64,000 nucleotides of DNA from a bacterium (GTDB lineage: Bacteria > Verrucomicrobiota > Kiritimatiellia > RFP12 > UBA1067). The notes under the pieces were generated by a model. It had not been told where the DNA came from and made no database searches. It saw only the letters and a program-made list of their open reading frames with translations. The translations under genes and the position numbers were made by a program. The number at the start of each line of letters is the position of its first letter. The stretch's first letter is position 1. Location: assembly GCA_037133395.1 (NCBI GenBank), contig JBAXOG010000002.1, positions 26,180 to 90,179 of the forward strand, in the 5' to 3' direction. This document shows positions 1 through 64,000 of this stretch, piece after piece.

Positions 1-3000
1 TGTACTCGTCCATGGTCAACCAGAAATCGCTCTTAGTCGCCGGCCAGATCATGATGCTCTTCCGCCCCTGGCCGTCGTCGTCGTTCACACCGACCTCCAG
101 CCCCATCACCTTTTTGGGCTTCAAGTCCACGCCGGGCAAGACGAACCCGATCTCCATGATGTACCCAGTAGCCGTCTTCTTGACGGCTACTTCGCCCGCC
201 CATTTCTTGGCGAATTCGTCGCTGTGAGGCTTATCGGTGGCATATTTGTCGCGGTGATCAAGATAGACCCTCGGCGGCGTTGTGGGCAGGAAGTGCAACT
301 CGTGGCCCATCATCTCCTTGGGGTCGCATTTCGAGATCCAATCGGGGCGGCCATCCATGACCTTGACCCGCTGCCCGCCGCGGTCTCCCCAGTCCAGGAA
401 CATTTCGACGCTGTCGTTGAGAAACGAGGAAGGCTGGGTCGGTTCGAGCACCTTGTCGTCGGTGACCTCGAAGAGGAAATAGAGCTTGTTGCCGTGCCAA
501 GCCGCGCGCCACGAGTAGCTCAAGTCGCTATTCCCTTTCCAATTTTCCCGCGTCATGCCCTGGCCGAACCAGAGATGCCTCTCGCCCTGGACGACGGTAG
601 CCGGGACTCCCTTCCAATCGACCGGATCAGCGTCGACGACGATTTTGCGTTCCGGGAGGTCGAGGCTATTTCTTGATTCGAACCCCAAATCTTCTCCGTC
701 GTGGAGCACCACACCGATCTGTTCCAGGCTACCGTGGCGGCCGTTGTACCAGAGCAGCCATTTTGAGCCATCGAAGATGGCATACGGTTTGTAACACGCG
801 TCGTGATCCCATTTGTCTTTGCCAGGAAAGATGATCGGGTTGGCGGGATGGCGCTGCCAGTTCGTGATGCCATCCTTGCTGCGGGCGAGGCAGATCCGCG
901 CTGTGGGCTCATCCTGAAAACCGATGTAAAACATCACATACCAGTCACCGATTTTCTCGACCTGACAGGCCGTCACCTTATGTTTCTCCCACGAGTTCTT
1001 GGGTTCGGCGGAGAAGATCGGGTTGCCCTCATGCTTCTTCCAGATCAACCCGTCGGGGCTGGTAGCGTACCCGATGGCATTCGGCTCGTTTTGTTCACCG
1101 CCTGAATACCACATACGAAACTGCTTAGCCGTTTCATCCCAGAGCACCGAGGGACACATGACGGCAATGTTCCTTTCCCAGGGTTGATCGGCGGACAGCA
1201 CCGGTTTGTCGCTCATGCGTTTCCACGTTACGCCGTCGGAACTGGTGGCGTAGCCGATCCATGAGCGGCCCTTGGCCTGGCCGGTGTACCACATGTGATA
1301 ACCCTCGCCACGCTTCAGAACATACGGCCGGTTAATGTCGTTCTCCCATCCCGTTTCCGGCCGCGGACCGAACACGGCCTGCGGCGGCTCGCTCCAGTGG
1401 ATGCCGTCCTTGCTCTCGACAAGCGCAATGGATTTCTTGGGACGCCACGAAAGCCACATCCGATAGGTGTCTCCTTCCTTTAAGACTGAAATGTCGAAGC
1501 ACGTCCCGTACTTTCCGCCCATCACCGGATTGCCCTCGAACTTCTTCCAGCCACCCGATGTTTCTTTTTGCAGGGCATCGGATTTGACAAGCCCCATTTC
1601 AATGAGTTGCAGTATCAAATCAGAAACCATCTCACTGGTATAGGGATTCCCGCGCCATTCAAATCCATTGTTACGTTCCAACCAAGGATCGGAAATCGCC
1701 TCGGTCATGGCACCCTTGTACGGGCCGTCAACAACCTGAACGTAGAAATTGAGTTGCATCACCCGATTCTTAAGCTGTTCGAAAAGCGGATTGGCGGTTT
1801 TTTTGAATAGCCGATCCAGGCATTCAATCTTACGATTACCGTAGCTATAGACGGAGTACTGGTTGAAGTGCTGCTGTTCGCTGTGAGCGCCTTGTGTGGG
1901 ATTCTTAACCCAACTGAGCTGTTTCGGACACCAGTACAGCAAACCATAATAGGCATTGGCCACAGCCCGGTTCAGGCTCTCCTTGTCACCTGTCCGGTCG
2001 TGCTTGTCCAGCCAGTATTCCACCACAGCGTAGACGCTATCCTGCTCAAAATCGCCGGGCGGCAGATCCGGATGCGCTCCGGTGTACCAGAAACGGTCTT
2101 CAACGTCCTTGCGCAAAAACTTCTCCATATCAGCGCTTAATTTCAGATACCGTTCATCCCCGGTGATCCTTGCAATGATTGGCAATCCTACCAATGCCCG
2201 GCCACATACTACGGAGAAGGACTTTTTGCCGGTTTTGATGTCGACGCACTGTGGTAATCCGCCGTCCGGATTCTGCTGGGACTTCACCCATTCGAGCGAG
2301 GCGATGGCGGCCTTATACCAGTCCTGGCGGTCAATTCCTTCTTTTTCCTTCACCCGCTGCCAGGTCTGCAAAATGTAGCGCGCCATCCAGACGTTGATGT
2401 CCACCTTATAGCCGTCATGGCTCCAATCCAGACTGCAGAACACCGGAACCGCCCGCTTGAAATACCAGCTCGTATGGAACACGCCACTCGGCTGCTGCCC
2501 TTTGAGGGCAAAGTCGATCTGCTCGAAGGCGCGGTCCCGCCACAGTTTGTCGCCGGTGATCTCATACTGGCGATACTCGTAGTAGGCAATGAACGGATTG
2601 TTGCCAACATAAACAAACGGTGTTCCCTTGTGATGCTCGTAACCAACGCCCGGCTTCCAACTCTCCATGTTTCGCCGGCCTTCTAGGGCGAGATCAAATG
2701 CCTCCTGCGGCGTGCGCACCTTCAGTGAATCGTCCACCTTGTAGTTGTTGACCTTGATCCAGGTCTGCATGATTTCCGTGATGGCACCGGCAAATTCACC
2801 CGCATCACTCAGGAACAGTTGTAACGGCATTTCATACTTTATCCCGGCGGCCAGTTTACCTCCACCCATGCGGAATTGCGGCGCAATCGAGCGGTTGGCG
2901 AAATGAAAATCCGTTTTCCCGGTCCACGTGGTCGGGTTCAGGTAATCCGAATTGCTGTCAATGGCGAACAGGGCGACCAACGACTGATCGGGCCGGTACA

Positions 3001-3568
3001 CCAGCACGCCCGGAACGCCGCAGTAGCGCATCGGAGAGATGGAGACCTTTTCGCTATTCCCTGCCCACGGATAACTCTGCACGCGCCAATCGTTGGCAAA
3101 ACCATCATGATAAGCCAAGCAGACTTCCCAGTCATTGAGATCCTTGTCGACCGACCACGAGGTTGTCCACCGTACAGCAGCGAGCGTTTCATCCAGGGCC
3201 ACATAAACGCTATAGGTGAATGTCACCCCATCAACATCAACGTTCCCGGTCATCTTCGCTGTCCGGGTGTCAACCTGTTTTGCATCACCTCCGGCAAGCC
3301 ACCGTAGCGCTCCAGTCTTTCGATTCCTTAGACTCATCAGTCCCTTCGTCCCAGACGCCTCAATCGGTTTTCCGTTTAGGGCCAAAACTCCAAGCGCCCA
3401 TCCGTTATCACCCTTCGATAATTGCCACGATAGTCCTCCGCCATTATGCAAATTGATCATGTCCTTTTGCAGGGCATCGAATTGGGGTGGCGACACACGT
3501 GGCTGATCTGCCGCACTCACCATTGAGGCAAACGCCAAGGCAATACAAGACATGGTAAAACGAGTCAT
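1..3568 (-). CDS. Secreted multidomain carbohydrate-active protein, 3' end outside window: putative (alpha/alpha)6 barrel + GH43/GH32-like five-bladed propeller + CBM9-like domain
   Basis: Not in the ORF track. Manual translation from ATG 3568 gives signal peptide MTRFTMSCIALAFASMVSAAD; frame verified at about 3300, 2350 and 1. Propeller repeats MWYTG..IGYATSSDGVTW, MWYSGG..IGYATSPDG..W, MFYIGF; C-terminal LYFLFEVTDD/DSVEMFLD/GLEVGVNDDD is CBM9-like. Confidence 0.8.
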   Translation of the reverse strand, partial: MTRFTMSCIALAFASMVSAADQPRVSPPQFDALQKDMINLHNGGGLSWQLSKGDNGWALGVLALNGKPIEASGTKGLMSLRNRKTGALRWLAGGDAKQVDTRTAKMTGNVDVDGVTFTYSVYVALDETLAAVRWTTSWSVDKDLNDWEVCLAYHDGFANDWRVQSYPWAGNSEKVSISPMRYCGVPGVLVYRPDQSLVALFAIDSNSDYLNPTTWTGKTDFHFANRSIAPQFRMGGGKLAAGIKYEMPLQLFLSDAGEFAGAITEIMQTWIKVNNYKVDDSLKVRTPQEAFDLALEGRRNMESWKPGVGYEHHKGTPFVYVGNNPFIAYYEYRQYEITGDKLWRDRAFEQIDFALKGQQPSGVFHTSWYFKRAVPVFCSLDWSHDGYKVDINVWMARYILQTWQRVKEKEGIDRQDWYKAAIASLEWVKSQQNPDGGLPQCVDIKTGKKSFSVVCGRALVGLPIIARITGDERYLKLSADMEKFLRKDVEDRFWYTGAHPDLPPGDFEQDSVYAVVEYWLDKHDRTGDKESLNRAVANAYYGLLYWCPKQLSWVKNPTQGAHSEQQHFNQYSVYSYGNRKIECLDRLFKKTANPLFEQLKNRVMQLNFYVQVVDGPYKGAMTEAISDPWLERNNGFEWRGNPYTSEMVSDLILQLIEMGLVKSDALQKETSGGWKKFEGNPVMGGKYGTCFDISVLKEGDTYRMWLSWRPKKSIALVESKDGIHWSEPPQAVFGPRPETGWENDINRPYVLKRGEGYHMWYTGQAKGRSWIGYATSSDGVTWKRMSDKPVLSADQPWERNIAVMCPSVLWDETAKQFRMWYSGGEQNEPNAIGYATSPDGLIWKKHEGNPIFSAEPKNSWEKHKVTACQVEKIGDWYVMFYIGFQDEPTARICLARSKDGITNWQRHPANPIIFPGKDKWDHDACYKPYAIFDGSKWLLWYNGRHGSLEQIGVVLHDGEDLGFESRNSLDLPERKIVVDADPVDWKGVPATVVQGERHLWFGQGMTRENWKGNSDLSYSWRAAWHGNKLYFLFEVTDDKVLEPTQPSSFLNDSVEMFLDWGDRGGQRVKVMDGRPDWISKCDPKEMMGHELHFLPTTPPRVYLDHRDKYATDKPHSDEFAKKWAGEVAVKKTATGYIMEIGFVLPGVDLKPKKVMGLEVGVNDDDGQGRKSIMIWPATKSDFWLTMDEY

Positions 3569-3609
3569 TTTATTCTCTTTTTTCTGGTTGCTGGTTGTTT
3601 TAAACATCG

Positions 3610-5241
3610 TCATTTCAATTTCCTTTGAAGCCCGCCGGTCATCTTCGCCAGCGTATCAGAGGCTGCGATTTCTTTACCGTCGGCCAATACCCTGAGTCCT
3701 TTTCCCCTGTTATAGCGCTCACCGGTCTTGTCATAGAAAATGGTCAACAGGCGACCGTGGTAGGACACACGATCCAGACAGAAGTAGTCCCAAGATTGCG
3801 GCACGAGCGGATTGACCTCCACCGTATCGTCGGCCCTTGGACGCAGGCCGATCAAGCCGCTGATGACCAGATCGCAGTAGGTCGAATGGTTGTAATCTTT
3901 GCCTCGTTCTTCGCCGCCTTTTCCGGCATCCCACGTGCCGTTCTTCCACGTCTTCAGGCGCGTCCTGGAAATCCAGTCGCCGTTGGTGGGGTTCAGGTTC
4001 TCGTCAATCCACGGCACAACGCGTCCGTCATCCAGCTTCAACTGGTGCGACTTGGCGTAAATCTTCAGCTGTTCAAAATAGTCCTTTGATCCGATCACTT
4101 CCTGCGCCGGACCATTCAGCAGGTTCGCCAGACCGGTAAGCGTAACAGCGGTTGCATAGGGCCAGCTCGGACCGTTCCACTGGCATTCATGGCCTTTATA
4201 GGAAATGGCAAATTTGGGATGTCGCTGTTCAGCGGTGGTGGGGCCGTAGGGCGCGTAGAATCCCTGCGGATCCATGAGTTGTTTCCATGCGACTGCAAAC
4301 CTCGGATCTGCCATGTTGAAATACCACGGCGTGTAACCGTATTCCTCGCGTACATCCGCAAACTTCTTGTTTTCACCGCGCGGTAAGACCTTGAAGAAAT
4401 TAGCGTCGGCATCCCACAATTTCTCTTGGACGAGCTTCTTGATTGATGCGGCCTTATCGCGATAGCGACCAGCAACATCCGGCTTGCCTGCCAGTTCTGC
4501 AATCCGTGCAATTGCCAGCGCGTCGCCAAATTGATAACCGTTGATCGTCGTGCGGTAGCCACTGCCGCCAATGGACATCTCACCGCCATCGCGATCATCT
4601 ATCTGCCAGAAGAGTCCGTTCGCATCAAGATTTGACTTCTCCCATGCCTCGTAATTCCGGATAAGCTCCGGCAAAAGATCGAGCGGCAGTTTCTTTTCAC
4701 CTGTAACACAGTAACGCGCCCATATTGAATCAGCGACCCAGAAGCTATAGCGCCGCGGGTCGCCGCCGCCGTGGAACCAGAACCGCGTATAGTCGTCGAG
4801 ATACTTGGGATCCGCCAGCCAGCGGCCTTCATACAGGTGATGCCCCGCCGCGCAACTGATGGAGTTGTATTTTCCAGCCCAAGAAACATTGGGCAGAAAC
4901 TCATCCACGATAAAGCCAGCGGGCGTCTGTTTGATATGTTTCCGATACGTCCACCAGCGGAAGTAATAGGTCTTCAGAATCTCCTCGTCCGGACAGTCCA
5001 GCAGCGGGATGTTAGCCTTCAGAAAATCCCAAGCCAGGGCATTCGAGAAGGCATTTTTGTACAGCTCGTGGTCATTGCGGGCAAAGTCCTCGGCGTAGTG
5101 CCGGAACGTCTCAGCCTTGAGCACGCAAGCCTGCGCTGAAGCCGACGCCGACGCGTCTGCGGCATACAGCGCGGCCGGCTGTACCAACAGCAGGGCGACA
5201 AGGATGGAGGATACGATTTTGATCAGTATCATTGTCGCCAT
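3610..5241 (-). CDS. MGH1-like / GH63-related (alpha/alpha)6 glycoside hydrolase, secreted
   Basis: Signal peptide; motifs YYFRWW, SISCAAGHHLYEGRW, DDRDGGE, CQWNGPSWP, DYNHSTYCDLVISGLIG. ATG abuts the upstream stop at 5241. Confidence 0.8.
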   Translation of the reverse strand: MATMILIKIVSSILVALLLVQPAALYAADASASASAQACVLKAETFRHYAEDFARNDHELYKNAFSNALAWDFLKANIPLLDCPDEEILKTYYFRWWTYRKHIKQTPAGFIVDEFLPNVSWAGKYNSISCAAGHHLYEGRWLADPKYLDDYTRFWFHGGGDPRRYSFWVADSIWARYCVTGEKKLPLDLLPELIRNYEAWEKSNLDANGLFWQIDDRDGGEMSIGGSGYRTTINGYQFGDALAIARIAELAGKPDVAGRYRDKAASIKKLVQEKLWDADANFFKVLPRGENKKFADVREEYGYTPWYFNMADPRFAVAWKQLMDPQGFYAPYGPTTAEQRHPKFAISYKGHECQWNGPSWPYATAVTLTGLANLLNGPAQEVIGSKDYFEQLKIYAKSHQLKLDDGRVVPWIDENLNPTNGDWISRTRLKTWKNGTWDAGKGGEERGKDYNHSTYCDLVISGLIGLRPRADDTVEVNPLVPQSWDYFCLDRVSYHGRLLTIFYDKTGERYNRGKGLRVLADGKEIAASDTLAKMTGGLQRKLK

Positions 5242-8200
5242 TAAAAGATGCGAATGAGCGTTCCTAGTGGCTTATCCATAATAACCTGGTTATTGAGTAC
5301 TCTGATGCGGGTAGAAGGAGGGGCACCGTTGATCACCCAGCTTCCCAGCGTACCGTTGGCCGCCGCGACTCCGGCACCGGTCGCAAACGTGAACAGCACC
5401 GCCGGATTGGGCAGCGTGCCGGAGGTCACTTGGCTGACATTCACCGTCGCCATTGTCGGCAAGTTAAGCGTGCCCGTCACATTGATCAGATCCTGCGTGG
5501 TGCCGCTGTAGTTCCAATAGACCTTAGCCCCTGCATTCAAGGTCAGATTGTTGGCACATGTCAGAGTGCCGACGTCATTCGTACCTCCGCCGGAAACCCC
5601 GGCGCCGGAGGCGACCACGACCGCACCGGTCACACCCCCGTTCCCGGCAAGAATCTGGTTGTTCGTGAGGGTGTACCCCGAGGTATAGGCACTCACATCG
5701 AACACGGTGCCTCTCGTCACATTGATTACGGCCGAGTTGCTGATCGACCCCGTGGCTAACAGTCTCAAGGTGCCATTGCTGATCGTTGTGCTGCCCTTAT
5801 AGGTATTGTTCGCGCCGAGCGTCAAACTGCCGGTGCCGAGTTTGGTCAACCCGCCATCCGTTGCGCCGGCAGTGCCGTTAAGCAGCGCTTGGTTATTTGT
5901 TACCGCCACGGCGCTACTGTCAATGACCGCGCCGCCAGCCAGCACGTTGAAGACGGTGTAACTATAATTAGCCACAGTGTTATTGGCGGAGAATCGCAGG
6001 GTGCCACCATTGAAGTTGACCGTGCCTGTCCCAGTCCCCGTACTCGTCGTAAACGCCGGGACGGTCAGCACACCGCCGCTCAGGTTCAGAGTAGCACTAA
6101 AGCTGCTACCATATACATAAGTGATCCGGAGAGGGGAGGCAAACGTGACCTGCGCGTTGTCCGTAATGGTGACCACTGGTGACCACGTGCCGCCAAAATT
6201 ATTCTGATTCCCGGAAGTGCCGACTGATACCACCGCATTTCCACTCGCAGTAAAAGTGTGCAAGGCCGGAATATACGCGCCATTCGTCAGGATCAGGCTG
6301 CCCCCGCTGATGGCGTAGGTCGGCATGTTATAAGTGCTACTAGTGTCGAAAGCGGCATTGCCGTGAATGATCACCGTGCCTCCGTATTGGGACACCGCCC
6401 CGCCGCCACCACCGCCGAAGGCGACAGGACAGTTGATGACCATGACTGTACCGTTGCTGATCGTTACTGTAAAAGGATTCCCAGTGGGGTTTATAGCAGT
6501 GGGGCAGTTGGAGATTACGAGACTCCCGCCGTTGAGGCAGAGACTGGCAGAATCCCAGTACGGTTTCGATATGCCTGAGTTGCAAACACTCACGGTTGAT
6601 CCATCGTTAAGGATGATACCGCCAGCGCGCAAGCTGAAGCCGTTGGTTACATTCAGAGTTGCTCCGCCATTGATAGTCAACTTCGCATTACTGTTGGCGG
6701 GCATATCAAGACTTGCCGCGTTCCATTGGGTATTGGAATAAAGATTCACGATGTCGCCATTATTCCACAAAGCCCCTATCGTTACGGGTCCGGAAGTCAG
6801 GGTGACATTGGTAAGGTTGAGGACATTACCTGCACCATTATTTTTATTGAGCATCACCGTGCCCAAGTTCATGGTGTTGTCGCGCAGCCAGGTAGTGCCG
6901 GCGCCAGTCGACGTCAGTCCGGCTGAAAGGGTGTTAGCGCCGGAGAGCGTCAGGGTGCCGGCACCGCTACTGGTGATGCCATAACCCAACGCGCCATCTG
7001 TGATGTTGCTGGTGATGGTGATGGCGCCACCGGACACCGCGTTAATGGTCAGGTTGGTGGCCAGAGTGATGGGCGTGTTGAGGGTGAGTGTGCTGGTTCC
7101 AGCATTGGCGATCGACGGCAGGGTGCCGCCGCTGGTTTTTGTGAAGAGCAGGGAGTTGCCGCCGGAGGCAGAAAGATTCACGGCGTAGTTCGGCACCACA
7201 TTCAACTGGTTGAGCCAGAACGCACCGGACAAATCATTAATACTATTGTCGATAGCTGTGGGCTTGAAGACGATCACGGCTTCCGATACGCCGCCGGTGG
7301 GGGGCGCAGAGCCCGTCCAGCTTCCTGCCGCACTCCAATTTCCAGACACCGAATTGGTATAGTTCGCAGCCCCCACCGCCACAATAGAAGCCGTCAGGCC
7401 GGTGGGCTGCGTCAGGGTGTAGTTGGCCTGCGAGGTCGCGTCAATGGTGGAGGTGGAGGTTACGGGTTTGTTGATCCCCGGGTTCGCGTCTGCGAAAGTG
7501 CCGGACAGTGTCAGCGTCACCGAGTCGGGGCTCACCACTCCGGCGAGCGTGCCGGTGAGGGTGGCGGTGTTATTGCCGTTATCAGTTTTGTTCTGCGCCG
7601 CCGCGTTGGGGATGGTCAGTGCCTTCTTGGCCACCGTTTGAGTGCCCAGGGCCGTTGATGTGCTGGAGGCATTGCCACTGTCGCCTAGGTAAACGGCCAC
7701 GATGTTGGCGTAGCTACCCACCGTCAACGCGTTCAGCGGGTTGACGGTCACGGTCACGGAGCCTCCGGATAGGGTGCCCGTGCCAATCTCGGTGCCGCCG
7801 AAACCGCCGTTCCTGATCTTCACCGTTCCGGACGGGTTGGCGCCGGTCACCGTCACGTCAAACTGCAACGCATCGCCGTAGGTCGAGGAGGAAGTCCATG
7901 GACTACGCAGCGCCAGAGTGGTGGTGGTGCCGACGGCTGGCAAGGTGACACTCTGGCCACCGGGCAGCGTGCCGGTGCTGTCGTCGAAAGTGCCGGTGGC
8001 GGTGAATACCGCTGTGACCGTGTGCGTTCCCACCGGCAGCGCGCTGGTGGCGATGGACGCGGTGCCGGTCGGGCTAGTTCCGGTGGTGACCGTGACCGGC
8101 GCGCCCAAGGCGACGCCATTGGTCATGAACTGAACCGATCCCGTGGGAACAACCGCGCCGCTGGCCGGAGCGATCGTCGCCGTGAAGGTGACCGAATCGC

Positions 8201-9035
8201 CGACGGTGGACGGATTGGCCGAAGAGGCCAACGTGGTCGTTGTGGCGGTGTTCGTGGTTGTCAACGAGAAGTTGTCGAACCGAACCCACGTGGGATTGAC
8301 GGTGATGACGAACGCGCCCTCGATCAGGCCGAGCTGCACGGTGCCGCCGAGGTCGGCGCGGGTGAGGTCAGTGCTGCCGCCGAACCATGCCTGTTTCGTC
8401 CAAGTCGTCCCGTCGCTACTGGTATACCCATTGAATACGTTGCCGGTGCGCGTCAGCCGCAAGTATTTCCCGCCGCCGGCGGTAAACTGTGTTTCGGTCT
8501 GGGCGTTGTTATTGACGCTTACGAGCCCGTTATAGAGGTTGAACCATTTATAGGTGACCATCACGAAGTCCTCTCCCGCGTCACCGTCGGCATTGGCCGG
8601 GTTCAGGCGGACCAGCAGCCCGGCAATCGTATAGTTGGCCGTTGTCCCGGCGGTCACCTGGACGCGGGCATCGAAGTCGCCGGTCACGCTTTTGTAGAGG
8701 AACGGGGCAGTGGCCTTCGTGCCTTCCCAACCGACCGCACCGTTGGTGGTAGTGCCGATGGTCAACTGACCCGCAGTGCCCGTCGTATTGAGAACGTTGG
8801 CGGCTGATTGGTTGTAAACCCCGTCCCAGATCGTGCCGCTGACGCCTGCCGTCAAGTAGTCGTGGGACGTGCTGAAATCATCGGTGACGGTGACGGTACC
8901 CGCCCCCGCCGTTCCCGCCGCCAGCGCGAGACACACCGCGAACATACCCATCCATGCAACGCTGACCTTCCGTGAAACCTGTGCCCTATTTCTTGTGTTC
9001 ATACGACTCTCCTGACTCCTGTTTTTCGTGTTCAT
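5241..9035 (-). CDS. Large secreted protein: lectin-like beta-sandwich, two Ig-like (Big) domains, YDG-like domain, beta-helix with autotransporter-associated repeats; no beta-barrel; ends KPLGTLIRIF
   Basis: Signal peptide; GLTKLGTGSLTLGANNTYKGSTTISNGTL and GAGTLTLSGANT repeats; TTTTLASSANPSTVGDSVTFTATI Ig repeat; KKALTI..AQNKTDNG YDG-like segment. Confidence 0.8.
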   Translation of the reverse strand: MNTKNRSQESRMNTRNRAQVSRKVSVAWMGMFAVCLALAAGTAGAGTVTVTDDFSTSHDYLTAGVSGTIWDGVYNQSAANVLNTTGTAGQLTIGTTTNGAVGWEGTKATAPFLYKSVTGDFDARVQVTAGTTANYTIAGLLVRLNPANADGDAGEDFVMVTYKWFNLYNGLVSVNNNAQTETQFTAGGGKYLRLTRTGNVFNGYTSSDGTTWTKQAWFGGSTDLTRADLGGTVQLGLIEGAFVITVNPTWVRFDNFSLTTTNTATTTTLASSANPSTVGDSVTFTATIAPASGAVVPTGSVQFMTNGVALGAPVTVTTGTSPTGTASIATSALPVGTHTVTAVFTATGTFDDSTGTLPGGQSVTLPAVGTTTTLALRSPWTSSSTYGDALQFDVTVTGANPSGTVKIRNGGFGGTEIGTGTLSGGSVTVTVNPLNALTVGSYANIVAVYLGDSGNASSTSTALGTQTVAKKALTIPNAAAQNKTDNGNNTATLTGTLAGVVSPDSVTLTLSGTFADANPGINKPVTSTSTIDATSQANYTLTQPTGLTASIVAVGAANYTNSVSGNWSAAGSWTGSAPPTGGVSEAVIVFKPTAIDNSINDLSGAFWLNQLNVVPNYAVNLSASGGNSLLFTKTSGGTLPSIANAGTSTLTLNTPITLATNLTINAVSGGAITITSNITDGALGYGITSSGAGTLTLSGANTLSAGLTSTGAGTTWLRDNTMNLGTVMLNKNNGAGNVLNLTNVTLTSGPVTIGALWNNGDIVNLYSNTQWNAASLDMPANSNAKLTINGGATLNVTNGFSLRAGGIILNDGSTVSVCNSGISKPYWDSASLCLNGGSLVISNCPTAINPTGNPFTVTISNGTVMVINCPVAFGGGGGGAVSQYGGTVIIHGNAAFDTSSTYNMPTYAISGGSLILTNGAYIPALHTFTASGNAVVSVGTSGNQNNFGGTWSPVVTITDNAQVTFASPLRITYVYGSSFSATLNLSGGVLTVPAFTTSTGTGTGTVNFNGGTLRFSANNTVANYSYTVFNVLAGGAVIDSSAVAVTNNQALLNGTAGATDGGLTKLGTGSLTLGANNTYKGSTTISNGTLRLLATGSISNSAVINVTRGTVFDVSAYTSGYTLTNNQILAGNGGVTGAVVVASGAGVSGGGTNDVGTLTCANNLTLNAGAKVYWNYSGTTQDLINVTGTLNLPTMATVNVSQVTSGTLPNPAVLFTFATGAGVAAANGTLGSWVINGAPPSTRIRVLNNQVIMDKPLGTLIRIF

Positions 9036-9046
9036 ACGACTCTCCT
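8995..9046 (-). repeat. Duplicated 19-bp RBS+start unit (AGGAGAGTCGTATGAACAC), two in-frame copies 33 bp apart
   Basis: gtgttcatacgactctcct at 8995-9013 and 9028-9046; ATGs at 9035 and 9002. Confidence 0.95.
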
Positions 9047-9111
9047 ACCTGTAGATAAATGTCCGAAGTTGAAAAAAGTGGGATGAAATAGTTTAAAAAT
9101 CTTTTCGTGCC

Positions 9112-10827
9112 TTACTTTCCGGCCCTGTAATGGGCACTCACTTGCTCTGGGCTGAGGACGTGATCGTAAATGGCCAACTCGTCCAACTTGCCATCCAAAA
9201 AGCTACGCTCATTGAGTTCCTTGCCTTTTTCATCGAGGGGACGCACTGAAACCCCTGCTTTCGCCGATCGTAGACAGCCTCCGACTTCAATATCCATCGG
9301 ATTGTTGATAGGTCCGCCGCTGTCGTCCATCGAGACGGCAACAACACCGTCGACGTAAAGCCGGTTGGCACCCGCGCTGTCGCGGGTCCACACCAGGTGA
9401 TGCCAGACTCCGTCGTTGATCCTGAACAACGAGCCCATGAGTTGATCCTCCTTCTTGGTTGGAGAACGCCACTCTTGCTGCGACCCGATACCGACGATCA
9501 CGCGGCCCTCGTTCTGCCCCGGCGTGAATGAGCCGCCGGCAAGACTCCAATCAGCACCGAGACCAGGCACATCCTTGCTGACAAGTACCGCATCCCCCGG
9601 CCAGTACGTGTTGCTCCAATTCTCGCTGGTGCAAATCCAGAACTCCACCGAGAGGCTGTTCAAGGATAAGCCCGCATCATGCGGTACGCGCATCAACGCC
9701 GAAGAGCCATCGAAGCACGCCGCCCGCCCACCGATGCCTGGCACCCCAGGAACCGAGCGGACATTGCCGTGATAGCTGCCCGCGCGACGGAGACCGGAAC
9801 AGTCGACCGTCACCGTGTTGTTGCTCATCGCCTCTTCTTCGAAACGCCAGAACCCAACCGGCCGGTCCGCCAGCACAAGCCGGGCATAAGAGTTACGAAC
9901 ATCCTGCGGCTCCTCTTTCGGCAGGCTTCGTACAAAACCTTCACCCACCGAGTTGGTGCTGAACAGGGTCGCGCGTCCGTCCGCGTCGATCTGCAATTGC
10001 TGTCCTGCCAGCAACTCCGTGGCATTGCGCACGTCACCCGTGCGCGATATCTGCTCCATCAGTTCTTGAGAAGACTCCACTTTCACCAAGCCTGTGAAGG
10101 TGTGGACCTGGCTCGCGCCGGACTCCTCGGCCCTGATTCCAAACTCGGTTCCGAAATCCACCACCCGTGAGCTGGGCGTTTGGACGACGAACCCGATGGC
10201 TTTCTTGGGAACCATGCACGTTACCGCGCCGGTTCGAAGGAAGGCCCGGTCACGCGACTGGATCTCCAACACACTCGGCCCCTCCAAGATCATCCGGGCG
10301 CCGCTGTCGAACTCGATTTCGCACAACCCTTGAACCAACTGAACCGTTCCGCACGTCAGACGGGTTCCGACCGCCGTCGCCTGCCGGCTGGTGCCCCACA
10401 GACATTTCACCGCATTGACCAGCGTGGCCACCTCGTCGGGTCGAGAAACGAAGGCCCTGCCCGTCACCTCCTGCCGTCCGCCCTGTGACTGGAACCGCAG
10501 CACCGCGCCCACCCCCAGCAAAAGGGCAACCGAAGCCGCCAGCGCCAGCCAGCGCAGCGGGAACCGCGTAGCCTCCTGATACGGCACCGTCACCGGCGCG
10601 ACAGGCTCTTCCTTCTCATCGAAAGTCCCGACATGTTCGGATTCCCCCCGATAGCGCCACAGCATGCGTGCATGCAGATGCATGTACTTCACGTAAAACT
10701 CCCGTGCGGCAGGATCCGCTTTCAACCTCTTTTCCAGTTGTGCGTCCTGCTCCGGCGTCGCACGCTCCTCGAGAAGCGTATCGATGAGTTCTTTCAGAAC
10801 CTCTTGCTCTTTGGCGTGTATACTCAT
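9112..10827 (-). CDS. FecR-domain anti-sigma factor with C-terminal LamG (concanavalin A-like) domain
   Basis: TM segment WLALAASVALLLGVGAVL; FecR motifs EIEFDSGARMILEGP and TPSSRVVDFGTEFG; LamG motifs GFWRFEE, WHHLVWT, LYVDG, GKLDELAIY. ATGA overlap with the sigma stop supports start 10827. Confidence 0.9.
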   Translation of the reverse strand: MSIHAKEQEVLKELIDTLLEERATPEQDAQLEKRLKADPAAREFYVKYMHLHARMLWRYRGESEHVGTFDEKEEPVAPVTVPYQEATRFPLRWLALAASVALLLGVGAVLRFQSQGGRQEVTGRAFVSRPDEVATLVNAVKCLWGTSRQATAVGTRLTCGTVQLVQGLCEIEFDSGARMILEGPSVLEIQSRDRAFLRTGAVTCMVPKKAIGFVVQTPSSRVVDFGTEFGIRAEESGASQVHTFTGLVKVESSQELMEQISRTGDVRNATELLAGQQLQIDADGRATLFSTNSVGEGFVRSLPKEEPQDVRNSYARLVLADRPVGFWRFEEEAMSNNTVTVDCSGLRRAGSYHGNVRSVPGVPGIGGRAACFDGSSALMRVPHDAGLSLNSLSVEFWICTSENWSNTYWPGDAVLVSKDVPGLGADWSLAGGSFTPGQNEGRVIVGIGSQQEWRSPTKKEDQLMGSLFRINDGVWHHLVWTRDSAGANRLYVDGVVAVSMDDSGGPINNPMDIEVGGCLRSAKAGVSVRPLDEKGKELNERSFLDGKLDELAIYDHVLSPEQVSAHYRAGK

Positions 10828-11360
10828 GTGCAAATCTCCTCTGACAAACGGCGGGTGATGCAGTCATACAGCAATCCGCGAATCCGCCTCAATTTCTTAT
10901 AAACCGTATCCATCGGACACTGGAGATCTCTCGCCACGTCCTTCACAAAAACACGTGTCTGGTAACAGCGCTCTACCAAATCACGCTCTTCCGTCGGTAA
11001 CTTTTTCATGCACTGTTCAAGCGCACTGGCTCGGCGCTCCAATTCATCGGCTTGGTTTAACTGCTCCTCGGCAATATTTTCCAGCAGCTCTGCATCCCAA
11101 TTCACGACGGGGCTGCGCGTCTGCCGCTTGCGGTGATCCAACACCTTATACAAGGCAATCCGGCACGCCCAAGCGTAAAAACTCGTGCCGGGCTGGAACT
11201 CACTAAAGCGCCGAAACAGCACAAGATAAGTCTCCTGCAGAATATCATCCGCATGTGAATGATTTCTCAGCAGGGAAATGATAAACCCATAAAGACGAGC
11301 TTGGTTAGCCAGTAGCAACTGAATGAATTGTTCGTTGGTTTTTGTATCATCCATATACAT
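10824..11360 (-). CDS. ECF RNA polymerase sigma-70 factor (Rhodopirellula/Verrucomicrobium type)
   Basis: LYGFIISLLRNHSHADDILQET; FYAWACRIA; region 4 VYKKLRRIRGLLYDCI. Confidence 0.92.
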   Translation of the reverse strand: MYMDDTKTNEQFIQLLLANQARLYGFIISLLRNHSHADDILQETYLVLFRRFSEFQPGTSFYAWACRIALYKVLDHRKRQTRSPVVNWDAELLENIAEEQLNQADELERRASALEQCMKKLPTEERDLVERCYQTRVFVKDVARDLQCPMDTVYKKLRRIRGLLYDCITRRLSEEICT

Positions 11361-11476
11361 CTCCCGTGAGCCACACCTCGTTGAATTCCGATCACAACCA
11401 TCATTACTTTCTAGCTTACCTCATTATGTATATTGACACCATAATTAAAAATGTGCGTTAAAATTCAAAAAAATGT

Positions 11477-11860
11477 GAAGCGAATACGCTTGTACCTTAT
11501 TGCGTGATTGCCTTATTGCCTTGTTTATTGAAAACTGCGGCTCACCAAGATCCGGTCCGGCAGTGGCCGGACCGGACCCTACCTTTCGACGAGGACTTGG
11601 GACACGGGACCTGGGACTTGCAGGAACAGTCGCGTTTTCGTACTAGCGACTCAATCGGTCAACCTTGTCAATGCGGTCAGTCGCGTTAGTCGCTCACTCA
11701 GTCAATCGGTCAAGGGGTCAATCCGTCACAAACCGAGATAGCGCGTAGCGCGCAAGGTAGGTAGAACCGCCTGCCACGCCGTAGCCGTAGTGTAGGCAGC
11801 CAGGCGCTCGTCCCTCCCAAAAGCGACTTCTCCCACCATTCCATTATTCCAGCATTCCAA
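11477..11860. repeat. Mosaic intergenic cluster of REP-like hairpins and 8-bp-period tandem repeats
   Basis: aagcg-aata-cgctt hairpin; tattgc(c/g)t repeats at 11498-11530; 11-bp stem at 11551-11576 with GTAG 5' on the minus strand; gggac repeats; gtcaa repeats; gctcgtccctccc half-REP; cattccaN x3 at 11837-11860. Confidence 0.85.
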
Positions 11861-11872
11861 TGCCGTTAACGC

Positions 11873-14779
11873 TTACTCGACTGCTGTTTTATATTTGATG
11901 CGCTTGTTCATGTAGAGGTCATATTTTTCGCGCTCGCCGTCACTCCAGGCGCCAGCCTCCGTATAGTTTTCGCAGAAGGGCACGCAGAGGTCAACCCACA
12001 TCGCGATAACAGCGACTTCTTGGGCTGTGATGGTCTTGCAATGGCCAGCATCCAGCTTTTTAAAGAACGGACTGGTATTCGATCCTTTGAAATAGGGCGG
12101 AATCAGTTTGACCGTCGAAGCCGCAGTGATCCAGTTTAGCAACTCGTGGTCTGCATTGCCGCGCCAACGCTGGCCCCCCTTCTTCTCATCTGAACGTGAA
12201 TGAGTCAGTGTCAAATAGGACTGCAACCAGGTGCGTTTCGCACCCGAGTCCAATACAGGCGTCTTTGTCAAATCATAGGTTCCTGGAAGTTTGTCTCCCT
12301 TTCCATCATGACACTTCACGCAATGACGGTCGAGAATCGGCTGAACTTCCTTGGTAAAGCTGAAGCCGCGCTTGGGCCCATTGATCGGTGCCAAGGCCTG
12401 TGCGCCTGTGGCTAGCGCTTTTGTGGTGCTTTTCTTATAGCTGGAGGGGACGCTATTCTTATTCTCATGGCATCCGACGCACGAAGCATTCTCGCCCTGT
12501 TGAAGTGTTGTCCAGCTTCGCATGGTCTGAACCATACGTCCCTTTTCATCCAGCAAAATAAAGTAAATCGGCTTGCAGGATTCTGTCTTGAAGAAGACAG
12601 ATCCGTCCTCGTAGACCTTTGCATCGCCCACGAGTATCTTCGGATCCCACGCGCCATTACCAATCGCAACAGGCGTACTCACCAGCGCACCGCCACCCGG
12701 CCCTCCATTGCCATTATTGCCAATGCCTGCCACGCGGAATTCAAGCTCAGCAACGCGCAGCGTCTTAATGGTGCCGCGCTTTACATCCTTCATGGGCTCG
12801 CCTTCATACACGTCCTGAATATAGAAGGAACCCTCTCGCTTGCCGTCCTGCACCATGGAGGGGCGTTGCAACGGACGCTTACGTGGAACAAGCGGCACCG
12901 CACGTCCGCAAGCCAAGCCCAGACGCGAGGCAAGTATCTCACGTTTGCCATCGATATCCATCCAGTAAATACCAAAGCCTGTCTTGCGATCACGGTCACG
13001 ACGACCTCCGCCCTTCGCGCCCCAGCCGATGGGATTGTACGTCACCACCAGTTGCTTCTGGTCGATCGGATAGGGATAAGCAAAGAGATCGTTTTCTTGT
13101 CCATAGCCATCGATGCGGATCGGATCTATTGCCGGCGGCGGACGGACAGGCGCCACAATCGTGATGCCTTCCGTTTCTTGACGTCCCTTGGCGGGCTCAA
13201 TGAAAATCAGCTCGCCCGGCTGGAAGGAGTGATGTCCCGTTGCAATAGCAAAGATGTTCGGCGACCCCGGAACAGCGCGGGCATGCGCAATGGTCGTCGG
13301 AAACCAGGAATTTTCGCCATAGACCGCAGTCTGTGCGGTGCCGTCTGGGAACATCTGGAACAAGGGCTGAGGATACATCTGGGAACGGTCATTGTATTCC
13401 CAGCGCGTGTACAGAATGCGGTTGTCCCACGTGAGGGTCGGATAGTTATCATGTACTTGGTCAAAAGCCATGCGCCGAATGTTTTTCCCGTTGGCGTCGC
13501 ACCCATACAGGTTACTCACCTCTGTCCACCAGCAATCAACCGTCTGCATACAACGCGAAGAGTTAAAGATAATCTTTCCATCGGCAAGATAACACCCTTC
13601 ATAATCTGCGACCCCCACGCCCTCCGTAAGCTGACGCATCTCTCCAATCTTCGTCCCAGTAGCATCCAAGGTGCATTCATAAAGATGGTAGTCATCCTCG
13701 CGGTCAGACTTTTTCCACGAGAACATGATCTTCTTGCCGTCAAAGTCCACATCGACATCACGAATGATTCCTTCCTTTGTCTCCAAAAGAATGGTCTCTT
13801 TCCAAAGTCCGTCCGGTGTCGCGTCTGCAAGGCAGAGCTGACCGCCAGCCCCAAAATTGCGTTCCGCCTGAGCATCAGAGACGGCTTCCGTATAGGCATA
13901 GTGTGATCCGCCCATCACAAAGTGACGCGCATAGACAAGCCTCGGCATGCCGCTAAAAACAGGTTTCAGACGAGCGGCGCGACGCGCCAAGCAAACCTTG
14001 CGATAAAAAGCGAGCATGGCCTTTACGTCATTTCCAGCAGGTACTTGCTCGGTATTCCATTTGCCACCCACATTCGTCCGCACGTCAGCCAGAGCCGCTT
14101 CCATGGCAACCTTCAGTTGCGCAACGCAATCCCCCTTATTTAGCAAGGCCATTCCATAATTATCCTTTAAATCTTGGCGCAACCAATCAGCCAGCAACTC
14201 ATCGCTCGTCTCAATCGCATCCCAAAGCTGATGATATGTCTGAGCCTTCTTCTGTAAGGGTTGCCCCAACAACTGTTCAACAAAAACAATAGCTTCTTCA
14301 GGGGACGAGACGGACGGACGAGGCCCGATATTTACATCAATCCCCTGCCCGCCCGAAGTCTGCAAGCAATGAACAGCAATGAAATTCTGTCCCTCTTTCA
14401 GGGTCGCTTGCGCCTCCTTCGAGATGGAAAATTCACGATATTCCGTAATATACCCCTTCGTCTCACAAGCCTTTAAACCATTGATATAGACGGTCGCATC
14501 CTCATCGTGGATCATCTTGAGGACACACGGGATTATCTTCTTAGGTTCCAATTGGAATGCGCGACGCATCCAAATATCTTTTGTGCGCCACTCGGTCTTC
14601 ACCTCAATATTCGGCGTGCCGGGTGTACCAAAGGGGCTTTCGCCCTTCTTCCAGGCGTCATCCTTAAAGTCCTGCTTAAACCAATCGTCAGCAGGCTTTA
14701 TAAAGGTATACTTCCACTCAACAGCCTGTGCAAAAAATGTCGCCCCTAAACACCCCATAACAAATAATACTTTTCTCAT
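11873..14779 (-). CDS. HzsA-like protein (hydrazine synthase alpha middle-domain family): N-terminal jelly-roll, beta-propeller, two c-heme motifs
   Basis: Signal peptide; galactose-binding-like HDEDATVYING; propeller DVDFDGKKIMFSWKK and GRILYTRWEY-like NRILYTRWEY; KPIYFILLDEKGRMVQTMRSW; CVGCH and CVKCH. Confidence 0.8.
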   Translation of the reverse strand: MRKVLFVMGCLGATFFAQAVEWKYTFIKPADDWFKQDFKDDAWKKGESPFGTPGTPNIEVKTEWRTKDIWMRRAFQLEPKKIIPCVLKMIHDEDATVYINGLKACETKGYITEYREFSISKEAQATLKEGQNFIAVHCLQTSGGQGIDVNIGPRPSVSSPEEAIVFVEQLLGQPLQKKAQTYHQLWDAIETSDELLADWLRQDLKDNYGMALLNKGDCVAQLKVAMEAALADVRTNVGGKWNTEQVPAGNDVKAMLAFYRKVCLARRAARLKPVFSGMPRLVYARHFVMGGSHYAYTEAVSDAQAERNFGAGGQLCLADATPDGLWKETILLETKEGIIRDVDVDFDGKKIMFSWKKSDREDDYHLYECTLDATGTKIGEMRQLTEGVGVADYEGCYLADGKIIFNSSRCMQTVDCWWTEVSNLYGCDANGKNIRRMAFDQVHDNYPTLTWDNRILYTRWEYNDRSQMYPQPLFQMFPDGTAQTAVYGENSWFPTTIAHARAVPGSPNIFAIATGHHSFQPGELIFIEPAKGRQETEGITIVAPVRPPPAIDPIRIDGYGQENDLFAYPYPIDQKQLVVTYNPIGWGAKGGGRRDRDRKTGFGIYWMDIDGKREILASRLGLACGRAVPLVPRKRPLQRPSMVQDGKREGSFYIQDVYEGEPMKDVKRGTIKTLRVAELEFRVAGIGNNGNGGPGGGALVSTPVAIGNGAWDPKILVGDAKVYEDGSVFFKTESCKPIYFILLDEKGRMVQTMRSWTTLQQGENASCVGCHENKNSVPSSYKKSTTKALATGAQALAPINGPKRGFSFTKEVQPILDRHCVKCHDGKGDKLPGTYDLTKTPVLDSGAKRTWLQSYLTLTHSRSDEKKGGQRWRGNADHELLNWITAASTVKLIPPYFKGSNTSPFFKKLDAGHCKTITAQEVAVIAMWVDLCVPFCENYTEAGAWSDGEREKYDLYMNKRIKYKTAVE

Positions 14780-14808
14780 CCCTGTTTCCCCTTATCGTAT
14801 GAACCTTG

Positions 14809-14860
14809 CCGCCTAAAGGCGGAACTCCAAACAAAACACTAACGCACTAACGAACTAACC
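14809..14860. repeat. GGAG-type REP-like hairpin plus three 8-bp tandem repeats (cactaacg)
   Basis: ccgcct-aa-aggcgg-aactcc at 14809-14828; cactaacg/cactaacg/aactaacc at 14837-14860, overlapping the stop codon of the dehydrogenase. Confidence 0.8.
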
Positions 14861-15792
14861 TTCTCACCCTTCAACACCTTGATGATGTTGTCAACCGCCA
14901 TGATCCCCATACCCTTGACTGCTTCAGCCGTATGCGCGCCCGTGTGCGGCGTAAAGATCACATTCTTCAATCCCTTTAGCGGCGACACCAACAGCGGCTC
15001 CTGCTCAAACGCATCCAACCCGAGGCCACCCAGTTGCCCGCTGACAACCGCTTGCGCAGCCGCCTCTTCATCAATGAGCCCGCCCCGCGCGGTATTGATA
15101 ATGATAGCACCCTTTTTCATCTTTGCAATACGTTCCGCATGGATCATGCGTTTCGTCTCGTCGTTTAAGGGCACATGCAAGGAAACAAAATCAGATGTGG
15201 TGATCACTTCATCCATCGTCTTCTTTGCAATACCGTTCGCAGAAGCAAACGACTCATCAAAGAAGGGATCATACGCAACCACCGTCATACCAAAAGCGAT
15301 TGCGCGTTTCGCAAGATTTTTGCCAATGGCTCCAAGGCCCACAATGCCGAGGGTCTTGCCATTCAGCTCCATACCCTCATTCCGTGGCCACTCCCCAGCC
15401 TCCACGGCCTTGTGCAGACGGGGAATATTGCGCGCGACACAGAGCATCAATGCGAACGCCAATTCGCAGACTGCCACGGCATTGGTGCCTGGGGTATTGG
15501 TCACAATAATACCTCTGCGCTTGCATGCTGGCAAGTCCACGCGGTCAACACCCGCGCCATAGCGACTAATGACTTTCAGACTTGCAGGTGCTTTTTCAAT
15601 GACCTCAGCGGTGATGTAGTCGAGACCCGCCACATATCCATCTACCCCCTCAAGGCGGGCAAGGATCTCTTCGGGTTGAAGAGGCTTCCCTGTTTCGTTG
15701 TAAACCACTTCATCTGCAAATGCTTCAAGTGTTTTCCTGGCTTGCGCATTTTCAGGTTTCAGAAAAGATGTGGGCGTCGCTAATATTTTCAT
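14839..15792 (-). CDS. D-isomer-specific 2-hydroxyacid (phosphoglycerate dehydrogenase-like) dehydrogenase
   Basis: RYGAGVDRVD, GIVGLGAIG, INTARGGLIDE, TPHTGAHT; RBS GGAGGG before ATG 15792. Confidence 0.9.
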   Translation of the reverse strand: MKILATPTSFLKPENAQARKTLEAFADEVVYNETGKPLQPEEILARLEGVDGYVAGLDYITAEVIEKAPASLKVISRYGAGVDRVDLPACKRRGIIVTNTPGTNAVAVCELAFALMLCVARNIPRLHKAVEAGEWPRNEGMELNGKTLGIVGLGAIGKNLAKRAIAFGMTVVAYDPFFDESFASANGIAKKTMDEVITTSDFVSLHVPLNDETKRMIHAERIAKMKKGAIIINTARGGLIDEEAAAQAVVSGQLGGLGLDAFEQEPLLVSPLKGLKNVIFTPHTGAHTAEAVKGMGIMAVDNIIKVLKGEKVSSLVR

Positions 15793-15803
15793 GGTCCCCT
15801 CCG

Positions 15804-16412
15804 TTACTTCCATTTCGGATTGTCAATCGCTGCGGGCAGACCATCCTTCTCAACCAGAAGTTTACGATAACCCTTGGTTTCAATGGTACCGTAATCATGT
15901 CCGGCGTCCGCACGAAAAACAAAGAACGTAAAAAGCGGCTCCGTTGCACTGACGTTGATACTGCGATGCGCATAGCGTTTAGGAACGTAAACAACCTTGC
16001 CGGGCGTCAATTCCTGCGCAGACCAATCGCCTTCAGGGTTTTCCAGCAACATATAACCATGACCGCCCATACAATAATAAATCTCCGCAGTATCCAGAAT
16101 CGTGTGAAAATGTCCCTTGGTCATGAAATACTCATGCCCCACCTTTCCAGGATAAGTAATGGAACAGCCAAAGGCAAGGTCGCCCGCATGCTCTGGCACC
16201 CCCATTTCATGAAATTCATAGACAACAGGATCGCCCTGCTTGAGCATTTCTGCATACGCAACATCATCCGCAAACATGCCCTTCATCTGGCTTAATTTGC
16301 GCTGGGTTGTCGCCTTCTTGTCAGACGCTCCTGTCTTCAAATTAAAATCAATCAGAAATCCCCGTTCATAATCAAACGGATTTTCACTCGCATTAAAACT
16401 TGCCATATTCAT
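15804..16412 (-). CDS. Cupin-type (archaeal-like) glucose-6-phosphate isomerase family protein
   Basis: EYFMTKGHFH, AEIYY, PKRYAHRSIN, DAGHDYGTI. Confidence 0.9.
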   Translation of the reverse strand: MNMASFNASENPFDYERGFLIDFNLKTGASDKKATTQRKLSQMKGMFADDVAYAEMLKQGDPVVYEFHEMGVPEHAGDLAFGCSITYPGKVGHEYFMTKGHFHTILDTAEIYYCMGGHGYMLLENPEGDWSAQELTPGKVVYVPKRYAHRSINVSATEPLFTFFVFRADAGHDYGTIETKGYRKLLVEKDGLPAAIDNPKWK

Positions 16413-16433
16413 CCTTGTCTATAACTTCAATGG

Positions 16434-16600
16434 AATTGCCTTATTGCCTTATTGCGTTATTGCCTTATTGAATTCGTGTGGTTCGTGTTATTCGATGCTA
16501 AAAAGTTACTCTTTCGTTTATGGCCGGGGTCTCACTGCCAACTGCTACTGCCTACTGCCACCCTGTCCGCCGTAGGCATCGCGAAGGCGGATGTGCCGCC
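16434..16600. repeat. Intra-operon cluster of short tandem repeats and a hairpin
   Basis: tattgcct-type octamer x5 at 16434-16473; ttcgtg x2; actgcc(a/t) repeats; tccgcc..aaggcgga hairpin. Confidence 0.8.
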
Positions 16601-16613
16601 TCGGGTGGCTGGC

Positions 16614-17573
16614 TTACCTTCTATTGAACTCAGATGCCACACGGTCACACTCTTTCAGCAAGGCGCCCTCGATCTTGAGATCAAACACTTCAGCAATGAC
16701 CGATGTCCAACCGTAAATGAAGTACATCCAGCCATCCTCGACATAAAGGTTGCGGTCTGCCTTCTGCTCCAACCCCTGATGCATGAAGCGCAGGTCTCCG
16801 CGATAGTTAATCTCCCAAACTAACGCGTTTTGCGGAAACTTCGCGGCATCGGTCAGCGGAGATCCTGGACGGTCTTTACCGAGACCAGTCGCATTAATGA
16901 TGAGGGATCCTTTGGGCATCTTGTGTAACACGGTGTCATTCTGCCCAGGATCAGGCGTGAGAAAATACTCACATACTGTCTGTCCCTTTGTATTGAGCAG
17001 GGTCTTATTGATATGTTCAATTTCATCCAAGCGAGGCTTGCTACGATTCGCAACAATAATCTTGGATGGGTAATTGCCTGCGAATGCATCGCGCAGAAAG
17101 TAAGAGCACATGGAAATCGCGCTGCCACCTGCACCCATGATAAAAACACCGGCCTCCGGATTAGTTTTCCAGTAATTTTTGGGGACAAATTCTTCAAGTG
17201 CCAAACCACAGGTAATTGGATCCTTGGCATGGCCGCACAATTTTGCCCCGCGCTTTGAAATGGAAGAGAGTTCGCCGAACTGCGTGGCATACGGATCAAG
17301 ATAGTCGAACATGTCCTTGCAGGCGTCAAAGAGGTCAATCTTGTGCGTTGTCACCAGCGCACCCATGGAGAGCGGATCTTCTCTTAAAAACTTCACAACC
17401 TTACGATAAACTTCGGGGTCCGCATGAATCGTGATATCAATGCCCTTCATGACCGTATTTTTCAACCCCAATGTCTTGGCCCATTCCGGAAAGACCTTCA
17501 TGATGGATGAACTTCCAGTCGTCACGCCAATAAAGTACATCGTCGGTTGTGTCGCTGGCTCAAAGTTAAACAT
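16614..17573 (-). CDS. Shikimate/quinate dehydrogenase-like NAD(P)-binding protein
   Basis: GALVTTHKID, MGAGGSA, VANRS, INATGLGK, WEINYRG; divergent from AroE. Confidence 0.7.
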   Translation of the reverse strand: MFNFEPATQPTMYFIGVTTGSSSIMKVFPEWAKTLGLKNTVMKGIDITIHADPEVYRKVVKFLREDPLSMGALVTTHKIDLFDACKDMFDYLDPYATQFGELSSISKRGAKLCGHAKDPITCGLALEEFVPKNYWKTNPEAGVFIMGAGGSAISMCSYFLRDAFAGNYPSKIIVANRSKPRLDEIEHINKTLLNTKGQTVCEYFLTPDPGQNDTVLHKMPKGSLIINATGLGKDRPGSPLTDAAKFPQNALVWEINYRGDLRFMHQGLEQKADRNLYVEDGWMYFIYGWTSVIAEVFDLKIEGALLKECDRVASEFNRR

Positions 17574-18531
17574 GTCGCTTCTCCTTATTTATTCTCAGCG
17601 CTTCTTGTGGATTAGCCACAAGCATTTTTTCGCAATCTTCTTTGTTAACTCCTCGTTGCACTAGATAGGGCAGGAAGGTCTTGCTCAGGTAATCAAGTCC
17701 CATATCACCGCCATAATTATGTAACCGTACGCGCGTACTATCGAGCCCCAGCAGCAACTGTCCTGCATAGTCATTCTCAATCATCGCGCAAATTAAATCC
17801 GCCTCTTTCACATCATCGTGATACTTCACCCGATTAATCGTGTCATATTCCAAAAAAACCCCAGTGTCGAGACAGTCCTTATGATAGGCAAAATCATATT
17901 GTGCGCGATCCAAATGGCAGAGGATAATGCGGTGGGACTGAATCCCCCTATTTGCAAAGAAGATCAGGATTTCCAACGCATCCGCGCCCTTTTCAACATG
18001 GCAAAAGATGGTTGCTCCTGTTTCGACCGCAGCAGCAGCGGCAGCCTCAAAGAGTTTCTCGTAGGTCGCATCCGCATAAATGCCGCCTGCGTCAACGGCC
18101 ACTTTGATGAGGCCGGCTTTACAAAAGAGACGTTTTGCACCTGCACCCATAGACGAGAACATCCCCTGTTCAACTTCGCTGATGTAGAACTCGGTTATCG
18201 CTTGGACCGAATCACGGAAGATGTAACTGTCAGCATTGTAAAAGAGTGTCTTATGAAATCCCGTAACCGCAATGATCTTCACGCCCGTCTTTTCTGAAGC
18301 CGCCAACAAATGCTCGGCCATACGACCCGCAAACACAGGCTGCGCATCCACGAGGCTTTGACCGCCACAGGAGCGAAAGAGCTCGAGCTCAGCGGACGAT
18401 TTATCAAGATCGTCTATAAGCAAAAGAGGAGAAACTTCGAACGCTTTGCAACGCTCAATAAAGAGATGCTCATGACACTGGCAAAAGCCAAGTGTCTTCG
18501 CCTCAATATCACCTGTTACAGTCCGCACCAT
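17566..18531 (-). CDS. Phosphotriesterase-related amidohydrolase (possible lactonase)
   Basis: VRTVTGDI, CHEHL metal motif, IFCH, LCHLD, LLGLD. Confidence 0.88.
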   Translation of the reverse strand: MVRTVTGDIEAKTLGFCQCHEHLFIERCKAFEVSPLLLIDDLDKSSAELELFRSCGGQSLVDAQPVFAGRMAEHLLAASEKTGVKIIAVTGFHKTLFYNADSYIFRDSVQAITEFYISEVEQGMFSSMGAGAKRLFCKAGLIKVAVDAGGIYADATYEKLFEAAAAAAVETGATIFCHVEKGADALEILIFFANRGIQSHRIILCHLDRAQYDFAYHKDCLDTGVFLEYDTINRVKYHDDVKEADLICAMIENDYAGQLLLGLDSTRVRLHNYGGDMGLDYLSKTFLPYLVQRGVNKEDCEKMLVANPQEALRINKEKRHV

Positions 18532-18532
18532 A

Positions 18533-19552
18533 TTAATACTTCAGTAAGCACTTCACGACTTCACCGGACTTGACCGCAGCCACAGCCTGGACAATCTGTG
18601 CGACTGGGAAGGTGTGTGTCACAAATTCGGAAGCCTTCAGCTTTCCTTCGCGAATCCATTGGCATAGTGGCGCTTGTGCTGCGCGTTCTCGGGAACGTGT
18701 CGGCCACTGATGGACAATCAGATTGAAATTGTAAGGGCCTGTCGCCTTATCGAGCGTCAACTTTGACGCAGCCAACACACCATACACCCCTATCGTGCCG
18801 CCCAGCTTGATGAGTGGCAAAGCCGTGTTGATAATCTTTTCATGGCCGACCGCATCCACGACCACATCCAACGACTTCTTTTCGATGTCGAGTGCATCTG
18901 GCGCAAATACAGCATCCGCGCCCATGACCTTGGCGCGTTCGCGCTTGTGTGCCAGCGGATCAACAAGGCCTACCCACTTGACGCCCATCAGCTTGCAGAA
19001 CTTCACAAAACTCAAACCCACAGGGCCTGCACCAAAAATCAATACTTTATCCTTCGGCTGGATATTGAAGTCGCCGATACCGCCATAAACTTCGCGCCAC
19101 GTGCAGAGCAATGCCGCTTCAGCAGCCGGAATATCCGCATCCACCTTGGTCTGGATCTCATAGCATTCAAACCAGCCATGCTGTTCATCCGCCACGCCAT
19201 CCGCCACCATAGCGTCATGGTCATTGACGAGCACGTATTCACAGAAACCGCCCCACCCCGTTGAAATCTCTTTTTCTGCAAAGGAAAAAACTAAGCCACC
19301 CATGGCACGATCACCCTTTTTAAACGTGCGAACCTTTTCGCCGACCTGTTGCACGATCCCTGTGTTCTCATGTCCCAACGAAAGCGGATACTGATCCACG
19401 CCCGGAAAATGGCCTTCAATCAGCTTTCCGTCTGTGGCATTGCACAAGGCAGCAACATCTAACTTCACCAACGCCTGATAAGGTCCAGGCTTGGGTGCTT
19501 CGATTTCACGAACGCCAAACACGTCTGGTTTCTCAACGATGACTGCTCTCAT
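18533..19552 (-). CDS. Zinc-dependent polyol/alcohol dehydrogenase (MDR family)
   Basis: Catalytic Cys in ALCNATD, LGHE motif, GAGPVG Rossmann motif. Confidence 0.9.
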   Translation of the reverse strand: MRAVIVEKPDVFGVREIEAPKPGPYQALVKLDVAALCNATDGKLIEGHFPGVDQYPLSLGHENTGIVQQVGEKVRTFKKGDRAMGGLVFSFAEKEISTGWGGFCEYVLVNDHDAMVADGVADEQHGWFECYEIQTKVDADIPAAEAALLCTWREVYGGIGDFNIQPKDKVLIFGAGPVGLSFVKFCKLMGVKWVGLVDPLAHKRERAKVMGADAVFAPDALDIEKKSLDVVVDAVGHEKIINTALPLIKLGGTIGVYGVLAASKLTLDKATGPYNFNLIVHQWPTRSRERAAQAPLCQWIREGKLKASEFVTHTFPVAQIVQAVAAVKSGEVVKCLLKY

Positions 19553-21051
19553 AATGACTCCTTTTGTGCGGCCAAATCCTTATACACATCCACAAGCCTG
19601 CGATAAGCTTGTTCCATTACATCGCGGCGCATCCGATATTTGATTGCATGCTCAATATTCGGCTGCACCGTAGCATCGACACTCAGCAGTTGTTCAGCGA
19701 TGCTGAAATCCTTGAAGATTCCGCAGGCCACACCGCCGATAATTGCAGCACCCAAGGAAGTCGCCTCAGCCTTGGAGTTCAACGTCTGGACCGCGCATGA
19801 ACACGCTGAAGCCAGAATATGACGGAACACGTTGCTCTGTGCGCCGCCACCAATGATCGTGAGTTTTTCAATCGGCACGTGTACGCGGAAGATGTCGGCG
19901 ATGAGTCCCAGATTCATGGCCACGCCTTCCATCACTGCACGTAACATGTCCGCGCGTGTCGAAGCCAGGTTCAGTCCGATAAACGCTCCACGCGCATCGG
20001 GATTCCACCACGGCGTGCGTTCGCCCAGCATATACGGCAGGAAGAGTACGCCATTGGCACCCACGGGCGATGACTCCACCAGCGCTTCGATCTGCGCGAA
20101 GTCAGGACTCGTTGCGACCTGTTCAGACATCCATTTGAAACTCGACCCTGCGGTCTGCATCGTACCAGACGGATGAAGATAACCTGGAACGCAATGCGCC
20201 CAATTCATGGTCCGCATCTGCTCGTCTACAATCGGCTTTTCAACGGTCAGCGCAATCCAGCTCGACGAGCCCAAGCAGTTGTAAGCGCTGCCGGGCTTGA
20301 CGCAGCCAACACCGACACCTGCGGCACTGCCATCGCCGCCACCTGCTGCGACAGGGGTCCCAACAGCCAATCCTGTCTCTGCTGCGGCTTGAGGCGTGAT
20401 TCCACCAATGATGGTTGATGAATCAACAGCCTTTGGAAAATACGACACATCCAAGCCAGCAAGGCCGATTAGTTTTTCTGACCAAGTAAACGTATTGAGG
20501 TCAAAAGCGTTCGTGCCTGACGCATCGGAAAAATCCGTAGCCATCACGCCGGTCAGACGACAATTAATATAGTCCTTCGCGCAAAGCGTCTTAGCGGTTT
20601 TCTTAAAAACCTCCGGTTCATTATCACGCACCCACATCAGTTTTTCCAACGGGTACGACGAACTGGCGCGATGTCCGCAAATGCCATAAAACTCACGCAA
20701 CGAAATCTGATTGAGCAACGCAGCCTCTTCCTTTGTGGCCCGTTGGTCACAATAAAGGATGGAGGGACGCAAGGCACGACCGTCCTTATCCACAGGCGTG
20801 CACCCCATCATCTGACCGCTCAGGGAAACAACGGCGATCTCCTTCGGCGAGACCTTGGCCTCCGCGAGCAACTGCTTTGTTGAACCACAAACTGCCTTCC
20901 ACCAATCTTCCGGATTCTGTTCAGCCCATGAGCCATTAAAGAAGTTAGACGGATAGGATACCGTGGCACTCGCCATCTGCTTTCCCTCTTCCGAGTAAAG
21001 CGTGGCCTTATTGCCGCTCGTCCCTAAATCATGCGCCAGAATGTATTTCAT
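19549..21051 (-). CDS. FGGY-family carbohydrate kinase (xylulokinase-like)
   Basis: LAHDLGTSGNKA, SLSGQMMG, GGGDG, FLPYMLGERTPWW, AVMEGV, IGGGAQS. Confidence 0.92.
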   Translation of the reverse strand: MKYILAHDLGTSGNKATLYSEEGKQMASATVSYPSNFFNGSWAEQNPEDWWKAVCGSTKQLLAEAKVSPKEIAVVSLSGQMMGCTPVDKDGRALRPSILYCDQRATKEEAALLNQISLREFYGICGHRASSSYPLEKLMWVRDNEPEVFKKTAKTLCAKDYINCRLTGVMATDFSDASGTNAFDLNTFTWSEKLIGLAGLDVSYFPKAVDSSTIIGGITPQAAAETGLAVGTPVAAGGGDGSAAGVGVGCVKPGSAYNCLGSSSWIALTVEKPIVDEQMRTMNWAHCVPGYLHPSGTMQTAGSSFKWMSEQVATSPDFAQIEALVESSPVGANGVLFLPYMLGERTPWWNPDARGAFIGLNLASTRADMLRAVMEGVAMNLGLIADIFRVHVPIEKLTIIGGGAQSNVFRHILASACSCAVQTLNSKAEATSLGAAIIGGVACGIFKDFSIAEQLLSVDATVQPNIEHAIKYRMRRDVMEQAYRRLVDVYKDLAAQKESL

Positions 21052-21060
21052 GGGATTCCC

Positions 21061-21546
21061 CTATTTAAAGAGTTCAGCGCCAGTAAACCCAATCAGTCCT
21101 GTAATGGCACCACCGACAACACCCCCGAGGACGGCAACAAAAATGCGCGGCAGACTCTCGATTGCCAAGGATCTACGCGTCCCCTTTTGTGCGCCGATGA
21201 GACAATGAACCCAGAATCCGCAGGCAATGGCGCTTCCCATGTCAACCCACGGACACGCGCCCTTATAGGCCTGATAAATCAGTCCATACTGCTTCCATCC
21301 GCCATCCGGATAAGAGATACCATCGGGATTGATACCAAAGCCGGGAAGCTTATGATTCAAGAGCCAAAAGGTGCCGATGATGATCGTGGCACTCATAAAG
21401 CCGCCGATGGGGCCAAAGTCGCGCACAAGCTTCGGCCAGCAAATAATAACGGCAAACGTTGCACAGAAGGCGCCAAAGATGGTGGTGATCACACTGACTG
21501 GCGGCATACCGAGTGCAGGATTAAAGGTGGAGAGCCATTCAATCAT
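21061..21546 (-). CDS. Small membrane protein, Lin0368-like putative transporter subunit
   Basis: Several TM helices; GPIGGFMSATIIIGTFWLLNH and WVDMG parallel the paralog upstream; ATGA overlap sets the start at 21546. Confidence 0.65.
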   Translation of the reverse strand: MIEWLSTFNPALGMPPVSVITTIFGAFCATFAVIICWPKLVRDFGPIGGFMSATIIIGTFWLLNHKLPGFGINPDGISYPDGGWKQYGLIYQAYKGACPWVDMGSAIACGFWVHCLIGAQKGTRRSLAIESLPRIFVAVLGGVVGGAITGLIGFTGAELFK

Positions 21547-21932
21547 TTGGACACCTCCTTCTCTTCCAGATTTTGCCAGCCAGGCGCAACTTGCTTGACC
21601 ACATGGGCGGCCCAGCCTGCGAGCGCGCCGCCGATGAGACAACAAATCAACGTCGGAAAAATGTGCGTGAAGTGCGAGTTGGGATAAAAACGGACAAGCC
21701 CCCAGACAATGCCTGAAGCCGCAATCGGCCACCCTTGATCCACCCAAAGCGTCCCCTTCGGATTATCCATCACACCCAGCCAGTGGTTCATATACCACAT
21801 GGTGCCAATCACGACAGACGCTGTCAAAAATCCGCCCATAATTCCATACGTCTTCCACATCTCCGGCCATATCCCGAAGGCAAGCGAACCAACAATCGCC
21901 CCCCCGATAAACGTTGATAAATGTCTTTTCAT
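21543..21932 (-). CDS. Small membrane protein, Lin0368-like putative transporter subunit
   Basis: YGIMGGFLTASVVIGTMWYMNH, WVDQG; 129 aa with about 4 TM segments. Confidence 0.7.
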   Translation of the reverse strand: MKRHLSTFIGGAIVGSLAFGIWPEMWKTYGIMGGFLTASVVIGTMWYMNHWLGVMDNPKGTLWVDQGWPIAASGIVWGLVRFYPNSHFTHIFPTLICCLIGGALAGWAAHVVKQVAPGWQNLEEKEVSK

Positions 21933-21969
21933 GCGTGAACTGTCCCTTTCTGTTGACCTATAATTTTGT

Positions 21970-22001
21970 CATTCTAACATTCCCCTGTTCCAACATTCCA
22001 G
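21970..22001. repeat. 8-bp-period tandem repeat (cattccaN family, 4 units)
   Basis: cattctaa cattcccc tgttccaa cattccag. Confidence 0.75.
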
Positions 22002-22152
22002 CGCAGTTATAGGCAAGGCATCAAAATTCTTAATTGTCCGTACAATATAACAGACCCCTTTATGACCGTCAAGCCGTTATCTAATTATAATTTTGAATCG
22101 CACTTACTCACATTTCTTGACGTACTGTCGTGTTTTTGGCATTCTTTCCGAC

Positions 22153-23529
22153 ATGACACTGACAGCGCCAAAAACCCGATCAAGCAAAACTTTCTTAGGT
22201 CATCCGGTAGGACTGTTCGTCCTGTTCTTCACAGAAATGTGGGAACGCTTCTCATATTACGGCATGCGAGCACTCCTGATGCTCTACATGACTCAGTACC
22301 TGATTAAGGCTGCAGAGACGGGTACGACCATTGTGGGGTTTGCAACCCTCAAAGGCGGACTTGAAGCGGTTTTCGGATCGCTCGCCATTCAGCCATTGGC
22401 CTCGCAAATTTACGGCCTCTACACGGGGTTTGTCTATTTCACTCCGTTCTTCGGAGGCATTCTCGCAGACCGTCTGCTGGGCCAGCGCAAAACCGTGGTG
22501 ATCGGTGGCATCCTGATGGCCACTGGCCAATTCCTCCTCGCCTGTGAGCGGTTCTTCCTCTTGGCGCTTTTGTTCCTGATCATCGGCAATGGCTGTTTCA
22601 AGCCCAACATCTCCACTCAAGTCGGCAACCTTTACGAACATGGCGATCCACGCCGCGATGGCGCGTTTACAATCTTTTATATGGGCATCAATCTGGGGGC
22701 TTTTTTCTCACCCCTTATTTGCGGCACGCTGGGTCAAATCTATGGCTGGCACTATGGGTTCATCGCGGCTGGTGTCGGCATGTTGATCGGATTAGTGGTC
22801 TACTTGACTGGACAGAAATACCTCGCACCTGACAATTTGATGACGAAGGCCGCTGACGCTCACAGTGAAAAGACAGCGCTCACGGCAAAAGAGTGGAAGG
22901 GTATTCTCGGACTGTGCTGTCTCTGCATCCTGAACATCGTCTTCTGGGGGGTATACGAACAACAGGGGAACACGATTCAACTATTTGCTGATAAAAATAC
23001 CGACTGGCATGTCTTCGGCTGGGAAATGCCTTCGACATGGTTTCAATCTCTGAACCCTCTCTTCGTCTTCGCGTTGGCACCCTTCCTCAACATGTTCTGG
23101 GGCAAGCAGGCGAAGCGAGGGAAAGAACCCTCAAGCATTGCTAAAATGGCATTGGGCTGCCTGATGCTCGGCGTCTCCTTCCTCGTGCTGATGTTTGCTA
23201 CCAAAGGCATGGGCGAAACCCATCGCATCACCTTCCTCTGGCTCGTGCTGTGCACCTTCATCTATACCTTGGGCGAGCTCTACCTTTCACCGATCGGCTT
23301 GTCGCTGGTGACCAAGGTTGCGCCAGCCCGTCTGGTGAGCATGCTGATGGGGATGTGGTTCCTCTCCTCATTCTTCGGCAATTACCTGTGCGGATACTTG
23401 GGCACCTATTACGAGAAGATGCCCAAGGATAGCTTCTTCATGATGCTCACCTTGCTCGGCGTCATTGCAGGTGTCGCCATGTTCGCGCTCAAGGGTCCAC
23501 TCAAGAAGGCCATCGGCGAAGATGTGTGA
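22153..23529 (+). CDS. POT/PTR family proton-dependent oligopeptide transporter
   Basis: FTEMWERFSYYGMR (ExxERFxYY), GNGCFKPNIS, FYMGINLGAF, GELYLSP. Confidence 0.95.
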   Translation: MTLTAPKTRSSKTFLGHPVGLFVLFFTEMWERFSYYGMRALLMLYMTQYLIKAAETGTTIVGFATLKGGLEAVFGSLAIQPLASQIYGLYTGFVYFTPFFGGILADRLLGQRKTVVIGGILMATGQFLLACERFFLLALLFLIIGNGCFKPNISTQVGNLYEHGDPRRDGAFTIFYMGINLGAFFSPLICGTLGQIYGWHYGFIAAGVGMLIGLVVYLTGQKYLAPDNLMTKAADAHSEKTALTAKEWKGILGLCCLCILNIVFWGVYEQQGNTIQLFADKNTDWHVFGWEMPSTWFQSLNPLFVFALAPFLNMFWGKQAKRGKEPSSIAKMALGCLMLGVSFLVLMFATKGMGETHRITFLWLVLCTFIYTLGELYLSPIGLSLVTKVAPARLVSMLMGMWFLSSFFGNYLCGYLGTYYEKMPKDSFFMMLTLLGVIAGVAMFALKGPLKKAIGEDV

Positions 23530-23552
23530 GCAAAGGTATACCTGTAACTTCT

Positions 23553-23581
23553 CAGACAGAACTGTTTGCCACACCTTATGT
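23553..23581 (+). repeat. Degenerate copy of the GGCAGACA-GAAA-TGTCTGCC hairpin repeat
   Basis: cagacagaactgtttgccacaccttatgt; 2 mismatches in 29 nt versus the copies at 25228 and 26803. Confidence 0.85.
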
Positions 23582-23645
23582 CAGCAAGTCCGGGTCAGCG
23601 GTACAATCAAGACATTTCTGCCGATAATTCGCTTTTCACATTGCA

Positions 23646-23710
23646 AACGTTCTAAACGTTTGATACCTTAACGTTCTAAACGTTTGACACTTTAACGTTC
23701 TAACTGTTGA
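23646..23710 (+). repeat. 24-bp tandem repeat (about 2.7 copies) upstream of the AAA gene
   Basis: aacgttctaaacgtttgatacctt / aacgttctaaacgtttgacacttt / aacgttctaactgttga. Confidence 0.9.
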
Positions 23711-23720
23711 GGATATTGCC

Positions 23721-25034
23721 ATGGATATACGTGAAGTGAACAGGGCTTTAAGTGCGGGGAAGACCGATGAGCCTGGGGTACTGCCCAAGCTTGCAGAATT
23801 GCGTGAACAACCTTTTGTCATGGATACAGGGTTCAGTATTTCTGAGCTACCGGATCAGCCAGGTGTTTTGATCATCCGAGGTGCGCGTCAATATGGAAAG
23901 AGCACCTGGCTGCAGCAACAGATCGCCCAAACAATCAGACGCTTTGGCCCTGGATCGGCTTTTTATCTTGATGGAGATGAGTTACGCGACAGCGATGCGT
24001 TGTTGGAGGCGGTTCGAGAGCTACTCCCGCTTTATGACTCCAAAACGCCAGTCCGCAGACTCTTCATTGACGAGATCACCGCGATCAAGGATTGGCAAAA
24101 CGGGCTTAAACGTTTACTTGACCGTGGCGAACTCAAGCGAACGCTTGTCGTGACCACGGGCTCAAAAGCCGCAGATCTGAGACATGGTTCGGAACAGCTC
24201 CCCGGACGAAAAGGCACACTTGCGCGTAGCAGCCACCTCTTCACACCCGTGCCCTATTCCGAGTTCAAACGGGTCTGCGCGCCTACGCTAAACCCTGCGG
24301 ATGTACTGCCAGCCTATCTCCTCTCTGGGGGTTCACCTTGCGCGTGCACGTCACTGGCTGTTCAAGGACATCTTCCTGATCACCTTGTCGAAATGGTCAG
24401 GGACTGGGTCTACGGCGAGGTCTCGGCATCTGGCCGGTCACGTCCGATGATGAAGGGGGTCATGGAGTGCCTCATGCGTTTTGCCGGCACGCCTGTTGGT
24501 CAGTCAAAGTTGGCGCGCGAGGCGGGGTTGGCGAATAACACAGTCGCCGCAGGTTATGTTGACCTGCTCTCGGACCTCATGAGCGCAGCCGCCTGCTTTG
24601 CGTGGGACGATGCGCATCGGCGTCCAAACCGGCGGAGGCCTTGCAAATTTCATATCACCAACCTCCTTGTCGCTGCTGTATGGCATCCCTGTCGCCTGCG
24701 GCGGCCAGCCGACATCCGATCCCTCCCCCCCGAAGAACAGGGCGGGTTAATGGAGTGGCTCGTCGCCCAGGAGCTTTTCAGAAGGGCGGCACTTAGAGGA
24801 GACGAATTCCCCGAAGTGATGTCATACTGGAACACGGGCGAGCATGAACTCGACTTCGTCCTGGGACCTGACCGTTTCATCGAGGTCAAAAGGGGTCGCA
24901 CAGGGCCTCTGGACTTCATCTGGTTCCCCAAATGTTTTCCCAAAGGACACCTGACCGTGATCTCCGAGTCTCGCTACGAGACTGACCATATCCGCGGAGT
25001 CACGCTAGACGACTTTCTCCTCGGATTGCCTTAA
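23721..25034 (+). CDS. AAA+ ATPase with DUF4143 / nuclease-like C-terminus
   Basis: Walker A GARQYGKST, Walker B LFIDEI, VTTGS, YLLSGGSP, C-terminal HELDFVL..IEVK (PD-(D/E)XK-like). Confidence 0.88.
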   Translation: MDIREVNRALSAGKTDEPGVLPKLAELREQPFVMDTGFSISELPDQPGVLIIRGARQYGKSTWLQQQIAQTIRRFGPGSAFYLDGDELRDSDALLEAVRELLPLYDSKTPVRRLFIDEITAIKDWQNGLKRLLDRGELKRTLVVTTGSKAADLRHGSEQLPGRKGTLARSSHLFTPVPYSEFKRVCAPTLNPADVLPAYLLSGGSPCACTSLAVQGHLPDHLVEMVRDWVYGEVSASGRSRPMMKGVMECLMRFAGTPVGQSKLAREAGLANNTVAAGYVDLLSDLMSAAACFAWDDAHRRPNRRRPCKFHITNLLVAAVWHPCRLRRPADIRSLPPEEQGGLMEWLVAQELFRRAALRGDEFPEVMSYWNTGEHELDFVLGPDRFIEVKRGRTGPLDFIWFPKCFPKGHLTVISESRYETDHIRGVTLDDFLLGLP

Positions 25035-25095
25035 CACCCTTCTCAAAGCCACCTTCTCGTTCTTCGGCAGATGCCAATGCACTTCCCCCGCCCTC

Positions 25096-25308
25096 CATTC
25101 ACGCATTCACGCATTCGCGCATTTCTCAACCTCTCTCCCCATCCGCGCAAAATCCGCGTCATCCGTAGCTAAAAACGAAGCAACGCGATCTGCACGTGCA
25201 TGTTCATTCCTGTCTGTGCAACAACGGCAGACAGAAATGTCTGCCACACCTTATGTTGGCATCGCTGAGCACTGGAAAATGAACACGTTATTTCATGTGT
25301 CCAATGTC
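25096..25308 (+). repeat. Composite repeat unit, copy A: cattcNcg octamers plus a ~150-bp segment with a GAAA-loop hairpin
   Basis: Octamers at 25096-25127; aatccgcgtcatccg; ggcagacagaaatgtctgcc at 25226-25245; tail to catgtgtccaatgtc matches copy B. Confidence 0.92.
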
Positions 25309-25315
25309 GTCTAGA

Positions 25316-26473
25316 TCATTGGTTTAAAATTCCAAGAGCCTCTTGGTGCTTGGCTTGGATGAATTTTTCCAGTTTGTCCTTCGAGGGTAAATTCACTGCG
25401 TATTGGGAGACAAAGAGTTGGTTGTCCATGCTGGCGGTGGCGTATTCCACCAGTGCATGGTCTTTGTCGGTACAGAGCAACAGCCCCACGGGCAAGTTGT
25501 CGCCAGCGGACATCTTATGTCTGCGATACCAGGTGACGTAGGTGTTGAGCTGGCCCAGATGATCATGTTTAAACTCGTCCACCTTCAACTCGACCAGCAC
25601 ATGGCACTTGAGTATGCGGTGGTAAAAGACAAGATCCACAAAACCACGCGTCTTGCCGATGACGATGCTCTTCTGCTGCGCTTCCAGACAGAAGCCGTGG
25701 CCCAGTTCGAGCAGAAATTCCCGCAGGTTCTCCACCAGTGCCGCTTCGAGATCAGTCTCAGAAACCGCATCCTTTGCCCGCAGACCGAGAAACTCAAAGA
25801 TGTAGGGATCACGAATGGCTAGTTTCGGTTCTGCTGTCTCAACACCCTTCTTCACCATCGCCGCCAGCTTCTCCTTGTCCTTTGACAAACCCGAACGCTC
25901 GAAATAGAGCGTAGCGATCTGACGCTTCAATGCCCGCACTGACCAATTGCCGCGAATGCATTCGATCTCGTAGAAGGCTCGTTTGAGCGGGTCGTCGAGA
26001 TCAACAATGAGTTCGATATGACTGTATGAAAGTCGATTGATCAATTGCTCAACCGCCACGCCTAATTGTGGGGACGCTGTCCCCACTTTTCGCACAGGCA
26101 CGGGTATAGCTGGAAATTGTGGGGACAGTGTACCCACAATTCCCGGATAGAGTCGCCAGAATCTTAAATAACGGTAAAGTTGTCGGCGGTTGCTGTTGGA
26201 AACTCTCAGCTCTGTGAGCTGATCCGCTAACGCATCTAGTAGCCCGTCCCCATACTTTGCCCGGTCTGCTCCGTTCAATTCGTAGTGGTGAATATAGGCC
26301 CCGATAGTCCAGTTTCGCAGCGTCAACGTAACATTGACAACACGAGTGCCCTGAACAGTACAGTACTCGTCAACTTGCTGGATCGCCTTCACAAGCGCGG
26401 CGAAATCCAATTGAGTGCTGCTGTCCTTCGTGGTACTGCGTTTCTTAACAATGGCATTCTTCTTAATTGGCAT
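25316..26473 (-). CDS. DUF1016 / YhcG-like PD-(D/E)XK nuclease-domain protein
   Basis: LRNWTIGAYI, LSYSH, WSVRALKRQI, IRDPYIFEFLGL, FLLELGHGF, VDLVFYHRILKCHVLVELK, GQLNTY. Confidence 0.93.
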   Translation of the reverse strand: MPIKKNAIVKKRSTTKDSSTQLDFAALVKAIQQVDEYCTVQGTRVVNVTLTLRNWTIGAYIHHYELNGADRAKYGDGLLDALADQLTELRVSNSNRRQLYRYLRFWRLYPGIVGTLSPQFPAIPVPVRKVGTASPQLGVAVEQLINRLSYSHIELIVDLDDPLKRAFYEIECIRGNWSVRALKRQIATLYFERSGLSKDKEKLAAMVKKGVETAEPKLAIRDPYIFEFLGLRAKDAVSETDLEAALVENLREFLLELGHGFCLEAQQKSIVIGKTRGFVDLVFYHRILKCHVLVELKVDEFKHDHLGQLNTYVTWYRRHKMSAGDNLPVGLLLCTDKDHALVEYATASMDNQLFVSQYAVNLPSKDKLEKFIQAKHQEALGILNQ

Positions 26474-26623
26474 GGCTTATTCCTCTTTCGTATAACGACC
26501 TAAACTTGATGTTTCTGATAACTGTACTTAAACTTTTGTTTCGAGTCCAGACAAGAGGTTGAAAATTGGGGACGACATTGATATAGAATCATAATCCTGC
26601 CGGTAACTTCAAAAGAATTTCAT

Positions 26624-26883
26624 TATTGCGTTATTGCTCGAAGCGAATACGCTTGTTCCTTCAGCGTTAAGCGTTTCACGCATTCCCGCATTCGCGCATT
26701 CCCGCATTCGCGCATTCGAGCATTCCCGCAAATCCACGTCATCCGCACCTAAAAACAAAACGACACGGGTTGCACGTGCATGTTCCTGTCTGTGCACAAC
26801 GGCAGACAGAAATGTCTGCCACACCTTATGTTGGCATCGCCGAGCACTGGAAAATTACCACGTTATTTCATGTGTCCAATGTC
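26624..26883 (+). repeat. Composite repeat unit, copy B
   Basis: tattgc x2; gaagcgaatacgcttgt; cattc(c/g)cg x6 at 26681-26728; hairpin at 26801-26820; near-identical to 25151-25308. Confidence 0.92.
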
Positions 26884-27084
26884 AAGTGCGCCTCCTTTGT
26901 CTTCTGCTATTTCGGGAACCACTCCAACAGTTTATTAACTACCCGATCATGACCCTTCCGGTTCTCTATGAGAACCTTGTTTGGAGTGTTACCTTATTTT
27001 AAGTTTTTGAAGCGATCATTATTTGGTAGTTAGCACACGCAACTCCGAAGAACGGGTCACGAACCGCCCCCGAAGCCTTTTGCA

Positions 27085-28176
27085 TTGACGGAAGATTGGA
27101 AAGACTGGGTGATGCGGATTGAAGACGAAACCCGAGGAGATATAGATGGACGCCTCGTAAACCTGAGAGGCGAGATCCTCCAGATTGGCAATGCTTACAA
27201 CAATCAGCGTGAACTTATTTTTCGCTATGCCAAGGATAACCACATTGCAACCCTCCCGATTCAACACCCTGACAGCTGGTTTCTTTCAAACATCCCGCAC
27301 GGTCAACCCGTTGAACTCACGGGGATCATCATTCTGACGCAAGCCCCCCGGAAAGGAGAATACCGTACGCCCTTCCCCAATGACTTTCGCCTGCTTTTGA
27401 GAAACGAGGACGATATCCGCTTGTTGCCAGGCGGACCCTGGCTGACCCCAGGCCGAAGGGCAGGACTGCAAAGCGCAGGCATCCTCCTGATTTTCTTGCT
27501 CGCCGCCACAATCACCGTGATGCGCTATCGGATTGTCCGGCAACGGCAACAGCGGCGAGAGGCCGATCTCTTGCAGGAGGAGCGTAAGCGGATTGCCGCG
27601 GATCTGCATGATTCCCTCGAACAGGATATCACGGCCTCCGACATGCAGATGCGAACCGCCCTGATGGCGTTAAAAGCCGTTCCTGAAGAGGCGGCCGACT
27701 GCATTCACTCCGCGCTCTATACGATTGCGGCAGCACGAATCGATTTGCGCAACTCCCTTTGGAATCTCCAGTCGAACGCGGGAGTCCAAAAATCCTTTAC
27801 CGATGCGATGGCCGAGATTTCAAAACGGTTTGACCGCCCTGGCAAACTGAAGGTAGTCTGCACCCTAGACCCCGCAGCGGCCTATCTTCACGAATATCAA
27901 TCCGTCCACTTGCTAGCCATTATCAGCGAGGCGATCACGAATGCTGTCAAACATGGAAACGCCTCGCACATCACGATTGCCACGATACCAACCGGTATCA
28001 CCATCACGGACAACGGAAGCGGGTTTGATCCACAACAGCTTGCCGCCGCTTCGGACGCTGGACACTTTGGCATCATCAACATGCAAGAGCGTGCTGCGAA
28101 AATCAATGCCACTGTTCATATTGTAAGCACACGAGGTCAAGGAACCACGGTATCCATTCGCTTTGCAAACGAATAA
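27085..28176 (+). CDS. NarX/UhpB-type (HisKA_3) sensor histidine kinase, possibly 5'-truncated
   Basis: ERKRIAADLHDSLEQ H-box; EAITNAVKHG; ITDNGSGFD; GHFGIINMQERA; single TM. No signal peptide or clear RBS; in-frame TAG at 27031. Confidence 0.8.
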   Translation: MTEDWKDWVMRIEDETRGDIDGRLVNLRGEILQIGNAYNNQRELIFRYAKDNHIATLPIQHPDSWFLSNIPHGQPVELTGIIILTQAPRKGEYRTPFPNDFRLLLRNEDDIRLLPGGPWLTPGRRAGLQSAGILLIFLLAATITVMRYRIVRQRQQRREADLLQEERKRIAADLHDSLEQDITASDMQMRTALMALKAVPEEAADCIHSALYTIAAARIDLRNSLWNLQSNAGVQKSFTDAMAEISKRFDRPGKLKVVCTLDPAAAYLHEYQSVHLLAIISEAITNAVKHGNASHITIATIPTGITITDNGSGFDPQQLAAASDAGHFGIINMQERAAKINATVHIVSTRGQGTTVSIRFANE

Positions 28177-28197
28177 ACAATACAAAAACTTAATCTT

Positions 28198-28815
28198 ATG
28201 ATCACGCTTCTTATTGTTGACGATCACGCACTTGTCCGAGCTGGACTAAAGGCCTTCTTGCGTTACACACCCGATATGAAGGTGACGCTCGAAGCCGACT
28301 CCGGACTCAAGGCACTTGAACTCTATACAGCTCATAAACCCGATATTGTTCTGCTCGATATCAGAATGAAGGAACCCGACGGCATCGATACCCTTCGGCT
28401 GATTCTCAAGGAAGATCCAGAAGCCAAGGTTATTATGCTGACCACATCCAACACGGAAGAGGATATCTATCAGTCTCTTCAGTCAGGCGCCAAGGGTTAC
28501 ATTATGAAGGACGCATTATCCGATATGATCACGGATGCCATCCGCACGGTCCATGCGGGGGGAACGGTCTTCCCCGAGGATATCCTGAGTCAATTCAAGA
28601 CCCGAGCCGTACAGCACACGCTATCGCGCCGCCAACTCGATGTGCTGGGCCTGATGGCCAAGGGCTTTTCCAACCGCGAGATTGCCCGGCTCACTCAGCT
28701 CAGCGAAAGTACAGTCCTCTCCTACAACACGATCATCTTTGAGAAACTCGGCGTTTCAGGCCGCACCGAAGCTGTCGCCGCCGCCCTTCAGCGCGGCATC
28801 ATCAAGCCGACATAA
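28198..28815 (+). CDS. NarL/LuxR-family response regulator
   Basis: LLIVDDH, LLDIRM, GAKGYIMKD, LSRRQLDVL..GFSNREIA HTH. Confidence 0.95.
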   Translation: MITLLIVDDHALVRAGLKAFLRYTPDMKVTLEADSGLKALELYTAHKPDIVLLDIRMKEPDGIDTLRLILKEDPEAKVIMLTTSNTEEDIYQSLQSGAKGYIMKDALSDMITDAIRTVHAGGTVFPEDILSQFKTRAVQHTLSRRQLDVLGLMAKGFSNREIARLTQLSESTVLSYNTIIFEKLGVSGRTEAVAAALQRGIIKPT

Positions 28816-28825
28816 GAATATTCCA

Positions 28826-28990
28826 CTACCTTCGCATGGTCATGGAGAAGACATACTGGTCGTAGCGATAGACGCCCCGGACAAATTCAATCGGTTGCGA
28901 GGAGCTGCGCTGATAGGTCAGGCGCTCAATGATCAGGACGGTCTCATCAACAGGGACATTCAGCATCTTCGCCTCATCGGCTGTTGCCTT
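28826..28990 (-). pseudogene. Orphan 3' fragment (54 codons + stop) of a GntR/UTRA regulator
   Basis: Aligns without gaps to 41105-41269: 22 mismatches in 165 nt, only 2 amino-acid changes. Confidence 0.92.
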
Positions 28991-30359
28991 CTGGCTGGAT
29001 CATCACGCCTTGTTCCTTGGCGAGGCTGATGGTAATCTTTCCATCCTTCACCTCGACCTCGCTGAGTTTCTTCAAGCCTTCTGGACAGATCTCCGAGACG
29101 ACCGCTTTTTTTACGTTTTCCCATCCGGGAGGAAGCGTCCAGGTCTTGGATTCATACCCCTTGAAACTGTAGGCGACGAGCGTCTTCTCGCACCAGAGCG
29201 CCGGGTAGCACAGGTCATCGCCAGCACGGAGAGGCTGCGAACCCTTCAGCGCGGTTGTATTATTGTCATAATACCAGGGCACCACTCTGTTGCAGAACTG
29301 GGAGACCAGTCCGGGAAGTTTTACGGGATCTTTAACAATCTCCGGCTCGGCGCGCATCGGCGTCCCGCAGTAGAGGCTGGGCGGGATACCCTCCGCTGGC
29401 GCATGATAATCCCACGCCATCGGCTGTAACCCAACAAAAGAATCCACGCGCAGAAACGTACTACCCTCGCTTGTCACGTCAATTCCGTGATCTTTAAAGT
29501 AGCGGTAAATTTTCCGCTGGGCTTCGACCTCCTTCTCCACAGGGATCTTCAGATAGGGGCTGATACTTTTGTTGGCCTTGTCAAGTGTATTGGAGGGATC
29601 TGGAGCGACGCAATGGGGACGCGGCGAGAGTGTGTGGAAAGCGTCGATATGGATGGTTCCTGCCTTCTGGATCGGAAGCATGGCCAGAAGCCCATTGATT
29701 CGCTTTTGAGCCAACCCTGCATCCCACTCCTTTGCATAGCTGATGTAATAGGACTGCGTATCGATACGCGGGGCTTGACCCTTCGGACCCTGGACTTCGC
29801 CCTTGATGAGTACGCCGTTGCTGTCCTTGGCGATAATGTCGTTCGTGAGGTAACTCTCCCACAACGGGCTGTCCGCATACGCGTCGAACATGTTGATGTG
29901 CAGGCTCACGGTCGTGTGATATTTAAACCCTTCGGCCATCAGCCATTTCAGGCTATCAACCGCCGTGGCATCCTGCGGCCTTTTCAATCTCGGATTGACC
30001 ACCGACCAATCCGGGTATTTTGAGTCGTGCCCGTTGTGCTGCCAGCCGACCAGATAGACGATCTTGGGAATTCCGAGGGTGATGGTGTCCAGCCGCTTGA
30101 TAACCTCCAGTGCCTGTTCGACTGTCAGAAAAACTTTACACCCCTCGTTGGCCTGCTTTTCCGCGAGAAATATCTTCATCACGAGGGTCTGGTGATAGGG
30201 CTGTACCCAAGGCCGTTCAGGCTGTCTGGTTTTAGTCCAGTCATAATACTCGCCGGAAAAATCAGCCTCCTTTTGTTCCGGCAGGGTGGCCCGTCCGAAG
30301 GCCACCATGATTACACTCGATACCATAGCAATGATTGCAGACCCAGTTTTTCTGTTCAT
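28974..30359 (-). CDS. Endo-alpha-N-acetylgalactosaminidase-like (GH101-related) glycoside hydrolase
   Basis: Signal peptide; KIVYLVGWQHNGHDSKYP, VSLHINMFDAY, TIHIDAF, GIDVTSE. Confidence 0.65.
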   Translation of the reverse strand: MNRKTGSAIIAMVSSVIMVAFGRATLPEQKEADFSGEYYDWTKTRQPERPWVQPYHQTLVMKIFLAEKQANEGCKVFLTVEQALEVIKRLDTITLGIPKIVYLVGWQHNGHDSKYPDWSVVNPRLKRPQDATAVDSLKWLMAEGFKYHTTVSLHINMFDAYADSPLWESYLTNDIIAKDSNGVLIKGEVQGPKGQAPRIDTQSYYISYAKEWDAGLAQKRINGLLAMLPIQKAGTIHIDAFHTLSPRPHCVAPDPSNTLDKANKSISPYLKIPVEKEVEAQRKIYRYFKDHGIDVTSEGSTFLRVDSFVGLQPMAWDYHAPAEGIPPSLYCGTPMRAEPEIVKDPVKLPGLVSQFCNRVVPWYYDNNTTALKGSQPLRAGDDLCYPALWCEKTLVAYSFKGYESKTWTLPPGWENVKKAVVSEICPEGLKKLSEVEVKDGKITISLAKEQGVMIQPEGNSR

Positions 30360-30442
30360 TTGTTTTTTCTCACTTTTAGTGCGTTCCCTGATTCATACGT
30401 AACGTTTCAATCGATCTCTTACTGAAACGAAAACATGTTGCG

Positions 30443-33400
30443 CTACTTTGACAATCTAATCAGGAGGACCTCATGGGGCTTCACCTCACGGACATATTCC
30501 CTGTCAAAGCGTCCCAGATCCTTGCGCAACCACAGGTCTCGGACATTCCGTTGTCCCTCGATTCCCAGGCAGCTCCAGCGCATCGTGATTGTTTGAGGTT
30601 TGTCGCCCCGATTAAACAAGCCTGCACCAACATCGCCATTCGCCAGGGGCTTCTGCCAAACCTCCATGTCGCCGAACTTATAGGCGCGCCATGCCGGGAT
30701 TCCCAACGGATCCTGGTCTAGGGCAATCGCCTCGGGATTCGTCAGCGTCTCGCGGGTCACCTGATCCATTTCAGCCAGATCGCAGCCGGCAATCAGTGGT
30801 GCACTCAGCAGACACCACAGTGACATCTGCGAGCGATACTCCGTGTCTGTACAACCCGGTCCTTTGGGATCCCCTTTTGCCTTCTTTCCACTTTGCCAAC
30901 TGTTTCCATACAGCCCTGCGAACAGCTGGTCCAAGTCGTTCCAACCGCCGGGACCAGCAAACGCTCCCAGGCACTCATTCTGGTCGACGATGCGCACAAT
31001 TCCGTTGCCAAAATTGCTGTCCACGTCCGTATCCCAGCGATCGATCAAATCGAAGGTCGTCCGCCACATGTGGCCGCCTGACTTCCTGGCCCATGACCAT
31101 GGACGACACTTGCCCCATTCACAGATGTTATAGAGCGTTGGACGATACACAGCCAGAGCCTTGGAAAACTCCGAGTAGAGCGAATGCGCCGGGGCGGGAT
31201 TTGGGTCGTCGTTCCAGTCCACCTTGAGATAATCCACTCCCCATTCCGCAAAGCGTTTCGCGTCCTGCTCATAGTGCCCGTAGCTGCCAGGGAAGCGCCC
31301 GCAGGTGAGCGATTTGGCATCGGTATACATACCGAATTTCAAGCCTTTGTAATGCACATAATCGGCCAGCGCTTTCATACCTTGCGGAAACTTGTTCGGG
31401 TCCGGCTGGAGATTGCCGTCCTTATCCCGGCTGCGCATCGCCCACCAATCGTCGATGATGACGTATTGGTAACCCGCGTCTTTCATTCCAGAGTTCACCA
31501 TGGCGTCGGCGTTACGCCTGACGACGGCCTCATTCACTCCAGTGCTAAAACCGCACCAGCTGTTCCAGCCCATGGGGGGTGTCTTTGCCAGACCCTGGTT
31601 GTCGCCGAAGCGCTTCGGATCAGGGAGTGGAATGGCAACGGACCACAACTGCGCGCCAGCCCAAGCCGCCAGTGTATTGCCATCGCCGGTCACGAGGAGC
31701 TTCATTTCACGAACGCCTGCCAATGGCACGCGGCAGCCGATGGGGCGATGAGGATTCAAGCCCGCGGCCCCGTGATGAATGTTGCCAGTGTCATAAGCGA
31801 GTTGCCCATCGGTGAAGACTTGGAATCGGACGGCGCCCGCCCGGCCGTGAAGGTCAAGTCCCACCCACGCTTGGAACCACTGGTACCGATTCTCCAGCGC
31901 GTAAGTCAGTTCCGTATCCTGGGTGACTCCTAGACCGCTGGCGTACTCCATGCCGCCGATGTTGATCGTCTTGCCCGACAGATTGATGCTGCCTTTCGCC
32001 ACGACCGGCTTGAGTTCTGACAACCAGATCGAATCCCGCGTGTCCACAATAGGTTTATCTCCCAGCAACTTCGCCAGCGTAGGTTCGACTGCCTGCACCC
32101 AAGCTTCGGCGCCGGCGGCGTTTGGATGAATCAAATCCGGAATCAGATCGGCGTTGATCGTGCCCTCCGAACGGAGGAACACACGCCCCACGTCGAGCCA
32201 GAAGACATGTTTGTTGTCGGCGAGTTGGGCGGTCTGTTCGCCGCCTCGGCGCAGATATTCCCGCGCTTTGTCCGACCGGTTGTAGATGCGTCCCTGATGT
32301 CCGGCATTGACATGATCGTTGCGACCGCCCGCAGGGAACGTGCGCAGAATGAGAATCTTGCTGGCCGGATGACGCTGGCGAATCAGGTCCACGATGGCCT
32401 TGGTGCCGGTGAAGACCTGTTCACCGGTATGGATGGTCTTGTAATACTGGTCGTCGGTGTTGTTAGTGCCGATCAGCAACATGAACACCTTGGGCGACCG
32501 TTTGAAATCCAGTTCACCATTGAGCAGATTCCAGAGAATATTCTCCGTCCGGAAGCCACTGTAGCCGAGGTTTAGTGCATGACGCGGCGCAAAATGTCTG
32601 TCCCACACTGTGCGGAGCGATGCCAACTCACCACCCATTTCCCCCAGCGAATGCGTAATCGAATCGCCAACCAGCACGAGGTCATAGTCGCCGGACTTCA
32701 CTGCAGCAACCTTCTGCTCATGCCTGGCGACCGCGCCCGGATCCGTGTTTCTTGTCGGAAAATCGGAGTCCCCCGGTTGCTGGCCCGGTTGGGCGGCAAC
32801 CGTCAGTGCGGTCGCCGGTTTCGGGAGCACGACTTCGATGGTTTCACCTGGGCTGATGAGCTTATCCTGCAGGATTTTATCCTGCTGTAAAATCTGGACG
32901 TGGAGTTTCTGCCCGGCCCGCGTCACCACGATGTCGACGTCATTGCCGAACGCTTGGATATGGCGGAGCGCCATCGAGGGCCAACTGTCCGGGAGCCGGG
33001 GCGTGCAGCGGAAACGATCAAGTCCAGTGGGCAGGATACCGAACATCCCCTCGGTGAAAATCCGGCAATAGAGGCCGCTCTCGGAGGCGAGGTGCCCCTG
33101 CCCGCCTTCAGGATAAGCCTCAACAGCATAAGGGACATGCTCGCCCAGCAGGCGCCGGCGGGAGTATTGGCCGAGGAAGGCGAGCGCCTTTGCCGTCTCA
33201 CCCGCCTGGAACACAGCCCGCAGGGCGTAGAGCGTCGAGCGATCCCAGAAGACCTTGTCGCCCGCCTGCGACGCCAAGCCGTCGGCAGTCCACATCCTGG
33301 GAGAGAACAGGGCGTCGATGGTGCCCTGCTTGCGCTCGAAAAGCCCCATCGAGAGCGGCATGCAGATCCAGGAACGCAGGACCGCGTTGCCGTCGTAGTA

Positions 33401-34828
33401 CCGATAGGTGTCGAACCCTCCGACTGTGGCGCCGAAATGCGCCTCGATGGCTTTCTCCAGAGCCTGCGCGCGTTGGCCGTATTCAGCCGCCTCCGTGTCT
33501 TTGCCCAACGCACGGCCGAGATCAGCAGCCGACCGGAGTCCGCCGTAGGCCAGGCTGGCCGTGGTCAGGTTGGCCGTGCCTGCGGGCAGGCGACCTTCGA
33601 GTTCATCCGTGTCGGAGGCAATCACACCATCGGTCGTTTGTTTCCGTTTACAATATTCCAACGACCACGCGATGCCTTTCCAAAGTTCCTTGGCAACCGC
33701 CTCATCGCCCAAGGCCAGGCAGAAGCGTGAAGCCCCGTAGGCATACATGGCGGCATCGCCCCGGTCGAACGGTCCCCAGATGTCGGTCCCCTCCGCAACG
33801 ATTGAACACGGGATACGCTGGTAGTCGGACTTCATGAACGACAGGTATTGGCGGTAGGCATTGAGCGATGCCGCGTTGCCGCCCGCCTCACCCAGAAACG
33901 GGAAGAACGGCCCGGCGTATTCCACGTTGTCGTTGCACCACGTCGCGGCGTAATAGCGCAGATTGCCGGGCGCCAGCATCATGCCCCCTCGGGTGTCGTT
34001 GATCGCTTCGGCCACCCGCCACTTGGCAAAGGCGAAGGCGCGGTTCAGCAGGAGGTCCGGTGTTTCAAGACACAAGGTTTCATTGAGCCGGGCAATGAAG
34101 GCGCGGCGCTGCTTTTCCTCAGACGCGCCGTCGAGCGCCTCGGGCGGCGCATCGGCGAGACGCGCGGAAAAAAGAACGGAGAACGACAGGACGTTGCCGG
34201 CGGCAAGGCTTGTGCTGACGGGCGCGTCGGTAGAGACCGACAGGACATTCGTCCCGTAAGGGCCTGTTTTCTCGAACGCCAACGCGAGCGGCGCGACACC
34301 CACCACAACCGCCTTTTCACCCGTGTTCTTCAGCGTCCACCGGTCAACTGCTGCATACTTCTCAAACGCGGGGAAGGTCACGCGCGTAATTGCCAGAGGC
34401 CCTGCCTGTCCGACAAACGTCAGCGTCCCGTCGAGCCGGACTTCCGAAATCCTGAAAGGTCCAGCAGGCCGTGCGTCAACCGTGATGTGCGGCTCAGCCT
34501 CGGTCGCAAAGTGCCGGATCAGGCTGCCGTGTGTGTCGTTGGGGAAAATCCGCAAGGACGGCCAGACCACATCCCGCTCAAGTTTCAGCACGCCGGCCGC
34601 ATCGAGCGAATACCAGACCTTCTGCCCGACCCTGCGTCCGCCCTGCTCGATAAAATCCTTGTGCGGGAGTTTCGTACCCTCGACCTTCCAGACCGTGGCG
34701 ACACCTTCGCCAAAGGTCCATCGGTCAGCCCGAGACAGAGAATTGCTTTCGACAGCACAGAGTACGCCAGCCGTCAAAACGCAGGCGCCCATGATGGTGG
34801 TCATGCGAGCTTTGAGTGAATGCTTCAT
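30443..34828 (-). CDS. Multi-catalytic fusion: six-hairpin glycosidase + SGNH/GDSL esterase + NPCBM + GH27 alpha-galactosidase
   Basis: YYAATWCND/DTDELEGR (six-hairpin); VGDSITH, GTNN, DLIHP (SGNH); FQAWVGLD..VRFQV (NPCBM); TPPMGWNSW, IIDDWW, DYLKVDW, WNDLDQL (GH27). Confidence 0.85.
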   Translation of the reverse strand: MKHSLKARMTTIMGACVLTAGVLCAVESNSLSRADRWTFGEGVATVWKVEGTKLPHKDFIEQGGRRVGQKVWYSLDAAGVLKLERDVVWPSLRIFPNDTHGSLIRHFATEAEPHITVDARPAGPFRISEVRLDGTLTFVGQAGPLAITRVTFPAFEKYAAVDRWTLKNTGEKAVVVGVAPLALAFEKTGPYGTNVLSVSTDAPVSTSLAAGNVLSFSVLFSARLADAPPEALDGASEEKQRRAFIARLNETLCLETPDLLLNRAFAFAKWRVAEAINDTRGGMMLAPGNLRYYAATWCNDNVEYAGPFFPFLGEAGGNAASLNAYRQYLSFMKSDYQRIPCSIVAEGTDIWGPFDRGDAAMYAYGASRFCLALGDEAVAKELWKGIAWSLEYCKRKQTTDGVIASDTDELEGRLPAGTANLTTASLAYGGLRSAADLGRALGKDTEAAEYGQRAQALEKAIEAHFGATVGGFDTYRYYDGNAVLRSWICMPLSMGLFERKQGTIDALFSPRMWTADGLASQAGDKVFWDRSTLYALRAVFQAGETAKALAFLGQYSRRRLLGEHVPYAVEAYPEGGQGHLASESGLYCRIFTEGMFGILPTGLDRFRCTPRLPDSWPSMALRHIQAFGNDVDIVVTRAGQKLHVQILQQDKILQDKLISPGETIEVVLPKPATALTVAAQPGQQPGDSDFPTRNTDPGAVARHEQKVAAVKSGDYDLVLVGDSITHSLGEMGGELASLRTVWDRHFAPRHALNLGYSGFRTENILWNLLNGELDFKRSPKVFMLLIGTNNTDDQYYKTIHTGEQVFTGTKAIVDLIRQRHPASKILILRTFPAGGRNDHVNAGHQGRIYNRSDKAREYLRRGGEQTAQLADNKHVFWLDVGRVFLRSEGTINADLIPDLIHPNAAGAEAWVQAVEPTLAKLLGDKPIVDTRDSIWLSELKPVVAKGSINLSGKTINIGGMEYASGLGVTQDTELTYALENRYQWFQAWVGLDLHGRAGAVRFQVFTDGQLAYDTGNIHHGAAGLNPHRPIGCRVPLAGVREMKLLVTGDGNTLAAWAGAQLWSVAIPLPDPKRFGDNQGLAKTPPMGWNSWCGFSTGVNEAVVRRNADAMVNSGMKDAGYQYVIIDDWWAMRSRDKDGNLQPDPNKFPQGMKALADYVHYKGLKFGMYTDAKSLTCGRFPGSYGHYEQDAKRFAEWGVDYLKVDWNDDPNPAPAHSLYSEFSKALAVYRPTLYNICEWGKCRPWSWARKSGGHMWRTTFDLIDRWDTDVDSNFGNGIVRIVDQNECLGAFAGPGGWNDLDQLFAGLYGNSWQSGKKAKGDPKGPGCTDTEYRSQMSLWCLLSAPLIAGCDLAEMDQVTRETLTNPEAIALDQDPLGIPAWRAYKFGDMEVWQKPLANGDVGAGLFNRGDKPQTITMRWSCLGIEGQRNVRDLWLRKDLGRFDREYVREVKPHEVLLIRLSK

Positions 34829-34843
34829 AAAATTAAATTAAGA

Positions 34844-34871
34844 GTCCGCGCCCCTCCCTGGAGGCGCGGAC
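34844..34871 (-). terminator. Intergenic hairpin (terminator-like or REP-derived) between the surface protein and the GH fusion
   Basis: gtccgcgcc/ggcgcggac 9-bp stem followed on the minus strand by a T-rich tract. Confidence 0.5.
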
Positions 34872-34884
34872 CTTGCGTGTGACG

Positions 34885-37800
34885 TCAGAAGAACTTGATC
34901 ATCGTGCCCTGCGCCTTACGCAGCACAAGCGCATTGGGCTGCAATTCAAGATAATATTTGCCCGGCGCGTCCCCGAGGCGCGTCCACCCGGCCAGGTCCG
35001 ACGCTGTCGCCGAACAGGAGGCGAACGTGCACAGGGTGATGATCTTCGGCTGTACCGCGCCCGGCTGGAACGTGAGTTGAACCGTGGCCGCCGTCGGCAG
35101 CGACAGCGCGCCCGTGACAGCGACCAGGCTTTGCGTGACGGCGTTGCCGGTGCAGGCCAGCGTCGCTCCTGGCGCAAGCGTGAGCGCGGCAACCTTCAGT
35201 GTGCCCGGCGCCGACGGTACGCCACCGCAGATGACACCCTGTGCAGCGACCGACACAAGGCCCGTGACAACGCCCGTGCCGCCCAGCATCCCCGCGCTAA
35301 CGGTCGTATTGTTGGTGTAGAGGTTGACCCCGTTCAGGGCCATGAACCCCGTGCCGGTCTTGATAAGTTCTCTGGAACCGCTGAAAAAACCGCTGACCAG
35401 CAGGTCGATGCCGTTGGTCGCCCCAGGAGCCACGTTGAAAGTCACACCGCCTGCTTTCAAGAGAGCGACATACGGCGCGGAGATCACCGACGTGTTTACC
35501 CCTCCTGTGACCGCGACATTCTGGGCAAAACTCCAACTGCCGTTGACAGCATCGAGATAACCCGAGGCGCTGAGCGTCCCGCCGGCCAAGGTCAAGGGGC
35601 CGCATAAACCTGAGCAGACGCTGGCGGTGATGGCCATCACGCCGCCGGCATTGATCGTCACCGCCACATTGTTGCCTCCCATCAGGCTGTTGATGCGGTT
35701 CTCCTCGACACGTCCGCCGTTGTTGACCACCAGAGACGAACCGCTGGCAAGCCTGCTGGCGTAATTGCCAGTCGCAGGATTCAAGACGCCACCATTGACG
35801 ACGTACGTCCCCGTGTACGTATGCGTCCCGTTCAAGATGAGCGTTCCGGGACCGGTCTTGGTGATCGAGCCACCAGCCCCGCTGACGCCGTAGCTTGCCG
35901 TCTGGCTGCCGTAGAGGTTGTAGACCAGTGCGGCGTTGTTGGTGATGCCGCTGGCGAGGGAGCCGTCATGGCCTGTGGTCCCGTCTCCCAACTGCACGGT
36001 CCCGGTGGAGATTGTCATGCCGCCGCTGTGCGTGTTCGCGCCGGTGAGCGTCAGTTTGCCCGCGCCTGTCTTGTTGAGTGGCGAGCTTCCTGCGACCACC
36101 GCGCTGATGGTCACGCTCTTGTCCGCACCCAGCGCACCGACATCGATGGTGGCGCTGCCGCTGTAGACGCCAAGTGTGAGGACATTGGTCGAAAAACCAT
36201 TGTTATCCAGTGTCCAGCCCGCCGCCGTGCCAACGGCATCTGTGTCATTGAAGCGCAAATGCCCGACGGTCCTGGGCGAATCCAGATGGACACTCGTGTC
36301 CGTCGTGATATCCAGCGTCGAGAAATCGTTGGTGCTGCCGATCCCATACCCGATGGCATTGTTCTGCCAATTAGCGGCCGTGCTCCAGTTGCCGCTTGCG
36401 AGTGAGGTCCAAACAGCAGCCGCTACGATGTCCGCTTTCAGGCCGGCAGGCTGCGTCAGGGAATAGTTGGGGTTGTCGAGGGTTGAGGTGGAGGTCACGT
36501 CCTTGCCGGTGCCGGGCATTGCGTCAGCGAATTGAGCGGACAGGGTCAGCGTCACCGTGTCACCGCTGAGCACTCCCGAAGAGAGCGTGCCGGTAAGAGG
36601 GGCAATCGCGGTGCCGTCATAGAATTTGTTACTCGTCGCAGCTCCGTTGATGGTCAGCGCAATCCGGACTACCGTTTGGGTGCTCAAGGCAGCCGAAACG
36701 CTGTCTGCAAAATTGTTGTCGCCGGCATACACCGCGACGATGTTGGCGTGGCTGCCGGCCGTGAGTGCGTTCAGCGCCGGCGTGATGGTGCAGATGCCGT
36801 TCTCACCGGTGACCAGTGTATGGCTGCCCAGAACCGTGCCTGCAGCGCCGCCGTCTTTCAAGAAGAAGACAAGACCCGTGGGCACCGTGGGCGAGTTCGG
36901 CGTGACCGCGATGTCAAAGGAGAGGGAGTCGCCATAGGTCGTGTTCTCCGCAGTGCCGAGATGACGCGTCACCGCAACTGTGGAGGGAATCGCCGCAGCC
37001 GCGACGATCAGGTTGACCTGACCGCCGCTGACCTCGATTCTTGCCGTCCCTCCACTGACCACGCCCGAATTGTTAAGGAGGAGATTCGTGGTGGCGCCAC
37101 GCATCGGCGTGCCCGCGATGCTGCCGCTGGTCTGCGAGATGAGCCGATACGTCCCGGCGCCCAGCCGCGCGATGCTCAGGATGTTCACGGTGATGACGCC
37201 ATTCAGCGTCAAGGAACCCTGCGAAACCGTCAGCGCCGGGCTGGCCGTGTCACCGGAATACGTCGCCGGGGTGAAATCCAGAGTGACCGCCTGCGAGCCG
37301 AGACTGACGGTCGTGCCGCCTTTGAGCACGGCAGGGGCTGCGGCGGTGCCGCTGGCGCGCAGGATGGTGTTGGTGCTCAGAGTATAGGTGCTGAAAGCCG
37401 AGACATCATTGGTCGCCCCTGCGGCAATGGCAATGCGGGCCGAGTTGCTGATCGAACCGCTGCTGGCGATGGTGAGCGTGCCATTGCTGATGACCGTGGC
37501 CCCGTTATAGGTGCTGGTGCCTGAGAGCGTCAGCGTGCCTCCGCCGAGCTTGGTCAGCCCACCGTCGGTGCCGGGGCCCGCGTGTTCCAACACCTGGCTG
37601 ATCCCAATGTTTTTTCCGTTGGAGTCGAGGACCGCCCCGTTGGTGCTGACGTAGGCGTGGGTCAGTCTGGACATGAAGTTCGCCTGGGTATTACCAGCTT
37701 TAAGGGTACCGCCGTTAAACGTCAAATTATTTGTACCGTAAGTATTATTTGTCACGATCCCACCGACGGTCAAGGTTCCTCCACTGCCGAGGTTATAGGC

Positions 37801-38445
37801 AAACGTTTTCGTTGCTGATGCACTGTGCGTACTGCCGATAACAAGATTCCCGGTGATAGATACCGTGCTCACGCCGCCTGTCTGGTTGAACGTGGCATCA
37901 GCAACGCCGGTATTAGCTTGTGAGAAAAACCCGACCTGAAGCTTGCCCGTAATCGTTACCGTGCCACCGCTCAGGTTCCATGCATCAGATTGACCGCTGC
38001 CCGTGTAATTGCAGCCCAAGGTGGCATCCGAGCCGACACTGACCGCGCCGCCGCTTTGGTTGAACGTCCCACCCCGGCTTTCGCCGACGTTAAAGACGGT
38101 GTTCAACGTCAGCGAACCGCCGGTCATATTCAAAGTCCCCGGCAGGGTGTTGTTGCCGCCAATGCTGGAATGGCCGATGCCGCAGGCATTGATCGTATAG
38201 GAGTCGCCTGCCTGCAGCGTGACGGTGTAGCCACGGGCTACGTAAGCGTAGTCGTTGGGCGTGCTGGGAGGCGTCGTGCCTCCATTGGCAGTCCAGGTCG
38301 TAGCTTTATTCCAGAGGTCGTTGGCATTCGAATAGGGATAAGCCGCGCCTACCGCCTCCGCATGCCACATCGCTGTCGCCAGACCTACGAGCAGTGTCAA
38401 AGTCCTGACGCTATGTTTAATTGCGTTTTGCCTGTTTCTGTTCAT
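34885..38445 (-). CDS. Large secreted beta-helix/autotransporter-repeat protein with Ig-like and YDG-like domains; no beta-barrel; ends KAQGTMIKFF
   Basis: Signal peptide; GLTKLGGGTLTLSGTSTYNGATVISNGTL, LNKTGAGKLTLTGANTHSGG, KTGPGTLIL, KTGTGFMAL repeats; NKFYDG YDG-like segment. Confidence 0.82.
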   Translation of the reverse strand: MNRNRQNAIKHSVRTLTLLVGLATAMWHAEAVGAAYPYSNANDLWNKATTWTANGGTTPPSTPNDYAYVARGYTVTLQAGDSYTINACGIGHSSIGGNNTLPGTLNMTGGSLTLNTVFNVGESRGGTFNQSGGAVSVGSDATLGCNYTGSGQSDAWNLSGGTVTITGKLQVGFFSQANTGVADATFNQTGGVSTVSITGNLVIGSTHSASATKTFAYNLGSGGTLTVGGIVTNNTYGTNNLTFNGGTLKAGNTQANFMSRLTHAYVSTNGAVLDSNGKNIGISQVLEHAGPGTDGGLTKLGGGTLTLSGTSTYNGATVISNGTLTIASSGSISNSARIAIAAGATNDVSAFSTYTLSTNTILRASGTAAAPAVLKGGTTVSLGSQAVTLDFTPATYSGDTASPALTVSQGSLTLNGVITVNILSIARLGAGTYRLISQTSGSIAGTPMRGATTNLLLNNSGVVSGGTARIEVSGGQVNLIVAAAAIPSTVAVTRHLGTAENTTYGDSLSFDIAVTPNSPTVPTGLVFFLKDGGAAGTVLGSHTLVTGENGICTITPALNALTAGSHANIVAVYAGDNNFADSVSAALSTQTVVRIALTINGAATSNKFYDGTAIAPLTGTLSSGVLSGDTVTLTLSAQFADAMPGTGKDVTSTSTLDNPNYSLTQPAGLKADIVAAAVWTSLASGNWSTAANWQNNAIGYGIGSTNDFSTLDITTDTSVHLDSPRTVGHLRFNDTDAVGTAAGWTLDNNGFSTNVLTLGVYSGSATIDVGALGADKSVTISAVVAGSSPLNKTGAGKLTLTGANTHSGGMTISTGTVQLGDGTTGHDGSLASGITNNAALVYNLYGSQTASYGVSGAGGSITKTGPGTLILNGTHTYTGTYVVNGGVLNPATGNYASRLASGSSLVVNNGGRVEENRINSLMGGNNVAVTINAGGVMAITASVCSGLCGPLTLAGGTLSASGYLDAVNGSWSFAQNVAVTGGVNTSVISAPYVALLKAGGVTFNVAPGATNGIDLLVSGFFSGSRELIKTGTGFMALNGVNLYTNNTTVSAGMLGGTGVVTGLVSVAAQGVICGGVPSAPGTLKVAALTLAPGATLACTGNAVTQSLVAVTGALSLPTAATVQLTFQPGAVQPKIITLCTFASCSATASDLAGWTRLGDAPGKYYLELQPNALVLRKAQGTMIKFF

Positions 38446-38460
38446 TCCTGATTCCTTCTT

Positions 38461-39567
38461 TTACCCGGTTATCCGGGTTTTTACCTGAGATTTCCGTAAC
38501 GTACTCACGTTCATCGCACACGTGCTTTCCCTGACAACAGGGATCGGCTCATAAATCGTATCCGACACCTCTTTTTTGTCCATCAACTCAAAGATCATCC
38601 GCGCCGCAGTCGCGCCGATTTCCGAAAGCGGCTGCCCCAGCGTAGTCAAAGGCGGGTTGCACATCTCCGACATGTTGGCGTTGTCATACCCGACGACAGA
38701 AAAATCCTTGGGCACGCGCACCCCTGCAGCCGCCAACTGGTTCATGACGCCGATTGCGACATAGTCACAGAAACACGTCGCCGCCGTGAACCCGCCGTGA
38801 CGCAGTTGGTCAACCGCAGGCTTGACGAGGCGGGTGTAGTCGAGTCCCACCATGGTTTGGGCATCATAATCGATCACCTGTGGCATCAATCCCGCTTCGC
38901 ACATGGCCCGCTCATAGCCCTGTGCGCGCTGCAAAGCATCGGCGTGCGTACCGGGCAATTCGCGGTCCAGGTACGCGCTGTGCGTCACGTGGGCAATCCG
39001 CGTATGCCCCAACTCCAGCAGATGTTGTGTGGCCAGATATCCCGCCCTGTCTTCATCAGTCATGACCACCGGCACGTCCGGATAAATGCGGCGATAGAGT
39101 TGCACGACGGGAACACCCTTTTTGCGGAGATCCGCCACGCGCTTGTGATTGGCTCCGTCCGGCGCTTCCGGCGCGCCCGCGATGATGAGTCCGTCCACCC
39201 GCCGATCCAGCGCGAAATCAAGATGCCGGGACTGGTCATCAGCCCAGCTCCCGTCATAATAGGTCAGCAGCGAATAGTCGCGGTCGCGCAATACCGTCTC
39301 GATGCCCTTGATCGTGTCCAGCGCGAAGACGAAATACGACTCGCGTCCTAGCAGGGCGATGAGATGGGACTTCTTCATCGACAGGCTGCGACCCAAAGGA
39401 TTCGGGCTGTATCCTAGTTTCGCCGCGATTTTCAGTACGCGCTTGCGCGTCTCTTCGCTCACGCCGATCTTGCCCTTACGCCCAGAGAACGCTACAGAAA
39501 CAGCAGCATTGGAAACACCCGCCTGCCGCGCGATTTCAGCCATATCCACTTCTTTTCCAAATTTCAT
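38461..39567 (-). CDS. LacI-family transcriptional regulator
   Basis: MAEIARQAGVSNAAVS HTH; LGYSPN..RSL; DFSVVGYDN; PPLTTLGQP. Confidence 0.95.
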   Translation of the reverse strand: MKFGKEVDMAEIARQAGVSNAAVSVAFSGRKGKIGVSEETRKRVLKIAAKLGYSPNPLGRSLSMKKSHLIALLGRESYFVFALDTIKGIETVLRDRDYSLLTYYDGSWADDQSRHLDFALDRRVDGLIIAGAPEAPDGANHKRVADLRKKGVPVVQLYRRIYPDVPVVMTDEDRAGYLATQHLLELGHTRIAHVTHSAYLDRELPGTHADALQRAQGYERAMCEAGLMPQVIDYDAQTMVGLDYTRLVKPAVDQLRHGGFTAATCFCDYVAIGVMNQLAAAGVRVPKDFSVVGYDNANMSEMCNPPLTTLGQPLSEIGATAARMIFELMDKKEVSDTIYEPIPVVRESTCAMNVSTLRKSQVKTRITG

Positions 39568-39580
39568 AATGGCACCAAAT

Positions 39581-39630
39581 TATATTAATCGGTTAATATA
39601 GTCAAACCAAAATATTAACCGATTAATATT
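39581..39630. promoter_or_regulatory. Pair of LacI-type operators in inverted orientation, 30 bp apart
   Basis: tatattaatcggttaatata at 39581-39600 and aatattaaccgattaatatt at 39611-39630; central CG; between the divergent lacI-family and MFS genes. Confidence 0.85.
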
Positions 39631-39710
39631 TTTTTTACTCTTCACGGTTTGACCTTGTCAAATCCCGGCGGTGTCGTCATACTTACCGAACAACTTCCGA
39701 GGGCTCTGAA

Positions 39711-40970
39711 ATGGATCCTGACACTCCCAACAGCGAACCCGCGCGCAGTCTTCGCCTCTCCATTGTCGAGGGCGCGTTCTATTCAGCGCACGTCGCCATC
39801 GTCAACGGCGCGCTGCTGACTGGGTATGCCCTCTTGCTGGGGGCGAATGACTTTCAGCTCGGCCTGCTGACCGGCATGGGGACGCTGGCCACGCTCGGCA
39901 GCGTTGTGGGTGCTCGGCAACTTGGCCGCCGGGGACGCCGCAAGCCGATGATGCTGGAGGCGCTGACGCTCAGCCGCGCGATTTGGCTCACACTCTGCCT
40001 GCTGCCGTTCCTTCCCCTACCCGCAGACTCGCGCATCGCCCTGCTTCTCGCCGTCGTTCTGGTCGCCGCCACAGCGGCGCAATATGCGGACACGGGCTGG
40101 ATGTCCTGGATGACAGACCTCGTCCCGCCCCCGATCCGGGGACGTTACTTCAGTTGGCGCAGTTCCATTCTCGGGGCCGTCGGCATGCTGTCCGGCTGCG
40201 GCGCGGGGTGGGCATACGACCGGCTGAAACTGACAGCCGGTGCGGAGCGCGCCTTTCTCCCCATTTTGCTCTTCTCTTTAACCTGTGCCGCACTTTCGAC
40301 CGTCATCTTCGCCCGCCTGTGGGAGCCGCCGCTGCACGGGGAGCGCCCCTTGACGCTGCGTCACGCGTTGCGCCTGCCGCTGCTTCACGGGCCGTTCAGA
40401 CAACTGCTGATTGTCTGCGGACTCTGGGCGCTGGCCACAGGAGTTGCCGCGCCTTTCTTCCAGCCGCAGATGATTAAAAACCTTCACATGTCTTATGCCG
40501 CCATCGGCCTGTATGCCGCCGTAGCTGGAGTCGTAACCCTCGCGGCACAGCCGCTCTGGGGTCACCTCATTGACCGCATCGGCAACCGTCCGGTTCTGAT
40601 GATGAACATCATCGGCGTGACGGGCTTGCCCTTTCTTTGGCTACTAGCGCGGCCGGACTTCCTTCTGCCAATCTGGATCGATGCCATTCTCACCGGGATC
40701 TTCTGGCCGGGCATTCTCCTGACCACCTTCAACTTGGTCATGCACACCGCACCGCAAGAAAACCGATCCGCCTATCTCGCCGCCTACCGGCTGGTGACGG
40801 GGCTTATCGCCTTTGCCGGAGCGCTGCTCGGCGGCGGAATCGCCTACCTCCTGCGCGACTTCACCCTACACGTCGCCGGCCTGTGCCTAGTGAACTTCCA
40901 CATCCTCTTCATACTGTCCTGCATCGGACGCCTCACGATCTGGCCGTTTGTGCGGAAATTACGAGAATAA
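39711..40970 (+). CDS. MFS transporter
   Basis: About 12 TM helices; WGHLIDRIGNRPVL MFS loop motif; WMSWMTDLVP..RGRYF. Confidence 0.9.
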   Translation: MDPDTPNSEPARSLRLSIVEGAFYSAHVAIVNGALLTGYALLLGANDFQLGLLTGMGTLATLGSVVGARQLGRRGRRKPMMLEALTLSRAIWLTLCLLPFLPLPADSRIALLLAVVLVAATAAQYADTGWMSWMTDLVPPPIRGRYFSWRSSILGAVGMLSGCGAGWAYDRLKLTAGAERAFLPILLFSLTCAALSTVIFARLWEPPLHGERPLTLRHALRLPLLHGPFRQLLIVCGLWALATGVAAPFFQPQMIKNLHMSYAAIGLYAAVAGVVTLAAQPLWGHLIDRIGNRPVLMMNIIGVTGLPFLWLLARPDFLLPIWIDAILTGIFWPGILLTTFNLVMHTAPQENRSAYLAAYRLVTGLIAFAGALLGGGIAYLLRDFTLHVAGLCLVNFHILFILSCIGRLTIWPFVRKLRE

Positions 40971-40987
40971 GGGACAGACATGGTATG

Positions 40988-41034
40988 CATAAGGTGTGGC
41001 AGTCATTCCTGTCTGCCCTTGATTGCACAGACAG
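40988..41034 (-). repeat. Inverted copy of the GGCAGACA hairpin repeat
   Basis: Reverse complement reads ctgtctgtgcaatcaagggcagacaggaatgactgccacaccttatg. Confidence 0.88.
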
Positions 41035-41104
41035 AGATCGCCGTATTCAGCAGAGCCCGTGCTTGAAACGAGAGCGAAGCGTCAATGCCTGCGCCACCAT
41101 GCAC

Positions 41105-41881
41105 CTATCGGCGCATGGTCATGGAGAAGACATACTGGTCGTAGCGATAGACACCGCGGACAAACTCAATCGGCTGTGCGGAACTACGCTGATAGGTCAA
41201 GCGTTCAATAATCAAGACTGTCTCATCGACGGGGATGTTCAGCATCTTCGCCTCATCAGCAGTTGCCTTGCCTGCACGAATGGACTCTACACCGTGGCTG
41301 ATGTGAATGCCATACTTGTTCTCAAGAATCTGATAGAGCGAATGTGAAAAGTCCTCTTCCTCCGAAATACCCAGGCTTTCCGGCAATTCCGAAGTCAGAT
41401 ACACCAGCGGAAAACACTGGTTATGTCCGCGCAAACGTCTCAGGAGCAATGTGCGCTCACCTTTCTTCAACCCAAGCTGTTTGGCAAGCATCGAGGCTGG
41501 CTGATGATATTTCACATCGATGATTTCCGTAAGCGCCGTCTTTCCCTTGATTTGCAACTCTTCCGTGAAACTCTTCATACGGCCAAGATCTTCGGTCAGA
41601 GGCGTGCCAATCACGCGGGTCCCCAGCGCAGCACGACGTTCAATGATGCCTTTGTTGATCAGACTGTCATACGCTTTGCGCACCGTCGCCCGGCTCAAGC
41701 CAAAGCGTTCGACCAATTCGAGCTCGCCCGGCAAGAGACTGCCAATCGTACACCGCTGACGAATGCGATCATGCAATGCATTTTCGAGTTGCTTCCACAA
41801 GGGGGCTTCCGACAGAATTGAAAAGTCCAATGCTTCGCCAGGTTTGAAAAGAACGACTGGTTTTTCTCGTGTCCGTGCCAT
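41105..41881 (-). CDS. GntR-family (HutC/UTRA) transcriptional regulator
   Basis: LPGELELVERFGLSRATVRKA wHTH; UTRA HSLYQILE..YGI, IEFVRGVYRYD. Confidence 0.95.
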   Translation of the reverse strand: MARTREKPVVLFKPGEALDFSILSEAPLWKQLENALHDRIRQRCTIGSLLPGELELVERFGLSRATVRKAYDSLINKGIIERRAALGTRVIGTPLTEDLGRMKSFTEELQIKGKTALTEIIDVKYHQPASMLAKQLGLKKGERTLLLRRLRGHNQCFPLVYLTSELPESLGISEEEDFSHSLYQILENKYGIHISHGVESIRAGKATADEAKMLNIPVDETVLIIERLTYQRSSAQPIEFVRGVYRYDQYVFSMTMRR

Positions 41882-41890
41882 ACTGTTTTC

Positions 41891-43363
41891 CTACTCTTTC
41901 CGGCGCACTGGCGCCTTACGATACGATGATTCCTTGGGCCAAGTCTTGGGATCGGCATACACGTTTTCTGTATCCTTCAATTCCTTCTGCAATTTGGCAA
42001 GTTCCTTCTTCAACTCCGCAACAATGGACTGCGTTTCCGGCTTGTCGTAGATATTGATAAGTTCCGCCGGATCTTTCACCAAGTCATAACATTCCCATTG
42101 ATCCTTGCCATCAAAGTAAATAAGCTTATATGTGGCGGTACGCACGCCATAGTGACGAGCTGTATTATGGTCGCCCGGCGAGTGGTAGTAACGGTAGTAC
42201 ATGCTTGTACGCCACTGAGCAGGCGTTGTCCCGTCGAACAAGGGCGTGAGGCTGACGCCCTGCATCTCTTCAGGAACTTTTTCCCCGGCCAGCATCAAGA
42301 ACGTCGGGGCAAAATCGCAATTCACGCAGATTGCATCTTGAACCAATCCGGGCCTAATCCCTTTACCCCAGCGTACCAGGAAGGGCATTTTGATGCTCTC
42401 TTCATACATAAACCGCTTGTCATACATTCCATGGTCGCCGAGGAAGAACCCTTGGTCGCTGGTATAAATAACCACGGTATCATCAAGGATGCCTTCCTGC
42501 TCAAGAGCCTTTAGGACTTCACCCATGCTCTCATCAATGCTTTCGATGCAGGCTAGGTAGTCCTGCATGTAACGCTGATAACACCAACGTGTGCGCGCAT
42601 CACCTGTCAAACCCTCGGGGTACGGATCCTTTACATCACGTTTGTGCAGGTCACGTGCAATGCTCTGCTTCTGTTCACGGATGGCATCGCTTCGCCCGGT
42701 ATAGGTGTCAAAGAGCGTACCGGGTTCGGGTATCGTCTTGGCGCGCCATTTCTTGGCGAGCCGCTCATTCGGATCCCAGGGACGATGTGGCGCCTTATGA
42801 TGCATCATCATGAAGAAGGGCTTGTCTTTCGGACGGGCCTTGATGTCAGCGATCACTAACCTCGTCACCACCTCCGTCGCATACTCCCCTTGATATTTTT
42901 TAGAGCCGTCCTTTGTGTAAAGGACCGGATCATGGTATTCTCCCTGTCCCGGGAAGACCTCCCAGTGGTCAAAGCCCTGCGGATCAGTCCCCAGATGCCA
43001 CTTGCCGATCATCGACGTATAATAGCCAGCCTTCTGCATCCGATGCGCAACTGTAACCTTGTTCGTGTCGATCGAATTGAAAACCGGCACCCCATTAATA
43101 TGACTGTATTGCCCAGTCAAGATAGTCGCACGACTCGGTGTGCAGATCGAGTTGGCTGCAAAGACATGATTAAATTTGATGCCCTCTTTTGCCAGCCGGT
43201 CAAGATTGGGTGTCTGGATCAGTTTACCACTGTAAGCACTGATGGCATGAGCGGCATGGTCATCCGACATCACATATAAAATATTTGGTCGTTGCGGAGC
43301 TGCCATAGCGATCACCGAAACGCAACTCCATGCAACCGACCATAATCCGCGATACAACTCCAT
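41891..43363 (-). CDS. Cys-type sulfatase (DUF4976-type C-terminus)
   Basis: RPNILYVMSDDH, SICTPSRATILTG, GKWHLG, YTSDQG, DKRFMYEES. Confidence 0.95.
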   Translation of the reverse strand: MELYRGLWSVAWSCVSVIAMAAPQRPNILYVMSDDHAAHAISAYSGKLIQTPNLDRLAKEGIKFNHVFAANSICTPSRATILTGQYSHINGVPVFNSIDTNKVTVAHRMQKAGYYTSMIGKWHLGTDPQGFDHWEVFPGQGEYHDPVLYTKDGSKKYQGEYATEVVTRLVIADIKARPKDKPFFMMMHHKAPHRPWDPNERLAKKWRAKTIPEPGTLFDTYTGRSDAIREQKQSIARDLHKRDVKDPYPEGLTGDARTRWCYQRYMQDYLACIESIDESMGEVLKALEQEGILDDTVVIYTSDQGFFLGDHGMYDKRFMYEESIKMPFLVRWGKGIRPGLVQDAICVNCDFAPTFLMLAGEKVPEEMQGVSLTPLFDGTTPAQWRTSMYYRYYHSPGDHNTARHYGVRTATYKLIYFDGKDQWECYDLVKDPAELINIYDKPETQSIVAELKKELAKLQKELKDTENVYADPKTWPKESSYRKAPVRRKE

Positions 43364-43549
43364 ATTATAATCCTTTTTTTGACCCAAAGAATGACCAAAT
43401 GGTATCACATCTCATGAATAAAAGTGAATGTCCATTTTTAATCACGGCTTTTTCTTTTAGCTTCGACTTAAAATCCCGGCACAAATCGAATATTGCAAGA
43501 GCATACAGCCCCTGTTTTTAACTTTTAATTTAAGAAATTACCCCTTCGT

Positions 43550-44488
43550 TTATTTCCAACGATCGCCTTGAAGGGTTGTAGCTGGTACCGCAAAGACTGT
43601 TCCATGCCGAATACCTTTGGGCAACGACACGGCAACAGGCTTGAAGGTCTTGAAATCTGTTGTCTCCACCGCCCCATAGCCACCCTTGTTGTATTGGTCA
43701 TAATAGACAAGCCAGTGGTCGCCAACATGGATAACAGAAGGGCCTTCAGCCCAAGCTTCTTTGTTATTCGTAAAGGGCGTTTCAGCCTTTGCCCATGGAC
43801 CGTCAAAGCCTCTTTCGGACCAGACCACGCACAGATTTTTCGCTACCACAGGCGCGCGCGTTTCATCCTTCACAACCAGTCCATACTTGCCTTCCTTCTT
43901 GAAGAGGAAGGCATCAATCACATTGAATCCTCCATTATAAAAAAGACGTTTAGGGGACCAGTTCACAAAATCCTTTGATGTCGCCACATAGATACGGTGG
44001 TTATGTCCGCCATCTGCAGCGACCTGTGTCTCAGGAAAGAGACCTTCAATGGTTGTGGACCAGATCACCACATACTGCTGCGAAGCATCGTCATAGAAAA
44101 TTTCCGGAGCCCAGGTATTCCGGGCTTTGGGCTCATCGCGATTGACCTCTACATACGCCTGTTCGGACCAGTCGAGCAGATTCGTTGAGGATGCCGCGCC
44201 AAACCCTTTGTCCTTCCACGAGGAGGTCCAAACCATGCGATAAACGCCGCCAGGACCGCGACAGATGCTCGGATCGCGCGTCAACTTCCCGCCGACCTTC
44301 GGCTCCATGACAGGCTTGCCGCCATTGACCTCGCGCCAGTTCAACGCATCCTCACTCACCGCTAAATAGACGCCCTTTTCTCCGTTGCTACGAAAAAAAC
44401 TGAACACATATTGCTGTGGTGCAACCTCCGCACAAAATCCATATAGTGCACACCCAACGACCATGCTCATCAATAAACCTTGTTTCAT
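43550..44488 (-). CDS. GH43-like five-bladed beta-propeller glycosidase
   Basis: Signal peptide; TRDPSI, TWAPE, NVIDA, WAEGPS. Confidence 0.85.
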   Translation of the reverse strand: MKQGLLMSMVVGCALYGFCAEVAPQQYVFSFFRSNGEKGVYLAVSEDALNWREVNGGKPVMEPKVGGKLTRDPSICRGPGGVYRMVWTSSWKDKGFGAASSTNLLDWSEQAYVEVNRDEPKARNTWAPEIFYDDASQQYVVIWSTTIEGLFPETQVAADGGHNHRIYVATSKDFVNWSPKRLFYNGGFNVIDAFLFKKEGKYGLVVKDETRAPVVAKNLCVVWSERGFDGPWAKAETPFTNNKEAWAEGPSVIHVGDHWLVYYDQYNKGGYGAVETTDFKTFKPVAVSLPKGIRHGTVFAVPATTLQGDRWK

Positions 44489-44721
44489 CTGATCTCCTTT
44501 TCATCCCGGAACCAAGCATCTTAATACATTTTTTTAAATGAAGATTACTATAGTCTAATTAGCTATTCGTGTCTATTACAGACTATTGTTTTTCGATTTC
44601 AAGGGAGAAAAATGTTCTTCACGCTTTGTCGGAAATGATACCGAAAAAAGGGTAATTTTTTGCTAAGCCATACAGTATTTTTTTAAAACAACCCGTAAGG
44701 GAATCTTTGTTGATACACTAT

Positions 44722-44753
44722 AAATTCTCACACATTATAATGTGTGAGAATTT
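44722..44753. promoter_or_regulatory. Perfect 32-bp palindrome in a divergent intergenic region
   Basis: aaattctcacacatta|taatgtgtgagaattt with no spacer. Confidence 0.7.
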
Positions 44754-45084
44754 TCTTTCTATATTATTGATAGATTTAGTCTCGTTCCGTTTTTTCACTT
44801 GTAACCTGTAGATGCCCTGTGTAAACTTTCATTTGATTGACAATTTAGTTTGCTTTTCAGTAGCGTCCCATAGGACGCAGGTTTTTAGGCTGTAGTCTAT
44901 TAGACTGTTAGGAAACTCCTGAATTTCAGTTGCGCCCGTGTTGAGTCAGTGTTGGAATTTAGGTTTAGTTTTCTTAGCGTTTCACATAATAGCCTATAGC
45001 CTAAACTGCTACAGCCTAGCCATCCCTATGGGAGGGCATAAAGCGCATTTTATATTGCCTAAATTAATAAGGGGGATCATTCGT

Positions 45085-47280
45085 ATGAGAAGTTTCTGCT
45101 TTCTGTCGTTACTTGTCGGTTCTGCGTTTGGGGCACAGGCGGTTCTTTATGTCAACCCACAAACTGGCAACGATACCGGCAAGGGAACGGCTTCAAAGCC
45201 GTTCGCATCACTTGAGAAAGCCCGCGACACAATACGCGCTATGAAGAAAGATGGAGCGATTCCGCAAAAAGCGTTGACCGTCGAACTGACCGGTACCTTT
45301 GTTATGACGACCAACACGTTCGCGTTAGACTTAAATGACAGTGGTGTAAATATGAATGCTCCCATTATTTACCGCGCTTCTAAAAAGGGCGCACGTCTCA
45401 TCGGTGGCTGTATCCTCCCGGAAAGTGGCTTTCGGACGGTGACCGACGCTGAAATACTGGCCCGCTTACCTGAACAGGCGCGCGGCCGAGTTGTCGCTTT
45501 CACCTTGAAATCGCTGGGGTTGCCCCGTCTTGCACCGTTACCTGACAAGTTCAACGGCTGGAGCGAGATGGAGGTCTTCAGCGGAGGTAAGGCGATGCGA
45601 CTCGCCCGCTGGCCTAACACTGGCTGGACAGAAATCGCTAAGGTAATTGATCGTGGGGTCAAGCCGATCGACAAAGCGACAGGGGAATGGGAGTTCGGTT
45701 ATAAAGGTGGAACGTTCGAGTATTCCGAAGATGCCCCCGCTCGCTGGAATGTCGAAAAGGGTGTCTGGATGAACGGGTTCTGGTGCCACGACTGGGCCAA
45801 CGAAACGCTCAAAATCGGGTCTATCGATAAAGAGAAGAAGCAGATCACAGCCGCCGCCATCCATACGTACGGCATCGGCAACTCGTCAAAGTGGCATACG
45901 GCCAAGCGTCGCTATTACGTGTTCAACCTGCTGGAAGAGCTCGACAGCCCCGGCGAATGGTACATCGACCGCGAAAACGAAATATTATACTTCTATCCGC
46001 CAGGCGGCGACTTGAGCGATGTCGTGCTTTCTGTCCAGAAAAAGCCACTCATCCAAATGAGCAAGGCCAGTAACATCAGGCTGGACGGACTGACGTTCAT
46101 GTATAGTACCGGCAAAGCGGTCTCAGTCGATGCCTGTGAAAGCGTTATGCTGGAAAATCTCCACGTGTCCAACCTCACGACCGCCGGCATCAGCATCAGC
46201 GGAGGAAAAAACTGCGGTCTGAATCGCTGCGAAGTTTCCGACGTTGGCGGCACCTGCGTGTCTGTATACGGAGGCGACCGCAAATCGCTAACCGCCAGCG
46301 GGCACTTCGTCACGAACTGCCGATTGCATCACAGTGGGCGGTTGCAGCGAACGCAGGGTCAATGCCTAAGCTTCAGTGGTGTTGGTATTTCTGTAGCGCA
46401 CAATCTGATTTATGACTCACCCTATATCGCAATCACTTATGGGGGCAATGATAACGTTTTCGAGTACAACGAGGTCCATTCCGCCATGATGGAAAGCGGC
46501 GACGGTGGTGGCATGTACACCGGACGCGACTGGGGCTCGCAGGGCAATATCGTCCGATACAACTATTTTCACCATTTCGGCAAGCCGGGCGTGGAATGGC
46601 AAAAGGCACAGGGGTTGAATCCCGATTATGAACCGCTGGGTGAAAACGTCATGGTTATGGGTGTCTATCTAGACGACTGTGACAGCGGCGATACCGTCAG
46701 TAACAACATTTTTTTCCGCACGGGGTGGTCGGCTTTCGTAGGAGGAGGCCGTTACAATACGATTAGGGACAACCTGTTCATCGATTGTACCTCCGCGCTA
46801 CACTTGGATGACCGCGGCCTGAAGCGTGCCCGTCCAGGCGAGGGAACCAAAGATGGCTGGGACCTGCTGGCAAATCTAAAGGCCTGTAACTGGCAAGAAT
46901 CCCCTTGGAAGGATAAGTACCCGCATCTCGTCAACATCATGCAGGACGAGCCCAAGCTACCGTTGCATAATGTCTTCAGCGGAAACGTAACAATCAACTG
47001 TCCGCGTTTCTTGCAGATTCATGGAACCTTGAAAATTACCACGCTGCCACGTCTGGATTTCCACGACAATGTCGCGTTTGGTCAAGTGAACGCTGCCGAT
47101 GCCGAGACCTTCCCTCAAACAGAGGCGGGTAAGAAACGTGTCACGTTCCGATCAGAAACACTGATGGATAACACCAGACCCGATCTAAACGATTTTAAAG
47201 TTCAGGATAGCGCCGACATCAAACGCCTGGCACCGTGGTTTAAACGTATCCCAATCGAAAAGATCGGGTTGGCAAAGTAG
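45085..47280 (+). CDS. Secreted right-handed parallel beta-helix protein (pectin-lyase fold, GH141-like architecture)
   Basis: Signal peptide MRSFCFLSLL; LYVNPQTGNDTGKGT..PFASLEKARD; ELDSPGEWY; repeated beta-helix turns; YLDD. Confidence 0.85.
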   Translation: MRSFCFLSLLVGSAFGAQAVLYVNPQTGNDTGKGTASKPFASLEKARDTIRAMKKDGAIPQKALTVELTGTFVMTTNTFALDLNDSGVNMNAPIIYRASKKGARLIGGCILPESGFRTVTDAEILARLPEQARGRVVAFTLKSLGLPRLAPLPDKFNGWSEMEVFSGGKAMRLARWPNTGWTEIAKVIDRGVKPIDKATGEWEFGYKGGTFEYSEDAPARWNVEKGVWMNGFWCHDWANETLKIGSIDKEKKQITAAAIHTYGIGNSSKWHTAKRRYYVFNLLEELDSPGEWYIDRENEILYFYPPGGDLSDVVLSVQKKPLIQMSKASNIRLDGLTFMYSTGKAVSVDACESVMLENLHVSNLTTAGISISGGKNCGLNRCEVSDVGGTCVSVYGGDRKSLTASGHFVTNCRLHHSGRLQRTQGQCLSFSGVGISVAHNLIYDSPYIAITYGGNDNVFEYNEVHSAMMESGDGGGMYTGRDWGSQGNIVRYNYFHHFGKPGVEWQKAQGLNPDYEPLGENVMVMGVYLDDCDSGDTVSNNIFFRTGWSAFVGGGRYNTIRDNLFIDCTSALHLDDRGLKRARPGEGTKDGWDLLANLKACNWQESPWKDKYPHLVNIMQDEPKLPLHNVFSGNVTINCPRFLQIHGTLKITTLPRLDFHDNVAFGQVNAADAETFPQTEAGKKRVTFRSETLMDNTRPDLNDFKVQDSADIKRLAPWFKRIPIEKIGLAK

Positions 47281-47392
47281 GTCGTTCATCATCAAAACAC
47301 ACCCAATCTGCTCGTTTTTTCGTTTGCATGAGGGAAAGCCTTGGAGTAACATTAAACCATCGTTTTAAGTAAACTTAACACAGGTATATTCC

Positions 47393-48112
47393 ATGTCTTC
47401 TGTCATCACGATTGACCACATCAGCAAGGCTTATGGCGAGTGTAAGGCGGTCTCTGATCTCACCCTTTCACTTCATGCAGGCGAGATTCTGGGGTTCCTC
47501 GGCACAAACGGCGCAGGCAAGACTACAACAATCAAAATGTTGCTAGGCTTCTTCCCCCCGGATACGGGCCGAATATCGGTCTTTGGCAACAATCCCTCTG
47601 ATGCCCATACGCGCCAGCGCGTCGGGTTCATGCCTGAAACTGCGTATTATTACCCCTACCTGAACATCTATGAGCTTCTCTCGTTCTATGGAGGACTCTG
47701 CGGCATGCCCCCTGTACTGATCCGTCAGCGGACAGATGAACTCATCGTACGCACTGGCCTGGAAAACGCGGGCACACGGCTACTCAAGACGTATTCAAAG
47801 GGCATGCTTCAACGCGCAGGCATTGCACAGGCAATTTTGCATGATCCTGACTTGCTGATCCTGGATGAGCCTTTTACAGGACTTGACCCGCTGGCACGCA
47901 TCCAGTTGCGGGATTTGATTCTTGACTTGAAGGCAAAAGGAAAGACCATCCTCTTTTCGTCGCATGAGCTTTCGGAGGCCGAACTCATGTGCGACCGCAT
48001 AGCCATCATGAAGGCTGGCTCGCTCGTCCTGGATAAGCCCATGACAGAGGTCGCAGGCGACGGAAACACCAACCTTGAACGTATCTTTCTGAATGTCCTT
48101 CAATCGTCATAA
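47393..48112 (+). CDS. ABC transporter ATP-binding protein
   Basis: GTNGAGKTT, YSKGMLQR, ILDEPFTGLDP, SSH. Confidence 0.95.
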   Translation: MSSVITIDHISKAYGECKAVSDLTLSLHAGEILGFLGTNGAGKTTTIKMLLGFFPPDTGRISVFGNNPSDAHTRQRVGFMPETAYYYPYLNIYELLSFYGGLCGMPPVLIRQRTDELIVRTGLENAGTRLLKTYSKGMLQRAGIAQAILHDPDLLILDEPFTGLDPLARIQLRDLILDLKAKGKTILFSSHELSEAELMCDRIAIMKAGSLVLDKPMTEVAGDGNTNLERIFLNVLQSS

Positions 48113-48124
48113 GGAGTTGCTAGC

Positions 48125-48904
48125 ATGAATTTTTTGACCCCGTTCTCAGCGCTCATTTGGCTCTCGCTTTACGACCTCTATCGCCGTAAAGATCTCGTTG
48201 TCGTAGCGATGCTTACCTTGGTCGTGCTCGTCCCCATGTCTTTTGCAACGCCCTTTGGCGTGAAGGGTGCCAGCCGTTACCTCAATGAAATTGCGTTGCT
48301 CCTGGTCTGGATATTCACGCTCGTCATCTCCATGACACGCACAGCGCGCATCATTCCAATTGAGATCGAATCGCGGACGATCTATCCGCTACTCGCCAAA
48401 CCAGCTTCGCGCACACTGATTCTCTTTGGACGTTATGCAGGCGTCTTGATCGCCTCGCTCTCTGTCCTCTTGCTCTTCTACGGCTTGTACGCCATCATCA
48501 ACGCCCTCAAGAGCGCGGTGTTCCCCTGGGAGGTTTGGGCGCAAGCATTGTTACTCCATGCTGGCTTCATCATCCTTGTGACCTCGCTTGCGCTCTTAGG
48601 CTCACTGTTTGTCCATTCGGACGCCAATCTCTCCATTTTGGGAATCATTATCGTGGGCATGTTACTCTATGGCCAGCAACTGCCCGTGCTGGCGGCTGAA
48701 CAACCCCTGCCCTTGCGTCTACTTCTCAATGCTGTCTACTGGATCGCGCCTCATTGTGAATTTTTTGACATGCGCACACGTTTGATTCATCACTGGCCAT
48801 CCATATCTTGGCTGATCTGTTGCTCTGCATTTTTCTATGCCGTCGCCTATTCATCTATCTGTTTCGGCATCGCGGCATGGATATTTAATCGCAAGAAAAT
48901 CTAA
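48125..48904 (+). CDS. ABC-2 type permease
   Basis: About 6 TM segments; EIESRTIYPLLAKPASR..GRY motif. Confidence 0.88.
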   Translation: MNFLTPFSALIWLSLYDLYRRKDLVVVAMLTLVVLVPMSFATPFGVKGASRYLNEIALLLVWIFTLVISMTRTARIIPIEIESRTIYPLLAKPASRTLILFGRYAGVLIASLSVLLLFYGLYAIINALKSAVFPWEVWAQALLLHAGFIILVTSLALLGSLFVHSDANLSILGIIIVGMLLYGQQLPVLAAEQPLPLRLLLNAVYWIAPHCEFFDMRTRLIHHWPSISWLICCSAFFYAVAYSSICFGIAAWIFNRKKI

Positions 48905-48908
48905 CGCG

Positions 48909-49712
48909 ATGAGTAAACGCTTCTATCTGCCTGTATTACTTGTTCCATGTTTGTTGTACACCACCAGCAAGCTGATTGCGCTCAATAGCGCGACGCTGGG
49001 ATATTCCGTACATCCGCAACAAGGAAATACTGGCAATTTGCTAGATATTCTTGCGGGTGACACGCGTACCCTGATCGGCAACGCAATGCTCGAAAAGGCG
49101 GAAGCCTACTACCATGGTGGCCTCAGCGACCACAGCGATGGCTCGGCTAGTACAGTCGGCGAGCATAACGATCCTGACGATCATGATGCAAAAAAACCGC
49201 CCTCTTCGCCTCAGCTCGACCCATGGAAATACCTTTATGATCACATCCATGCTAAGGCGCATATTCACTTAGATCTGAGTAAAGCGGAAGAGCTGCTTCC
49301 CTGGTATTGGGCAGCATGCGAGGCCTCGCCCCATAATATCCAAGCTTTTGAAGCAACGGCCTACGCGCTCGCCACAATGCTTCAACAACCCCACGATGCC
49401 CTGCGACTTTTAGAAAAGGGCATCAAGAGCAATCCGAACAATGCAAAACTGGAAATCACGCGGGGCGAAATACTCATCAAGCATTTGAAAGACTTTAAAA
49501 CCGCAGAAGTCGCGTTCCTTTCTGCTTATGATAAAAGCATCCGTGAAAAAGTTCCTCGGGATGACATGCTCAAGGCAGAAACGCTTTTTTATCTCGGCTA
49601 TCTCGCTAATAAACGCAACGACCTCGAAGCGCTCCACCGCTGGCAAACTATTGCCAAGGAGACCATGTCACCCAACCTCGCATCCATCCGCGATTTATTG
49701 AAAATCAAATAA
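48909..49712 (+). CDS. TPR-like membrane-anchored protein
   Basis: N-terminal hydrophobic segment; His-rich linker; TPR-like ALRLLEKGIKSNPNN. Confidence 0.6.
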   Translation: MSKRFYLPVLLVPCLLYTTSKLIALNSATLGYSVHPQQGNTGNLLDILAGDTRTLIGNAMLEKAEAYYHGGLSDHSDGSASTVGEHNDPDDHDAKKPPSSPQLDPWKYLYDHIHAKAHIHLDLSKAEELLPWYWAACEASPHNIQAFEATAYALATMLQQPHDALRLLEKGIKSNPNNAKLEITRGEILIKHLKDFKTAEVAFLSAYDKSIREKVPRDDMLKAETLFYLGYLANKRNDLEALHRWQTIAKETMSPNLASIRDLLKIK

Positions 49713-49720
49713 AAATCGCG

Positions 49721-52579
49721 TTATAGCGGCAAGATGATTTCGCGGTTTTCTGCAAATGTGGCCGTCTTCTTAGGCCCGCCGTCGATTGTATATTCGATTG
49801 TCAGTTGCTTAATAATCGGCGCGATGGGTTCAAAGGCTTCGTTGTAGTTACGTATCGGCGAATAACGCGTCCCCTTAAAGGTCGGACGGATCTTCTCGGT
49901 CACATCCACAGCTTGTGGTTTCTTTTCCTTCGTCGCATAGATAGCGGAAAGGATTTCCACCTTACATTTTTCCTTGGCGATCATCTCTGTGCGATAGTCA
50001 CGTATCAGTTGAGCACGATCCGGCACTTTACTGATATCCACAAGTTTGAGTGGTCCGCAAAGTGCAAACGTGTCGCCATCCTGACGAAGGTTAAAACGAT
50101 TGATGCGCGGCGCCGTCGCAATGCGCGGACGAACCTTCGGATTGGCGTCAATTTCCGGATGCTGCGGATCATACATCTTGCGAATCTCCTCATCGCCCAG
50201 GAAGGGGCCGTTGCAGTCCACCCAGGCGATCAGCCGTTCGCGGTCTACGCCCGTTACCTTCACCTGATGATGCGCACCGCTGCATGCATTGGAGATCAGT
50301 GCGCTCACTGGCGAGAAGGCAGTATACGGCGGCAAGGTAGCCAGGTTCGTGGGATCGTGACTGTTATACCCTTCAACAATGAAGATGCCGGCCAAGTTCT
50401 CCGGCACACCGCGCGCATTCTTCGTGCGTGGATGCGCCCAGCCGCAATCGCCTCCCACCAAGGTGTAATAGGGTTCAGCAAAGGGGCTAACATCATACGG
50501 TCGGTGATAGACATTCACGCCCCATCCATGCGTGGAGGGACGATAGGTCATATCGAGTTTCTTGTTGGCATTAGTGCCAGTTTTATTGTGGCAGCTTGCG
50601 CAGTGCTTTTCAAGGACAGGCTGGACAAACCGCGTATACCCGACACTCTCACCTGCCCCCCACGATGGAGGCGTCAGTTTCACCGCTGGCTTTTGCAAGG
50701 CCTTGCCCATCTTATATTTCTCAGGCGACTGAATAGAGCGGGTTTTCATGCTCGTCTCATGACAACCAAAGCATCCGCGCCGCTCGCCCGGCATACCATT
50801 GGCAAAGCTACGCATGACATAGATCGCACACCCTTCTGCATCCAGCATCTGGAAGAAGATGGACTCACCGGGCGGAATTTCAAAATTCACACTGCCGTCC
50901 GCCTCGATGGGTACCGTCCCCAAGATACGTTTGACTCCGTCCGCTTGGAATACGCTCACGGCTGGCCCGTCATGCTGCACAGTCTTGCGCCACGTCGTGT
51001 AGGTCTTCGGATCCATCTGGATCACACGAATGAATTTACCCTTTTCCTTGAGAATAGGCGGCGCATTTTCAAAGACATCGTTGCTGTAGAATATAGCCGG
51101 AGCAATTTCCTGCCGGTTGTCTTTTCCAAAGGTATCCCCCTGCCCATTGTTCGTGATCTTCGGCCATTTCACCTTGTCAGTCATGGCTGTCGGTCTTTTG
51201 CGTGGCTGGAAAGGCATGGCGTACAAAGCATTGTAAGTCCCGCGGTAAATCAGTTCGCGGTTCCCATACACATCCATGAGATAAAGTCTGAACTGATTGG
51301 TCCGTGTCCCACTCATGCCAATCGAGCCACCTTCTCGCGCCGAGACCAGAAAGAGTTCTTCCGAGAGCGGCCATGGCGTCTTGTAAGCGCCCAACTTGCC
51401 TGCTGCATGATATTCGACGTGCGGGACAGGATCAGCAGGCCCATTCCCCACTTCCGGCCAAGGCTGATCACGCGTGATACGGTTAAGTCCGTCCGGATAG
51501 TTCAGCCCTTTCACAGGATCAATCATGCCGATCGTCCCGTCATACCACGCATGGTGCCCCACACCTGTGAACATGATTTTCGTGCTACCCGGGATCGGGC
51601 GCGCTTCCGTCAGCACGTCCGGCCATACGCTCTGACTGCCCCAGAAGGTCTGCACATTGCACCCATCCTGATCCATAGTCCAGAGACTCTGCACGCGCCA
51701 CAGCGCCTTGTCCGTATATTCCCAGCGCGTAAAGATAATGCGGCCATCGTTCAATACGGCCGGCAGATATTCAGGCTCGCCATTGGCCGAAAGTACATAA
51801 ATATTTTTTCCATCCGCATCACACCGCGCAACCGCGAAGGAATGCGAGGCAGGGAAGCAGCGCACATAGCTATGTTGACGCGATGTAATAAAGATAATTT
51901 TTCCGTCGGGTGAAAAGAGAGGGTCATGGTCATCATAATCACCAAACGTCATCTGCTTCAAATCCGTGCCATCCGCATTGCACGCGTAGAGGTGATAGGA
52001 GAGATCATTTGTCGGACAGTAACTAAACACGATACGCTTGCCATCCCATGACAAATCGGGACGCGTAAAACTCCCTTTCAATTGCGGAAGGATGTTCTGT
52101 AGGGGCGGACCGCTCTGCTTGTTGCCTACATCTAGCCCTCTAACGGACACGATGATAAGACTGCCTCCCAGATCGCGGATAAAGCCATTGCGTTGCAGCG
52201 ACTCATGCGCCCAATGAACGCCATCGCCCTGCTTTCCCTTTGGATAGGGATTATCAATGAGCATAAGGCGGCTGAAATTCACGGCTGGATTTTTAAACAT
52301 CACTTCGCGTTTAATCGCACGAATATCCAGAAACATTTTTTTTGCATCAGTTTCCAAGAGAGGTTTTTTCAGATAGGCATCGAGCGCCTTCTGCTCCGTA
52401 GCGAAATCCACTTTCGGCGCACGCGCCATCATCTCCTGCGTATACCGAATCTCATTGGTGACGGACACAAGTGTCGGCTGATTATTACACTGGAACAGCC
52501 ATTCCTTTTCCAAAAGATTTTCCGCGCTGACGCTTGTCGCCAGTGCAATCCCCAAAGGTAAAATCCATTTCCCTGCCAT
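49721..52579 (-). CDS. Second HzsA-like protein with two c-heme motifs
   Basis: Signal peptide; PDLSWDGKRIVFS, GRIIFTRWEY, GTVPIEADGSVNFEIPP, CFGCH, CASCH. Confidence 0.82.
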   Translation of the reverse strand: MAGKWILPLGIALATSVSAENLLEKEWLFQCNNQPTLVSVTNEIRYTQEMMARAPKVDFATEQKALDAYLKKPLLETDAKKMFLDIRAIKREVMFKNPAVNFSRLMLIDNPYPKGKQGDGVHWAHESLQRNGFIRDLGGSLIIVSVRGLDVGNKQSGPPLQNILPQLKGSFTRPDLSWDGKRIVFSYCPTNDLSYHLYACNADGTDLKQMTFGDYDDHDPLFSPDGKIIFITSRQHSYVRCFPASHSFAVARCDADGKNIYVLSANGEPEYLPAVLNDGRIIFTRWEYTDKALWRVQSLWTMDQDGCNVQTFWGSQSVWPDVLTEARPIPGSTKIMFTGVGHHAWYDGTIGMIDPVKGLNYPDGLNRITRDQPWPEVGNGPADPVPHVEYHAAGKLGAYKTPWPLSEELFLVSAREGGSIGMSGTRTNQFRLYLMDVYGNRELIYRGTYNALYAMPFQPRKRPTAMTDKVKWPKITNNGQGDTFGKDNRQEIAPAIFYSNDVFENAPPILKEKGKFIRVIQMDPKTYTTWRKTVQHDGPAVSVFQADGVKRILGTVPIEADGSVNFEIPPGESIFFQMLDAEGCAIYVMRSFANGMPGERRGCFGCHETSMKTRSIQSPEKYKMGKALQKPAVKLTPPSWGAGESVGYTRFVQPVLEKHCASCHNKTGTNANKKLDMTYRPSTHGWGVNVYHRPYDVSPFAEPYYTLVGGDCGWAHPRTKNARGVPENLAGIFIVEGYNSHDPTNLATLPPYTAFSPVSALISNACSGAHHQVKVTGVDRERLIAWVDCNGPFLGDEEIRKMYDPQHPEIDANPKVRPRIATAPRINRFNLRQDGDTFALCGPLKLVDISKVPDRAQLIRDYRTEMIAKEKCKVEILSAIYATKEKKPQAVDVTEKIRPTFKGTRYSPIRNYNEAFEPIAPIIKQLTIEYTIDGGPKKTATFAENREIILPL

Positions 52580-52600
52580 AACTCCCCCCCTCATTATCGT

Positions 52601-53566
52601 CTACATTTTTATTACAGACATCACATGCTCTGATGTTGCTTTATGCGGGCCAAAGTCAATATTGATACTTACAACATAGAGTTTGTTCCCCAGCCTTGCA
52701 ACATCGGTCGGCAAGTCCAGTATTCCACCCCCGCGCGCCAGCACAAAGACCTCCCCTGTGGCGACGCGCAACCCGCCGATACTGTTCCCCAATGGATCGG
52801 CAAACCAGACCACTTTCTCTTGCGCATCATAATGCGCACCATCCAGCGTCATAAAGCCAAGCGGTTTCGTATCAACGATCGAAGCGCACGAGGCGACTTT
52901 GTCATCCGCATCCAGTACTACCTTCCAAATATGGCAAGTTCCAAAGTCTGTAACATATAGATTATTGCTGTCGTCAAACGTAATGCCATTCGCACCATAC
53001 GGGAACCCGCCGTTCGTGGTGTCCGTTGTCATGTCACAGAGGTAATGCGGATCAGAGGGCTCCATCTTAACAGCAACTGTCTTTCCTGATTTGAATTCAT
53101 TGACAGTGAATTTGATCACCCCGCTCGTCGTGATTGCTCCTTCACGTTTGATGATGGTATCGGAAACATAGAGGCAGTCGCCCTTTACAGCAATGCCATT
53201 CGGATAATTCAGCCCTATTGCTGCGATCTCTGCACGCACAGGGACTCCATGTTCATGAACAATACGCCACAGACAGGAGCCACCCCAGCAGGTGTCCGTA
53301 AACTGGCAGTCTGCGAGATAAACATGACCGTCTGACCCCACAGCTACGCCCAGAATCGAAGGTCGCTTTCCATCCGCGTGCAGGGGCAGATCAAAGACTT
53401 TTTCCACTTTGCCGTCTGGCGTAATGCGCCCCACACCGCCTGGCTTGTTAAGCGACACATTGTGAAGTCCGAAATAGACATATCCCTGATGGACAAAGAG
53501 GCCTTCGGCATTGGCCCCGACGGTTGAAAGATCATATCCGAATTGGGCGGTCTTAAGTAAACTCAT
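52601..53566 (-). CDS. SMP-30/gluconolactonase-like six-bladed beta-propeller
   Basis: ANAEG, YPNGIAV, GANGITFD, TLDG, LPTDVA. Confidence 0.7.
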   Translation of the reverse strand: MSLLKTAQFGYDLSTVGANAEGLFVHQGYVYFGLHNVSLNKPGGVGRITPDGKVEKVFDLPLHADGKRPSILGVAVGSDGHVYLADCQFTDTCWGGSCLWRIVHEHGVPVRAEIAAIGLNYPNGIAVKGDCLYVSDTIIKREGAITTSGVIKFTVNEFKSGKTVAVKMEPSDPHYLCDMTTDTTNGGFPYGANGITFDDSNNLYVTDFGTCHIWKVVLDADDKVASCASIVDTKPLGFMTLDGAHYDAQEKVVWFADPLGNSIGGLRVATGEVFVLARGGGILDLPTDVARLGNKLYVVSINIDFGPHKATSEHVMSVIKM

Positions 53567-53576
53567 AGAAATCCTT

Positions 53577-54746
53577 TTAGAATGAACGGTAGTTGCCGCG
53601 TTCTTCACGGATGGTGGAGAGCATGGCTGCAATGTTTACGGCCGGAACGTCTGACATGACTTCCTGTGACGGGGCGACCATGTAACGTCCGCCCTTTCCA
53701 AGTAAGTGCATGACCCTGCGCGTCTCTGCAGCCACCTCCGCTGGCGTGCCATGCGGCAGGATCTCCTGCGTATCAATCCCACCCCAGAGCGTGAGCTTGC
53801 CTCCAAACTGTTTCATAAGCTCTTCGAGTCCGAGACAGGGCTGTACAGGTTCCAGCATGTCGAGTCCAATATCCATCAAGGCGGGCAGGAACTGCATGAT
53901 GTTGCCGCACGAATGCATAATTACAGGAAGCCCGGCATTCTTATACACGTCAAAGAGCTTCTTCGTACGTGGCAGGATCAAATCGAAAAAAACTGAGGGT
54001 GTAATTAACGGCCCGGTCTGGCATCCGATATCATCGCTGTGATGACCGACCTTGCAGCCGATTTCAATTTTACGTTTGGCCAGTGCGATCTTGTAGTCTG
54101 TGATTTTATCCAGCAAGACAGCAGTTGATTCAGGGTCGATCAGCGACTCGACAAAGAACTCCTCCATGCCCATCACGCAATAGGCACGTTCAAAAATGCC
54201 GGCATAACCGCCGGGTACAACCAGATGTTCACCCTTCTCATTTGCCTTCAGATCGCGAATGATATCATCCATGTTATCCGGACGCATCGGATTAGGCGGC
54301 TGATAGGCCAACACAGCCTCACTGAAAGGCATCTTCAAGATTTCACGATCAAAGCCATCAGGCAAGAAGGGCTCCGCCATCTTGTTCTTTTCGGCATTTC
54401 CCTGTAACGGATTATAGCAGGCAAAGAAACCGTCTTCACCGATTTGCACGCCCGTGCCCCAGGTGTCATAGACAATCTTATTCTTGCGATCGACCTTGGC
54501 ATAGCCCTTCGCTTCCAGTTCGCGCATCTTTTCATCGACATTGCGATAAAAGAGGGGCGTATCACAGAGTGTAAAGGAGAGACACAAATGGTTGTCCAGA
54601 TAGTCATCCAACTCCGCGCCACTCTTCAAGCCTAAAGCCTTGGCCACCTGCTCGTCTTTCGAACGGTCGGCGATGGTGATCTGGCTTGGCAGGTAATCAA
54701 CTTCCTTGCCTCGGATAATATTCAATACTCTCTCTTCGCGTGTCAT
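53577..54746 (-). CDS. Uroporphyrinogen decarboxylase-like (URO-D/MtaA-CmuA family) protein
   Basis: GIFERAY..MGME, SDDIGCQTG, MHSCGN, WGGIDTQ, PSQEV. Confidence 0.88.
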   Translation of the reverse strand: MTREERVLNIIRGKEVDYLPSQITIADRSKDEQVAKALGLKSGAELDDYLDNHLCLSFTLCDTPLFYRNVDEKMRELEAKGYAKVDRKNKIVYDTWGTGVQIGEDGFFACYNPLQGNAEKNKMAEPFLPDGFDREILKMPFSEAVLAYQPPNPMRPDNMDDIIRDLKANEKGEHLVVPGGYAGIFERAYCVMGMEEFFVESLIDPESTAVLLDKITDYKIALAKRKIEIGCKVGHHSDDIGCQTGPLITPSVFFDLILPRTKKLFDVYKNAGLPVIMHSCGNIMQFLPALMDIGLDMLEPVQPCLGLEELMKQFGGKLTLWGGIDTQEILPHGTPAEVAAETRRVMHLLGKGGRYMVAPSQEVMSDVPAVNIAAMLSTIREERGNYRSF

Positions 54747-54755
54747 GTTTCTCCT

Positions 54756-55535
54756 TTAACCTTCGTAACCGAGTTTACGGCTGATCTTGTCGGCATACGC
54801 CTTCACCAGCAATCCATTCTTTTCAAAATCCTTTTTCGGCAATTGGTCCGTAAATCCAGACATATTCAGTGTACCAACCGCTTCTCCTTTACGATTAAAG
54901 ATTGGCGCGGCGATACAGGTAATGCCGATGGTCGCCTCCTGACGATCAAACGCATAGCCTTTCAAACGAGCCTCTTCCAGTTCCCTCAGAAAATCCTTGA
55001 GGGTCACAATCGTGTGCTCTGTGAACTTCGCAAACTTCATGTGCTTCACGATGGACTGGAGACGGGCTGGCGGAAGAAAAGCGAGAATGCTTTTCCAGCC
55101 TGCACCCGTGTGGAAATCACGCGTACTGAATCCTTTTTCAACGACAAAACGCATACGGTTCCGGCTCTCTGCCACCTCGAGGACCACGCCCTCCTCATCA
55201 TTGTACAGACAGCCTACCATGTTCGTTACACCGCTTTCATCGCGCAGCGCAACCATCTCTGGCCAGGCAATAACGGCTAGGCTATATTCATCCGAGCCCG
55301 CGCACCCCAAGTCGAGCAGCTTGCGCGAGAGCCGATAAAGTCCGGTCTCGCCATGACGCGACAAATACCCGCCATGCGTCAACGTCATGCAGATACGATA
55401 AATCATGGTCGGGGAACACGATGTCTTTAATGCCAGCTCATTGCGATTCAGTCCGGCAGGATGGCGTGACAGCACCTCCAAGACAAGCAAAGCACGATCC
55501 AAATTCGGGACATGATAATTTTTCAAATCTTTCAT
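54756..55535 (-). CDS. IclR-family transcriptional regulator
   Basis: VPNLDRALLVLEVL, YRICMTL..GYL, TGAGWKSILAF, GYAFDRQE..GITCIAAPI. Confidence 0.93.
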   Translation of the reverse strand: MKDLKNYHVPNLDRALLVLEVLSRHPAGLNRNELALKTSCSPTMIYRICMTLTHGGYLSRHGETGLYRLSRKLLDLGCAGSDEYSLAVIAWPEMVALRDESGVTNMVGCLYNDEEGVVLEVAESRNRMRFVVEKGFSTRDFHTGAGWKSILAFLPPARLQSIVKHMKFAKFTEHTIVTLKDFLRELEEARLKGYAFDRQEATIGITCIAAPIFNRKGEAVGTLNMSGFTDQLPKKDFEKNGLLVKAYADKISRKLGYEG

Positions 55536-55857
55536 AAGCCACCCGTGTTGTTTAATATGTAAACTATAATACACATTTTAACTTACGATGGCAACCACAA
55601 ATAAAATATTACGCTCTTATTATATTTCTGTTACGATCAGTCTCAATTGCCAGAAGTCACAGCTCTCACGTTCTAATCTAAATTTAATATATTCCTCTGC
55701 TGAAAATCACACTCTTCCTAGTTCCCCCTCCCTCTGTAAAATTCCTTCCAACGCATCTAAGTCTCAAATTGAAATGCAGGGGTGAGCATGATATAGTATG
55801 GCTCATTCACTTGTTATTTGTATAACTATGGGGTTAAATAAAAAATCAGGAGCAGGC

Positions 55858-56745
55858 ATGAAGCAATTTCTCCAACCATTAGCAGAGGTTTTTGGTCACA
55901 AAATCGAAGATCAATCCAAGAGTGCTAACCGATACCGTTCTCGCCGTCTATGCCCATTTAACAATAGGGTTCCGAATTGCACAAAAGATAAAGCGGAAAA
56001 TCCGCTTGGCGTTTGCAGCGTACTGCATGCCAATGCTCCAGCCGTCACTTGCCCGGTGAGATTTCGGGAAGACTGGCTGATCACTGATGATGCTGCCTCT
56101 TTCTTTTTCCCGGAAAATGCCAACTGGACATCCTTAACCGAGGTCCGTCTCAATGATGCCAACGGAAAGTCTGCCGGCAATATTGATGTCGTGCTCGTGT
56201 CTTATGACCAGGATGGAAAAGTTTTGGATTTTGGCGCTCTTGAAGTTCAAGCTGTTTATATTTCTGGCAATGTCCGAGACCCTTTCGAATATTTTATGAA
56301 AGACACTAAAGGGCGTGGTGCAATGAACTGGACAGGCCAACCCAATTATCCCCGGCCTGACTACTTGTCCTCTTCTCGAAAAAGATTGGCCCCTCAATTA
56401 CTTTTCAAGGGAGGAATTCTTCACTCTTGGCAAAAGAAATCAGCCGTTGCAATAAACAAAGCGTTTTTTGACACGTTGCCAAAACTTACTAAGGTTTCCA
56501 AAGAAGAAGCTGATATGGCATGGCTAATTTATGACTTGAAGGAGGTTGTTGTTGATGGCCAGAGCCGATATAAACTTGTGAAAGTTGATGAAGTATTTAC
56601 GGATTTTGAATCCGCCTTACTGTCAATCACAAAACCAACTCCTGGGCGCGTCGATGACTTCATCAAATTGCTTCAAGAGCGTCTTGATGAGCACCTTGAA
56701 ACGCCGCCAACAAACAAAACCATTGAAACTCCGTTCCAACAATGA
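55858..56745 (+). CDS. NotI-family type II restriction endonuclease
   Basis: Cys cluster CPF..CTK..GVCSV..CPVRF; TEVRL..GNIDVVL..ALEVQAVYISG; RPDYLSSSRKRLAPQL. A 60-nt spot count gives 38% GC. Confidence 0.8.
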   Translation: MKQFLQPLAEVFGHKIEDQSKSANRYRSRRLCPFNNRVPNCTKDKAENPLGVCSVLHANAPAVTCPVRFREDWLITDDAASFFFPENANWTSLTEVRLNDANGKSAGNIDVVLVSYDQDGKVLDFGALEVQAVYISGNVRDPFEYFMKDTKGRGAMNWTGQPNYPRPDYLSSSRKRLAPQLLFKGGILHSWQKKSAVAINKAFFDTLPKLTKVSKEEADMAWLIYDLKEVVVDGQSRYKLVKVDEVFTDFESALLSITKPTPGRVDDFIKLLQERLDEHLETPPTNKTIETPFQQ

Positions 56746-57686
56746 TTTCTCCTCAACAATCACTCTTTCCTGATTTATATCCGGAAATGACGGCACCAGG
56801 ACCGGTTAATGTTTCAACTATTCCGCAGCGAAGCCCGTTCCGATATCCAGGCGGGAAAACATGGTTTGTCCCAACGTTTCGGAATTGGGTTCTGAATCTG
56901 CAATCTAAACCGAAGACATTGGTTGAACCTTTTGTAGGAGGGGGCATTATCAGTCTTACCGCCCTTTTTGAGAACATGGTTCGAAAAGCAGTCATGGTTG
57001 AGCTTGACGAGGATGTCGCCGCTGTATGGAAGACTGTTGTCCATGGTGACGCAAAATGGCTGGCTAATCGGATACTTAAGTTTAACCTTACGCGAGAATC
57101 AGTTATTGAAGAAATATCCAATAGCGATGTTGAAACGAAGGAAAAAGCGTTTCAAACCATTTTGAAAAACAGAACCAATCATGGCGGCATTTTGGCTTCT
57201 GGCGCGGGACTTCTTAAACATGGTGAAAACGGAAAAGGGATTCGGTCTCGCTGGTATCCAGAAACACTTGCTAAACGATTTCTGGATTTAGACACCATTG
57301 CAAACCGAATCCGTTTCTGCCAGATGGACGGCATCGATATTATGCAGGAGTATGCAAACCAAAAGGACGTCATCTTCTTTATTGATCCGCCCTATACGGC
57401 GGGTGGGAAAAAGGCAGGAAGCAGACTTTATCGTCACTGCAATCTGGATCATGACCGTCTCTTCTCCGTGTGTGAACAGCTCAGTGGTGACTTCTTAATG
57501 ACATACGATAATGCTGAAGAGGTAAAACTGTTGGCACGCAAACATGGCTTCCAAATGCGCTTAATTGCAATGAACAACACGCATCATGCAACGATGGAAG
57601 AGTTGGTGATCGGTAAAAACCTGACGTGGATGGATCAATATCAGGCTGTTCACGAACCGACTGAAGAATACTTGACTACCCCCTGA
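56742..57686 (+). CDS. DNA adenine methyltransferase (Dam/D12 class)
   Basis: SPFRYPGGKT, VEPFVGGG, FFIDPPY, FLMTYD; ATGA overlap with the endonuclease. Confidence 0.92.
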   Translation: MISPQQSLFPDLYPEMTAPGPVNVSTIPQRSPFRYPGGKTWFVPTFRNWVLNLQSKPKTLVEPFVGGGIISLTALFENMVRKAVMVELDEDVAAVWKTVVHGDAKWLANRILKFNLTRESVIEEISNSDVETKEKAFQTILKNRTNHGGILASGAGLLKHGENGKGIRSRWYPETLAKRFLDLDTIANRIRFCQMDGIDIMQEYANQKDVIFFIDPPYTAGGKKAGSRLYRHCNLDHDRLFSVCEQLSGDFLMTYDNAEEVKLLARKHGFQMRLIAMNNTHHATMEELVIGKNLTWMDQYQAVHEPTEEYLTTP

Positions 57687-57750
57687 TAGAGCGGAAAAGT
57701 CTCCTTCTATAAAATGGTCAAGTTATCCGGGTCCCCAGCCATAACCATTA

Positions 57751-59886
57751 TTATTGCGCTTCGTAGTAGCGCAGAGCCTCTTGATAACGCGTATTTCCAG
57801 GTTCGCGTTCCAGCGCATATTTAATGAGTTCGACAGCGCCCTTGGGATTACGTTTGCCGACAAGCACCGCGCAATTAAAGGCGGCTTGTCCTGCGCAGCT
57901 CGGATCCTTCATAGCGATACGCAGGCATTTCTCCGCACCGTTGAAATCACCGGTCTCGGCGAGTGCCAGTCCAAGATTCAAATGCACGGCACCATGGTCA
58001 GGCTGATTCTTCGAGGCTTGGCGCAAATAGCTGATCGCCTCCTGGATATTCCCGTTTTGAGAAGCCAGGATCGAGGCATTCACAAACGGCATCACGGTGT
58101 CACTCCGTAACTTCATCGATTCCTTATAGGAGTCCATTGCGCTCGAAAAGTCACCACGCGCCATGCGATAGTTTCCAAGATTGTAGTGGCTCGCCCAATC
58201 GTCAGGACGCGCGGAGAGCATCTCGAGCAACTCCTTTTCTGCTTTTCCAAGCGCGTCAAGGGTCTTTGCGTCAAGCGATGTCCGAGGGTAGGCCGCAAGC
58301 GACTGTGCCGCCTGAATGCGAACCACGCGCACAGGATCAACCAGCGCACGGAACAGCACAGCTACAGAGTCGGAGTCCCGCAAGTTACCGGAAAGCGTAC
58401 CGACTGCTGCACCGCGGACCAAGGCCGAAGGATGCGTAGCGCATTGCCGAACAACTGGCCAGATACTGGCACTTGGGCAGTCCCGAAAGAGGCGTACCAG
58501 CGAAGCGCATACCACGGGTTCCGTCGACTCTGGTGGCTCACACAGATAAGCGAGCATAGCTGGCAAGGTTGTCCAGTCACGCTTACGAGCAGGATCCATC
58601 AGTTCGCCAATACGTAACATCTTCTTCCTTCGCGTATCATCCGGAAACCACGTGCGGACTTTTGCTGCTGCCCAGTCTTCGTCCTTCTTGTTATGGCAAA
58701 GGATGCAGGCTGAAGGCGCGCCATAACGTTTGGCAGCCTCAGGACAAGGCGGACGCTGGGAGTGGTCGCTACGGCGCATGGCAGCAAAGGAGGTCATGGG
58801 CATGTGGCAGGCAATACACGAGCCTGCTTTGCCATCAGGTGCGTGACGTGAATGCGCCTTGATGTTCTTTACCCGGTCAGCATGACAGGAGGAACAGGCC
58901 GCATTGACATCATTCGTAAACTGCTTGTCAAAACGATAGCGTCCGCTCGAGGTATGGCACGAGACACAATTCAAGTTGCTTTTCTTGGCACATGGATTAA
59001 GCAACCAGAGTGTAAAGGTGTAATTTTCACCCAAGTCACGTCCGTCTGCGCTGAAGTCACGGTCTTCAAGCGTGACGAGGTCATAGTGGTTAAAATAGGT
59101 ATCGCCGGGGATATAGCTGGCGGTCAGCGGAATCATCTTGGCATGACATGTCGCACAGGCGCTGTTGATCTGATCAGGCTTAAAGGTGCGCCAGCTCTTC
59201 AGGAAGAGGTTTGTAGGCGACTGTCCTTGGGGGAGGGCACGGCAGACACGATTATGGGTTTCAGCAGGACCATGGCAGGTTTCGCAACTGATACCCGGTT
59301 CGCGCCAGATGGTCTTGTAACTCGCACGTTTAGGGTCGTAATTTTTTTCAAGCTGACTGACATGGCAACTGAAGCACGCCGTATTAAAGGTTAGCATCGA
59401 ATCACGCCATTCGAGTGGCGTGTCGCCTTCAGCATGAAAATGACGCAACATGCTGCCCGTAGTATTAAACCATTCCTTTTCCTTCACGCGGTACGCCACC
59501 GGCAAGACTTGCAGTCTGCCCTTGTCAAGTTGCGTCAGGAAGTAGAAGACATTTTTTCCGCCCATCGCATGCAAGAGGGGAAACGATGCCGTCTTGCCAC
59601 TCTTCAAGATCTCAACCACAGTGCGCTTATCAAGATCGACCGAATAGGCTGCATCACCGATCACGATGGGACTCAGCAGGGGCGTCAAGTCATGGGCAAT
59701 CATCGCTGCCGTGATGGGTTGCAGAGCCTTGCCGTGATGTGACGGCTCCCACTTATGATAGAAGTCCGCATGGCATTCCTTGCACGATGAGGAACCCGCA
59801 TATTCAGCCGAACGCTTGTCCCGCCTACAACCGATGAGGAGCAACAGGGCAAGCGTATAAAAGAACACGTAAAAATTCTTATGCAC
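57751..59886 (-). CDS. Octaheme c-type cytochrome with HEAT and TPR repeats (probable lipoprotein)
   Basis: Eight CxxCH motifs (CKECH, CFSCH, CETCH, CATCH, CVSCH, CSSCH, CIACH, CILCH); LLLIGC lipobox-like; DPVRVVRIQAA HEAT; HYNLG/HLNLG TPRs. Confidence 0.9.
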   Translation of the reverse strand: MHKNFYVFFYTLALLLLIGCRRDKRSAEYAGSSSCKECHADFYHKWEPSHHGKALQPITAAMIAHDLTPLLSPIVIGDAAYSVDLDKRTVVEILKSGKTASFPLLHAMGGKNVFYFLTQLDKGRLQVLPVAYRVKEKEWFNTTGSMLRHFHAEGDTPLEWRDSMLTFNTACFSCHVSQLEKNYDPKRASYKTIWREPGISCETCHGPAETHNRVCRALPQGQSPTNLFLKSWRTFKPDQINSACATCHAKMIPLTASYIPGDTYFNHYDLVTLEDRDFSADGRDLGENYTFTLWLLNPCAKKSNLNCVSCHTSSGRYRFDKQFTNDVNAACSSCHADRVKNIKAHSRHAPDGKAGSCIACHMPMTSFAAMRRSDHSQRPPCPEAAKRYGAPSACILCHNKKDEDWAAAKVRTWFPDDTRRKKMLRIGELMDPARKRDWTTLPAMLAYLCEPPESTEPVVCASLVRLFRDCPSASIWPVVRQCATHPSALVRGAAVGTLSGNLRDSDSVAVLFRALVDPVRVVRIQAAQSLAAYPRTSLDAKTLDALGKAEKELLEMLSARPDDWASHYNLGNYRMARGDFSSAMDSYKESMKLRSDTVMPFVNASILASQNGNIQEAISYLRQASKNQPDHGAVHLNLGLALAETGDFNGAEKCLRIAMKDPSCAGQAAFNCAVLVGKRNPKGAVELIKYALEREPGNTRYQEALRYYEAQ

Positions 59887-60739
59887 GACCCTTTGCCTTC
59901 AAGAATGCGAAGCAACCACGGACGTTTTCAATCGACTTCGGGTTGGCTTCTGATTCGACGATATACCAGTCTGTGACATCCGCTTCACAAGCTGCAAGGA
60001 ATGCGTTCCAGTCAACACCCTTCTTGCCCTCGCCTGGCTGACCCAGAATACCAGGTCCTGGATAAACTTCCTTTGCGTGGGGCGTATACATGCGTTTGGG
60101 ATACTTCTTGATCCAAACCATCGGATCCTCACCAGCGGCCACGACATGACCGACATCCAACTGCATGTTCACTTCTGGCGAAACATGATCAAAGAAAATC
60201 TGGAACTTTGAAACGCCATCAAACTTATCTTTAAACTCGCTCTGATGATTATGATATCCGATACGGACACCGCAGGTTTTGGCCTTCTCTTGCGCCCCGC
60301 TAAAAAGTTTTGCCAGTTCCATCCAGCCAGCAGCATCCTTCGCGTTCATACTTGGAACGGTCACATACGGACATCCAAGCTGATTATAGAAATCCAAAGT
60401 CGCCGAAAGCTTCTCAGGCTTAATCGTATCCAGGCCTGAGTGTGTGCCACAGGCGACCAAGCCATTGTCATCCAAGATCTGCTTGAGTTCCTTGGCGCTC
60501 TTACCAAACATACCGGCAAACTCAACGCCTGCATAGCCGATTCCCTTGACCGCCTTCAACGTACCCACCAGGTCTTTACTGCAGAGATCACGAATCGAAT
60601 AGAGCTGGAGGCCCACTTTAGGTTTTGCCTTAGCAACACTCAACGTGCTGCAGCCCTGCACCATATTCATGGACGCACAGGCAAGACCTGCTGCGCCAAC
60701 TGATATAAACTCCCGACGTGAAAAATCCTGCTTACTCAT
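59879..60739 (-). CDS. Tat-exported sugar phosphate isomerase/epimerase-like TIM barrel (IolE/XylA-like)
   Basis: SRREFI Tat motif; GLQLYSIR, GYHNH..EF, QLDVGH, HAKE, YIVE. Confidence 0.9.
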   Translation of the reverse strand: MSKQDFSRREFISVGAAGLACASMNMVQGCSTLSVAKAKPKVGLQLYSIRDLCSKDLVGTLKAVKGIGYAGVEFAGMFGKSAKELKQILDDNGLVACGTHSGLDTIKPEKLSATLDFYNQLGCPYVTVPSMNAKDAAGWMELAKLFSGAQEKAKTCGVRIGYHNHQSEFKDKFDGVSKFQIFFDHVSPEVNMQLDVGHVVAAGEDPMVWIKKYPKRMYTPHAKEVYPGPGILGQPGEGKKGVDWNAFLAACEADVTDWYIVESEANPKSIENVRGCFAFLKAKGRA

Positions 60740-60764
60740 ATTTGTTTCCTTTTTTTAGATTATG

Positions 60765-61694
60765 TTACTTGGTGTAACCACTGCGTATCACAGACTTCTT
60801 ATCCTTGATGTGCTGGGCATTGAGGGCCGCGCGATTCACAAGATCCTTCATCCGTGATTCATCATTGCTGTTTGCAATAAACGTCCAAAAATCCTTGTTC
60901 ATGCCCGGCGAAAATTCGCGAACAATCGATTTAACTTTATCAGCCTTTCTCTTCAGAACGGGGACGGTGGACGACAATTTTTCAAACTGCTTGGGATCAG
61001 TGACCATGACCGCAAAGGTTTCTGCACGATCCTCCATCTCACTCGTGGTTGCATAGTCGCTGACAAAATCCTTTCGAATATCTGTATCCTTCTTGGCCGC
61101 CATCATCTTACGCTTGTCGTTCTTATCCAGGTTTTCTGAATTTGGAAGGTAAATATTCCCCCCATAGACAAACTGTTTGCTATTCAGCTTTGTCCATTCA
61201 GGATTGTTCCGTTGCTTGTCAGCGATGTGGAACATTTCATGATAGATGATATGCGAATGGATTGGAACATTCAAGACAATGACGCCAGTACTCGTGGCAA
61301 CACCGCCCGCAAGCTGACCATTCATGCGCAAGTTTCGACACAAGACAACCGTATTGAGCTTTGTTTCCTGCAAAAATCGAACGGGAAAAATATCCATTGC
61401 CGCGAAAAAGTGAGGCAGGACCTCTTTCGCTTCATGAGATGTGAGAACATCGCCTGAAATTTGGTTTGGCAACGTATAAGCAATCGCAAATCCGCATTTC
61501 TTTGCAACGCGCAAATACTCCTGCTCAATCATTTCAGGCGTAGCCTCTACGACAGCGGTATCATTGGTCGCGGCCGTCTTCTTCACCAGCGACGTCAATT
61601 CTGCGAAGCCAACCTGTGTCCCCCCTAGCCACGCAAGAACGCCAAGCATTCGAAACCAACGCGTCATACTCCTTCGAAAAGAAATGCCTTTCAT
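60765..61694 (-). CDS. Putative zinc-binding metallopeptidase (alternative start 61667)
   Basis: HEMFH zinc motif; FVSDYATTSEMEDRAETFA. Confidence 0.75.
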   Translation of the reverse strand: MKGISFRRSMTRWFRMLGVLAWLGGTQVGFAELTSLVKKTAATNDTAVVEATPEMIEQEYLRVAKKCGFAIAYTLPNQISGDVLTSHEAKEVLPHFFAAMDIFPVRFLQETKLNTVVLCRNLRMNGQLAGGVATSTGVIVLNVPIHSHIIYHEMFHIADKQRNNPEWTKLNSKQFVYGGNIYLPNSENLDKNDKRKMMAAKKDTDIRKDFVSDYATTSEMEDRAETFAVMVTDPKQFEKLSSTVPVLKRKADKVKSIVREFSPGMNKDFWTFIANSNDESRMKDLVNRAALNAQHIKDKKSVIRSGYTK

Positions 61695-61780
61695 ACTTTT
61701 ATGTCCTAGATGCGAAGGACACAAGCCCATCATATCAGCTTGTGTCCTCACGCAATTATCCTTTGATATCTAAGGAGATT

Positions 61781-63208
61781 TTAAGCCTTAAAGTAATCTT
61801 CCCAACCTTTACGCGGAGGTTCTCCGACGCAAAGCATGGCATTAGCCGCTTCGTGGTTGGTGATTCGGCGGGTCTTCAGGTCGAACTCGACCTTTGCATT
61901 GACACGCGTGGCGATCACGCCGAGCGCCATGAATTGGCAGAGGGGTGCTGCGACCGAGAACGACGAATTGCACGTCGCCTCTCCCTTAACTCCGAGCAAA
62001 AAGTTTTTGTAGTGGTTGCAAGGGCTCTTGGGGTGCTCCGGCAATTTAGCAGCAAACTCCTTGGCATTCGGTCCGACCGGGGTCAACGTGGTTCCGTGCG
62101 ACCCGCCCTTGAAGACGAAGCCGTCACCATAGATTTCCTTGCCCGGAGGCAAGTCCTTCCCAAACCCGGAGCCACCGCCCGAAGTCGGAGCATCGGTCAC
62201 AACCTTGGCCTTGTTAAAGCCCTCAGGAAGTTCAGGGTAATTCTTTTGTCCTTCGTACCAGAATACATCGCAGGCGGGCAGCCCCTCTCCGCGTTCAGGC
62301 ACCTTGAAGAGCAACGTGCACTGCATCGGGAAGGTGATGGGGTTCCAACCGACCATCTTGATAGGCTCGACAGAAGCCGGCAGCCCCCACTTCAGGAACT
62401 GATGCCCCGTATCAAGGATGTGTGCGCCCCAATCGCCGAGCGCACCGTTTCCGAACTCATAGAAACAACGCCAATCGCCGTTGAGGTACTGCGCCGTATA
62501 GTCGTGATCCGCGACATGTGCCAGCCAGGTGTCCCAGTCCATGAAAGACGGTTTCTCCTGCTTGGCGAGTGCGGCCTTGATCTTTTCGACATCGCCGCCC
62601 CACTTATGCCAGCGACGTCCACCATTCATGTGTGCGACGAACTTTGTCACGCCCTTCATCACGCCGGCTTCAGCATACTTCTTGAACTGGAAGTAGTTTC
62701 CCTCGGAATGGCCCTGGTTGCCCATCTGCGTGACCACTTTATATTTCTTCTCTGCCTCCATCAGCAGATCAAGCTGGTGGAAAGAGTGAGCGAGCGGCTT
62801 CTCGACATAGACAGCCTTCCCTCGGCGCATCGCTTCCATCGCGATAACAAAATGGGAATGATCCGGTGTGCCCACGAGGACCGCATCGATCTCCTTGTCC
62901 ATCTTGTCAAACATCTTGCGGAAATCTGTGAATCGTGCAGCCTTCGGGAACTTTTTGAGGTTAGCGCTTACGCGCGCTTTCGGAGAGGTGTCGCCGATCT
63001 CCGTGTCACAGAGTGCAACGATGTTACACAGCCCCGAGGCATACAGGGATTCAATGTCCCTTCCTCCTTGGTTTCCGATGCCGATGCAGGCGAGATTGAC
63101 CTTCTCGTTGGCTGATGCCCCCTGAGCTGAACGGATAAACGGAAACGCGGTCATGGCCGATGCCGCTACTGTGCTTGAGATAAATGTACGTCGTGATGTG
63201 TTAATCAT
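61781..63208 (-). CDS. Tat-exported Gfo/Idh/MocA oxidoreductase
   Basis: SRRTFI Tat motif; CIGIGNQG, GTPDHSH, VYVEKPL, GALGDWGAH. Confidence 0.95.
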   Translation of the reverse strand: MINTSRRTFISSTVAASAMTAFPFIRSAQGASANEKVNLACIGIGNQGGRDIESLYASGLCNIVALCDTEIGDTSPKARVSANLKKFPKAARFTDFRKMFDKMDKEIDAVLVGTPDHSHFVIAMEAMRRGKAVYVEKPLAHSFHQLDLLMEAEKKYKVVTQMGNQGHSEGNYFQFKKYAEAGVMKGVTKFVAHMNGGRRWHKWGGDVEKIKAALAKQEKPSFMDWDTWLAHVADHDYTAQYLNGDWRCFYEFGNGALGDWGAHILDTGHQFLKWGLPASVEPIKMVGWNPITFPMQCTLLFKVPERGEGLPACDVFWYEGQKNYPELPEGFNKAKVVTDAPTSGGGSGFGKDLPPGKEIYGDGFVFKGGSHGTTLTPVGPNAKEFAAKLPEHPKSPCNHYKNFLLGVKGEATCNSSFSVAAPLCQFMALGVIATRVNAKVEFDLKTRRITNHEAANAMLCVGEPPRKGWEDYFKA

Positions 63209-63328
63209 AATGCATTCCTCCTAAGTAAAATAATGATGTATTATGATACGCTTTCTATCTGCGCTTAGCCATTCCTAAATAAAAAGAAGCTACTTTTTTT
63301 TGCGTTTTTTTTCACCACATTCGGAGAA

Positions 63329-63482
63329 GTAATACCACTGCCGAAAAGTATTTAGACCCTATCAAGGGGGCCAGACACACGGGAGGGGCACGCGTCTGCG
63401 TGCCTAGGACGAGCAGACGCTCGTCCCTCCCTGTGTGTGTAATAGCCCTTTTAGCATAAATACTTTTCGGCAGTGGTATAAC
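63329..63482. mobile_element. MITE-like element (23-bp perfect terminal inverted repeats) containing an inverted REP doublet
   Basis: ataccactgccgaaaagtattta at 63332-63354 and its reverse complement at 63457-63479; TAA on both flanks; internal hairpins ggcacgc-gtct-gcgtgcc and ggacgagc-agac-gctcgtcc. Confidence 0.8.
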
Positions 63483-63490
63483 ATCCGAGT

Positions 63491-64000
63491 CTAATCGGAA
63501 ACATCCTCTTCCCTCGGGAGCATATCGGGGTCTAGTTCAAGCGGGGGCAGAAGAATAGGGTCGCCCGGTAACGCCTGATAGGCACATGCAACAATAGGGA
63601 GCCCTTGCTTAAGAAAGAGTAGCTCAAAGTCGGTCTGATCTTCTTCCGTGCGCGTGATAGCGGGCACCTCTTTAAATCGCGACGACACTGCAAAAGCTTT
63701 TCGAATCTCTGCGCCATATTCCTGATGATCCGTGGCAATCTGAATAATACCGTCCTCTTCAAGTCGCATCCAGAGCACATCCAGAAAGAGCGGGGAGAAA
63801 AGTCTATGGCAATGATGCCGACGCTTCGGCCAGGGATCAGGGAAAAAAACGTAAACCGTCTGTAGACGATGTTCTGGCAGCAAGTAGTAAAACGTATAAA
63901 ACGCTTCTAGGCGCAATGCATGCAAGTTACGGGCTGGCAGACGTTCCGCCTTGCGGTTGAGCTTGCGCACGCGTCCCAGCATGCGTTCGATACCGATATA
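63491..64000 (-). CDS. trmB: tRNA (guanine-N7)-methyltransferase, 5' end outside window
   Basis: YIGIER at the window edge; VFFPDPWPKRRHH; IQIATDHQEY; TDFE. Confidence 0.92.
   Translation of the reverse strand, partial: YIGIERMLGRVRKLNRKAERLPARNLHALRLEAFYTFYYLLPEHRLQTVYVFFPDPWPKRRHHCHRLFSPLFLDVLWMRLEEDGIIQIATDHQEYGAEIRKAFAVSSRFKEVPAITRTEEDQTDFELLFLKQGLPIVACAYQALPGDPILLPPLELDPDMLPREEDVSD

Follow-up and report, generated by a model that had tools for sequence, protein, structure and literature searches.

Intergenic octamer arrays of a freshwater Kiritimatiellia genus and their probable origin from small PF05635 gene cassettes

Intervening sequences (IVS) of the S23p type occur in the 23S rRNA of Leptospira and Xanthomonas as well as of Coxiella burnetii. 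They are regarded as selfish, horizontally moving elements and are excised from the rRNA by RNase III. In C. burnetii, this element has a length of 428 nt, contains an S23p ORF and tandem heptamers (GACAGAT), the number of which varies between strains, and is closed by a 28-bp terminal stem which is cut by RNase III (PMC4990558). S23p of Xanthomonas has been reported, as cited in PMC4990558, to be a homopentameric toroid.

Short-unit tandem repeats of intergenic DNA are known as well, namely the cyanobacterial STRR and the GGGAATC/GGGGATT repeats of Xanthomonas and Nostoc (PMC4692102), the TAACTGA repeats of Beggiatoaceae (PMC4679880) and the multicopy "four tandem octanucleotide" and heptanucleotide sites of Geobacter metallireducens (PMC2700814). 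The arrays described here resemble these repeats in having 2–6 copies of 7–8-nt units, a strongly intergenic location, lineage-specific units, lengths which vary between close relatives, a frequent position near starts or stops of ordinary genes and frequent pairs on opposite strands (as in Geobacter). As in LSSR/STRR, they occupy many loci beyond chance, are mostly intergenic and change by whole units between close relatives. They differ in that period 8 instead of 7 is dominant, that many unit families occur together and that there is a putative gene-carrying parent element, the PF05635 cassette, which is unreported in PMC4692102, PMC4679880 and PMC2700814.

Octamer arrays in the window and in the genome

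An earlier note on the window, i.e., the whole stretch of 64,000 nucleotides that was analysed, had listed octamer arrays at gene boundaries. Arrays were present at all of these positions, the one at 21970–22001 (cattctaa cattcccc tgttccaa cattccag) being degenerate, seen by eye and below a score of 30 in Tandem Repeats Finder (TRF). TRF located period-8 arrays at 11495–11522 (CCTTATTG, 3.5 copies), 11651–11728 (TCAATCGG, 9.4 copies), 11833–11859 (3.4 copies), 14837–14859 (CACTAACG, 2.9 copies), 16435–16470 (ATTGCCTT, 4.5 copies), 25096–25123 (CATTCACG, 3.5 copies) and 26675–26730 (7 copies). The array at 11651–11728 is absent from the list of the earlier note. All window arrays lie outside the genes called by a home-made caller. 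Within the 16 kb covered by the note, five arrays had a score of at least 40, compared to 1.0 expected from intergenic density (Poisson P = 0.004).

Throughout the 5.04-Mb genome, TRF found 185 arrays of period 8, 123 of period 7, 57 of period 9, four of period 6 and 40 of period 10 at a score of at least 40, while block-shuffled DNA yielded 1, 0, 2, 0 and 8, respectively. A lag scan of intergenic DNA, which is independent of TRF (20-nt window, at least 18 self-matches), gave 100 runs for lag 8, 21 for lag 7, four for lag 9, none for lag 6 and four for lag 10, with none in shuffled DNA. Both scans, the kind of check which the earlier note had proposed, show a strong preference for period 8 far above shuffled controls. 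Of the 185 period-8 arrays, 162 (88%) are located in intergenic DNA, which makes up 11% of the genome. The octamer arrays are real and genome-wide in this freshwater Kiritimatiellia genus. The units of this genus-wide population are 8 nt, some 7 or 9 nt, and the arrays are typically ~35 bp long.

The idea that divergent units share one period held for the period itself, which is preferred genome-wide, while the divergence had been overstated: the four units of the note belong to two single-substitution families. As 170 of the 184 period-8 arrays can be assigned to only four clusters linked by single substitutions, the common period probably reflects largely common descent. The largest family of this genome, ATTGCCTT/ATTGCGTT, comprises 75 arrays. 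A typical array has ~4.5 units (median length 35 bp), and whole-unit counts for ATTGCNNN are 57 arrays with two units, 28 with three, 42 with four, and one each with five and six.

An association with variable genes, as had been supposed, was not found for the arrays overall, as their neighbours are ordinary core genes; only the CATTCNCG family concentrates near accessory genes. Codon usage is more typical in array-flanking genes than in others (medians of 0.170 and 0.153, respectively, in log-odds per codon; P = 3e-8), and only 4.8% of them, compared to 10.6% of other genes, belong to the bottom decile. Likewise, the impression that arrays often sit next to hairpins did not extend to hairpins in general: a perfect GC-rich hairpin of at least 8 bp lies within 80 bp of 9.7% of arrays and of 10% of random intergenic positions. 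An association with arrays was seen, however, for two small hairpin motifs: GAAGCGAATACGCTT is near an array in 52% and CCGCCGTAGGCATCGCGAAGGCGG in 40% of cases (baseline 7.5%). A true REP family is also present, with 166 copies of GACGCCTATACGCCCAG (REP-A), and flanks a Y1_Tnp gene at C25. Octamer arrays resemble REP/REPIN-RAYT and BIME elements as small intergenic repeats combined into mosaics, but are tandem repeats and not single palindromes. As an array is found at a distance of up to 100 bp for only 12 of the 166 copies of REP-A (7% vs. 7.5% baseline), an assignment to REP/REPIN-RAYT was rejected.

PF05635 cassettes and the solitary arrays of the window

The genome contains nine PF05635 genes above the Pfam cut-off. 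PF05635 is the 23S rRNA intervening-sequence protein, an S23p/Avd-like four-helix bundle. An intact cassette of ~450–650 bp consists of an arm, a PF05635 gene of ~130 codons and the inverted arm. At eight of the nine genes inverted arms were detected by a tool (22–41 nt long, 77–96% complementary, 305–491 nt apart, built of tandem 7–10-nt units), and at the ninth they were seen by eye. All nine cassettes are located in spacers between co-directional protein-coding genes, with the PF05635 gene on the same strand as every called neighbour and the nearer neighbour 2–58 nt away. Inverted arrays of 7–10-nt units surround 32 of 35 PF05635 genes checked in three genera; the cassette layout was found for three of four genes in the relative G002, for all 15 examined in G001, G003, G004 and G005 together, for three of three in genus g3 (G007) and for three of four in genus g9 (G013). 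The enrichment near four-helix-bundle genes, for which the earlier note had suggested to look, is thus borne out: inverted arrays abut all nine PF05635 genes here and most of the 26 in relatives.

One cassette, C151 (566 bp), lies between an Fe-ADH gene and a gene for a FAD-oxidoreductase of the DAO family. The same junction is empty in G003 (TAAtATG) and G002 (1-bp spacer), contains a lone ATTGCCTT array of 3.5 copies in G004 and two array stumps in G005, and carries the full cassette in the present genome (G000). When a cassette transcript was folded, the arms were paired as a closing stem (−167.4 kcal/mol vs. −147.3 ± 6.4 kcal/mol for shuffles; z = −3.15; none of 100 shuffles was as good). 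A gene for RNase III is present in the genome. No mobility enzyme, target-site duplication or excised form of the cassette was found, and neither a reverse transcriptase nor a template/variable repeat pair was seen in the inspected flanks. The cassettes stand alone, different from the systems of Avd, the accessory protein of diversity-generating retroelements and a PF05635 relative, which belongs to the same protein family as the cassette gene (PMC10053308).

The likeness to S23p IVS comprises the small size (~430–600 nt), a loop containing the ORF for a PF05635 four-helix bundle, inverted repeats at the ends which form a stem of ~25–40 bp, and tandem heptamers at the 5′ end with a strain-variable number. 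Unlike these IVS, which lie in helix 25 or 45 of the 23S rRNA, the elements described here occupy mRNA operon spacers between protein genes. Their arms consist entirely of 7–10-nt units in tandem, the unit is specific to each cassette lineage, putative orphan arms are scattered over the genome by the hundreds, and excision by RNase III is predicted. Intact cassettes contain both the PF05635 ORF and the stem-closing inverted repeats of S23p IVS; the solitary arrays of the window lack the ORF.

Outside the cassettes, 133 of 304 period-7/8 arrays (44%) match an arm unit of the nine cassettes, compared to 33 of 304 (11%) for letter-shuffled units. The ATTGCCTT/ATTGCGTT family corresponds to the arms of C151. 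In a sample from G002 the commonest family, AAAGTTCT (12 of 34), corresponds to the arms of two G002 cassettes, and in G007 the period-9 families AACCCTCAC and AACCTTCTC correspond to the arms of one cassette of that genome. In the relative G029, which lacks PF05635 genes, such arrays are nearly absent. The arm length in the present genome equals the typical array length. The remaining 56% of the arrays, including CATTCNCG, the longest of those listed in the earlier note, and TCAATCGG, have no arm match in this genome, and for them the link to cassettes is extrapolated.

The window contains no PF05635 gene, and its arrays are all solitary and unpaired. At 11478–11530 (plus strand; TRF and sequence) the hairpin GAAGCGAATACGCTT is followed by an ATTGC-type octamer array (TTATTGCG TGATTGCC TTATTGCC TT). 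As the left arm of C151 is the same hairpin-plus-array module, and as its unit matches, this feature is, judged by sequence, an orphan copy of the left-arm module of an ATTGC-type PF05635 cassette; both ATTGCCTT arrays (11495 and 16435) are putative orphan arms, their unit matching that of C151, which lies intact in another part of the genome. GGGAC-type 7–8-nt repeats (ggacttg ggacacg ggacctg ggacttg; 11592–11625, plus strand) belong to an intergenic repeat mosaic that, by BLAST, recurs in many other intergenic regions. The degenerate TCAATCGG-type array at 11651–11728 (plus strand; TRF), of the GACTGATT family, has a unit without a match to the arms of the nine cassettes, and no PF05635 partner was found for it; in other lake populations positions 11632–11739 are exchanged for 34 other letters. 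The CATTCCAN-type array at 11833–11859 (plus strand; TRF, sequence and family clustering) lies directly downstream of the stop of an HzsA-like gene (minus strand, 11873–14779), and the CACTAACG array at 14837–14859 (minus strand; TRF), which reads TTAGTTCG TTAGTGCG TTAGTG on the sense strand, lies over the stop codon of a 2-hydroxyacid dehydrogenase gene.

Between two co-directional genes, a ~220-bp repeat mosaic at 16413–16635 (minus strand; sequence and TRF) contains, in sense order, a REP-like hairpin, (GGCAGTA)n heptamers, (CGAANNACA) 9-mers, 4.5 copies of AATAAGGC at 16435–16470, the unit of which matches the arms of C151, the motif TTGAAGTTATAG (16418–16429), and the Shine-Dalgarno sequence and ATG of a GPI-cupin gene. 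The mosaic resembles a cassette shell that lacks the PF05635 gene. Upstream of a POT transporter gene, a 78-bp block (21955–22032, plus strand; sequence) consists of a degenerate CATTCYNN array of four units (21970–22001) and GTTATAGGCAAGG. The CATTCACG array at 25096–25123 (plus strand; TRF) lies between AAA_14/DUF4143 and DUF1016 genes. At 26620–26730 (plus strand; sequence, TRF and BLAST) a stump of two ATTGCGTT units and the hairpin GAAGCGAATACGCTT precede seven copies of CATTC(C/G)CG with a higher-order period of 24 bp.

Turnover between strains and origin of the arrays

From strain to strain the arrays differ by whole units gained or lost, and from species to species their turnover is fast. 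Array 25096 has an 8-bp deletion, i.e., one unit, in contigs of two other lake metagenomes; array 14837 is kept at the orthologous site with three units here, three in G003 and six in G002 (alignment); and TTTAGAAC has one copy vs. 9.4 between G000 and G002. Of 20 syntenic arrays in G002, only four to five have been retained in G000. About 75% of arrays are not conserved between species of the genus, and one and the same site can have different unit types. Whole blocks are affected as well: 16413–16635 is replaced by 12–16 nt in G003 and in the strain of run X8, and by a different block in G002, and 21955–22032 is absent from G002 (7-bp spacer) and from the strain of run X9, with a diverged copy in G003. 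As no convincing target-site duplication was found at three filled-versus-empty sites (16413–16635, 21955–22032 and the C151 junction), an assignment to MITE or IS-derived elements was rejected. The 5-nt sequence ATAGA stands at both ends of block 16413–16635; the other two sites have no comparable repeat.

We consider it fairly likely that the arrays represent either terminal inverted arms of small IVS-like cassettes or, in far more cases, their orphaned single arms and decayed shells. This builds on the observed architecture and orientation of the cassettes, their presence or absence at one junction, the identity of arm units with dispersed arrays and the unit-wise copy change. In an operon transcript the two arms would pair to a stem of ~30 bp, which RNase III is predicted to process as in rRNA intervening sequences, so that the PF05635 message would be released or isolated. 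Array-bearing spacers were found in metatranscriptome contigs, which are sparse. Cassettes would come and go, leaving single arms and arm mosaics behind, and the leftover arms would drift by replication slippage, with gain or loss of whole units, as well as by point mutations that are then re-amplified, which would result in different units of the same period. The cassette or RNA-processing signal proposed earlier is thereby retained in part: arrays do bound a gene cassette and a stem is predicted, but this cassette carries PF05635 and not DUF1016, and the window arrays are solitary. The order of events might also be reversed, with cassettes landing in or recombining with pre-existing slippage-born arrays instead of spawning them.

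That the arrays are ordinary long-unit simple-sequence repeats (LSSR/STRR) generated by slippage, with PF05635 cassettes being secondary and using or acquiring them, appears unlikely to us. The expansion of TTTAGAAC from one unit in situ, the one-unit indels between strains, the fast turnover and the share of arrays without an arm match would all fit, the lone G004 array at the junction of the G000 cassette could be a target site, and a heptamer excess in many bacteria, with polymerase slippage suggested to set the unit size, is mentioned in PMC4692102 (citing Mrazek 2007). Slippage alone, however, does not predict that array lengths are capped near 35 bp (~4.5 units) instead of running free, that four units are commoner than three, that dozens of loci have the identical internal order of variant units (ATTGCCTT ATTGCGTG ATTGCCTT ATTGCCTT ATTGAA), that whole blocks are present or absent, or that the sole relative without PF05635 nearly lacks arrays. 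Even less probable is a function as platforms for proteins which bind with one subunit per unit and regulate the neighbouring genes, either on DNA, as MetJ on 8-bp metboxes and the omega repressor on 7-bp heptads, or on 5′ leader RNA, as in the case of TAACTGA repeats, for which S1, Csp or CsrA sites have been proposed. Arrays with the motif TTGAAGTTATAG precede many start codons by 3–27 nt (genes directly downstream of this array-linked motif include MnmG/GidA, cytochrome bd subunit I, a sulfatase and dCMP deaminase), 32 of 44 co-directional spacers have AAGGCAAT in the sense orientation, and the flanking genes have well-adapted codon usage. The typical four units recall the proposed global-regulator sites of G. 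metallireducens (PMC2700814), and the heptamers of Beggiatoaceae lie directly upstream of start codons (PMC4679880). Yet divergent, promoter-bearing spacers are not richer in arrays than convergent ones, the strand bias is weak overall (A minus T positive in 97 and negative in 60), TTGAAGTTATAG is unlike the sigma-70 promoters of this genome as seen upstream of tRNA genes, and most arrays and even unit types are not conserved between congeneric species.

A reading along the lines of the earlier note, in which the arrays are recombination sites bounding mobile accessory cassettes (DUF1016, toxin-antitoxin pairs) of an integron-like system without a recognised integrase, we regard as very improbable. 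DUF1016 is indeed bracketed by two composite repeats of ~210 bp (25098–25308 and 26675–26883; 84% identity by BLAST), opened by array 25096 and by the CATTC(C/G)CG array, respectively, and CATTCNCG arrays flank DUF1016, AAA_14/DUF4143, AbiEii-like and Fic genes. In G002, synteny is lacking for the AAA_14/DUF4143, DUF1016 and kinase/regulator genes. On contig C140, CATTCNCG, CACTAACG and ACTGCCN arrays occupy every spacer of a co-oriented toxin-antitoxin-type island (DUF4160/DUF2442 twice, DUF6922/AbiEii, nucleotidyltransferase, RelE/MqsA-like and DUF3791/DUF3990). Against this, core genes flank arrays genome-wide, an attC-like R″/R′ pair was not seen by eye in the C140 spacers, an Rfam scan of window positions 9000–30000 gave no match, and no recombinase or integrase was visible among the Pfam-annotated C140 genes. 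Number and order of arrays vary between spacers, unlike in defined recombination sites, and no pair of empty and occupied sites was found for a toxin-antitoxin cassette. No parent cassette for CATTCNCG and TCAATCGG arrays was found among the arms of the nine cassettes; the CATTCNCG family is a candidate cassette-boundary element near accessory genes.

An origin of many of the arrays from arms of PF05635 cassettes can be tested and would explain a class of bacterial repeats for which an explanation has long been lacking.

Period-8 arrays in the window and across the genome

The octamer arrays listed in the earlier note are present in the sequence. TRF returned period-8 arrays at 11495-11522, 11833-11859, 14837-14859, 16435-16470, 25096-25123 and 26675-26730, together with a longer and more degenerate one at 11651-11728; the degenerate array at 21970-22001 could be seen by eye only. 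Every one of them is intergenic, as the claimed placement at gene boundaries had it. The window corresponds to C2:26180-90179 of the source genome. In the source genome (5.04 Mb in 290 contigs), 185 period-8 arrays reached a TRF score of at least 40, compared to a single one in shuffled DNA. At the same threshold, 123 arrays were found for period 7 (none in shuffled DNA), 57 for period 9 (shuffled: 2), 40 for period 10 (shuffled: 8) and only four for period 6 (shuffled: 0). An independent lag scan of intergenic DNA pointed the same way: lag 8 had 100 runs, lag 7 had 21, lags 9 and 10 had four each and lag 6 had none, and in shuffled DNA there were no runs at all. The periodicity scan with shuffled controls, which had been suggested as a check, therefore places period 8 far above the shuffled level. 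Although intergenic DNA, as delimited by our own gene caller, makes up 11% of the genome, it holds 162 of the 185 period-8 arrays, and co-directional, convergent and divergent spacers carry them roughly in proportion to the DNA available in each.

The idea that different units share one period was borne out in part. The four units named in the earlier note represent only two clusters, yet several unrelated lineages do have the period in common. Overall, the 42 period-8 consensus units fall into 13 single-substitution clusters, four of which account for 170 of 184 arrays, and 43 pairs of units are at most one mismatch apart (5.6 expected). As the units collapse into so few clusters, much of the shared period appears to reflect common descent, with a unit mutating and then being re-amplified. 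Array length is restricted, with a median of 35 bp; among ATTGCNNN arrays, 28 have three and 42 have four whole units, while five and six units occur once each. The internal order ATTGCCTT ATTGCGTG ATTGCCTT ATTGCCTT ATTGAA recurs with common flanks at dozens of loci, which argues that these loci are copies of one another and not independent products of slippage.

Some arrays have further properties. At 14837-14859, read on the sense strand of a minus-strand gene, every unit (TTAGTNCG) contains TAG. Because the period is 8, three consecutive units place a TAG in each of the three frames where the 2-hydroxyacid dehydrogenase gene ends. Arrays of AATAAGGC likewise give three-frame stops, with TAA. 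A 24-bp unit, AACGTTCTAAACGTTTGACACCTT, is repeated 2.4 times at 23646-23703, directly upstream of the AAA_14/DUF4143 ATPase gene; a BLAST-type search of the genome found no second copy of it, and the repeat looks like an operator. Contig ends frequently fall within a ATTGCCTT array or within the TTGAAGTTATAG module described below (e.g., C162, C245, C248, C274 and C182), which makes these repeats a main source of breaks in the assembly. The arrays break short-read assemblies and lend themselves as fast markers for strain typing.

PF05635 cassettes and their inverted arms

PF05635 (S23p/Avd-like) is a very large family which is, to our knowledge, uncharacterised. In the source genome, nine genes exceed the Pfam cut-off for PF05635, and each has the same orientation as all of its called neighbours. 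Around eight of the nine, inverted arms of 22-41 nt were detected by a search tool, 77-96% complementary and 305-491 nt apart; the arms of the ninth were seen by eye. As these arms consist of tandem 7-10-nt units, the predicted enrichment beside four-helix-bundle genes was found in the form of inverted arrays at all nine PF05635 genes. The same layout surrounds three of four PF05635 genes in the complete congeneric genome G002, all 15 examined in the other four congeneric genomes (G001, G003, G004 and G005), all three in a genome of genus g3 (G007) and three of four in a genome of genus g9 (G013). A genome from another family (G029) has almost no arrays and no PF05635 gene.

The arms also recur outside the cassettes. 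Among 304 arrays elsewhere in the genome, 133 have a unit that matches one of these cassette arms, compared to 33 for shuffled units, and arm length equals typical array length. The commonest family, ATTGCCTT, forms the arms of an intact cassette on contig C151, and the window arrays at 11495 and 16435 match these arms; the small hairpin that comes after the left arm of this cassette, GAAGCGAATACGCTT, recurs next to 11495 and at 26637. In a 400-kb sample of G002 the dominant unit is a different one, AAAGTTCT, which is also the arm unit of two cassettes in that genome; in one of them the arms are 36 nt long and 100% complementary. The period-9 families of G007 correspond to the arms of one cassette of that genome. 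No arm among 35 PF05635 loci from eight genomes matched the CATTCNCG arrays, which flank the DUF1016 gene, or the TCAATCGG array.

The junction between an Fe-ADH-family gene and a gene for an FAD-dependent oxidoreductase provides an orthologous series of empty and occupied sites. It is empty in G003 (TAAtATG) and in G002 (1-bp spacer), holds a lone ATTGCCTT array of 3.5 units in G004 and two array stumps in G005. In the source genome it is occupied by a 566-bp cassette composed of an arm, a hairpin, the PF05635 gene, the inverted arm, a new Shine-Dalgarno site and the ATG. No target duplication is visible at this junction.

Turnover of arrays and the genes beside them

Each of the six genomes of the genus has ATTGCCTT arrays, with 19-152 hits to the pattern per genome compared to 0-2 for the reversed control; of the 19 other genera of the family, a single one has them. 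The period spectrum of the G002 sample (34 arrays of period 8, 13 of period 7, 15 of period 9) is as in the source genome, whereas periods 7 and 9 are preferred in genus g3. Individual arrays turn over quickly: 20 G002 arrays could be placed in the source genome by their syntenic flanks, and only four to five of them are kept there; in one of these comparisons TTTAGAAC is present 9.4 times versus as a single unit. The array at 14837 has three units in the source genome and in G003 but six in G002. In contigs from other lake metagenomes, the array at 25096 carries a one-unit (8-bp) deletion, 11632-11739 is replaced, and 16410-16621 and 21959-22034 are absent; alignment showed the block at 16413-16635 to be absent in G003 as well and different in G002, and the block at 21955-22032 to be absent in G002.

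A general tie of the arrays to variable genes, as the earlier note had it, is contradicted by the codon usage of array-adjoining genes, which is more typical than that of the remainder (P = 3e-8; share of the bottom decile halved), and by the genes located behind the TTGAAGTTATAG motif, among them those for MnmG/GidA, cytochrome bd subunit I, a prepilin-type protein, a sulfatase, dCMP deaminase and a GT2 glycosyltransferase. The motif comes after arrays with several types of unit, and many start codons have a sense-oriented copy of it 3-27 nt upstream, the Shine-Dalgarno site lying between the two; sense copies prevail 46:17 in co-directional spacers. Its fuller form, TTGAAGTTATAG(G/A)YAAG, is found at 16418-16429 and has about 60 copies in the intergenic DNA of the genome, one of them at C25:14700-14711. 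The motif is present throughout the genus (six genomes) and 22 times in a genome of genus g9 (G013), where longer dispersed repeats terminate in it. A promoter function does not fit, as neither strand matches at a steady spacing and Shine-Dalgarno sites come directly after the motif, which is also unlike the canonical sigma-70 promoters (TTGACA-N17-TAnAAT) of the tRNA genes. A conserved RNA structure formed with the next hairpin was likewise rejected, since folding was no better than for shuffles (z from -0.43 to +0.88).

The exception is the family of CATTCNCG arrays, which flank DUF1016, AAA_14/DUF4143, AbiEii-like and Fic genes and, with CACTAACG and ACTGCCN arrays, fill the spacers of a co-oriented toxin-antitoxin-type island at C140:300-8500 (DUF3791/DUF3990, two DUF4160/DUF2442 pairs, DUF6922/AbiEii, a nucleotidyltransferase and RelE/MqsA-like). 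There, each spacer is a mosaic of 7-9-nt arrays. A 28-nt motif, TTGAATTTTTAGCTACGACCCCTCGAAC, follows several stop codons of the island and occurs twice after a Y1_Tnp-like gene at C2:90506-91558, about 300 bp beyond the window end. Within the window, the gene for DUF1016, a YhcG-type nuclease, lies between two composites of about 210 bp (25098-25308 and 26675-26883) that are 84% identical and in direct orientation. The hairpin at their core, GGCAGACAGAAATGTCTGCCACACC, is found seven times in the genome, once as a partial copy at 23553-23580. The AAA_14/DUF4143, DUF1016 and histidine-kinase/LuxR-regulator genes of 23534-28832 are non-syntenic in G002 while the flanking POT transporter gene is syntenic, which marks this segment as species-specific accessory DNA.

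Origin of the arrays

Intergenic tandem repeats of 7-8 nt have been reported since 1990 from cyanobacteria, Xanthomonas, Beggiatoa and Geobacter. We know of no agreed origin or function for them. The present arrays share the defining features of the STRR-type heptamer/octamer class (PMC4692102; PMC4679880; PMC2700814) and differ from it by their capped length. One conceivable source, REP elements with a RAYT-like gene, does exist in this genome as the family GTACAGGCGGGGACGCCTATACGCCCAG (166 sites, in inverted doublets), which flanks a Y1_Tnp gene with a HUH motif at C25:2-1100, but it shows no association with the octamer arrays. No duplication is seen at the empty sites, which speaks against stacked target-site duplications of an insertion sequence that duplicates 8 bp. 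A sense-strand RNA function of all arrays fits poorly with their weak A>T bias. An Rfam search of 9000-30000 (E <= 1) returned no relevant known RNA family, and the hairpin association suspected earlier was not general, being absent for perfect 8-bp GC-rich stems.

The 23S rRNA IVS of Coxiella burnetii offers a closer precedent: this selfish element of 428 nt contains an S23p (PF05635) ORF, RNase III cuts it at a terminal stem of 28 bp, and its tandem heptamers vary in number among strains (PMC4990558). In the predicted fold of the C151 cassette RNA, the two arms pair as a closing stem (-167.4 kcal/mol versus -147.3 +/- 6.4 for shuffled sequences), and the genome encodes an RNase III. Array-bearing spacers occur in RNA contigs from three metatranscriptome runs of the same lakes, in which the organism is thinly covered. 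The cassettes share with the IVS the PF05635 ORF and the terminal inverted repeats with a predicted closing stem, and differ in their location outside the 23S rRNA. The paired arms, the RNase III gene and the Coxiella precedent together suggest that the cassettes are IVS-like elements resident in mRNA operons, whose transcripts may be cut by RNase III at the paired arms, and that solitary arrays, including those of the window, are probably orphaned arms and decayed shells which go on changing by slippage. The cassettes would be mobile, and arrays would derive from them rather than cassettes entering arrays.

In the searchable literature, no paper was found that describes operon-spacer cassettes with PF05635 genes as a source of such repeats; here, a cassette origin of arrays is examined in a Kiritimatiellia lineage with an orthologous empty-site series. 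In three Kiritimatiellia genera, the dispersed repeats can be tied to a gene-carrying element of rRNA-IVS design in mRNA operons. S23p is reported to be a homopentamer in work cited in PMC4990558, and with the cap at about 4.5 units this gives the idea that one unit may be bound per subunit. A far broader proposal, which we regard as improbable, would unite PF05635 proteins and tandem-array arms in one protein-coupled class of insertion elements colonising operon spacers. In this scheme, the Avd-like pentamer would attach to the arm of its own element with each subunit on one unit, and thereby set unit length (7-9 nt, lineage-specific) and array size (4-5 units), and orphaned arms would constitute much of the bacterial intergenic heptamer/octamer excess (STRR, GGGAATC, TAACTGA and Geobacter sites). 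Should the tie between repeats and cassettes in the three Kiritimatiellia genera hold, it would by itself provide a testable source for intergenic 7-8-nt repeats and a first genomic role for PF05635 beyond rRNA and diversity-generating retroelements, and many operons would contain RNase III-type processing sites that stem from selfish elements.

Follow-up and report, generated by a model that had tools for sequence, protein, structure and literature searches.

The window, the whole stretch of 64,000 nucleotides that was analysed, carries on its minus strand a real operon, probably of nine genes, dedicated to sugar breakdown. The locus is a mosaic of two widespread, unstudied modules, each independently conserved, which was overlooked when the earlier note treated it as a single cluster. 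In the best reading of this two-module catabolic operon, to which we give somewhat less than an even chance, a ketose 6-phosphate would be converted to an aldose 6-phosphate, a lactone 6-phosphate, a phosphoaldonate and a 2-keto acid. The eight minus-strand genes of the earlier note were found at the coordinates it gave, and profile searches agreed with its family assignments. The features of the locus are:

22044..22072, minus strand: sigma-70-like -35/-10 upstream of memA (TTGACG-17-TATATT with TG), the best match, by consensus only
21543..21932, minus strand: memA, 129 aa, about four helices, small membrane protein of the DUF6905/Lin0368 family, putative transporter subunit
21061..21546, minus strand: memB, 161 aa, second DUF6905 subunit, paralogue of memA and ATGA-coupled to it
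19549..21051, minus strand: FGGY kinase, xylulokinase-like, with FGGY_N and FGGY_C domains
18533..19552, minus strand: ZnDH, medium-chain Zn dehydrogenase with ADH_N and ADH_zinc_N
17566..18531, minus strand: PTE, PTE-family binuclear-metal lactonase (PF02126, 147.7 bits)
16614..17573, minus strand: sdhL, divergent shikimate-dehydrogenase-fold NAD(P) oxidoreductase
16413..16613, minus strand: intergenic gap of 201 nt between sdhL and cupin, in which a short GCAATAAG-type 8-nt repeat was read
15804..16412, minus strand: cupin, cupin-type phosphohexose isomerase (cPGI; PF06560, 104 bits)
14839..15813, minus strand: hacDH, D-isomer 2-hydroxyacid dehydrogenase, PGDH-like, with 2-Hacid_dh and 2-Hacid_dh_C
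11873..14779, minus strand: HzsA-like protein, exported beta-propeller with two CxxCH haem motifs (PF18582, 95.4 bits)

The eight genes from 21932 to 14839 are co-directional and most neighbours overlap. As read from the sequence, the memA/memB and kinase/ZnDH junctions are ATGA overlaps, PTE and sdhL overlap by 8 nt, and cupin and hacDH by 10 nt, while gaps of 9 nt and 1 nt separate memB from the kinase and ZnDH from PTE. The description as a tightly coupled run therefore holds at most junctions but not between sdhL and cupin, where the 201-nt gap may split transcription. A 228-aa ORF with a TTG start was rejected for memB as an over-extension; the start at 21546 gives 161 aa. By ending the cluster at 14839, the earlier note missed the HzsA-like gene, located 59 nt after hacDH; the conserved unit probably extends to 11873, with this ninth gene included. 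The gene arrangement is far beyond chance, on the basis of the synteny of both modules across 80 and 77 fetched loci.

The front end comprises the transporter pair, the kinase, ZnDH and the HzsA-like protein, and among 77 loci of Bacteroides, PVC bacteria and Acidobacteria most keep memA-memB-kinase-ZnDH in synteny. Both membrane proteins match PF21846 (DUF6905, cut-off 27), memA with 93.9 and memB with 83.6 bits; they are 42% identical over 64 residues and occur paired in 74 of the 77 loci. Hydropathy was computed for memA, and its AF2 model, of low confidence (pLDDT 68), has four helices. NCBI labels relatives of the pair as 'Lin0368 family putative glycerol transporter subunit', and paired paralogous proteins of about four helices would be compatible with a small heterodimeric transporter. 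The FGGY kinase scores 403.7 bits against TIGR01312 (XylB), above the cut-off of 380.25, with FGGY gluconokinase as the second-best model. Among solved structures it comes closest to E. coli XylB (2itm, E 1.8e-71), orthologues in DUF6905 operons share 54-70% identity, and its predicted target is the terminal CH2OH of a ketose. ZnDH, in which Cys37 and His61-Glu62 were read, reached the cut-off of no NCBIfam model; its nearest structure is RspB (4ilk, E 4e-22), and it may act as a polyol or aldehyde oxidoreductase supplying the kinase.

A Zn dehydrogenase next to a XylB-like kinase, together with a dedicated uptake system, resembles the known pairs of sorbitol or xylitol dehydrogenase and XylB. 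However, ZnDH has no characterised equivalog, uptake would fall to the DUF6905 pair, exported haem and propeller proteins often occur with the front end, and either deoxyribose-phosphate aldolase (DERA) or the back-end cassette lies downstream. The HzsA-like gene, whose product has an N-terminus resembling a signal peptide, is a conserved distal member of DUF6905 operons: orthologues with 87-91% identity come after hacDH in two loci (L001 and L002), and others with 40-53% lie within or beside 38 of the 77 loci, B. thetaiotaomicron among them. This species and its relatives possess an uncharacterised operon (about BT4416-BT4426, estimated from accession numbering) with the order propeller, two DUF6905 genes, xylulokinase, ZnDH, DeoC and HzsA-related gene. 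Its front end is orthologous to that of the window (memA/memB 49-78%, kinase 54-70%, ZnDH 47-74%, HzsA-like 40-53%), whereas the window has PTE-sdhL-cupin-hacDH instead of DERA and lacks the exported SGL-like propeller lipoprotein.

The back end PTE-sdhL-cupin-hacDH is syntenic in most of the 80 loci fetched with sdhL as query, mainly from gut Clostridia (cupin in 76, hacDH in 70, PTE in 64, FGGY kinase in 48). The best PDB matches of PTE are 3msr/3ovg (1.2e-37) and 3pnz, presumably M. synoviae MS53_0025 and Listeria Lmo2620, which the PDB titles do not name; their substrates are reportedly pentono-1,4-lactone-5-phosphates. PTE shares their family and conserves their metal ligands. We take the phosphate site of Lmo2620 to be K242/K244/R275/Y278 (letters in agreement with the 3pnz sequence); it aligns to R/K/R/L in PTE, so that three of the four positions are cationic and Y278 is replaced by Leu. 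PTE differs further in that the matches reach only E 1e-32 to 1e-37 and the score against NF045706 is 173, below the cut-off of 630. Judged by these alignments, PTE probably acts on a phosphorylated sugar lactone.

The Pfam search returned no match for sdhL, and AroE matches were weak. Its AF2 model (pLDDT 89) matched AroE structures in Foldseek (E 1e-15, TM 0.6-0.79), and the fold matches include 5-ketofructose reductase (7cok), a sugar-acting member of the SDH family. A Lys78/Asp118 dyad and GAGGS and NRS motifs are invariant. A role as sugar-phosphate 1-dehydrogenase is proposed, against which it counts that we know of no SDH-family enzyme acting as an aldose-1-dehydrogenase. Two sdhL-cupin fusion proteins (P0057 and P0107) suggest that sdhL and cupin cooperate, possibly in consecutive steps. 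The cupin is about 55% identical over its full length to the phosphoglucose isomerases 1j3p and 1x7n/1x82 (E 1.8e-55) and shares the TKGHxH...ExY and HRxxN motifs with these and 2gc0, all of which we take to be Thermococcus/Pyrococcus cPGIs. In contrast to them, it is bacterial, lies inside a catabolic cassette and is sometimes fused to sdhL, and its substrate may be a glucose-6-P analogue. hacDH scores 199 bits against PF02826 and 308 against TIGR01327, below the cut-off of 454; the structures closest to it are those of 3-phosphoglycerate dehydrogenases (E 5e-60), and it would convert a phospho-2-hydroxyacid to a 2-keto acid.

Oxidation and lactone hydrolysis had been placed before phosphorylation and isomerisation in the earlier note, an order that is probably wrong. 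The phospho-sugar lactonases nearest to PTE and its three cationic positions, the closeness of the cupin to phosphoglucose isomerases, and the 3-phosphoglycerate dehydrogenases closest to hacDH together suggest that lactone hydrolysis, C1 oxidation and isomerisation all take place after phosphorylation.

Among the 77 front-end loci, DERA follows in 41, the sdhL/cupin cassette in 10 and both in none; this DERA is bona fide (TIGR00126, 258 bits). In the sdhL set, KDPG aldolase (Eda) directly follows hacDH in 51 of the 80 loci, and no dehydratase family was found in any of them. Cassette loci of PVC bacteria and Acidobacteria have neither Eda nor a lactonase adjacent. Neighbours of the cassette vary between a Zn dehydrogenase, a FucI-like isomerase and AKR or Gfo/Idh enzymes, each beside an FGGY kinase; such varied feeders with a constant kinase point to a ketose phosphate as input. 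A GH88-like gene adjoins one related locus (L087).

The GC content of PTE, sdhL and cupin is 4-6 points below that of their neighbours, and the window cassette is close to Christensenellaceae versions (sdhL 77-81%, cupin 65-72%, PTE 54-59%), while DUF6905-linked cassettes of other Gram-negative phyla show 47-53% for sdhL and 41-66% for cupin and lack PTE. The low GC and this closeness suggest a recent insertion of the three genes. The insertion would agree with two unrelated modules merely abutting, with a front end turning a pentitol (xylitol or arabitol) into D-xylulose-5-P and a cassette with its own unlinked substrate, as would the kinase score above the NCBI XylB equivalog cut-off, the classic pairing of polyol dehydrogenase and xylulokinase, the front end without cassette in at least 41 loci, and the lack of this front end in most Firmicutes cassette loci. 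We consider this unlikely. The ZnDH stop and PTE start are only 1 nt apart, within one operon, and in Firmicutes, loci L046, L049, L057 (without PTE) and L063 have orthologues of ZnDH (35-45%) and the kinase (47-51%) ahead of the cassette and Eda, while L069 has the kinase orthologue without ZnDH. The mutual exclusion of DERA and cassette is as for alternative downstream routes, and either would be superfluous for xylulose-5-P.

For the preferred two-module pathway, we infer the substrates, reaction order and transport role as follows. In module 1, typical of PVC bacteria and Bacteroidota, the HzsA-like dihaem protein would work outside the cytoplasm, the DUF6905 heterodimer would bring in a small neutral polyol or ketose, ZnDH would make, or trim to, the ketose, and the XylB-like kinase would phosphorylate its terminal carbon. 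Module 2, closest to Firmicutes versions, would turn the CH2OH-CO- end of the ketose phosphate into HOOC-CO- in four steps: isomerisation of ketose-6-P to aldose-6-P by the cupin, C1 oxidation to a phospho-lactone by sdhL with NADP, opening to a 6-phosphoaldonate by PTE, and oxidation of the C2-OH to the 2-keto acid by hacDH. The product would be KDPG only with a 3-deoxy sugar (e.g. 3-deoxyfructose, 3-deoxyglucosone or a 3-deoxyhexitol), and the single Eda of the host, encoded outside the cluster, would cleave it to pyruvate and glyceraldehyde-3-P. The generic logic from ketose phosphate to 2-keto-phosphoaldonate has about an even chance of being correct; the 3-deoxy-hexose specification is doubtful. 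Some loci have a glyoxalase-family gene after Eda, and those of Lachnospiraceae an AKR; both are compatible with a 2-oxoaldehyde such as 3-deoxyglucosone, as weak circumstantial support.

The proposed chemistry follows the order of Pgi-Zwf-Pgl-Edd-Eda in the oxidative PPP/Entner-Doudoroff routes (isomerise, oxidise C1, open the lactone, 2-keto acid, KDPG-type aldolase) but with other families, namely a cupin PGI, an SDH-fold dehydrogenase, a PTE lactonase and, in place of Edd, the PGDH-like enzyme. The host genome possesses canonical Zwf and Gnd, so the cluster is not a PPP substitute. Three cassette-bearing Firmicutes genomes, those of Christensenella sp. Marseille-P2438 (complete), C. tenuis and Guopingia, were searched for Edd, UxuA, UxaA and MR/MLE dehydratases, and none of these families turned up. 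The in-cluster Eda is the sole copy in the first two, and Guopingia has a second copy elsewhere. Full-text literature searches, from which most subscription-journal papers lay out of reach, gave no published pathway matching the cluster, in line with the view of the earlier note.

Several points speak against the preferred pathway, including the loss of Y278 in PTE and the PVC and Acidobacteria cassette loci with no Eda or lactonase adjacent. The normal DERA substrate is 2-deoxyribose-5-P, which cannot serve a cPGI, so DERA after the same front end in 41 loci means that front-end specificities differ or that the reading of a shared intermediate is wrong. Nor do we know of an established natural, abundant 3-deoxy-hexose source for lineages from sea, soil and gut that have these modules.

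A non-deoxy rare hexose 6-phosphate (e.g. from psicose, tagatose or sorbose) could instead be oxidised to a 6-phosphoaldonate and inverted at C2, hacDH forming a 2-keto intermediate and another reductase re-reducing it, to yield 6-phosphogluconate for Gnd. The cupin is very near true PGIs, 2-keto-6-phosphogluconate reductases belong to the D-2-hydroxyacid dehydrogenase family, like hacDH, the host has Gnd, and no aldolase adjoins the cassette in the window or in PVC-type loci. Such a route is improbable: it leaves Eda after hacDH in 51 of 80 loci without a role, the Christensenellaceae genomes lack Edd or other dehydratase families to supply Eda, and a second 2-keto reductase is not conserved in the clusters. 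Less probable still is a sugar acid whose carboxylate replaces the phosphate, the cupin being a uronate-type isomerase, sdhL acting on a carboxylated ring like shikimate dehydrogenase, PTE opening a non-phosphorylated lactone and the kinase taking a KDG-like product at the end. A ring carboxylate is what enzymes of the SDH family usually bind, the cationic residues of PTE could hold one, and gluconokinase as second-best kinase model and the GH88-like gene beside L087 would fit, but the closest relatives of cupin, PTE and hacDH are phosphoglucose isomerases, phospho-lactonases and phosphoglycerate dehydrogenases, and ordinary uronates would still require a dehydratase.

If the preferred two-module pathway is true and the sugar is 3-deoxy, it would be an Entner-Doudoroff-like route without a dehydratase. 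The operon may convert an unusual, possibly 3-deoxy, sugar to a central metabolite with the usual dehydratase step absent.

The earlier note had assigned families to eight genes between 14839 and 21932. They are open reading frames on the minus strand, and their identities agree with the profile searches. Two DUF6905 membrane proteins (memA and memB), an FGGY kinase and a Zn dehydrogenase (ZnDH) form the front end of the operon. They are followed by a cassette composed of a phosphotriesterase-family lactonase (PTE), a divergent protein of the shikimate dehydrogenase fold (sdhL), a cupin and a D-isomer 2-hydroxyacid dehydrogenase (hacDH). The tight coupling described for these genes is present at most junctions, with ATGA overlaps at memA/memB and kinase/ZnDH as read from the sequence, overlaps of 8 nt at PTE/sdhL and 10 nt at cupin/hacDH, and spacings of 9 nt at memB/kinase and 1 nt at ZnDH/PTE. 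It breaks down between sdhL and the cupin. The start of memB was corrected to 21546, which gives a protein of 161 aa, the size found in relatives. The best promoter-like match sits 5′ of memA. No convincing terminator was detected inside the gene run, and terminator-like sites occurred at chance level.

Features of the operon
Operon gene 4, minus strand: ZnDH, a medium-chain Zn dehydrogenase
16413-16613, minus-strand operon: intergenic gap of 201 nt between sdhL and the cupin, with a short GCAATAAG-type 8-nt tandem repeat

Other systems were also found in the window. Just past a divergent POT peptide transporter (22093-23529), the region 23721-26473 encodes an AAA_14/DUF4143 ATPase and a YhcG-type PDDEXK nuclease. 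At 55798-57686, the gene of a NotI-family restriction endonuclease precedes that of a D12-class N6-adenine methyltransferase.

The two membrane proteins match PF21846 with 93.9 and 83.6 bits (gathering score 27), and no NCBIfam model matched the pair. They share 42% identity over 64 residues and possess about four helices each; the quality of the structure model (pLDDT 68) did not permit a fold search. NCBI gives proteins like memA the name 'Lin0368 family putative glycerol transporter subunit', which is a prediction, and no paper in the literature searched mentions the DUF6905/Lin0368 family. The kinase scores 403.7 against TIGR01312 (XylB; equivalog cut-off 380.25) and 267 against PRK15027 (cut-off 912). 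Its context, with deoxyribose-phosphate aldolase (DERA, DeoC) or the cassette downstream, argues for a ketose other than D-xylulose as substrate.

The front end forms a module of its own, independent of the cassette. Among 77 genome loci with DUF6905, adjacent pairs were present in 74, followed by orthologues of the kinase in 59 (54-70% identity) and of ZnDH in 65 (47-74% identity). An SGL/NHL-like beta-propeller was found in 61 of these loci, mostly directly 5′ of memA; both copies translated carry a lipoprotein signal, so the SGL-like propeller is predicted to be exported. The front end is followed by DERA in 41 of the 77 loci, a bona fide one (TIGR00126, 258.7 bits, cut-off 117.3). Ten loci possess at least part of an sdhL-cupin-hacDH set at this place (cupin in ten, sdhL in seven, hacDH in seven), and none of the 77 harbours both DERA and the cassette after the front end. 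Among the organisms with the front end are Bacteroides thetaiotaomicron, B. faecis, B. ovatus, Parabacteroides, Kiritimatiellia, Verrucomicrobiota, Lentisphaeraceae, Acidobacteriota and Planctomycetota.

A further gene, 59 nt 3′ of hacDH, encodes a protein of 968 aa with a signal-peptide-like N-terminus, a propeller, a hydrazine-synthase-alpha middle domain and two CxxCH motifs, for which the NCBI name is 'HzsA-related protein'. Orthologues with 87-91% identity are the next gene after hacDH in two near relatives (L001 and L002), and 38 of the 77 DUF6905 loci have an orthologue with 40-53% identity within or next to them. This HzsA-like gene probably belongs to the conserved unit. The orthologues of Bacteroides and Parabacteroides lie just 3′ of DeoC, as in the following operon.

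Operon of a B. thetaiotaomicron MAG, the one such locus annotated
L135 7799-18321: SGL-like lipoprotein, two DUF6905 proteins, xylulokinase, ZnDH, DeoC, HzsA-related protein, dihaem peroxidase-like propeller protein, Mala_s_1-like propeller

The HzsA-like protein of this operon corresponds to AAO79531.1 of B. thetaiotaomicron VPI-5482. The operon lies near BT4416-BT4426; these BT locus numbers were derived by accession arithmetic anchored on BT4416 (CutC) and may be one or two off. In the literature searched, BT4421-22 appear in one iron-limitation transcriptome table, as hypothetical proteins, and no functional literature was found on DUF6905/Lin0368, HzsA-like proteins or BT4421-BT4424.

Another HzsA-like dihaem propeller protein, of 957 aa, is encoded within 49721-55574 of the window, together with an NHL/SGL-like propeller, a URO-D-family protein and an IclR regulator. 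This set resembles a paralogous system whose cytoplasmic partner is different. An ECF sigma factor and a FecR-like anti-sigma protein with a Laminin_G_3 domain are encoded at 9112-11360, 512 nt 3′ of the 968-aa HzsA-like gene and on the same strand, and may regulate the operon.

Regarding the cassette enzymes, PTE matches PF02126 with 147.7 bits, and the solved structures most similar to it are 3msr/3ovg and 3pnz, which we take to be MS53_0025 of M. synoviae and Lmo2620 of Listeria, both characterised phospho-sugar lactonases. All ligands of the binuclear metal centre (HxH, bridging Lys, two His, Asp) are kept, as the motifs CHEH, IKVA, CHVE, CHLD and LDST align with the ligands of 3msr and 3pnz. 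The phosphate site of Lmo2620 presumably consists of K242, K244, R275 and Y278, letters that agree with the 3pnz sequence. PTE has R, K, R and L at these positions, so that three remain cationic and the fourth has lost its Tyr. Its score against the phospho-furanose lactonase model NF045706 (173.3, cut-off 630) is below equivalog level.

The sdhL protein (319 aa) matches AroE models weakly (TIGR00507, 29.6, cut-off 200.2), and a Pfam search gave no match. Its structure model (pLDDT 89) aligns with AroE structures in Foldseek (E 1e-15), and K78, D118, GAGGS and NRS, the last a motif of the type associated with NADP use, are invariant in 28 homologues. From the model, a shikimate dehydrogenase fold can be predicted confidently, and the catalytic Lys78/Asp118 dyad is kept. 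The fold matches include a sugar-acting member of the family, 5-ketofructose reductase (7cok). The neighbours of sdhL are the cupin phosphoglucose isomerase (PGI) and hacDH in sugar clusters, not genes of aromatic amino-acid biosynthesis. The cupin matches PF06560 with 104 bits (cut-off 20.7) and shows about 55% full-length identity (E 1.8e-55), with aligned motifs, to the phosphoglucose isomerase structures 1j3p and 1x7n/1x82, which we take to be the Thermococcus/Pyrococcus cupin PGIs. This similarity makes a role as hexose-6-phosphate aldose-ketose isomerase almost certain. The nearest structures to hacDH are 3-phosphoglycerate dehydrogenases, and its score against TIGR01327 (SerA) is 308, which does not reach the equivalog cut-off of 454.

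For the distribution of the cassette, one genome per species was scanned with sdhL, which gave 296 relatives; 80 loci were examined, and their gene content was scored by tblastn and all-against-all clustering. Of the 80 loci, 76 encode the cupin, 70 hacDH and 64 PTE, and the gene order is PTE-sdhL-cupin-hacDH in nearly all cases. In 51 loci, the gene directly after hacDH encodes a KDPG/KHG aldolase. Further genes encode an FGGY kinase (48/80), a DeoR regulator (42/80), a Zn dehydrogenase (40/80) and an IolG-like Gfo/Idh/MocA enzyme (39/80), and no dehydratase family was detected in the 80 loci. The carriers are chiefly Christensenellaceae, Lachnospiraceae and Oscillospiraceae, including human-gut members, together with Planctomycetota, Lentisphaerota and one MAG labelled Burkholderiales. 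The protein search with sdhL returned at least 8000 matches (clusters at 90% identity), which are called 'shikimate dehydrogenase' where source records name them. Two proteins in which sdhL is naturally fused to the cupin PGI (P0057, 514 aa; P0107, 522 aa) suggest that both enzymes work together. A three-gene sub-module was found with Firmicutes and Planctomycetes cassettes.

Sub-module found with cassettes
L005 15261-18682 (also in L044, L054 and L062): FucI-C-like protein of 444 aa; IolE-like TIM barrel; levoglucosan-dehydrogenase-like Gfo/Idh enzyme

The two parts of the window operon have different closest relatives. The front end is closest to the Lentisphaeraceae and Kiritimatiellia versions (62-78%). 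The cassette shares 77-81% (sdhL), 70-78% (hacDH), 65-72% (cupin) and 54-59% (PTE) identity with that of Christensenellaceae. The DUF6905-linked cassettes of other Gram-negative phyla, which lack PTE, are less close to the Christensenellaceae copies, with values of 47-53% for sdhL, 39-44% for hacDH and 41-66% for the cupin. The GC content of PTE, sdhL and the cupin (15804-18531) is 46.6-48.4%, versus 52-54% in the flanking operon genes. The resemblance to Christensenellaceae and the lower GC of these three genes suggest that the cassette was gained laterally, replacing DeoC in a PVC-type operon.

The source genome harbours one IlvD/Edd-family gene, on another contig. The KDPG aldolase Eda is absent from the cluster in the window, and the only copy of this genome lies on contig C134 (L082 1789-6669) with a GH88 domain fused to DUF4861, KduI, KduD and a PfkB kinase (KdgK), which is a standard unsaturated-uronate cluster. 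Dehydratases were surveyed in seven cassette-bearing Firmicutes genomes: none has UxuA or an Edd (6-phosphogluconate dehydratase) above the cut-off, one has UxaA, and only two possess a real MR/MLE-type dehydratase. C. tenuis and Christensenella sp. Marseille-P2438, the latter with a complete genome, have the in-cluster Eda as their sole copy, and Guopingia tenuis has one other besides it. The presence of Eda without detected dehydratases in Christensenella and Guopingia therefore points to a KDPG-type substrate that arises without a known sugar-acid dehydratase.

The genes that could feed the cassette vary and are almost always accompanied by an FGGY kinase. In the window the candidate is the Zn dehydrogenase; other loci have FucI-like isomerases, aldo-keto reductases or Gfo/Idh enzymes in this place. 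Varied feeders with a constant kinase argue for a terminally phosphorylated ketose as the input of the cassette. We chose the reaction order that is the simplest to use every enzyme and to respect the sdhL-cupin fusion. The cupin would convert ketose-6-phosphate to aldose-6-phosphate, sdhL would oxidise this to lactone-6-phosphate, PTE would hydrolyse the lactone to 6-phosphoaldonate, and hacDH would yield 2-keto-6-phosphoaldonate, so that a CH2OH-CO- terminus would become HOOC-CO-. This generic chemistry, from ketose phosphate to 2-keto-phosphoaldonate, has about an even chance of being right. Eda accepts the 2-keto product only if C3 is deoxy, hence a dehydratase-free Entner-Doudoroff-type route from a 3-deoxy hexose, hexulose or hexitol is proposed, in which the product would be KDPG and Eda would release pyruvate and glyceraldehyde-3-phosphate. 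The 3-deoxy specification is the more doubtful part, a possibility that we hold tentatively. Some loci also have glyoxalase-family and aldo-keto reductase genes, which would agree, no more than circumstantially, with a 2-oxoaldehyde, for instance 3-deoxyglucosone.

The main difficulty for this scheme is the DERA alternative behind the same front end. Since 2-deoxyribose-5-phosphate cannot serve as a PGI substrate, the specificity of the front ends must differ, or else the back ends share no intermediate. For this reason, both estimates are kept at these levels. An oxidative phospho-deoxyribose route, which would reconcile DERA with the cassette, was ruled out on chemistry because a 2-deoxy aldose cannot serve as a PGI substrate and offers no 2-hydroxyl for hacDH. 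The Thermotoga-type inositol pathway (IolG, IolM, IolN, IolO) was rejected, as it needs a dehydratase and the window cluster lacks IolG-like and IolM-like genes; a Christensenella variant of the cluster possesses both, with scores below the cut-offs. The L-glucose/L-galactose pathway of Luteolibacter was ruled out, as it employs a dehydratase and other families (PMC12632266). Sulfoquinovose routes were rejected, as neither a sulfoquinovosidase nor a sulfonate exporter is present; moreover, the sulfo-ED variant needs a dehydratase, and the cupin of these routes is DUF4867, a different family from that of the window (PMC11968277). Substitution of the PTE lactonase by the SGL-like propeller is dismissed by the export of the latter, and replacement of the oxidative pentose phosphate pathway by the canonical Zwf and Gnd of the source genome.

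No pathway matching gene for gene was found in the accessible literature, which covered few subscription journals, in line with the earlier note, which did not recognise the set as a described pathway. The proposed route from ketose phosphate to KDPG resembles the Entner-Doudoroff and pentose phosphate pathways in logic, but the enzymes of the window operon are non-orthologous. This sugar catabolic operon further has an unusual putative transporter and an exported haem partner. In its widest form, the proposal is that PTE-sdhL-cupin-hacDH plus Eda constitutes an undescribed, widespread, dehydratase-free Entner-Doudoroff-type pathway for 3-deoxy sugars, coupled to DUF6905 and HzsA-like proteins in Gram-negative lineages, and as such it is unlikely. 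Its substrates would be, for example, 3-deoxyglucosone and 3-deoxyfructose, Maillard and sugar-degradation products of food, gut and decaying biomass. In the Gram-negative lineages, exported HzsA-like dihaem enzymes would make or unmask the substrate outside the cell, and DUF6905 would import it.

Neither module has an assigned substrate, and the front end occurs in the model organism B. thetaiotaomicron and its relatives. Labels in use in source records include 'shikimate dehydrogenase' and 'xylulokinase', and the nearest models or structures carry 'glucose-6-phosphate isomerase' for the cupin and 'phosphoglycerate dehydrogenase' for hacDH. Solving the pathway would reveal which of these annotation labels are wrong, and would account for Christensenella keeping a KDPG aldolase without the dehydratase families searched. 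If the widest form of the proposal is true, it would provide the first functions for DUF6905, the sdhL clade, a PTE clade and non-anammox HzsA-like proteins, with possibly a first physiological handle on these haem proteins beyond anammox bacteria. Should a dietary glycation product be the substrate, the pathway would have a bearing on how glycotoxins are handled in the gut.

What the first reader, a model, noticed from the sequence alone, without database searches (positions are those of the whole stretch)
23553..26883. Repeat-delimited cassette array of defence-like genes (integron-like layout without attC or integrase)
Seen: three same-orientation copies of the GGCAGACA-GAAA-TGTCTGCC-ACACCTTATG hairpin (23553, 25226, 26801) delimit two genes, an AAA-DUF4143 and an oppositely oriented DUF1016 nuclease. 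The two copies around DUF1016 are ~150-bp near-identical direct repeats, each preceded by cattcNcg octamers. A fourth, inverted copy sits at 40988, at the edge of the putative island. Inference: single-gene cassettes mobilised by recombination or ssDNA hairpin cleavage at this repeat, possibly RAYT-mediated.
Basis: partly seen in the sequence, partly recalled or inferred. Interest (0 to 1): 0.75.

Follow-up and report, generated by a model that had tools for sequence, protein, structure and literature searches.

The report
Palindromic repeats in a defence-gene hotspot
The hairpin is one arm of a small palindromic REP/REPIN-like repeat scattered through an uncultured freshwater bacterium, and four decayed copies lie between separately acquired defence-type genes in a strain-variable hotspot, with no sign that they act as integron-like recombination sites.

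Summary
Four copies share an invariant TGCCACACCTTATG, 8-nt tandem arrays precede two of them, and the genes between them are AAA_14-DUF4143 and DUF1016/YhcG. The integron-like mechanism is not supported.

The hairpin is the right arm of a ~70-nt palindromic doublet: ..AAGGTGGCGCAGACATTTCTGTCTGTGC-AATAAAC-GGCAGACAGAAATGTCTGCCACACCTT.. Complete copies occur in other metagenome contigs. In the source samples the arm is about 20 times deeper than its flanks. It usually lies just 3' of a gene and joins other short modules into BIME-like mosaics.

In a relative, the window's POT and GntR genes are 2 bp apart. Window 23530-41104 is therefore strain-variable inserted DNA, and copies 1 and 4 sit at its edges.

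Both "cassette" genes are self-contained units with their own upstream regions. Each occurs in several other genomic contexts, nearly always without the repeat. Their homology borders lie 54-200 nt from the hairpins.

The two copies around DUF1016 are 97% identical over only 88 nt, and 73% upstream of that. No ORF of 90 aa or more in the window encodes a recombinase or transposase.

Best reading: a REP/BIME-like repeat family in an accretion hotspot of defence-candidate genes. At most the repeats give portable homology for general recombination.

The parts
23533..23586 (+). Copy 1: decayed palindromic repeat directly 3' of the POT stop (23529). Right arm and tail are at 23553-23580; the left arm is almost gone.
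   Evidence: nhmmer E 1.7e-10; no stable fold
23646..25037 (+). AAA_14-DUF4143 unit (PADLOC PDC-S01). It comprises a 75-nt upstream region with AACGTT operator-like 24-nt tandem repeats (23646-23703) and the ORF 23721-25034.
   Evidence: homology to L029/L030/L031 spans 23646-25024; an RNA contig of a variant leaves the window sequence at 25037
25088..25308 (+). Copy 2 mosaic. Parts in order: 8-nt array 25096-25123, module A, degenerate left arm 25185-25220, right arm 25226-25245, tail to 25255, module B 25256-25308.
25312..26596 (-). DUF1016/YhcG PD-(D/E)XK nuclease unit (PADLOC PDC-S02). It comprises the ORF 25316-26473 and 123 nt upstream. It is multi-copy in the source samples.
26597..26649 (.). 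Filler between the DUF1016 unit and copy 3. It holds the 8-bp target (26618-26625, TTTCATTA) of an IS1595-family insertion present in some populations.
26650..26883 (+). Copy 3 mosaic. Parts in order: 8-nt array 26673-26730, module A, degenerate left arm, right arm 26801-26820, tail to 26830, module B 26831-26883.
26954..28815 (+). Histidine kinase (27085-28176) plus LuxR-type response regulator (28198-28815), a variable two-gene module. It is absent from run X9. A 90.6% copy in L008/L010 is followed by a complete palindromic repeat plus module B.
28824..28990 (-). Orphan 167-nt 3' fragment of a GntR gene. It is 91.0% identical to L003's GntR and 86.7% to the window's own GntR. It marks the ancestral POT|GntR junction.
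   Evidence: (D2)
40988..41104 (-). Copy 4: palindromic repeat with a ~55-nt insertion in the left-arm loop, starting right after the GntR stop (41105). It is the inner edge of the inserted region.
   Evidence: L009 89%; z -2.98
41105..41881 (-). Full-length GntR/UTRA regulator. In relative L003 its ortholog ends 2 bp from the POT stop.

Best explanation
The repeat is a decaying member of a dispersed palindromic extragenic repeat family. It resembles a REPIN, that is, a doublet of two inverted REPs. It is embedded in BIME-like mosaics with 8-nt tandem arrays and two other short modules.

A complete element is about 70 nt: CATAGG/AAGGTG-GCGCAGACA-TTTC-TGTCTGTGC, a 7-10 nt spacer, then GGCAGACA-GAAA-TGTCTGCC-ACACCTTATG. 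As a single strand it folds into one long hairpin. It usually lies just downstream of a gene, in that gene's orientation.

The window's four copies sit in 17.5 kb of strain-variable DNA between the convergent POT and GntR genes. Self-contained accessory modules have accreted there one by one: AAA-DUF4143, DUF1016, a kinase-regulator pair and a glycan-use island.

Inferred, not shown:
- The elements are spread in trans by an enzyme encoded elsewhere (RAYT-like).
- In this locus they serve as 3' hairpins and as stretches of portable homology. The 88-nt segment at 97% identity includes a 45-nt perfect run.
- General recombination, either homologous or homology-facilitated illegitimate, joined DUF1016 between two different mosaic copies through that homology. 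It could delete DUF1016 again the same way.

They are not site-specific cassette recombination sites.
For: Structure:
- Complete doublets in L007 and L010 fold with z -5.9 and -8.0. The window copies are decayed: z -1.1, -1.6, +0.2 and -3.0.

Dispersal:
- There are nine further copies in seven other contexts in metagenome contigs, and similarity ends sharply at CCTTATG.
- In run X1 the right arm has depth 255-283 against 13 for its flanks. Module B is at 30-70 and module A at 20-27, so the modules have different copy numbers.
- Modules recombine. L014 has array + A + repeat without B. L010 has a complete repeat + B without A.

Hotspot:
- In L003 the POT and GntR stops are 2 bp apart.
- L014 has POT, then the mosaic, then an Mrr restriction gene. 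L004 has other small genes and a BrnT/BrnA pair.
- X9 lacks the kinase-regulator pair. An IS1595-family element is polymorphic at 26618-26625.

Units independent of the repeat:
- DUF1016 homology covers 25312-26596. The other contexts are beside cydB, beside mreB, between MTHFR and GH3, and inside an Eco57I/SNF2 operon.
- AAA homology covers 23646-25024 in three other contexts.

The two copies around DUF1016 are not a fresh duplication:
- Left halves are 72.7% identical. Copy 2's left half is closer to L014 (77.5%). Right halves are 96.6% identical.

Other flanking duplications:
- The cydB-linked DUF1016 is flanked by a 99-nt, 92% duplication of the cydB 3' end. The glycan island is flanked by a 167-nt GntR duplication whose orphan copy is closer to L003 than to the resident gene.
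- Both fit recombination of diverged donor DNA rather than a hairpin site.

No recombinase in the window.
Against: - Copy number (about 20 depth-equivalents) is low for a REP family and may be shared among several related genomes.
- No RAYT or other cognate enzyme was seen, because only 64 kb of the genome is available.
- Mutated copies break stem pairs rather than compensate, so selection for the structure is not shown.
- The repeat is over-represented beside TA, restriction and defence-candidate genes, at 4-5 of 8 independent loci. One other DUF1016 copy (L024) has a diverged repeat 40 nt downstream. A specific link to accessory-gene movement is therefore not excluded.
- The recombination route that placed DUF1016 is inferred from one locus.
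Confidence: 0.6

Rival explanations
1. Integron-like cassette system. Single-gene cassettes are excised and inserted by site-specific or single-strand hairpin recombination at the repeat, using a recombinase or HUH enzyme encoded elsewhere.
For: - Accessory single-gene modules are separated by same-orientation copies.
- The region is variable between strains.
- Conserved-to-variable breakpoints in L014, L009, L012 and copies 1 and 4 fall right after CCTTATG.
- Neighbours are enriched in TA and restriction genes.
- A 45-nt identical run in copies 2 and 3 covers the hairpin.
Against: - The same DUF1016 and AAA units occur elsewhere without the repeat. Their borders are 54-200 nt from the hairpins.
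- DUF1016 is in the opposite orientation.
- There is no attC-like R/L box architecture and no intI, attI, tyrosine, serine or HUH recombinase in 64 kb.
- The repeat also follows ordinary genes such as GDSL and SASA esterases and a MurD-like gene.
- The breakpoints at CCTTATG are equally explained by that being the end of an independently inserted ~70-nt element.
Confidence: 0.12
2. The DUF1016 nuclease gene is itself a selfish mobile gene. Its insertion duplicates 100-220 bp of whatever target it enters, for example through widely staggered nicks and fill-in. On this view copies 2 and 3 are a long target duplication of one pre-existing mosaic.
For: - Two independent DUF1016 loci are flanked by long direct repeats of local sequence: 99 nt of the cydB 3' end in L016/L017/L023, and the mosaic in the window.
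- The inserted lengths are similar, about 1335 and 1356 bp.
- The unit is multi-copy at 93% identity in the same samples.
Against: - Three other DUF1016 contexts (L018, L024, L025) have no flanking duplication.
- Copies 2 and 3 differ greatly in their left halves (72.7%), and copy 2's left half is closer to L014. They were therefore two different family members, not one duplicated target.
- The extra 'filler' lies on opposite sides of the unit in the two loci.
- No transposase-like activity is known for this family. Papers describe it as a predicted endonuclease riding on mobile elements and restriction-modification loci.
Confidence: 0.1
3. The repeats are purely local regulatory or terminator sequences, such as 3' hairpins or bidirectional terminators, kept similar by gene conversion. 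They have no mobility and play no part in rearrangement.
For: - Seven of eight copies with a resolvable upstream gene lie 3' of it in the same orientation.
- In L011 the left arm is a textbook hairpin followed by a T-run.
- Module A on the minus strand gives hairpin + T-run hits downstream of DUF1016, and in L014 downstream of Mrr.
Against: - Terminator-like hits are no more frequent than in shuffles: 5 found against 3.9 expected.
- The right arm is followed by ACACCTTATG, not a T-run.
- Identical ~70-nt units with sharp ends in unrelated contexts, and depth about 20 times the flanks, point to copy-and-paste spread.
- No RNA coverage of the hairpin was found, though depth was very low.
Confidence: 0.1

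Closest known systems
REP / REPIN elements with RAYT transposases (Bertels & Rainey 2011, PMC3116915; PMC3337134)
   Same: It is a short extragenic palindrome occurring as an inverted doublet with a short spacer. The doublet folds into one long hairpin. It is dispersed at many sites, decays into single arms, and mostly lies 3' of genes.
   Different: Copy number seems low, at about 20 depth-equivalents. Each arm is itself a perfect 8+4+8 hairpin. The spacer is only 7-10 nt. No RAYT gene has been seen. The host is an uncultured freshwater bacterium of unsettled phylum rather than a proteobacterium. Copies cluster inside variable DNA.
BIMEs (bacterial interspersed mosaic elements) of enterobacteria
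   Same: The palindromic units combine with other short conserved modules in varying arrangements. Examples are array + A + repeat + B in the window, array + A + repeat in L014, and repeat + B in L010.
   Different: The modules are unrelated in sequence to those of enterobacteria. One module class is an 8-nt tandem array. No binding proteins such as IHF or gyrase have been tested.
Integron gene cassettes with attC sites
   Same: Promoter-proximal single genes are separated by imperfect palindromes in a variable array rich in defence and TA-type genes.
   Different: There is no intI, attI or Pc and no attC box architecture. One gene is in the opposite orientation. Each gene has its own upstream region. 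The same genes occur elsewhere without the repeat.
MITE-flanked mobilisation units and pdif (XerC/D) modules
   Same: Small repeats bracket accessory genes that differ between strains.
   Different: No target-site duplications were found around the elements or the bracketed segment. The arms are 8-4-8, not the 11-6-11 of dif sites. Brackets in the array are direct rather than alternating.
STRR heptamer arrays of heterocystous cyanobacteria (recalled from my own knowledge, not checked here)
   Same: They are tandem arrays of a 7-8 nt unit in many intergenic regions, with different unit sequences at different loci.
   Different: Here the period is 8. The arrays abut the palindromic element or a small AAGCGAATACGCTT hairpin. 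The lineage is different.

Membership tests
Integron cassette array | Adjacent integron integrase gene (intI, tyrosine recombinase) with attI and Pc | tested here: not met
   Pfam scans of all ORFs of 90 aa or more in the 64 kb found no Phage_integrase or other recombinase.
Integron cassette array | attC sites: R''-L''/L'-R' imperfect palindrome with a GTTRRRY core at the cassette boundary | tested here: not met
   The repeat is 8-4-8 plus the ACACCTTATG tail. The sequence after the tail, GTTGGCA, does not fit GTTRRRY. Unit borders are 54-200 nt from the hairpins.
Integron cassette array | Cassettes mostly promoterless, co-oriented, and carrying their own attC when found elsewhere | tested here: not met
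   DUF1016 is on the opposite strand. Both genes carry conserved upstream regions. Their other copies lack the repeat, except for a diverged copy near L024.
REP / REPIN | Short (20-40 nt) imperfect palindrome located outside genes | tested here: met
   All four window copies and the nine metagenome copies are intergenic. The arm GGCAGACA-GAAA-TGTCTGCC is a 20-nt palindrome.
REP / REPIN | Two inverted REPs forming a hairpin-capable doublet | tested here: met
   L007 and L010 fold into a 24-26 bp stem at -22 and -25.5 kcal/mol, z -5.9 and -8.0. The window copies are decayed.
REP / REPIN | Many copies per genome | tested here: inconclusive
   Depth of the arm is about 20 times its flanks in four runs. 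This is community depth, not a genome count. The scan of species-representative genomes found no real copy.
REP / REPIN | Cognate single-copy RAYT (Y1 HUH) gene flanked by the same REPs | not testable with these tools
   Only 64 kb of the genome is held and none is present there. None was seen in the loci fetched.
BIME-like mosaic | Palindromic units combined with other conserved short motifs in variable arrangements | tested here: met
   Module composition differs between copies 2/3, L014, L010 and L009. Module depths differ.
MITE | Terminal inverted repeats plus target-site duplication, related to a resident IS | tested here: inconclusive
   Terminal inverted repeats are present (CATAAGG..CCTTATG). 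No consistent duplication was seen at four complete or near-complete copies. The ends are unlike the IS1595-family element found in L005.
pdif / Xer modules | 28-nt sites of 11-6-11 architecture, alternating in orientation around modules | tested here: not met
   The architecture is 8-4-8. Copies 1-3 are in direct orientation.
Defence candidates PDC-S01 / PDC-S02 (PADLOC) | Profile match of the protein | tested here: met
   AAA-DUF4143 matches PDC-S01 at 2e-18. DUF1016 matches PDC-S02 at 1e-117. These are candidate defence genes named by genomic association. Function was not tested.

The most novel reading that the evidence does not exclude
The palindromic repeat, with its invariant TGCCACACCTTATG tail, is a portable junction site at which accessory defence and TA modules are inserted and exchanged in this lineage. 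That would be an integrase-less functional analogue of an integron array. The enzyme would be encoded in trans and is possibly a PD-(D/E)XK nuclease such as DUF1016 itself. This would also explain the long flanking duplications at two DUF1016 loci.
Probability: 0.1. Interest if true: 0.75.

Novelty: new member of a known kind. Interest (0 to 1): 0.3.

Why it matters
As it stands, this is a new REP/BIME-type repeat family in an uncultured freshwater bacterium, lying in a hotspot where defence-candidate genes come and go. It is useful for annotation and gives one more example of small repeats marking variable regions.

It would matter more if the repeats, or the DUF1016 nuclease, proved to drive the exchange of defence modules. 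How single defence genes move without visible mobile-element machinery is still an open question.

Two leads deserve a test on complete genomes. Defence and TA genes recur beside the repeat. Two DUF1016 insertions are flanked by 100-220 bp duplications of local sequence.

Tried and rejected
- **Genome scan.** I scanned one genome per species for CAGACAG-N(4-12)-TGCCACACCTTATG. It returned only two matches in unrelated taxa, apparently by chance.
- **Exact-protein look-ups.** Look-ups of two window proteins found nothing. I had to work through homologues instead.
- **RNA families and tRNAs.** Rfam gave no hit at gathering threshold or at E up to 1. No tRNA or tmRNA gene could serve as an att site.
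- **Sigma-54 promoter in module B.** I rejected this by eye: the GG..GC spacing is one base short.
- **Terminator scan.** Hits were no more frequent than in shuffles.
- **Empty-site or circle evidence.** The 'skips 1575/1565' joints lie inside the periodic 8-nt arrays, with only 21-25 letters on one side. I treat them as alignment ambiguity. The 'opposite strands' joints are the inverted copy 4. Logan contigs break at the repeats, so linkage across them cannot be read.
- **Low-share runs X8-X11.** Mostly low depth rather than missing cassettes, except for the missing kinase-regulator pair in X9.
- **Metatranscriptomes.** Only a variant AAA gene and the 8-nt arrays were covered. Nothing lay on the hairpin or on DUF1016.
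- **E. coli yhcG.** No repeat features are annotated beside it.
- **Compensatory changes in the stem.** Variant copies break pairs, so there is no support for a selected structure.
- **Phylum.** Not settled. Named relatives of different genes point to Verrucomicrobiota, Lentisphaeria, Planctomycetota and Acidobacteriota.
Full report
**Observation**

- The 20-mer GGCAGACAGAAATGTCTGCC occurs exactly at 25226 and 26801 (+). A 2-mismatch copy lies at 40998-41017 (-). Shuffles give none.
- The tail TGCCACACCTTATG is exact in all four copies, including 23567.
- The 23553 copy has 4 mismatches in the hairpin and folds no better than shuffles.
- The copies around DUF1016 share 88 nt at 97% (25221-25308 / 26796-26883). 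A further ~130 nt upstream is only 72.7% identical, with indels.
- Period-8 arrays (CATTCNCG) precede both copies.
- Genes in and around the region:
  - POT transporter 22093-23529 (+)
  - AAA_14-DUF4143 23721-25034 (+)
  - DUF1016_N/YhcG_C 25316-26473 (-)
  - histidine kinase 27085-28176 and LuxR-type regulator 28198-28815 (+)
  - glycoside hydrolases, a PATR protein, LacI and an MFS transporter
  - GntR 41105-41881 (-), then a sulfatase

**What the repeat is**

- A metagenome scan with a degenerate pattern gave nine real extra copies in seven other contexts.
- In L007 and L008/L010 the element is complete: a left arm ..AAGGTGGCGCAGACATTTCTGTCTGTGC, a 7-10 nt spacer, then the right arm GGCAGACAGAAATGTCTGCCACACCTT.. 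The left arm is the reverse complement of the right arm.
- As single-stranded DNA these complete copies form one 24-26 bp hairpin, with z -5.9 and -8.0.
- The window copies are decayed or altered in different ways:
  - Copies 2 and 3, and L014, have a degenerate left arm.
  - Copy 4 and L009 carry a ~55-nt insertion in the left-arm loop.
  - Copy 1 keeps little more than the right arm.
- Similarity between contexts ends within 0-2 nt of CCTTATG in L014, L009, L012 and copies 1 and 4. That is the element's own terminus.
- Other short modules join it in varying combinations:
  - 8-nt arrays
  - a ~65-nt module A (copies 2 and 3, L014)
  - a 53-nt module B (copies 2 and 3, L008/L010)
- In the four deepest runs the right arm is about 20 times deeper than its flanks (255-283 against 13 in X1). 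Module B is 3-5 times deeper and module A about twice.
- Where an upstream gene can be read, the element usually lies just 3' of it in the same orientation. Examples are POT, GntR, the regulator in L010, AAA-DUF4143 and a hydrolase in L012.
- There is no Rfam family or tRNA in the region.

**The locus is a variable hotspot**

- In relative L003 (POT 88% nt) the POT stop and the GntR stop are 2 bp apart.
- In the window, POT is followed by 23530-28823 (the 'array'). Next comes an orphan 167-nt GntR 3' fragment at 28824-28990, which begins exactly at the ancestral junction. Then come 12 kb of glycan-use genes, copy 4 and the full GntR.
- The orphan fragment is 91.0% identical to L003 but only 86.7% to the resident GntR. 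The two copies therefore come from different lineages. This is what recombination of diverged incoming DNA would leave.
- Other relatives differ again:
  - L014 has POT, then array + A + repeat, then an Mrr-type restriction gene.
  - L004 has unrelated small genes and a BrnT/BrnA pair.
- Run X9 holds 22.7-27.0 kb but not the kinase-regulator pair.
- A 1-kb IS1595-family element with the 8-bp duplication TTTCATTA sits at 26618-26625 in L005 and in runs X9 and X11.

**The 'cassettes' do not depend on the repeat**

- DUF1016 relatives at 80-94% nt identity share only window 25312-26596, that is, the ORF plus 123 nt upstream. They occur beside cydB (L016/L017/L023), beside mreB (L024), between MTHFR and GH3 genes (L018), and inside an Eco57I/SNF2 restriction operon (L025).
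- A second copy at 93% identity has the same depth as the window genome in the source samples.
- AAA-DUF4143 relatives at 72-75% nt share 23646-25024. This includes conserved AACGTT operator-like repeats. They occur in three further contexts.
- None of these carries the mosaic. Only L024 has a diverged repeat, 40 nt downstream of the gene.
- Unit borders lie 54-200 nt from the hairpins.
- No ORF of 90 aa or more in the window encodes an integrase, HUH or DDE enzyme.
- Both genes are defence candidates by profile: PDC-S01, and PDC-S02 at 1e-117. Papers describe DUF1016 as an untested endonuclease riding on mobile elements and restriction-modification loci.

**How copies 2 and 3 came to flank DUF1016**

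- They are not one freshly duplicated target. Their left halves are 72.7% identical, and copy 2's left half is nearer to L014 (77.5%). Their right halves are 96.6% identical, with a 45-nt perfect run.
- The cydB-linked DUF1016 is likewise flanked by a 99-nt, 92% duplication of the cydB 3' end, with no repeat involved.
- The simplest common account is inference only. Diverged donor DNA carrying the gene entered by recombination through a short homologous stretch. That leaves a donor copy and a recipient copy of the stretch on either side.
- A self-mobilising DUF1016 that makes long target duplications is a weaker alternative. Three other DUF1016 loci lack any duplication.

**Comparison and verdict**

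- In form the element is closest to REP/REPIN doublets and BIME mosaics (PMC3116915 and PMC3337134, found). Membership is unproven because no RAYT could be looked for.
- It fails the defining tests of integrons, pdif modules and, so far, MITEs.
The integron-like mechanism does not.
- One lead remains. The repeat lies beside TA, restriction or defence-candidate genes at 4-5 of 8 independent loci. This leaves about a one-in-ten chance that it plays a direct part in module exchange.
- Interest is modest. This is a new member of a known kind, with two leads worth testing on complete genomes.

Noticed in passing
window 11495-11522, 11651-11728, 11833-11859, 14837-14859, 16435-16494, 25096-25123, 26675-26730; also L009 ~800-835, L014 ~390-430, L018 ~11170-11200: Tandem arrays of 8-nt units occur in many intergenic regions of this genome and its relatives. 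The unit sequence differs from locus to locus: CATTCGCG, ATTGCCTT, TCAATCGG, CACTAACG, GTTTCAAG and others. The CATTCGCG array reaches depth 360 in one run, with many different flanks, and appears in metatranscriptome contigs. This resembles cyanobacterial STRR heptamer arrays. No function is known.
   Followed up: partly
L016 36-134 and 1468-1566; L017; L023 4902-5000 and 6334-6432: A 93-94% identical DUF1016 unit beside cydB is flanked by a 99-nt direct duplication (92% identical) of the cydB 3' end. This parallels the repeat-flanked copy in the window, yet three other DUF1016 loci have no such duplication.
   Followed up: partly
window 28824-28990 vs 41105-41269: An orphan 167-nt GntR 3' fragment begins exactly at the ancestral POT|GntR junction. 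It is closer to relative L003 (91.0%) than to the resident GntR (86.7%). This suggests the 12-kb glycan-use island arrived with a foreign GntR copy.
   Followed up: partly
window 26618-26625; L005 641-1640: A ~1.0-kb IS1595-family insertion with an 8-bp duplication TTTCATTA and ends CTGGGGTATC.. is present in L005 and in runs X9 and X11. It is absent from the window.
   Followed up: yes
window 23646-23703; L029, L030, L031 upstream regions: A 24-nt tandem repeat with AACGTT palindromes (TTGTCAACGTT..AACGTTTGG..TAACGTT..AACGTTGA) lies upstream of the AAA-DUF4143 gene. It is conserved in distant homologous units. It is probably an operator/promoter that travels with the gene.
   Followed up: partly
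window 26064-26142 (inside the DUF1016 ORF); L016 587-661; L024 1584-1664: An internal palindromic direct repeat (AATTGTGGGGAC..GTCCCCAC, twice, 51 nt apart) lies within the DUF1016 coding region and is conserved in homologues. Several metagenome contigs break or jump there.
   Followed up: no
window 55798-57686: A NotI-like restriction endonuclease gene is followed by a D12-class adenine methyltransferase (PADLOC PD-Lambda-5_B / MTase_II). This is a second defence locus 15 kb from the hotspot, with no repeat copy beside it.
   Followed up: partly
window 26954-28815; L008 4689-5106; L010 12163-12580: A 90.6% copy of the response-regulator gene lies in a different context (next to a GDSL esterase) and is followed by a complete palindromic doublet plus module B. 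It has the same depth as the window genome in several runs, so it may be a paralogous kinase-regulator module in the same genome.
   Followed up: partly
window 11479-11500 and 26641-26662: A small hairpin module GAAGCGAATACGCTTGT precedes 8-nt arrays at two unrelated intergenic sites. It is another piece of the mosaic repertoire.
   Followed up: no
window 63326-63354 / 63457-63485: A 29-nt inverted repeat (93% complementary, arms 102 nt apart) lies in the intergenic region before a TrmB-like methyltransferase gene. It is unrelated in sequence to the repeat studied.
   Followed up: no
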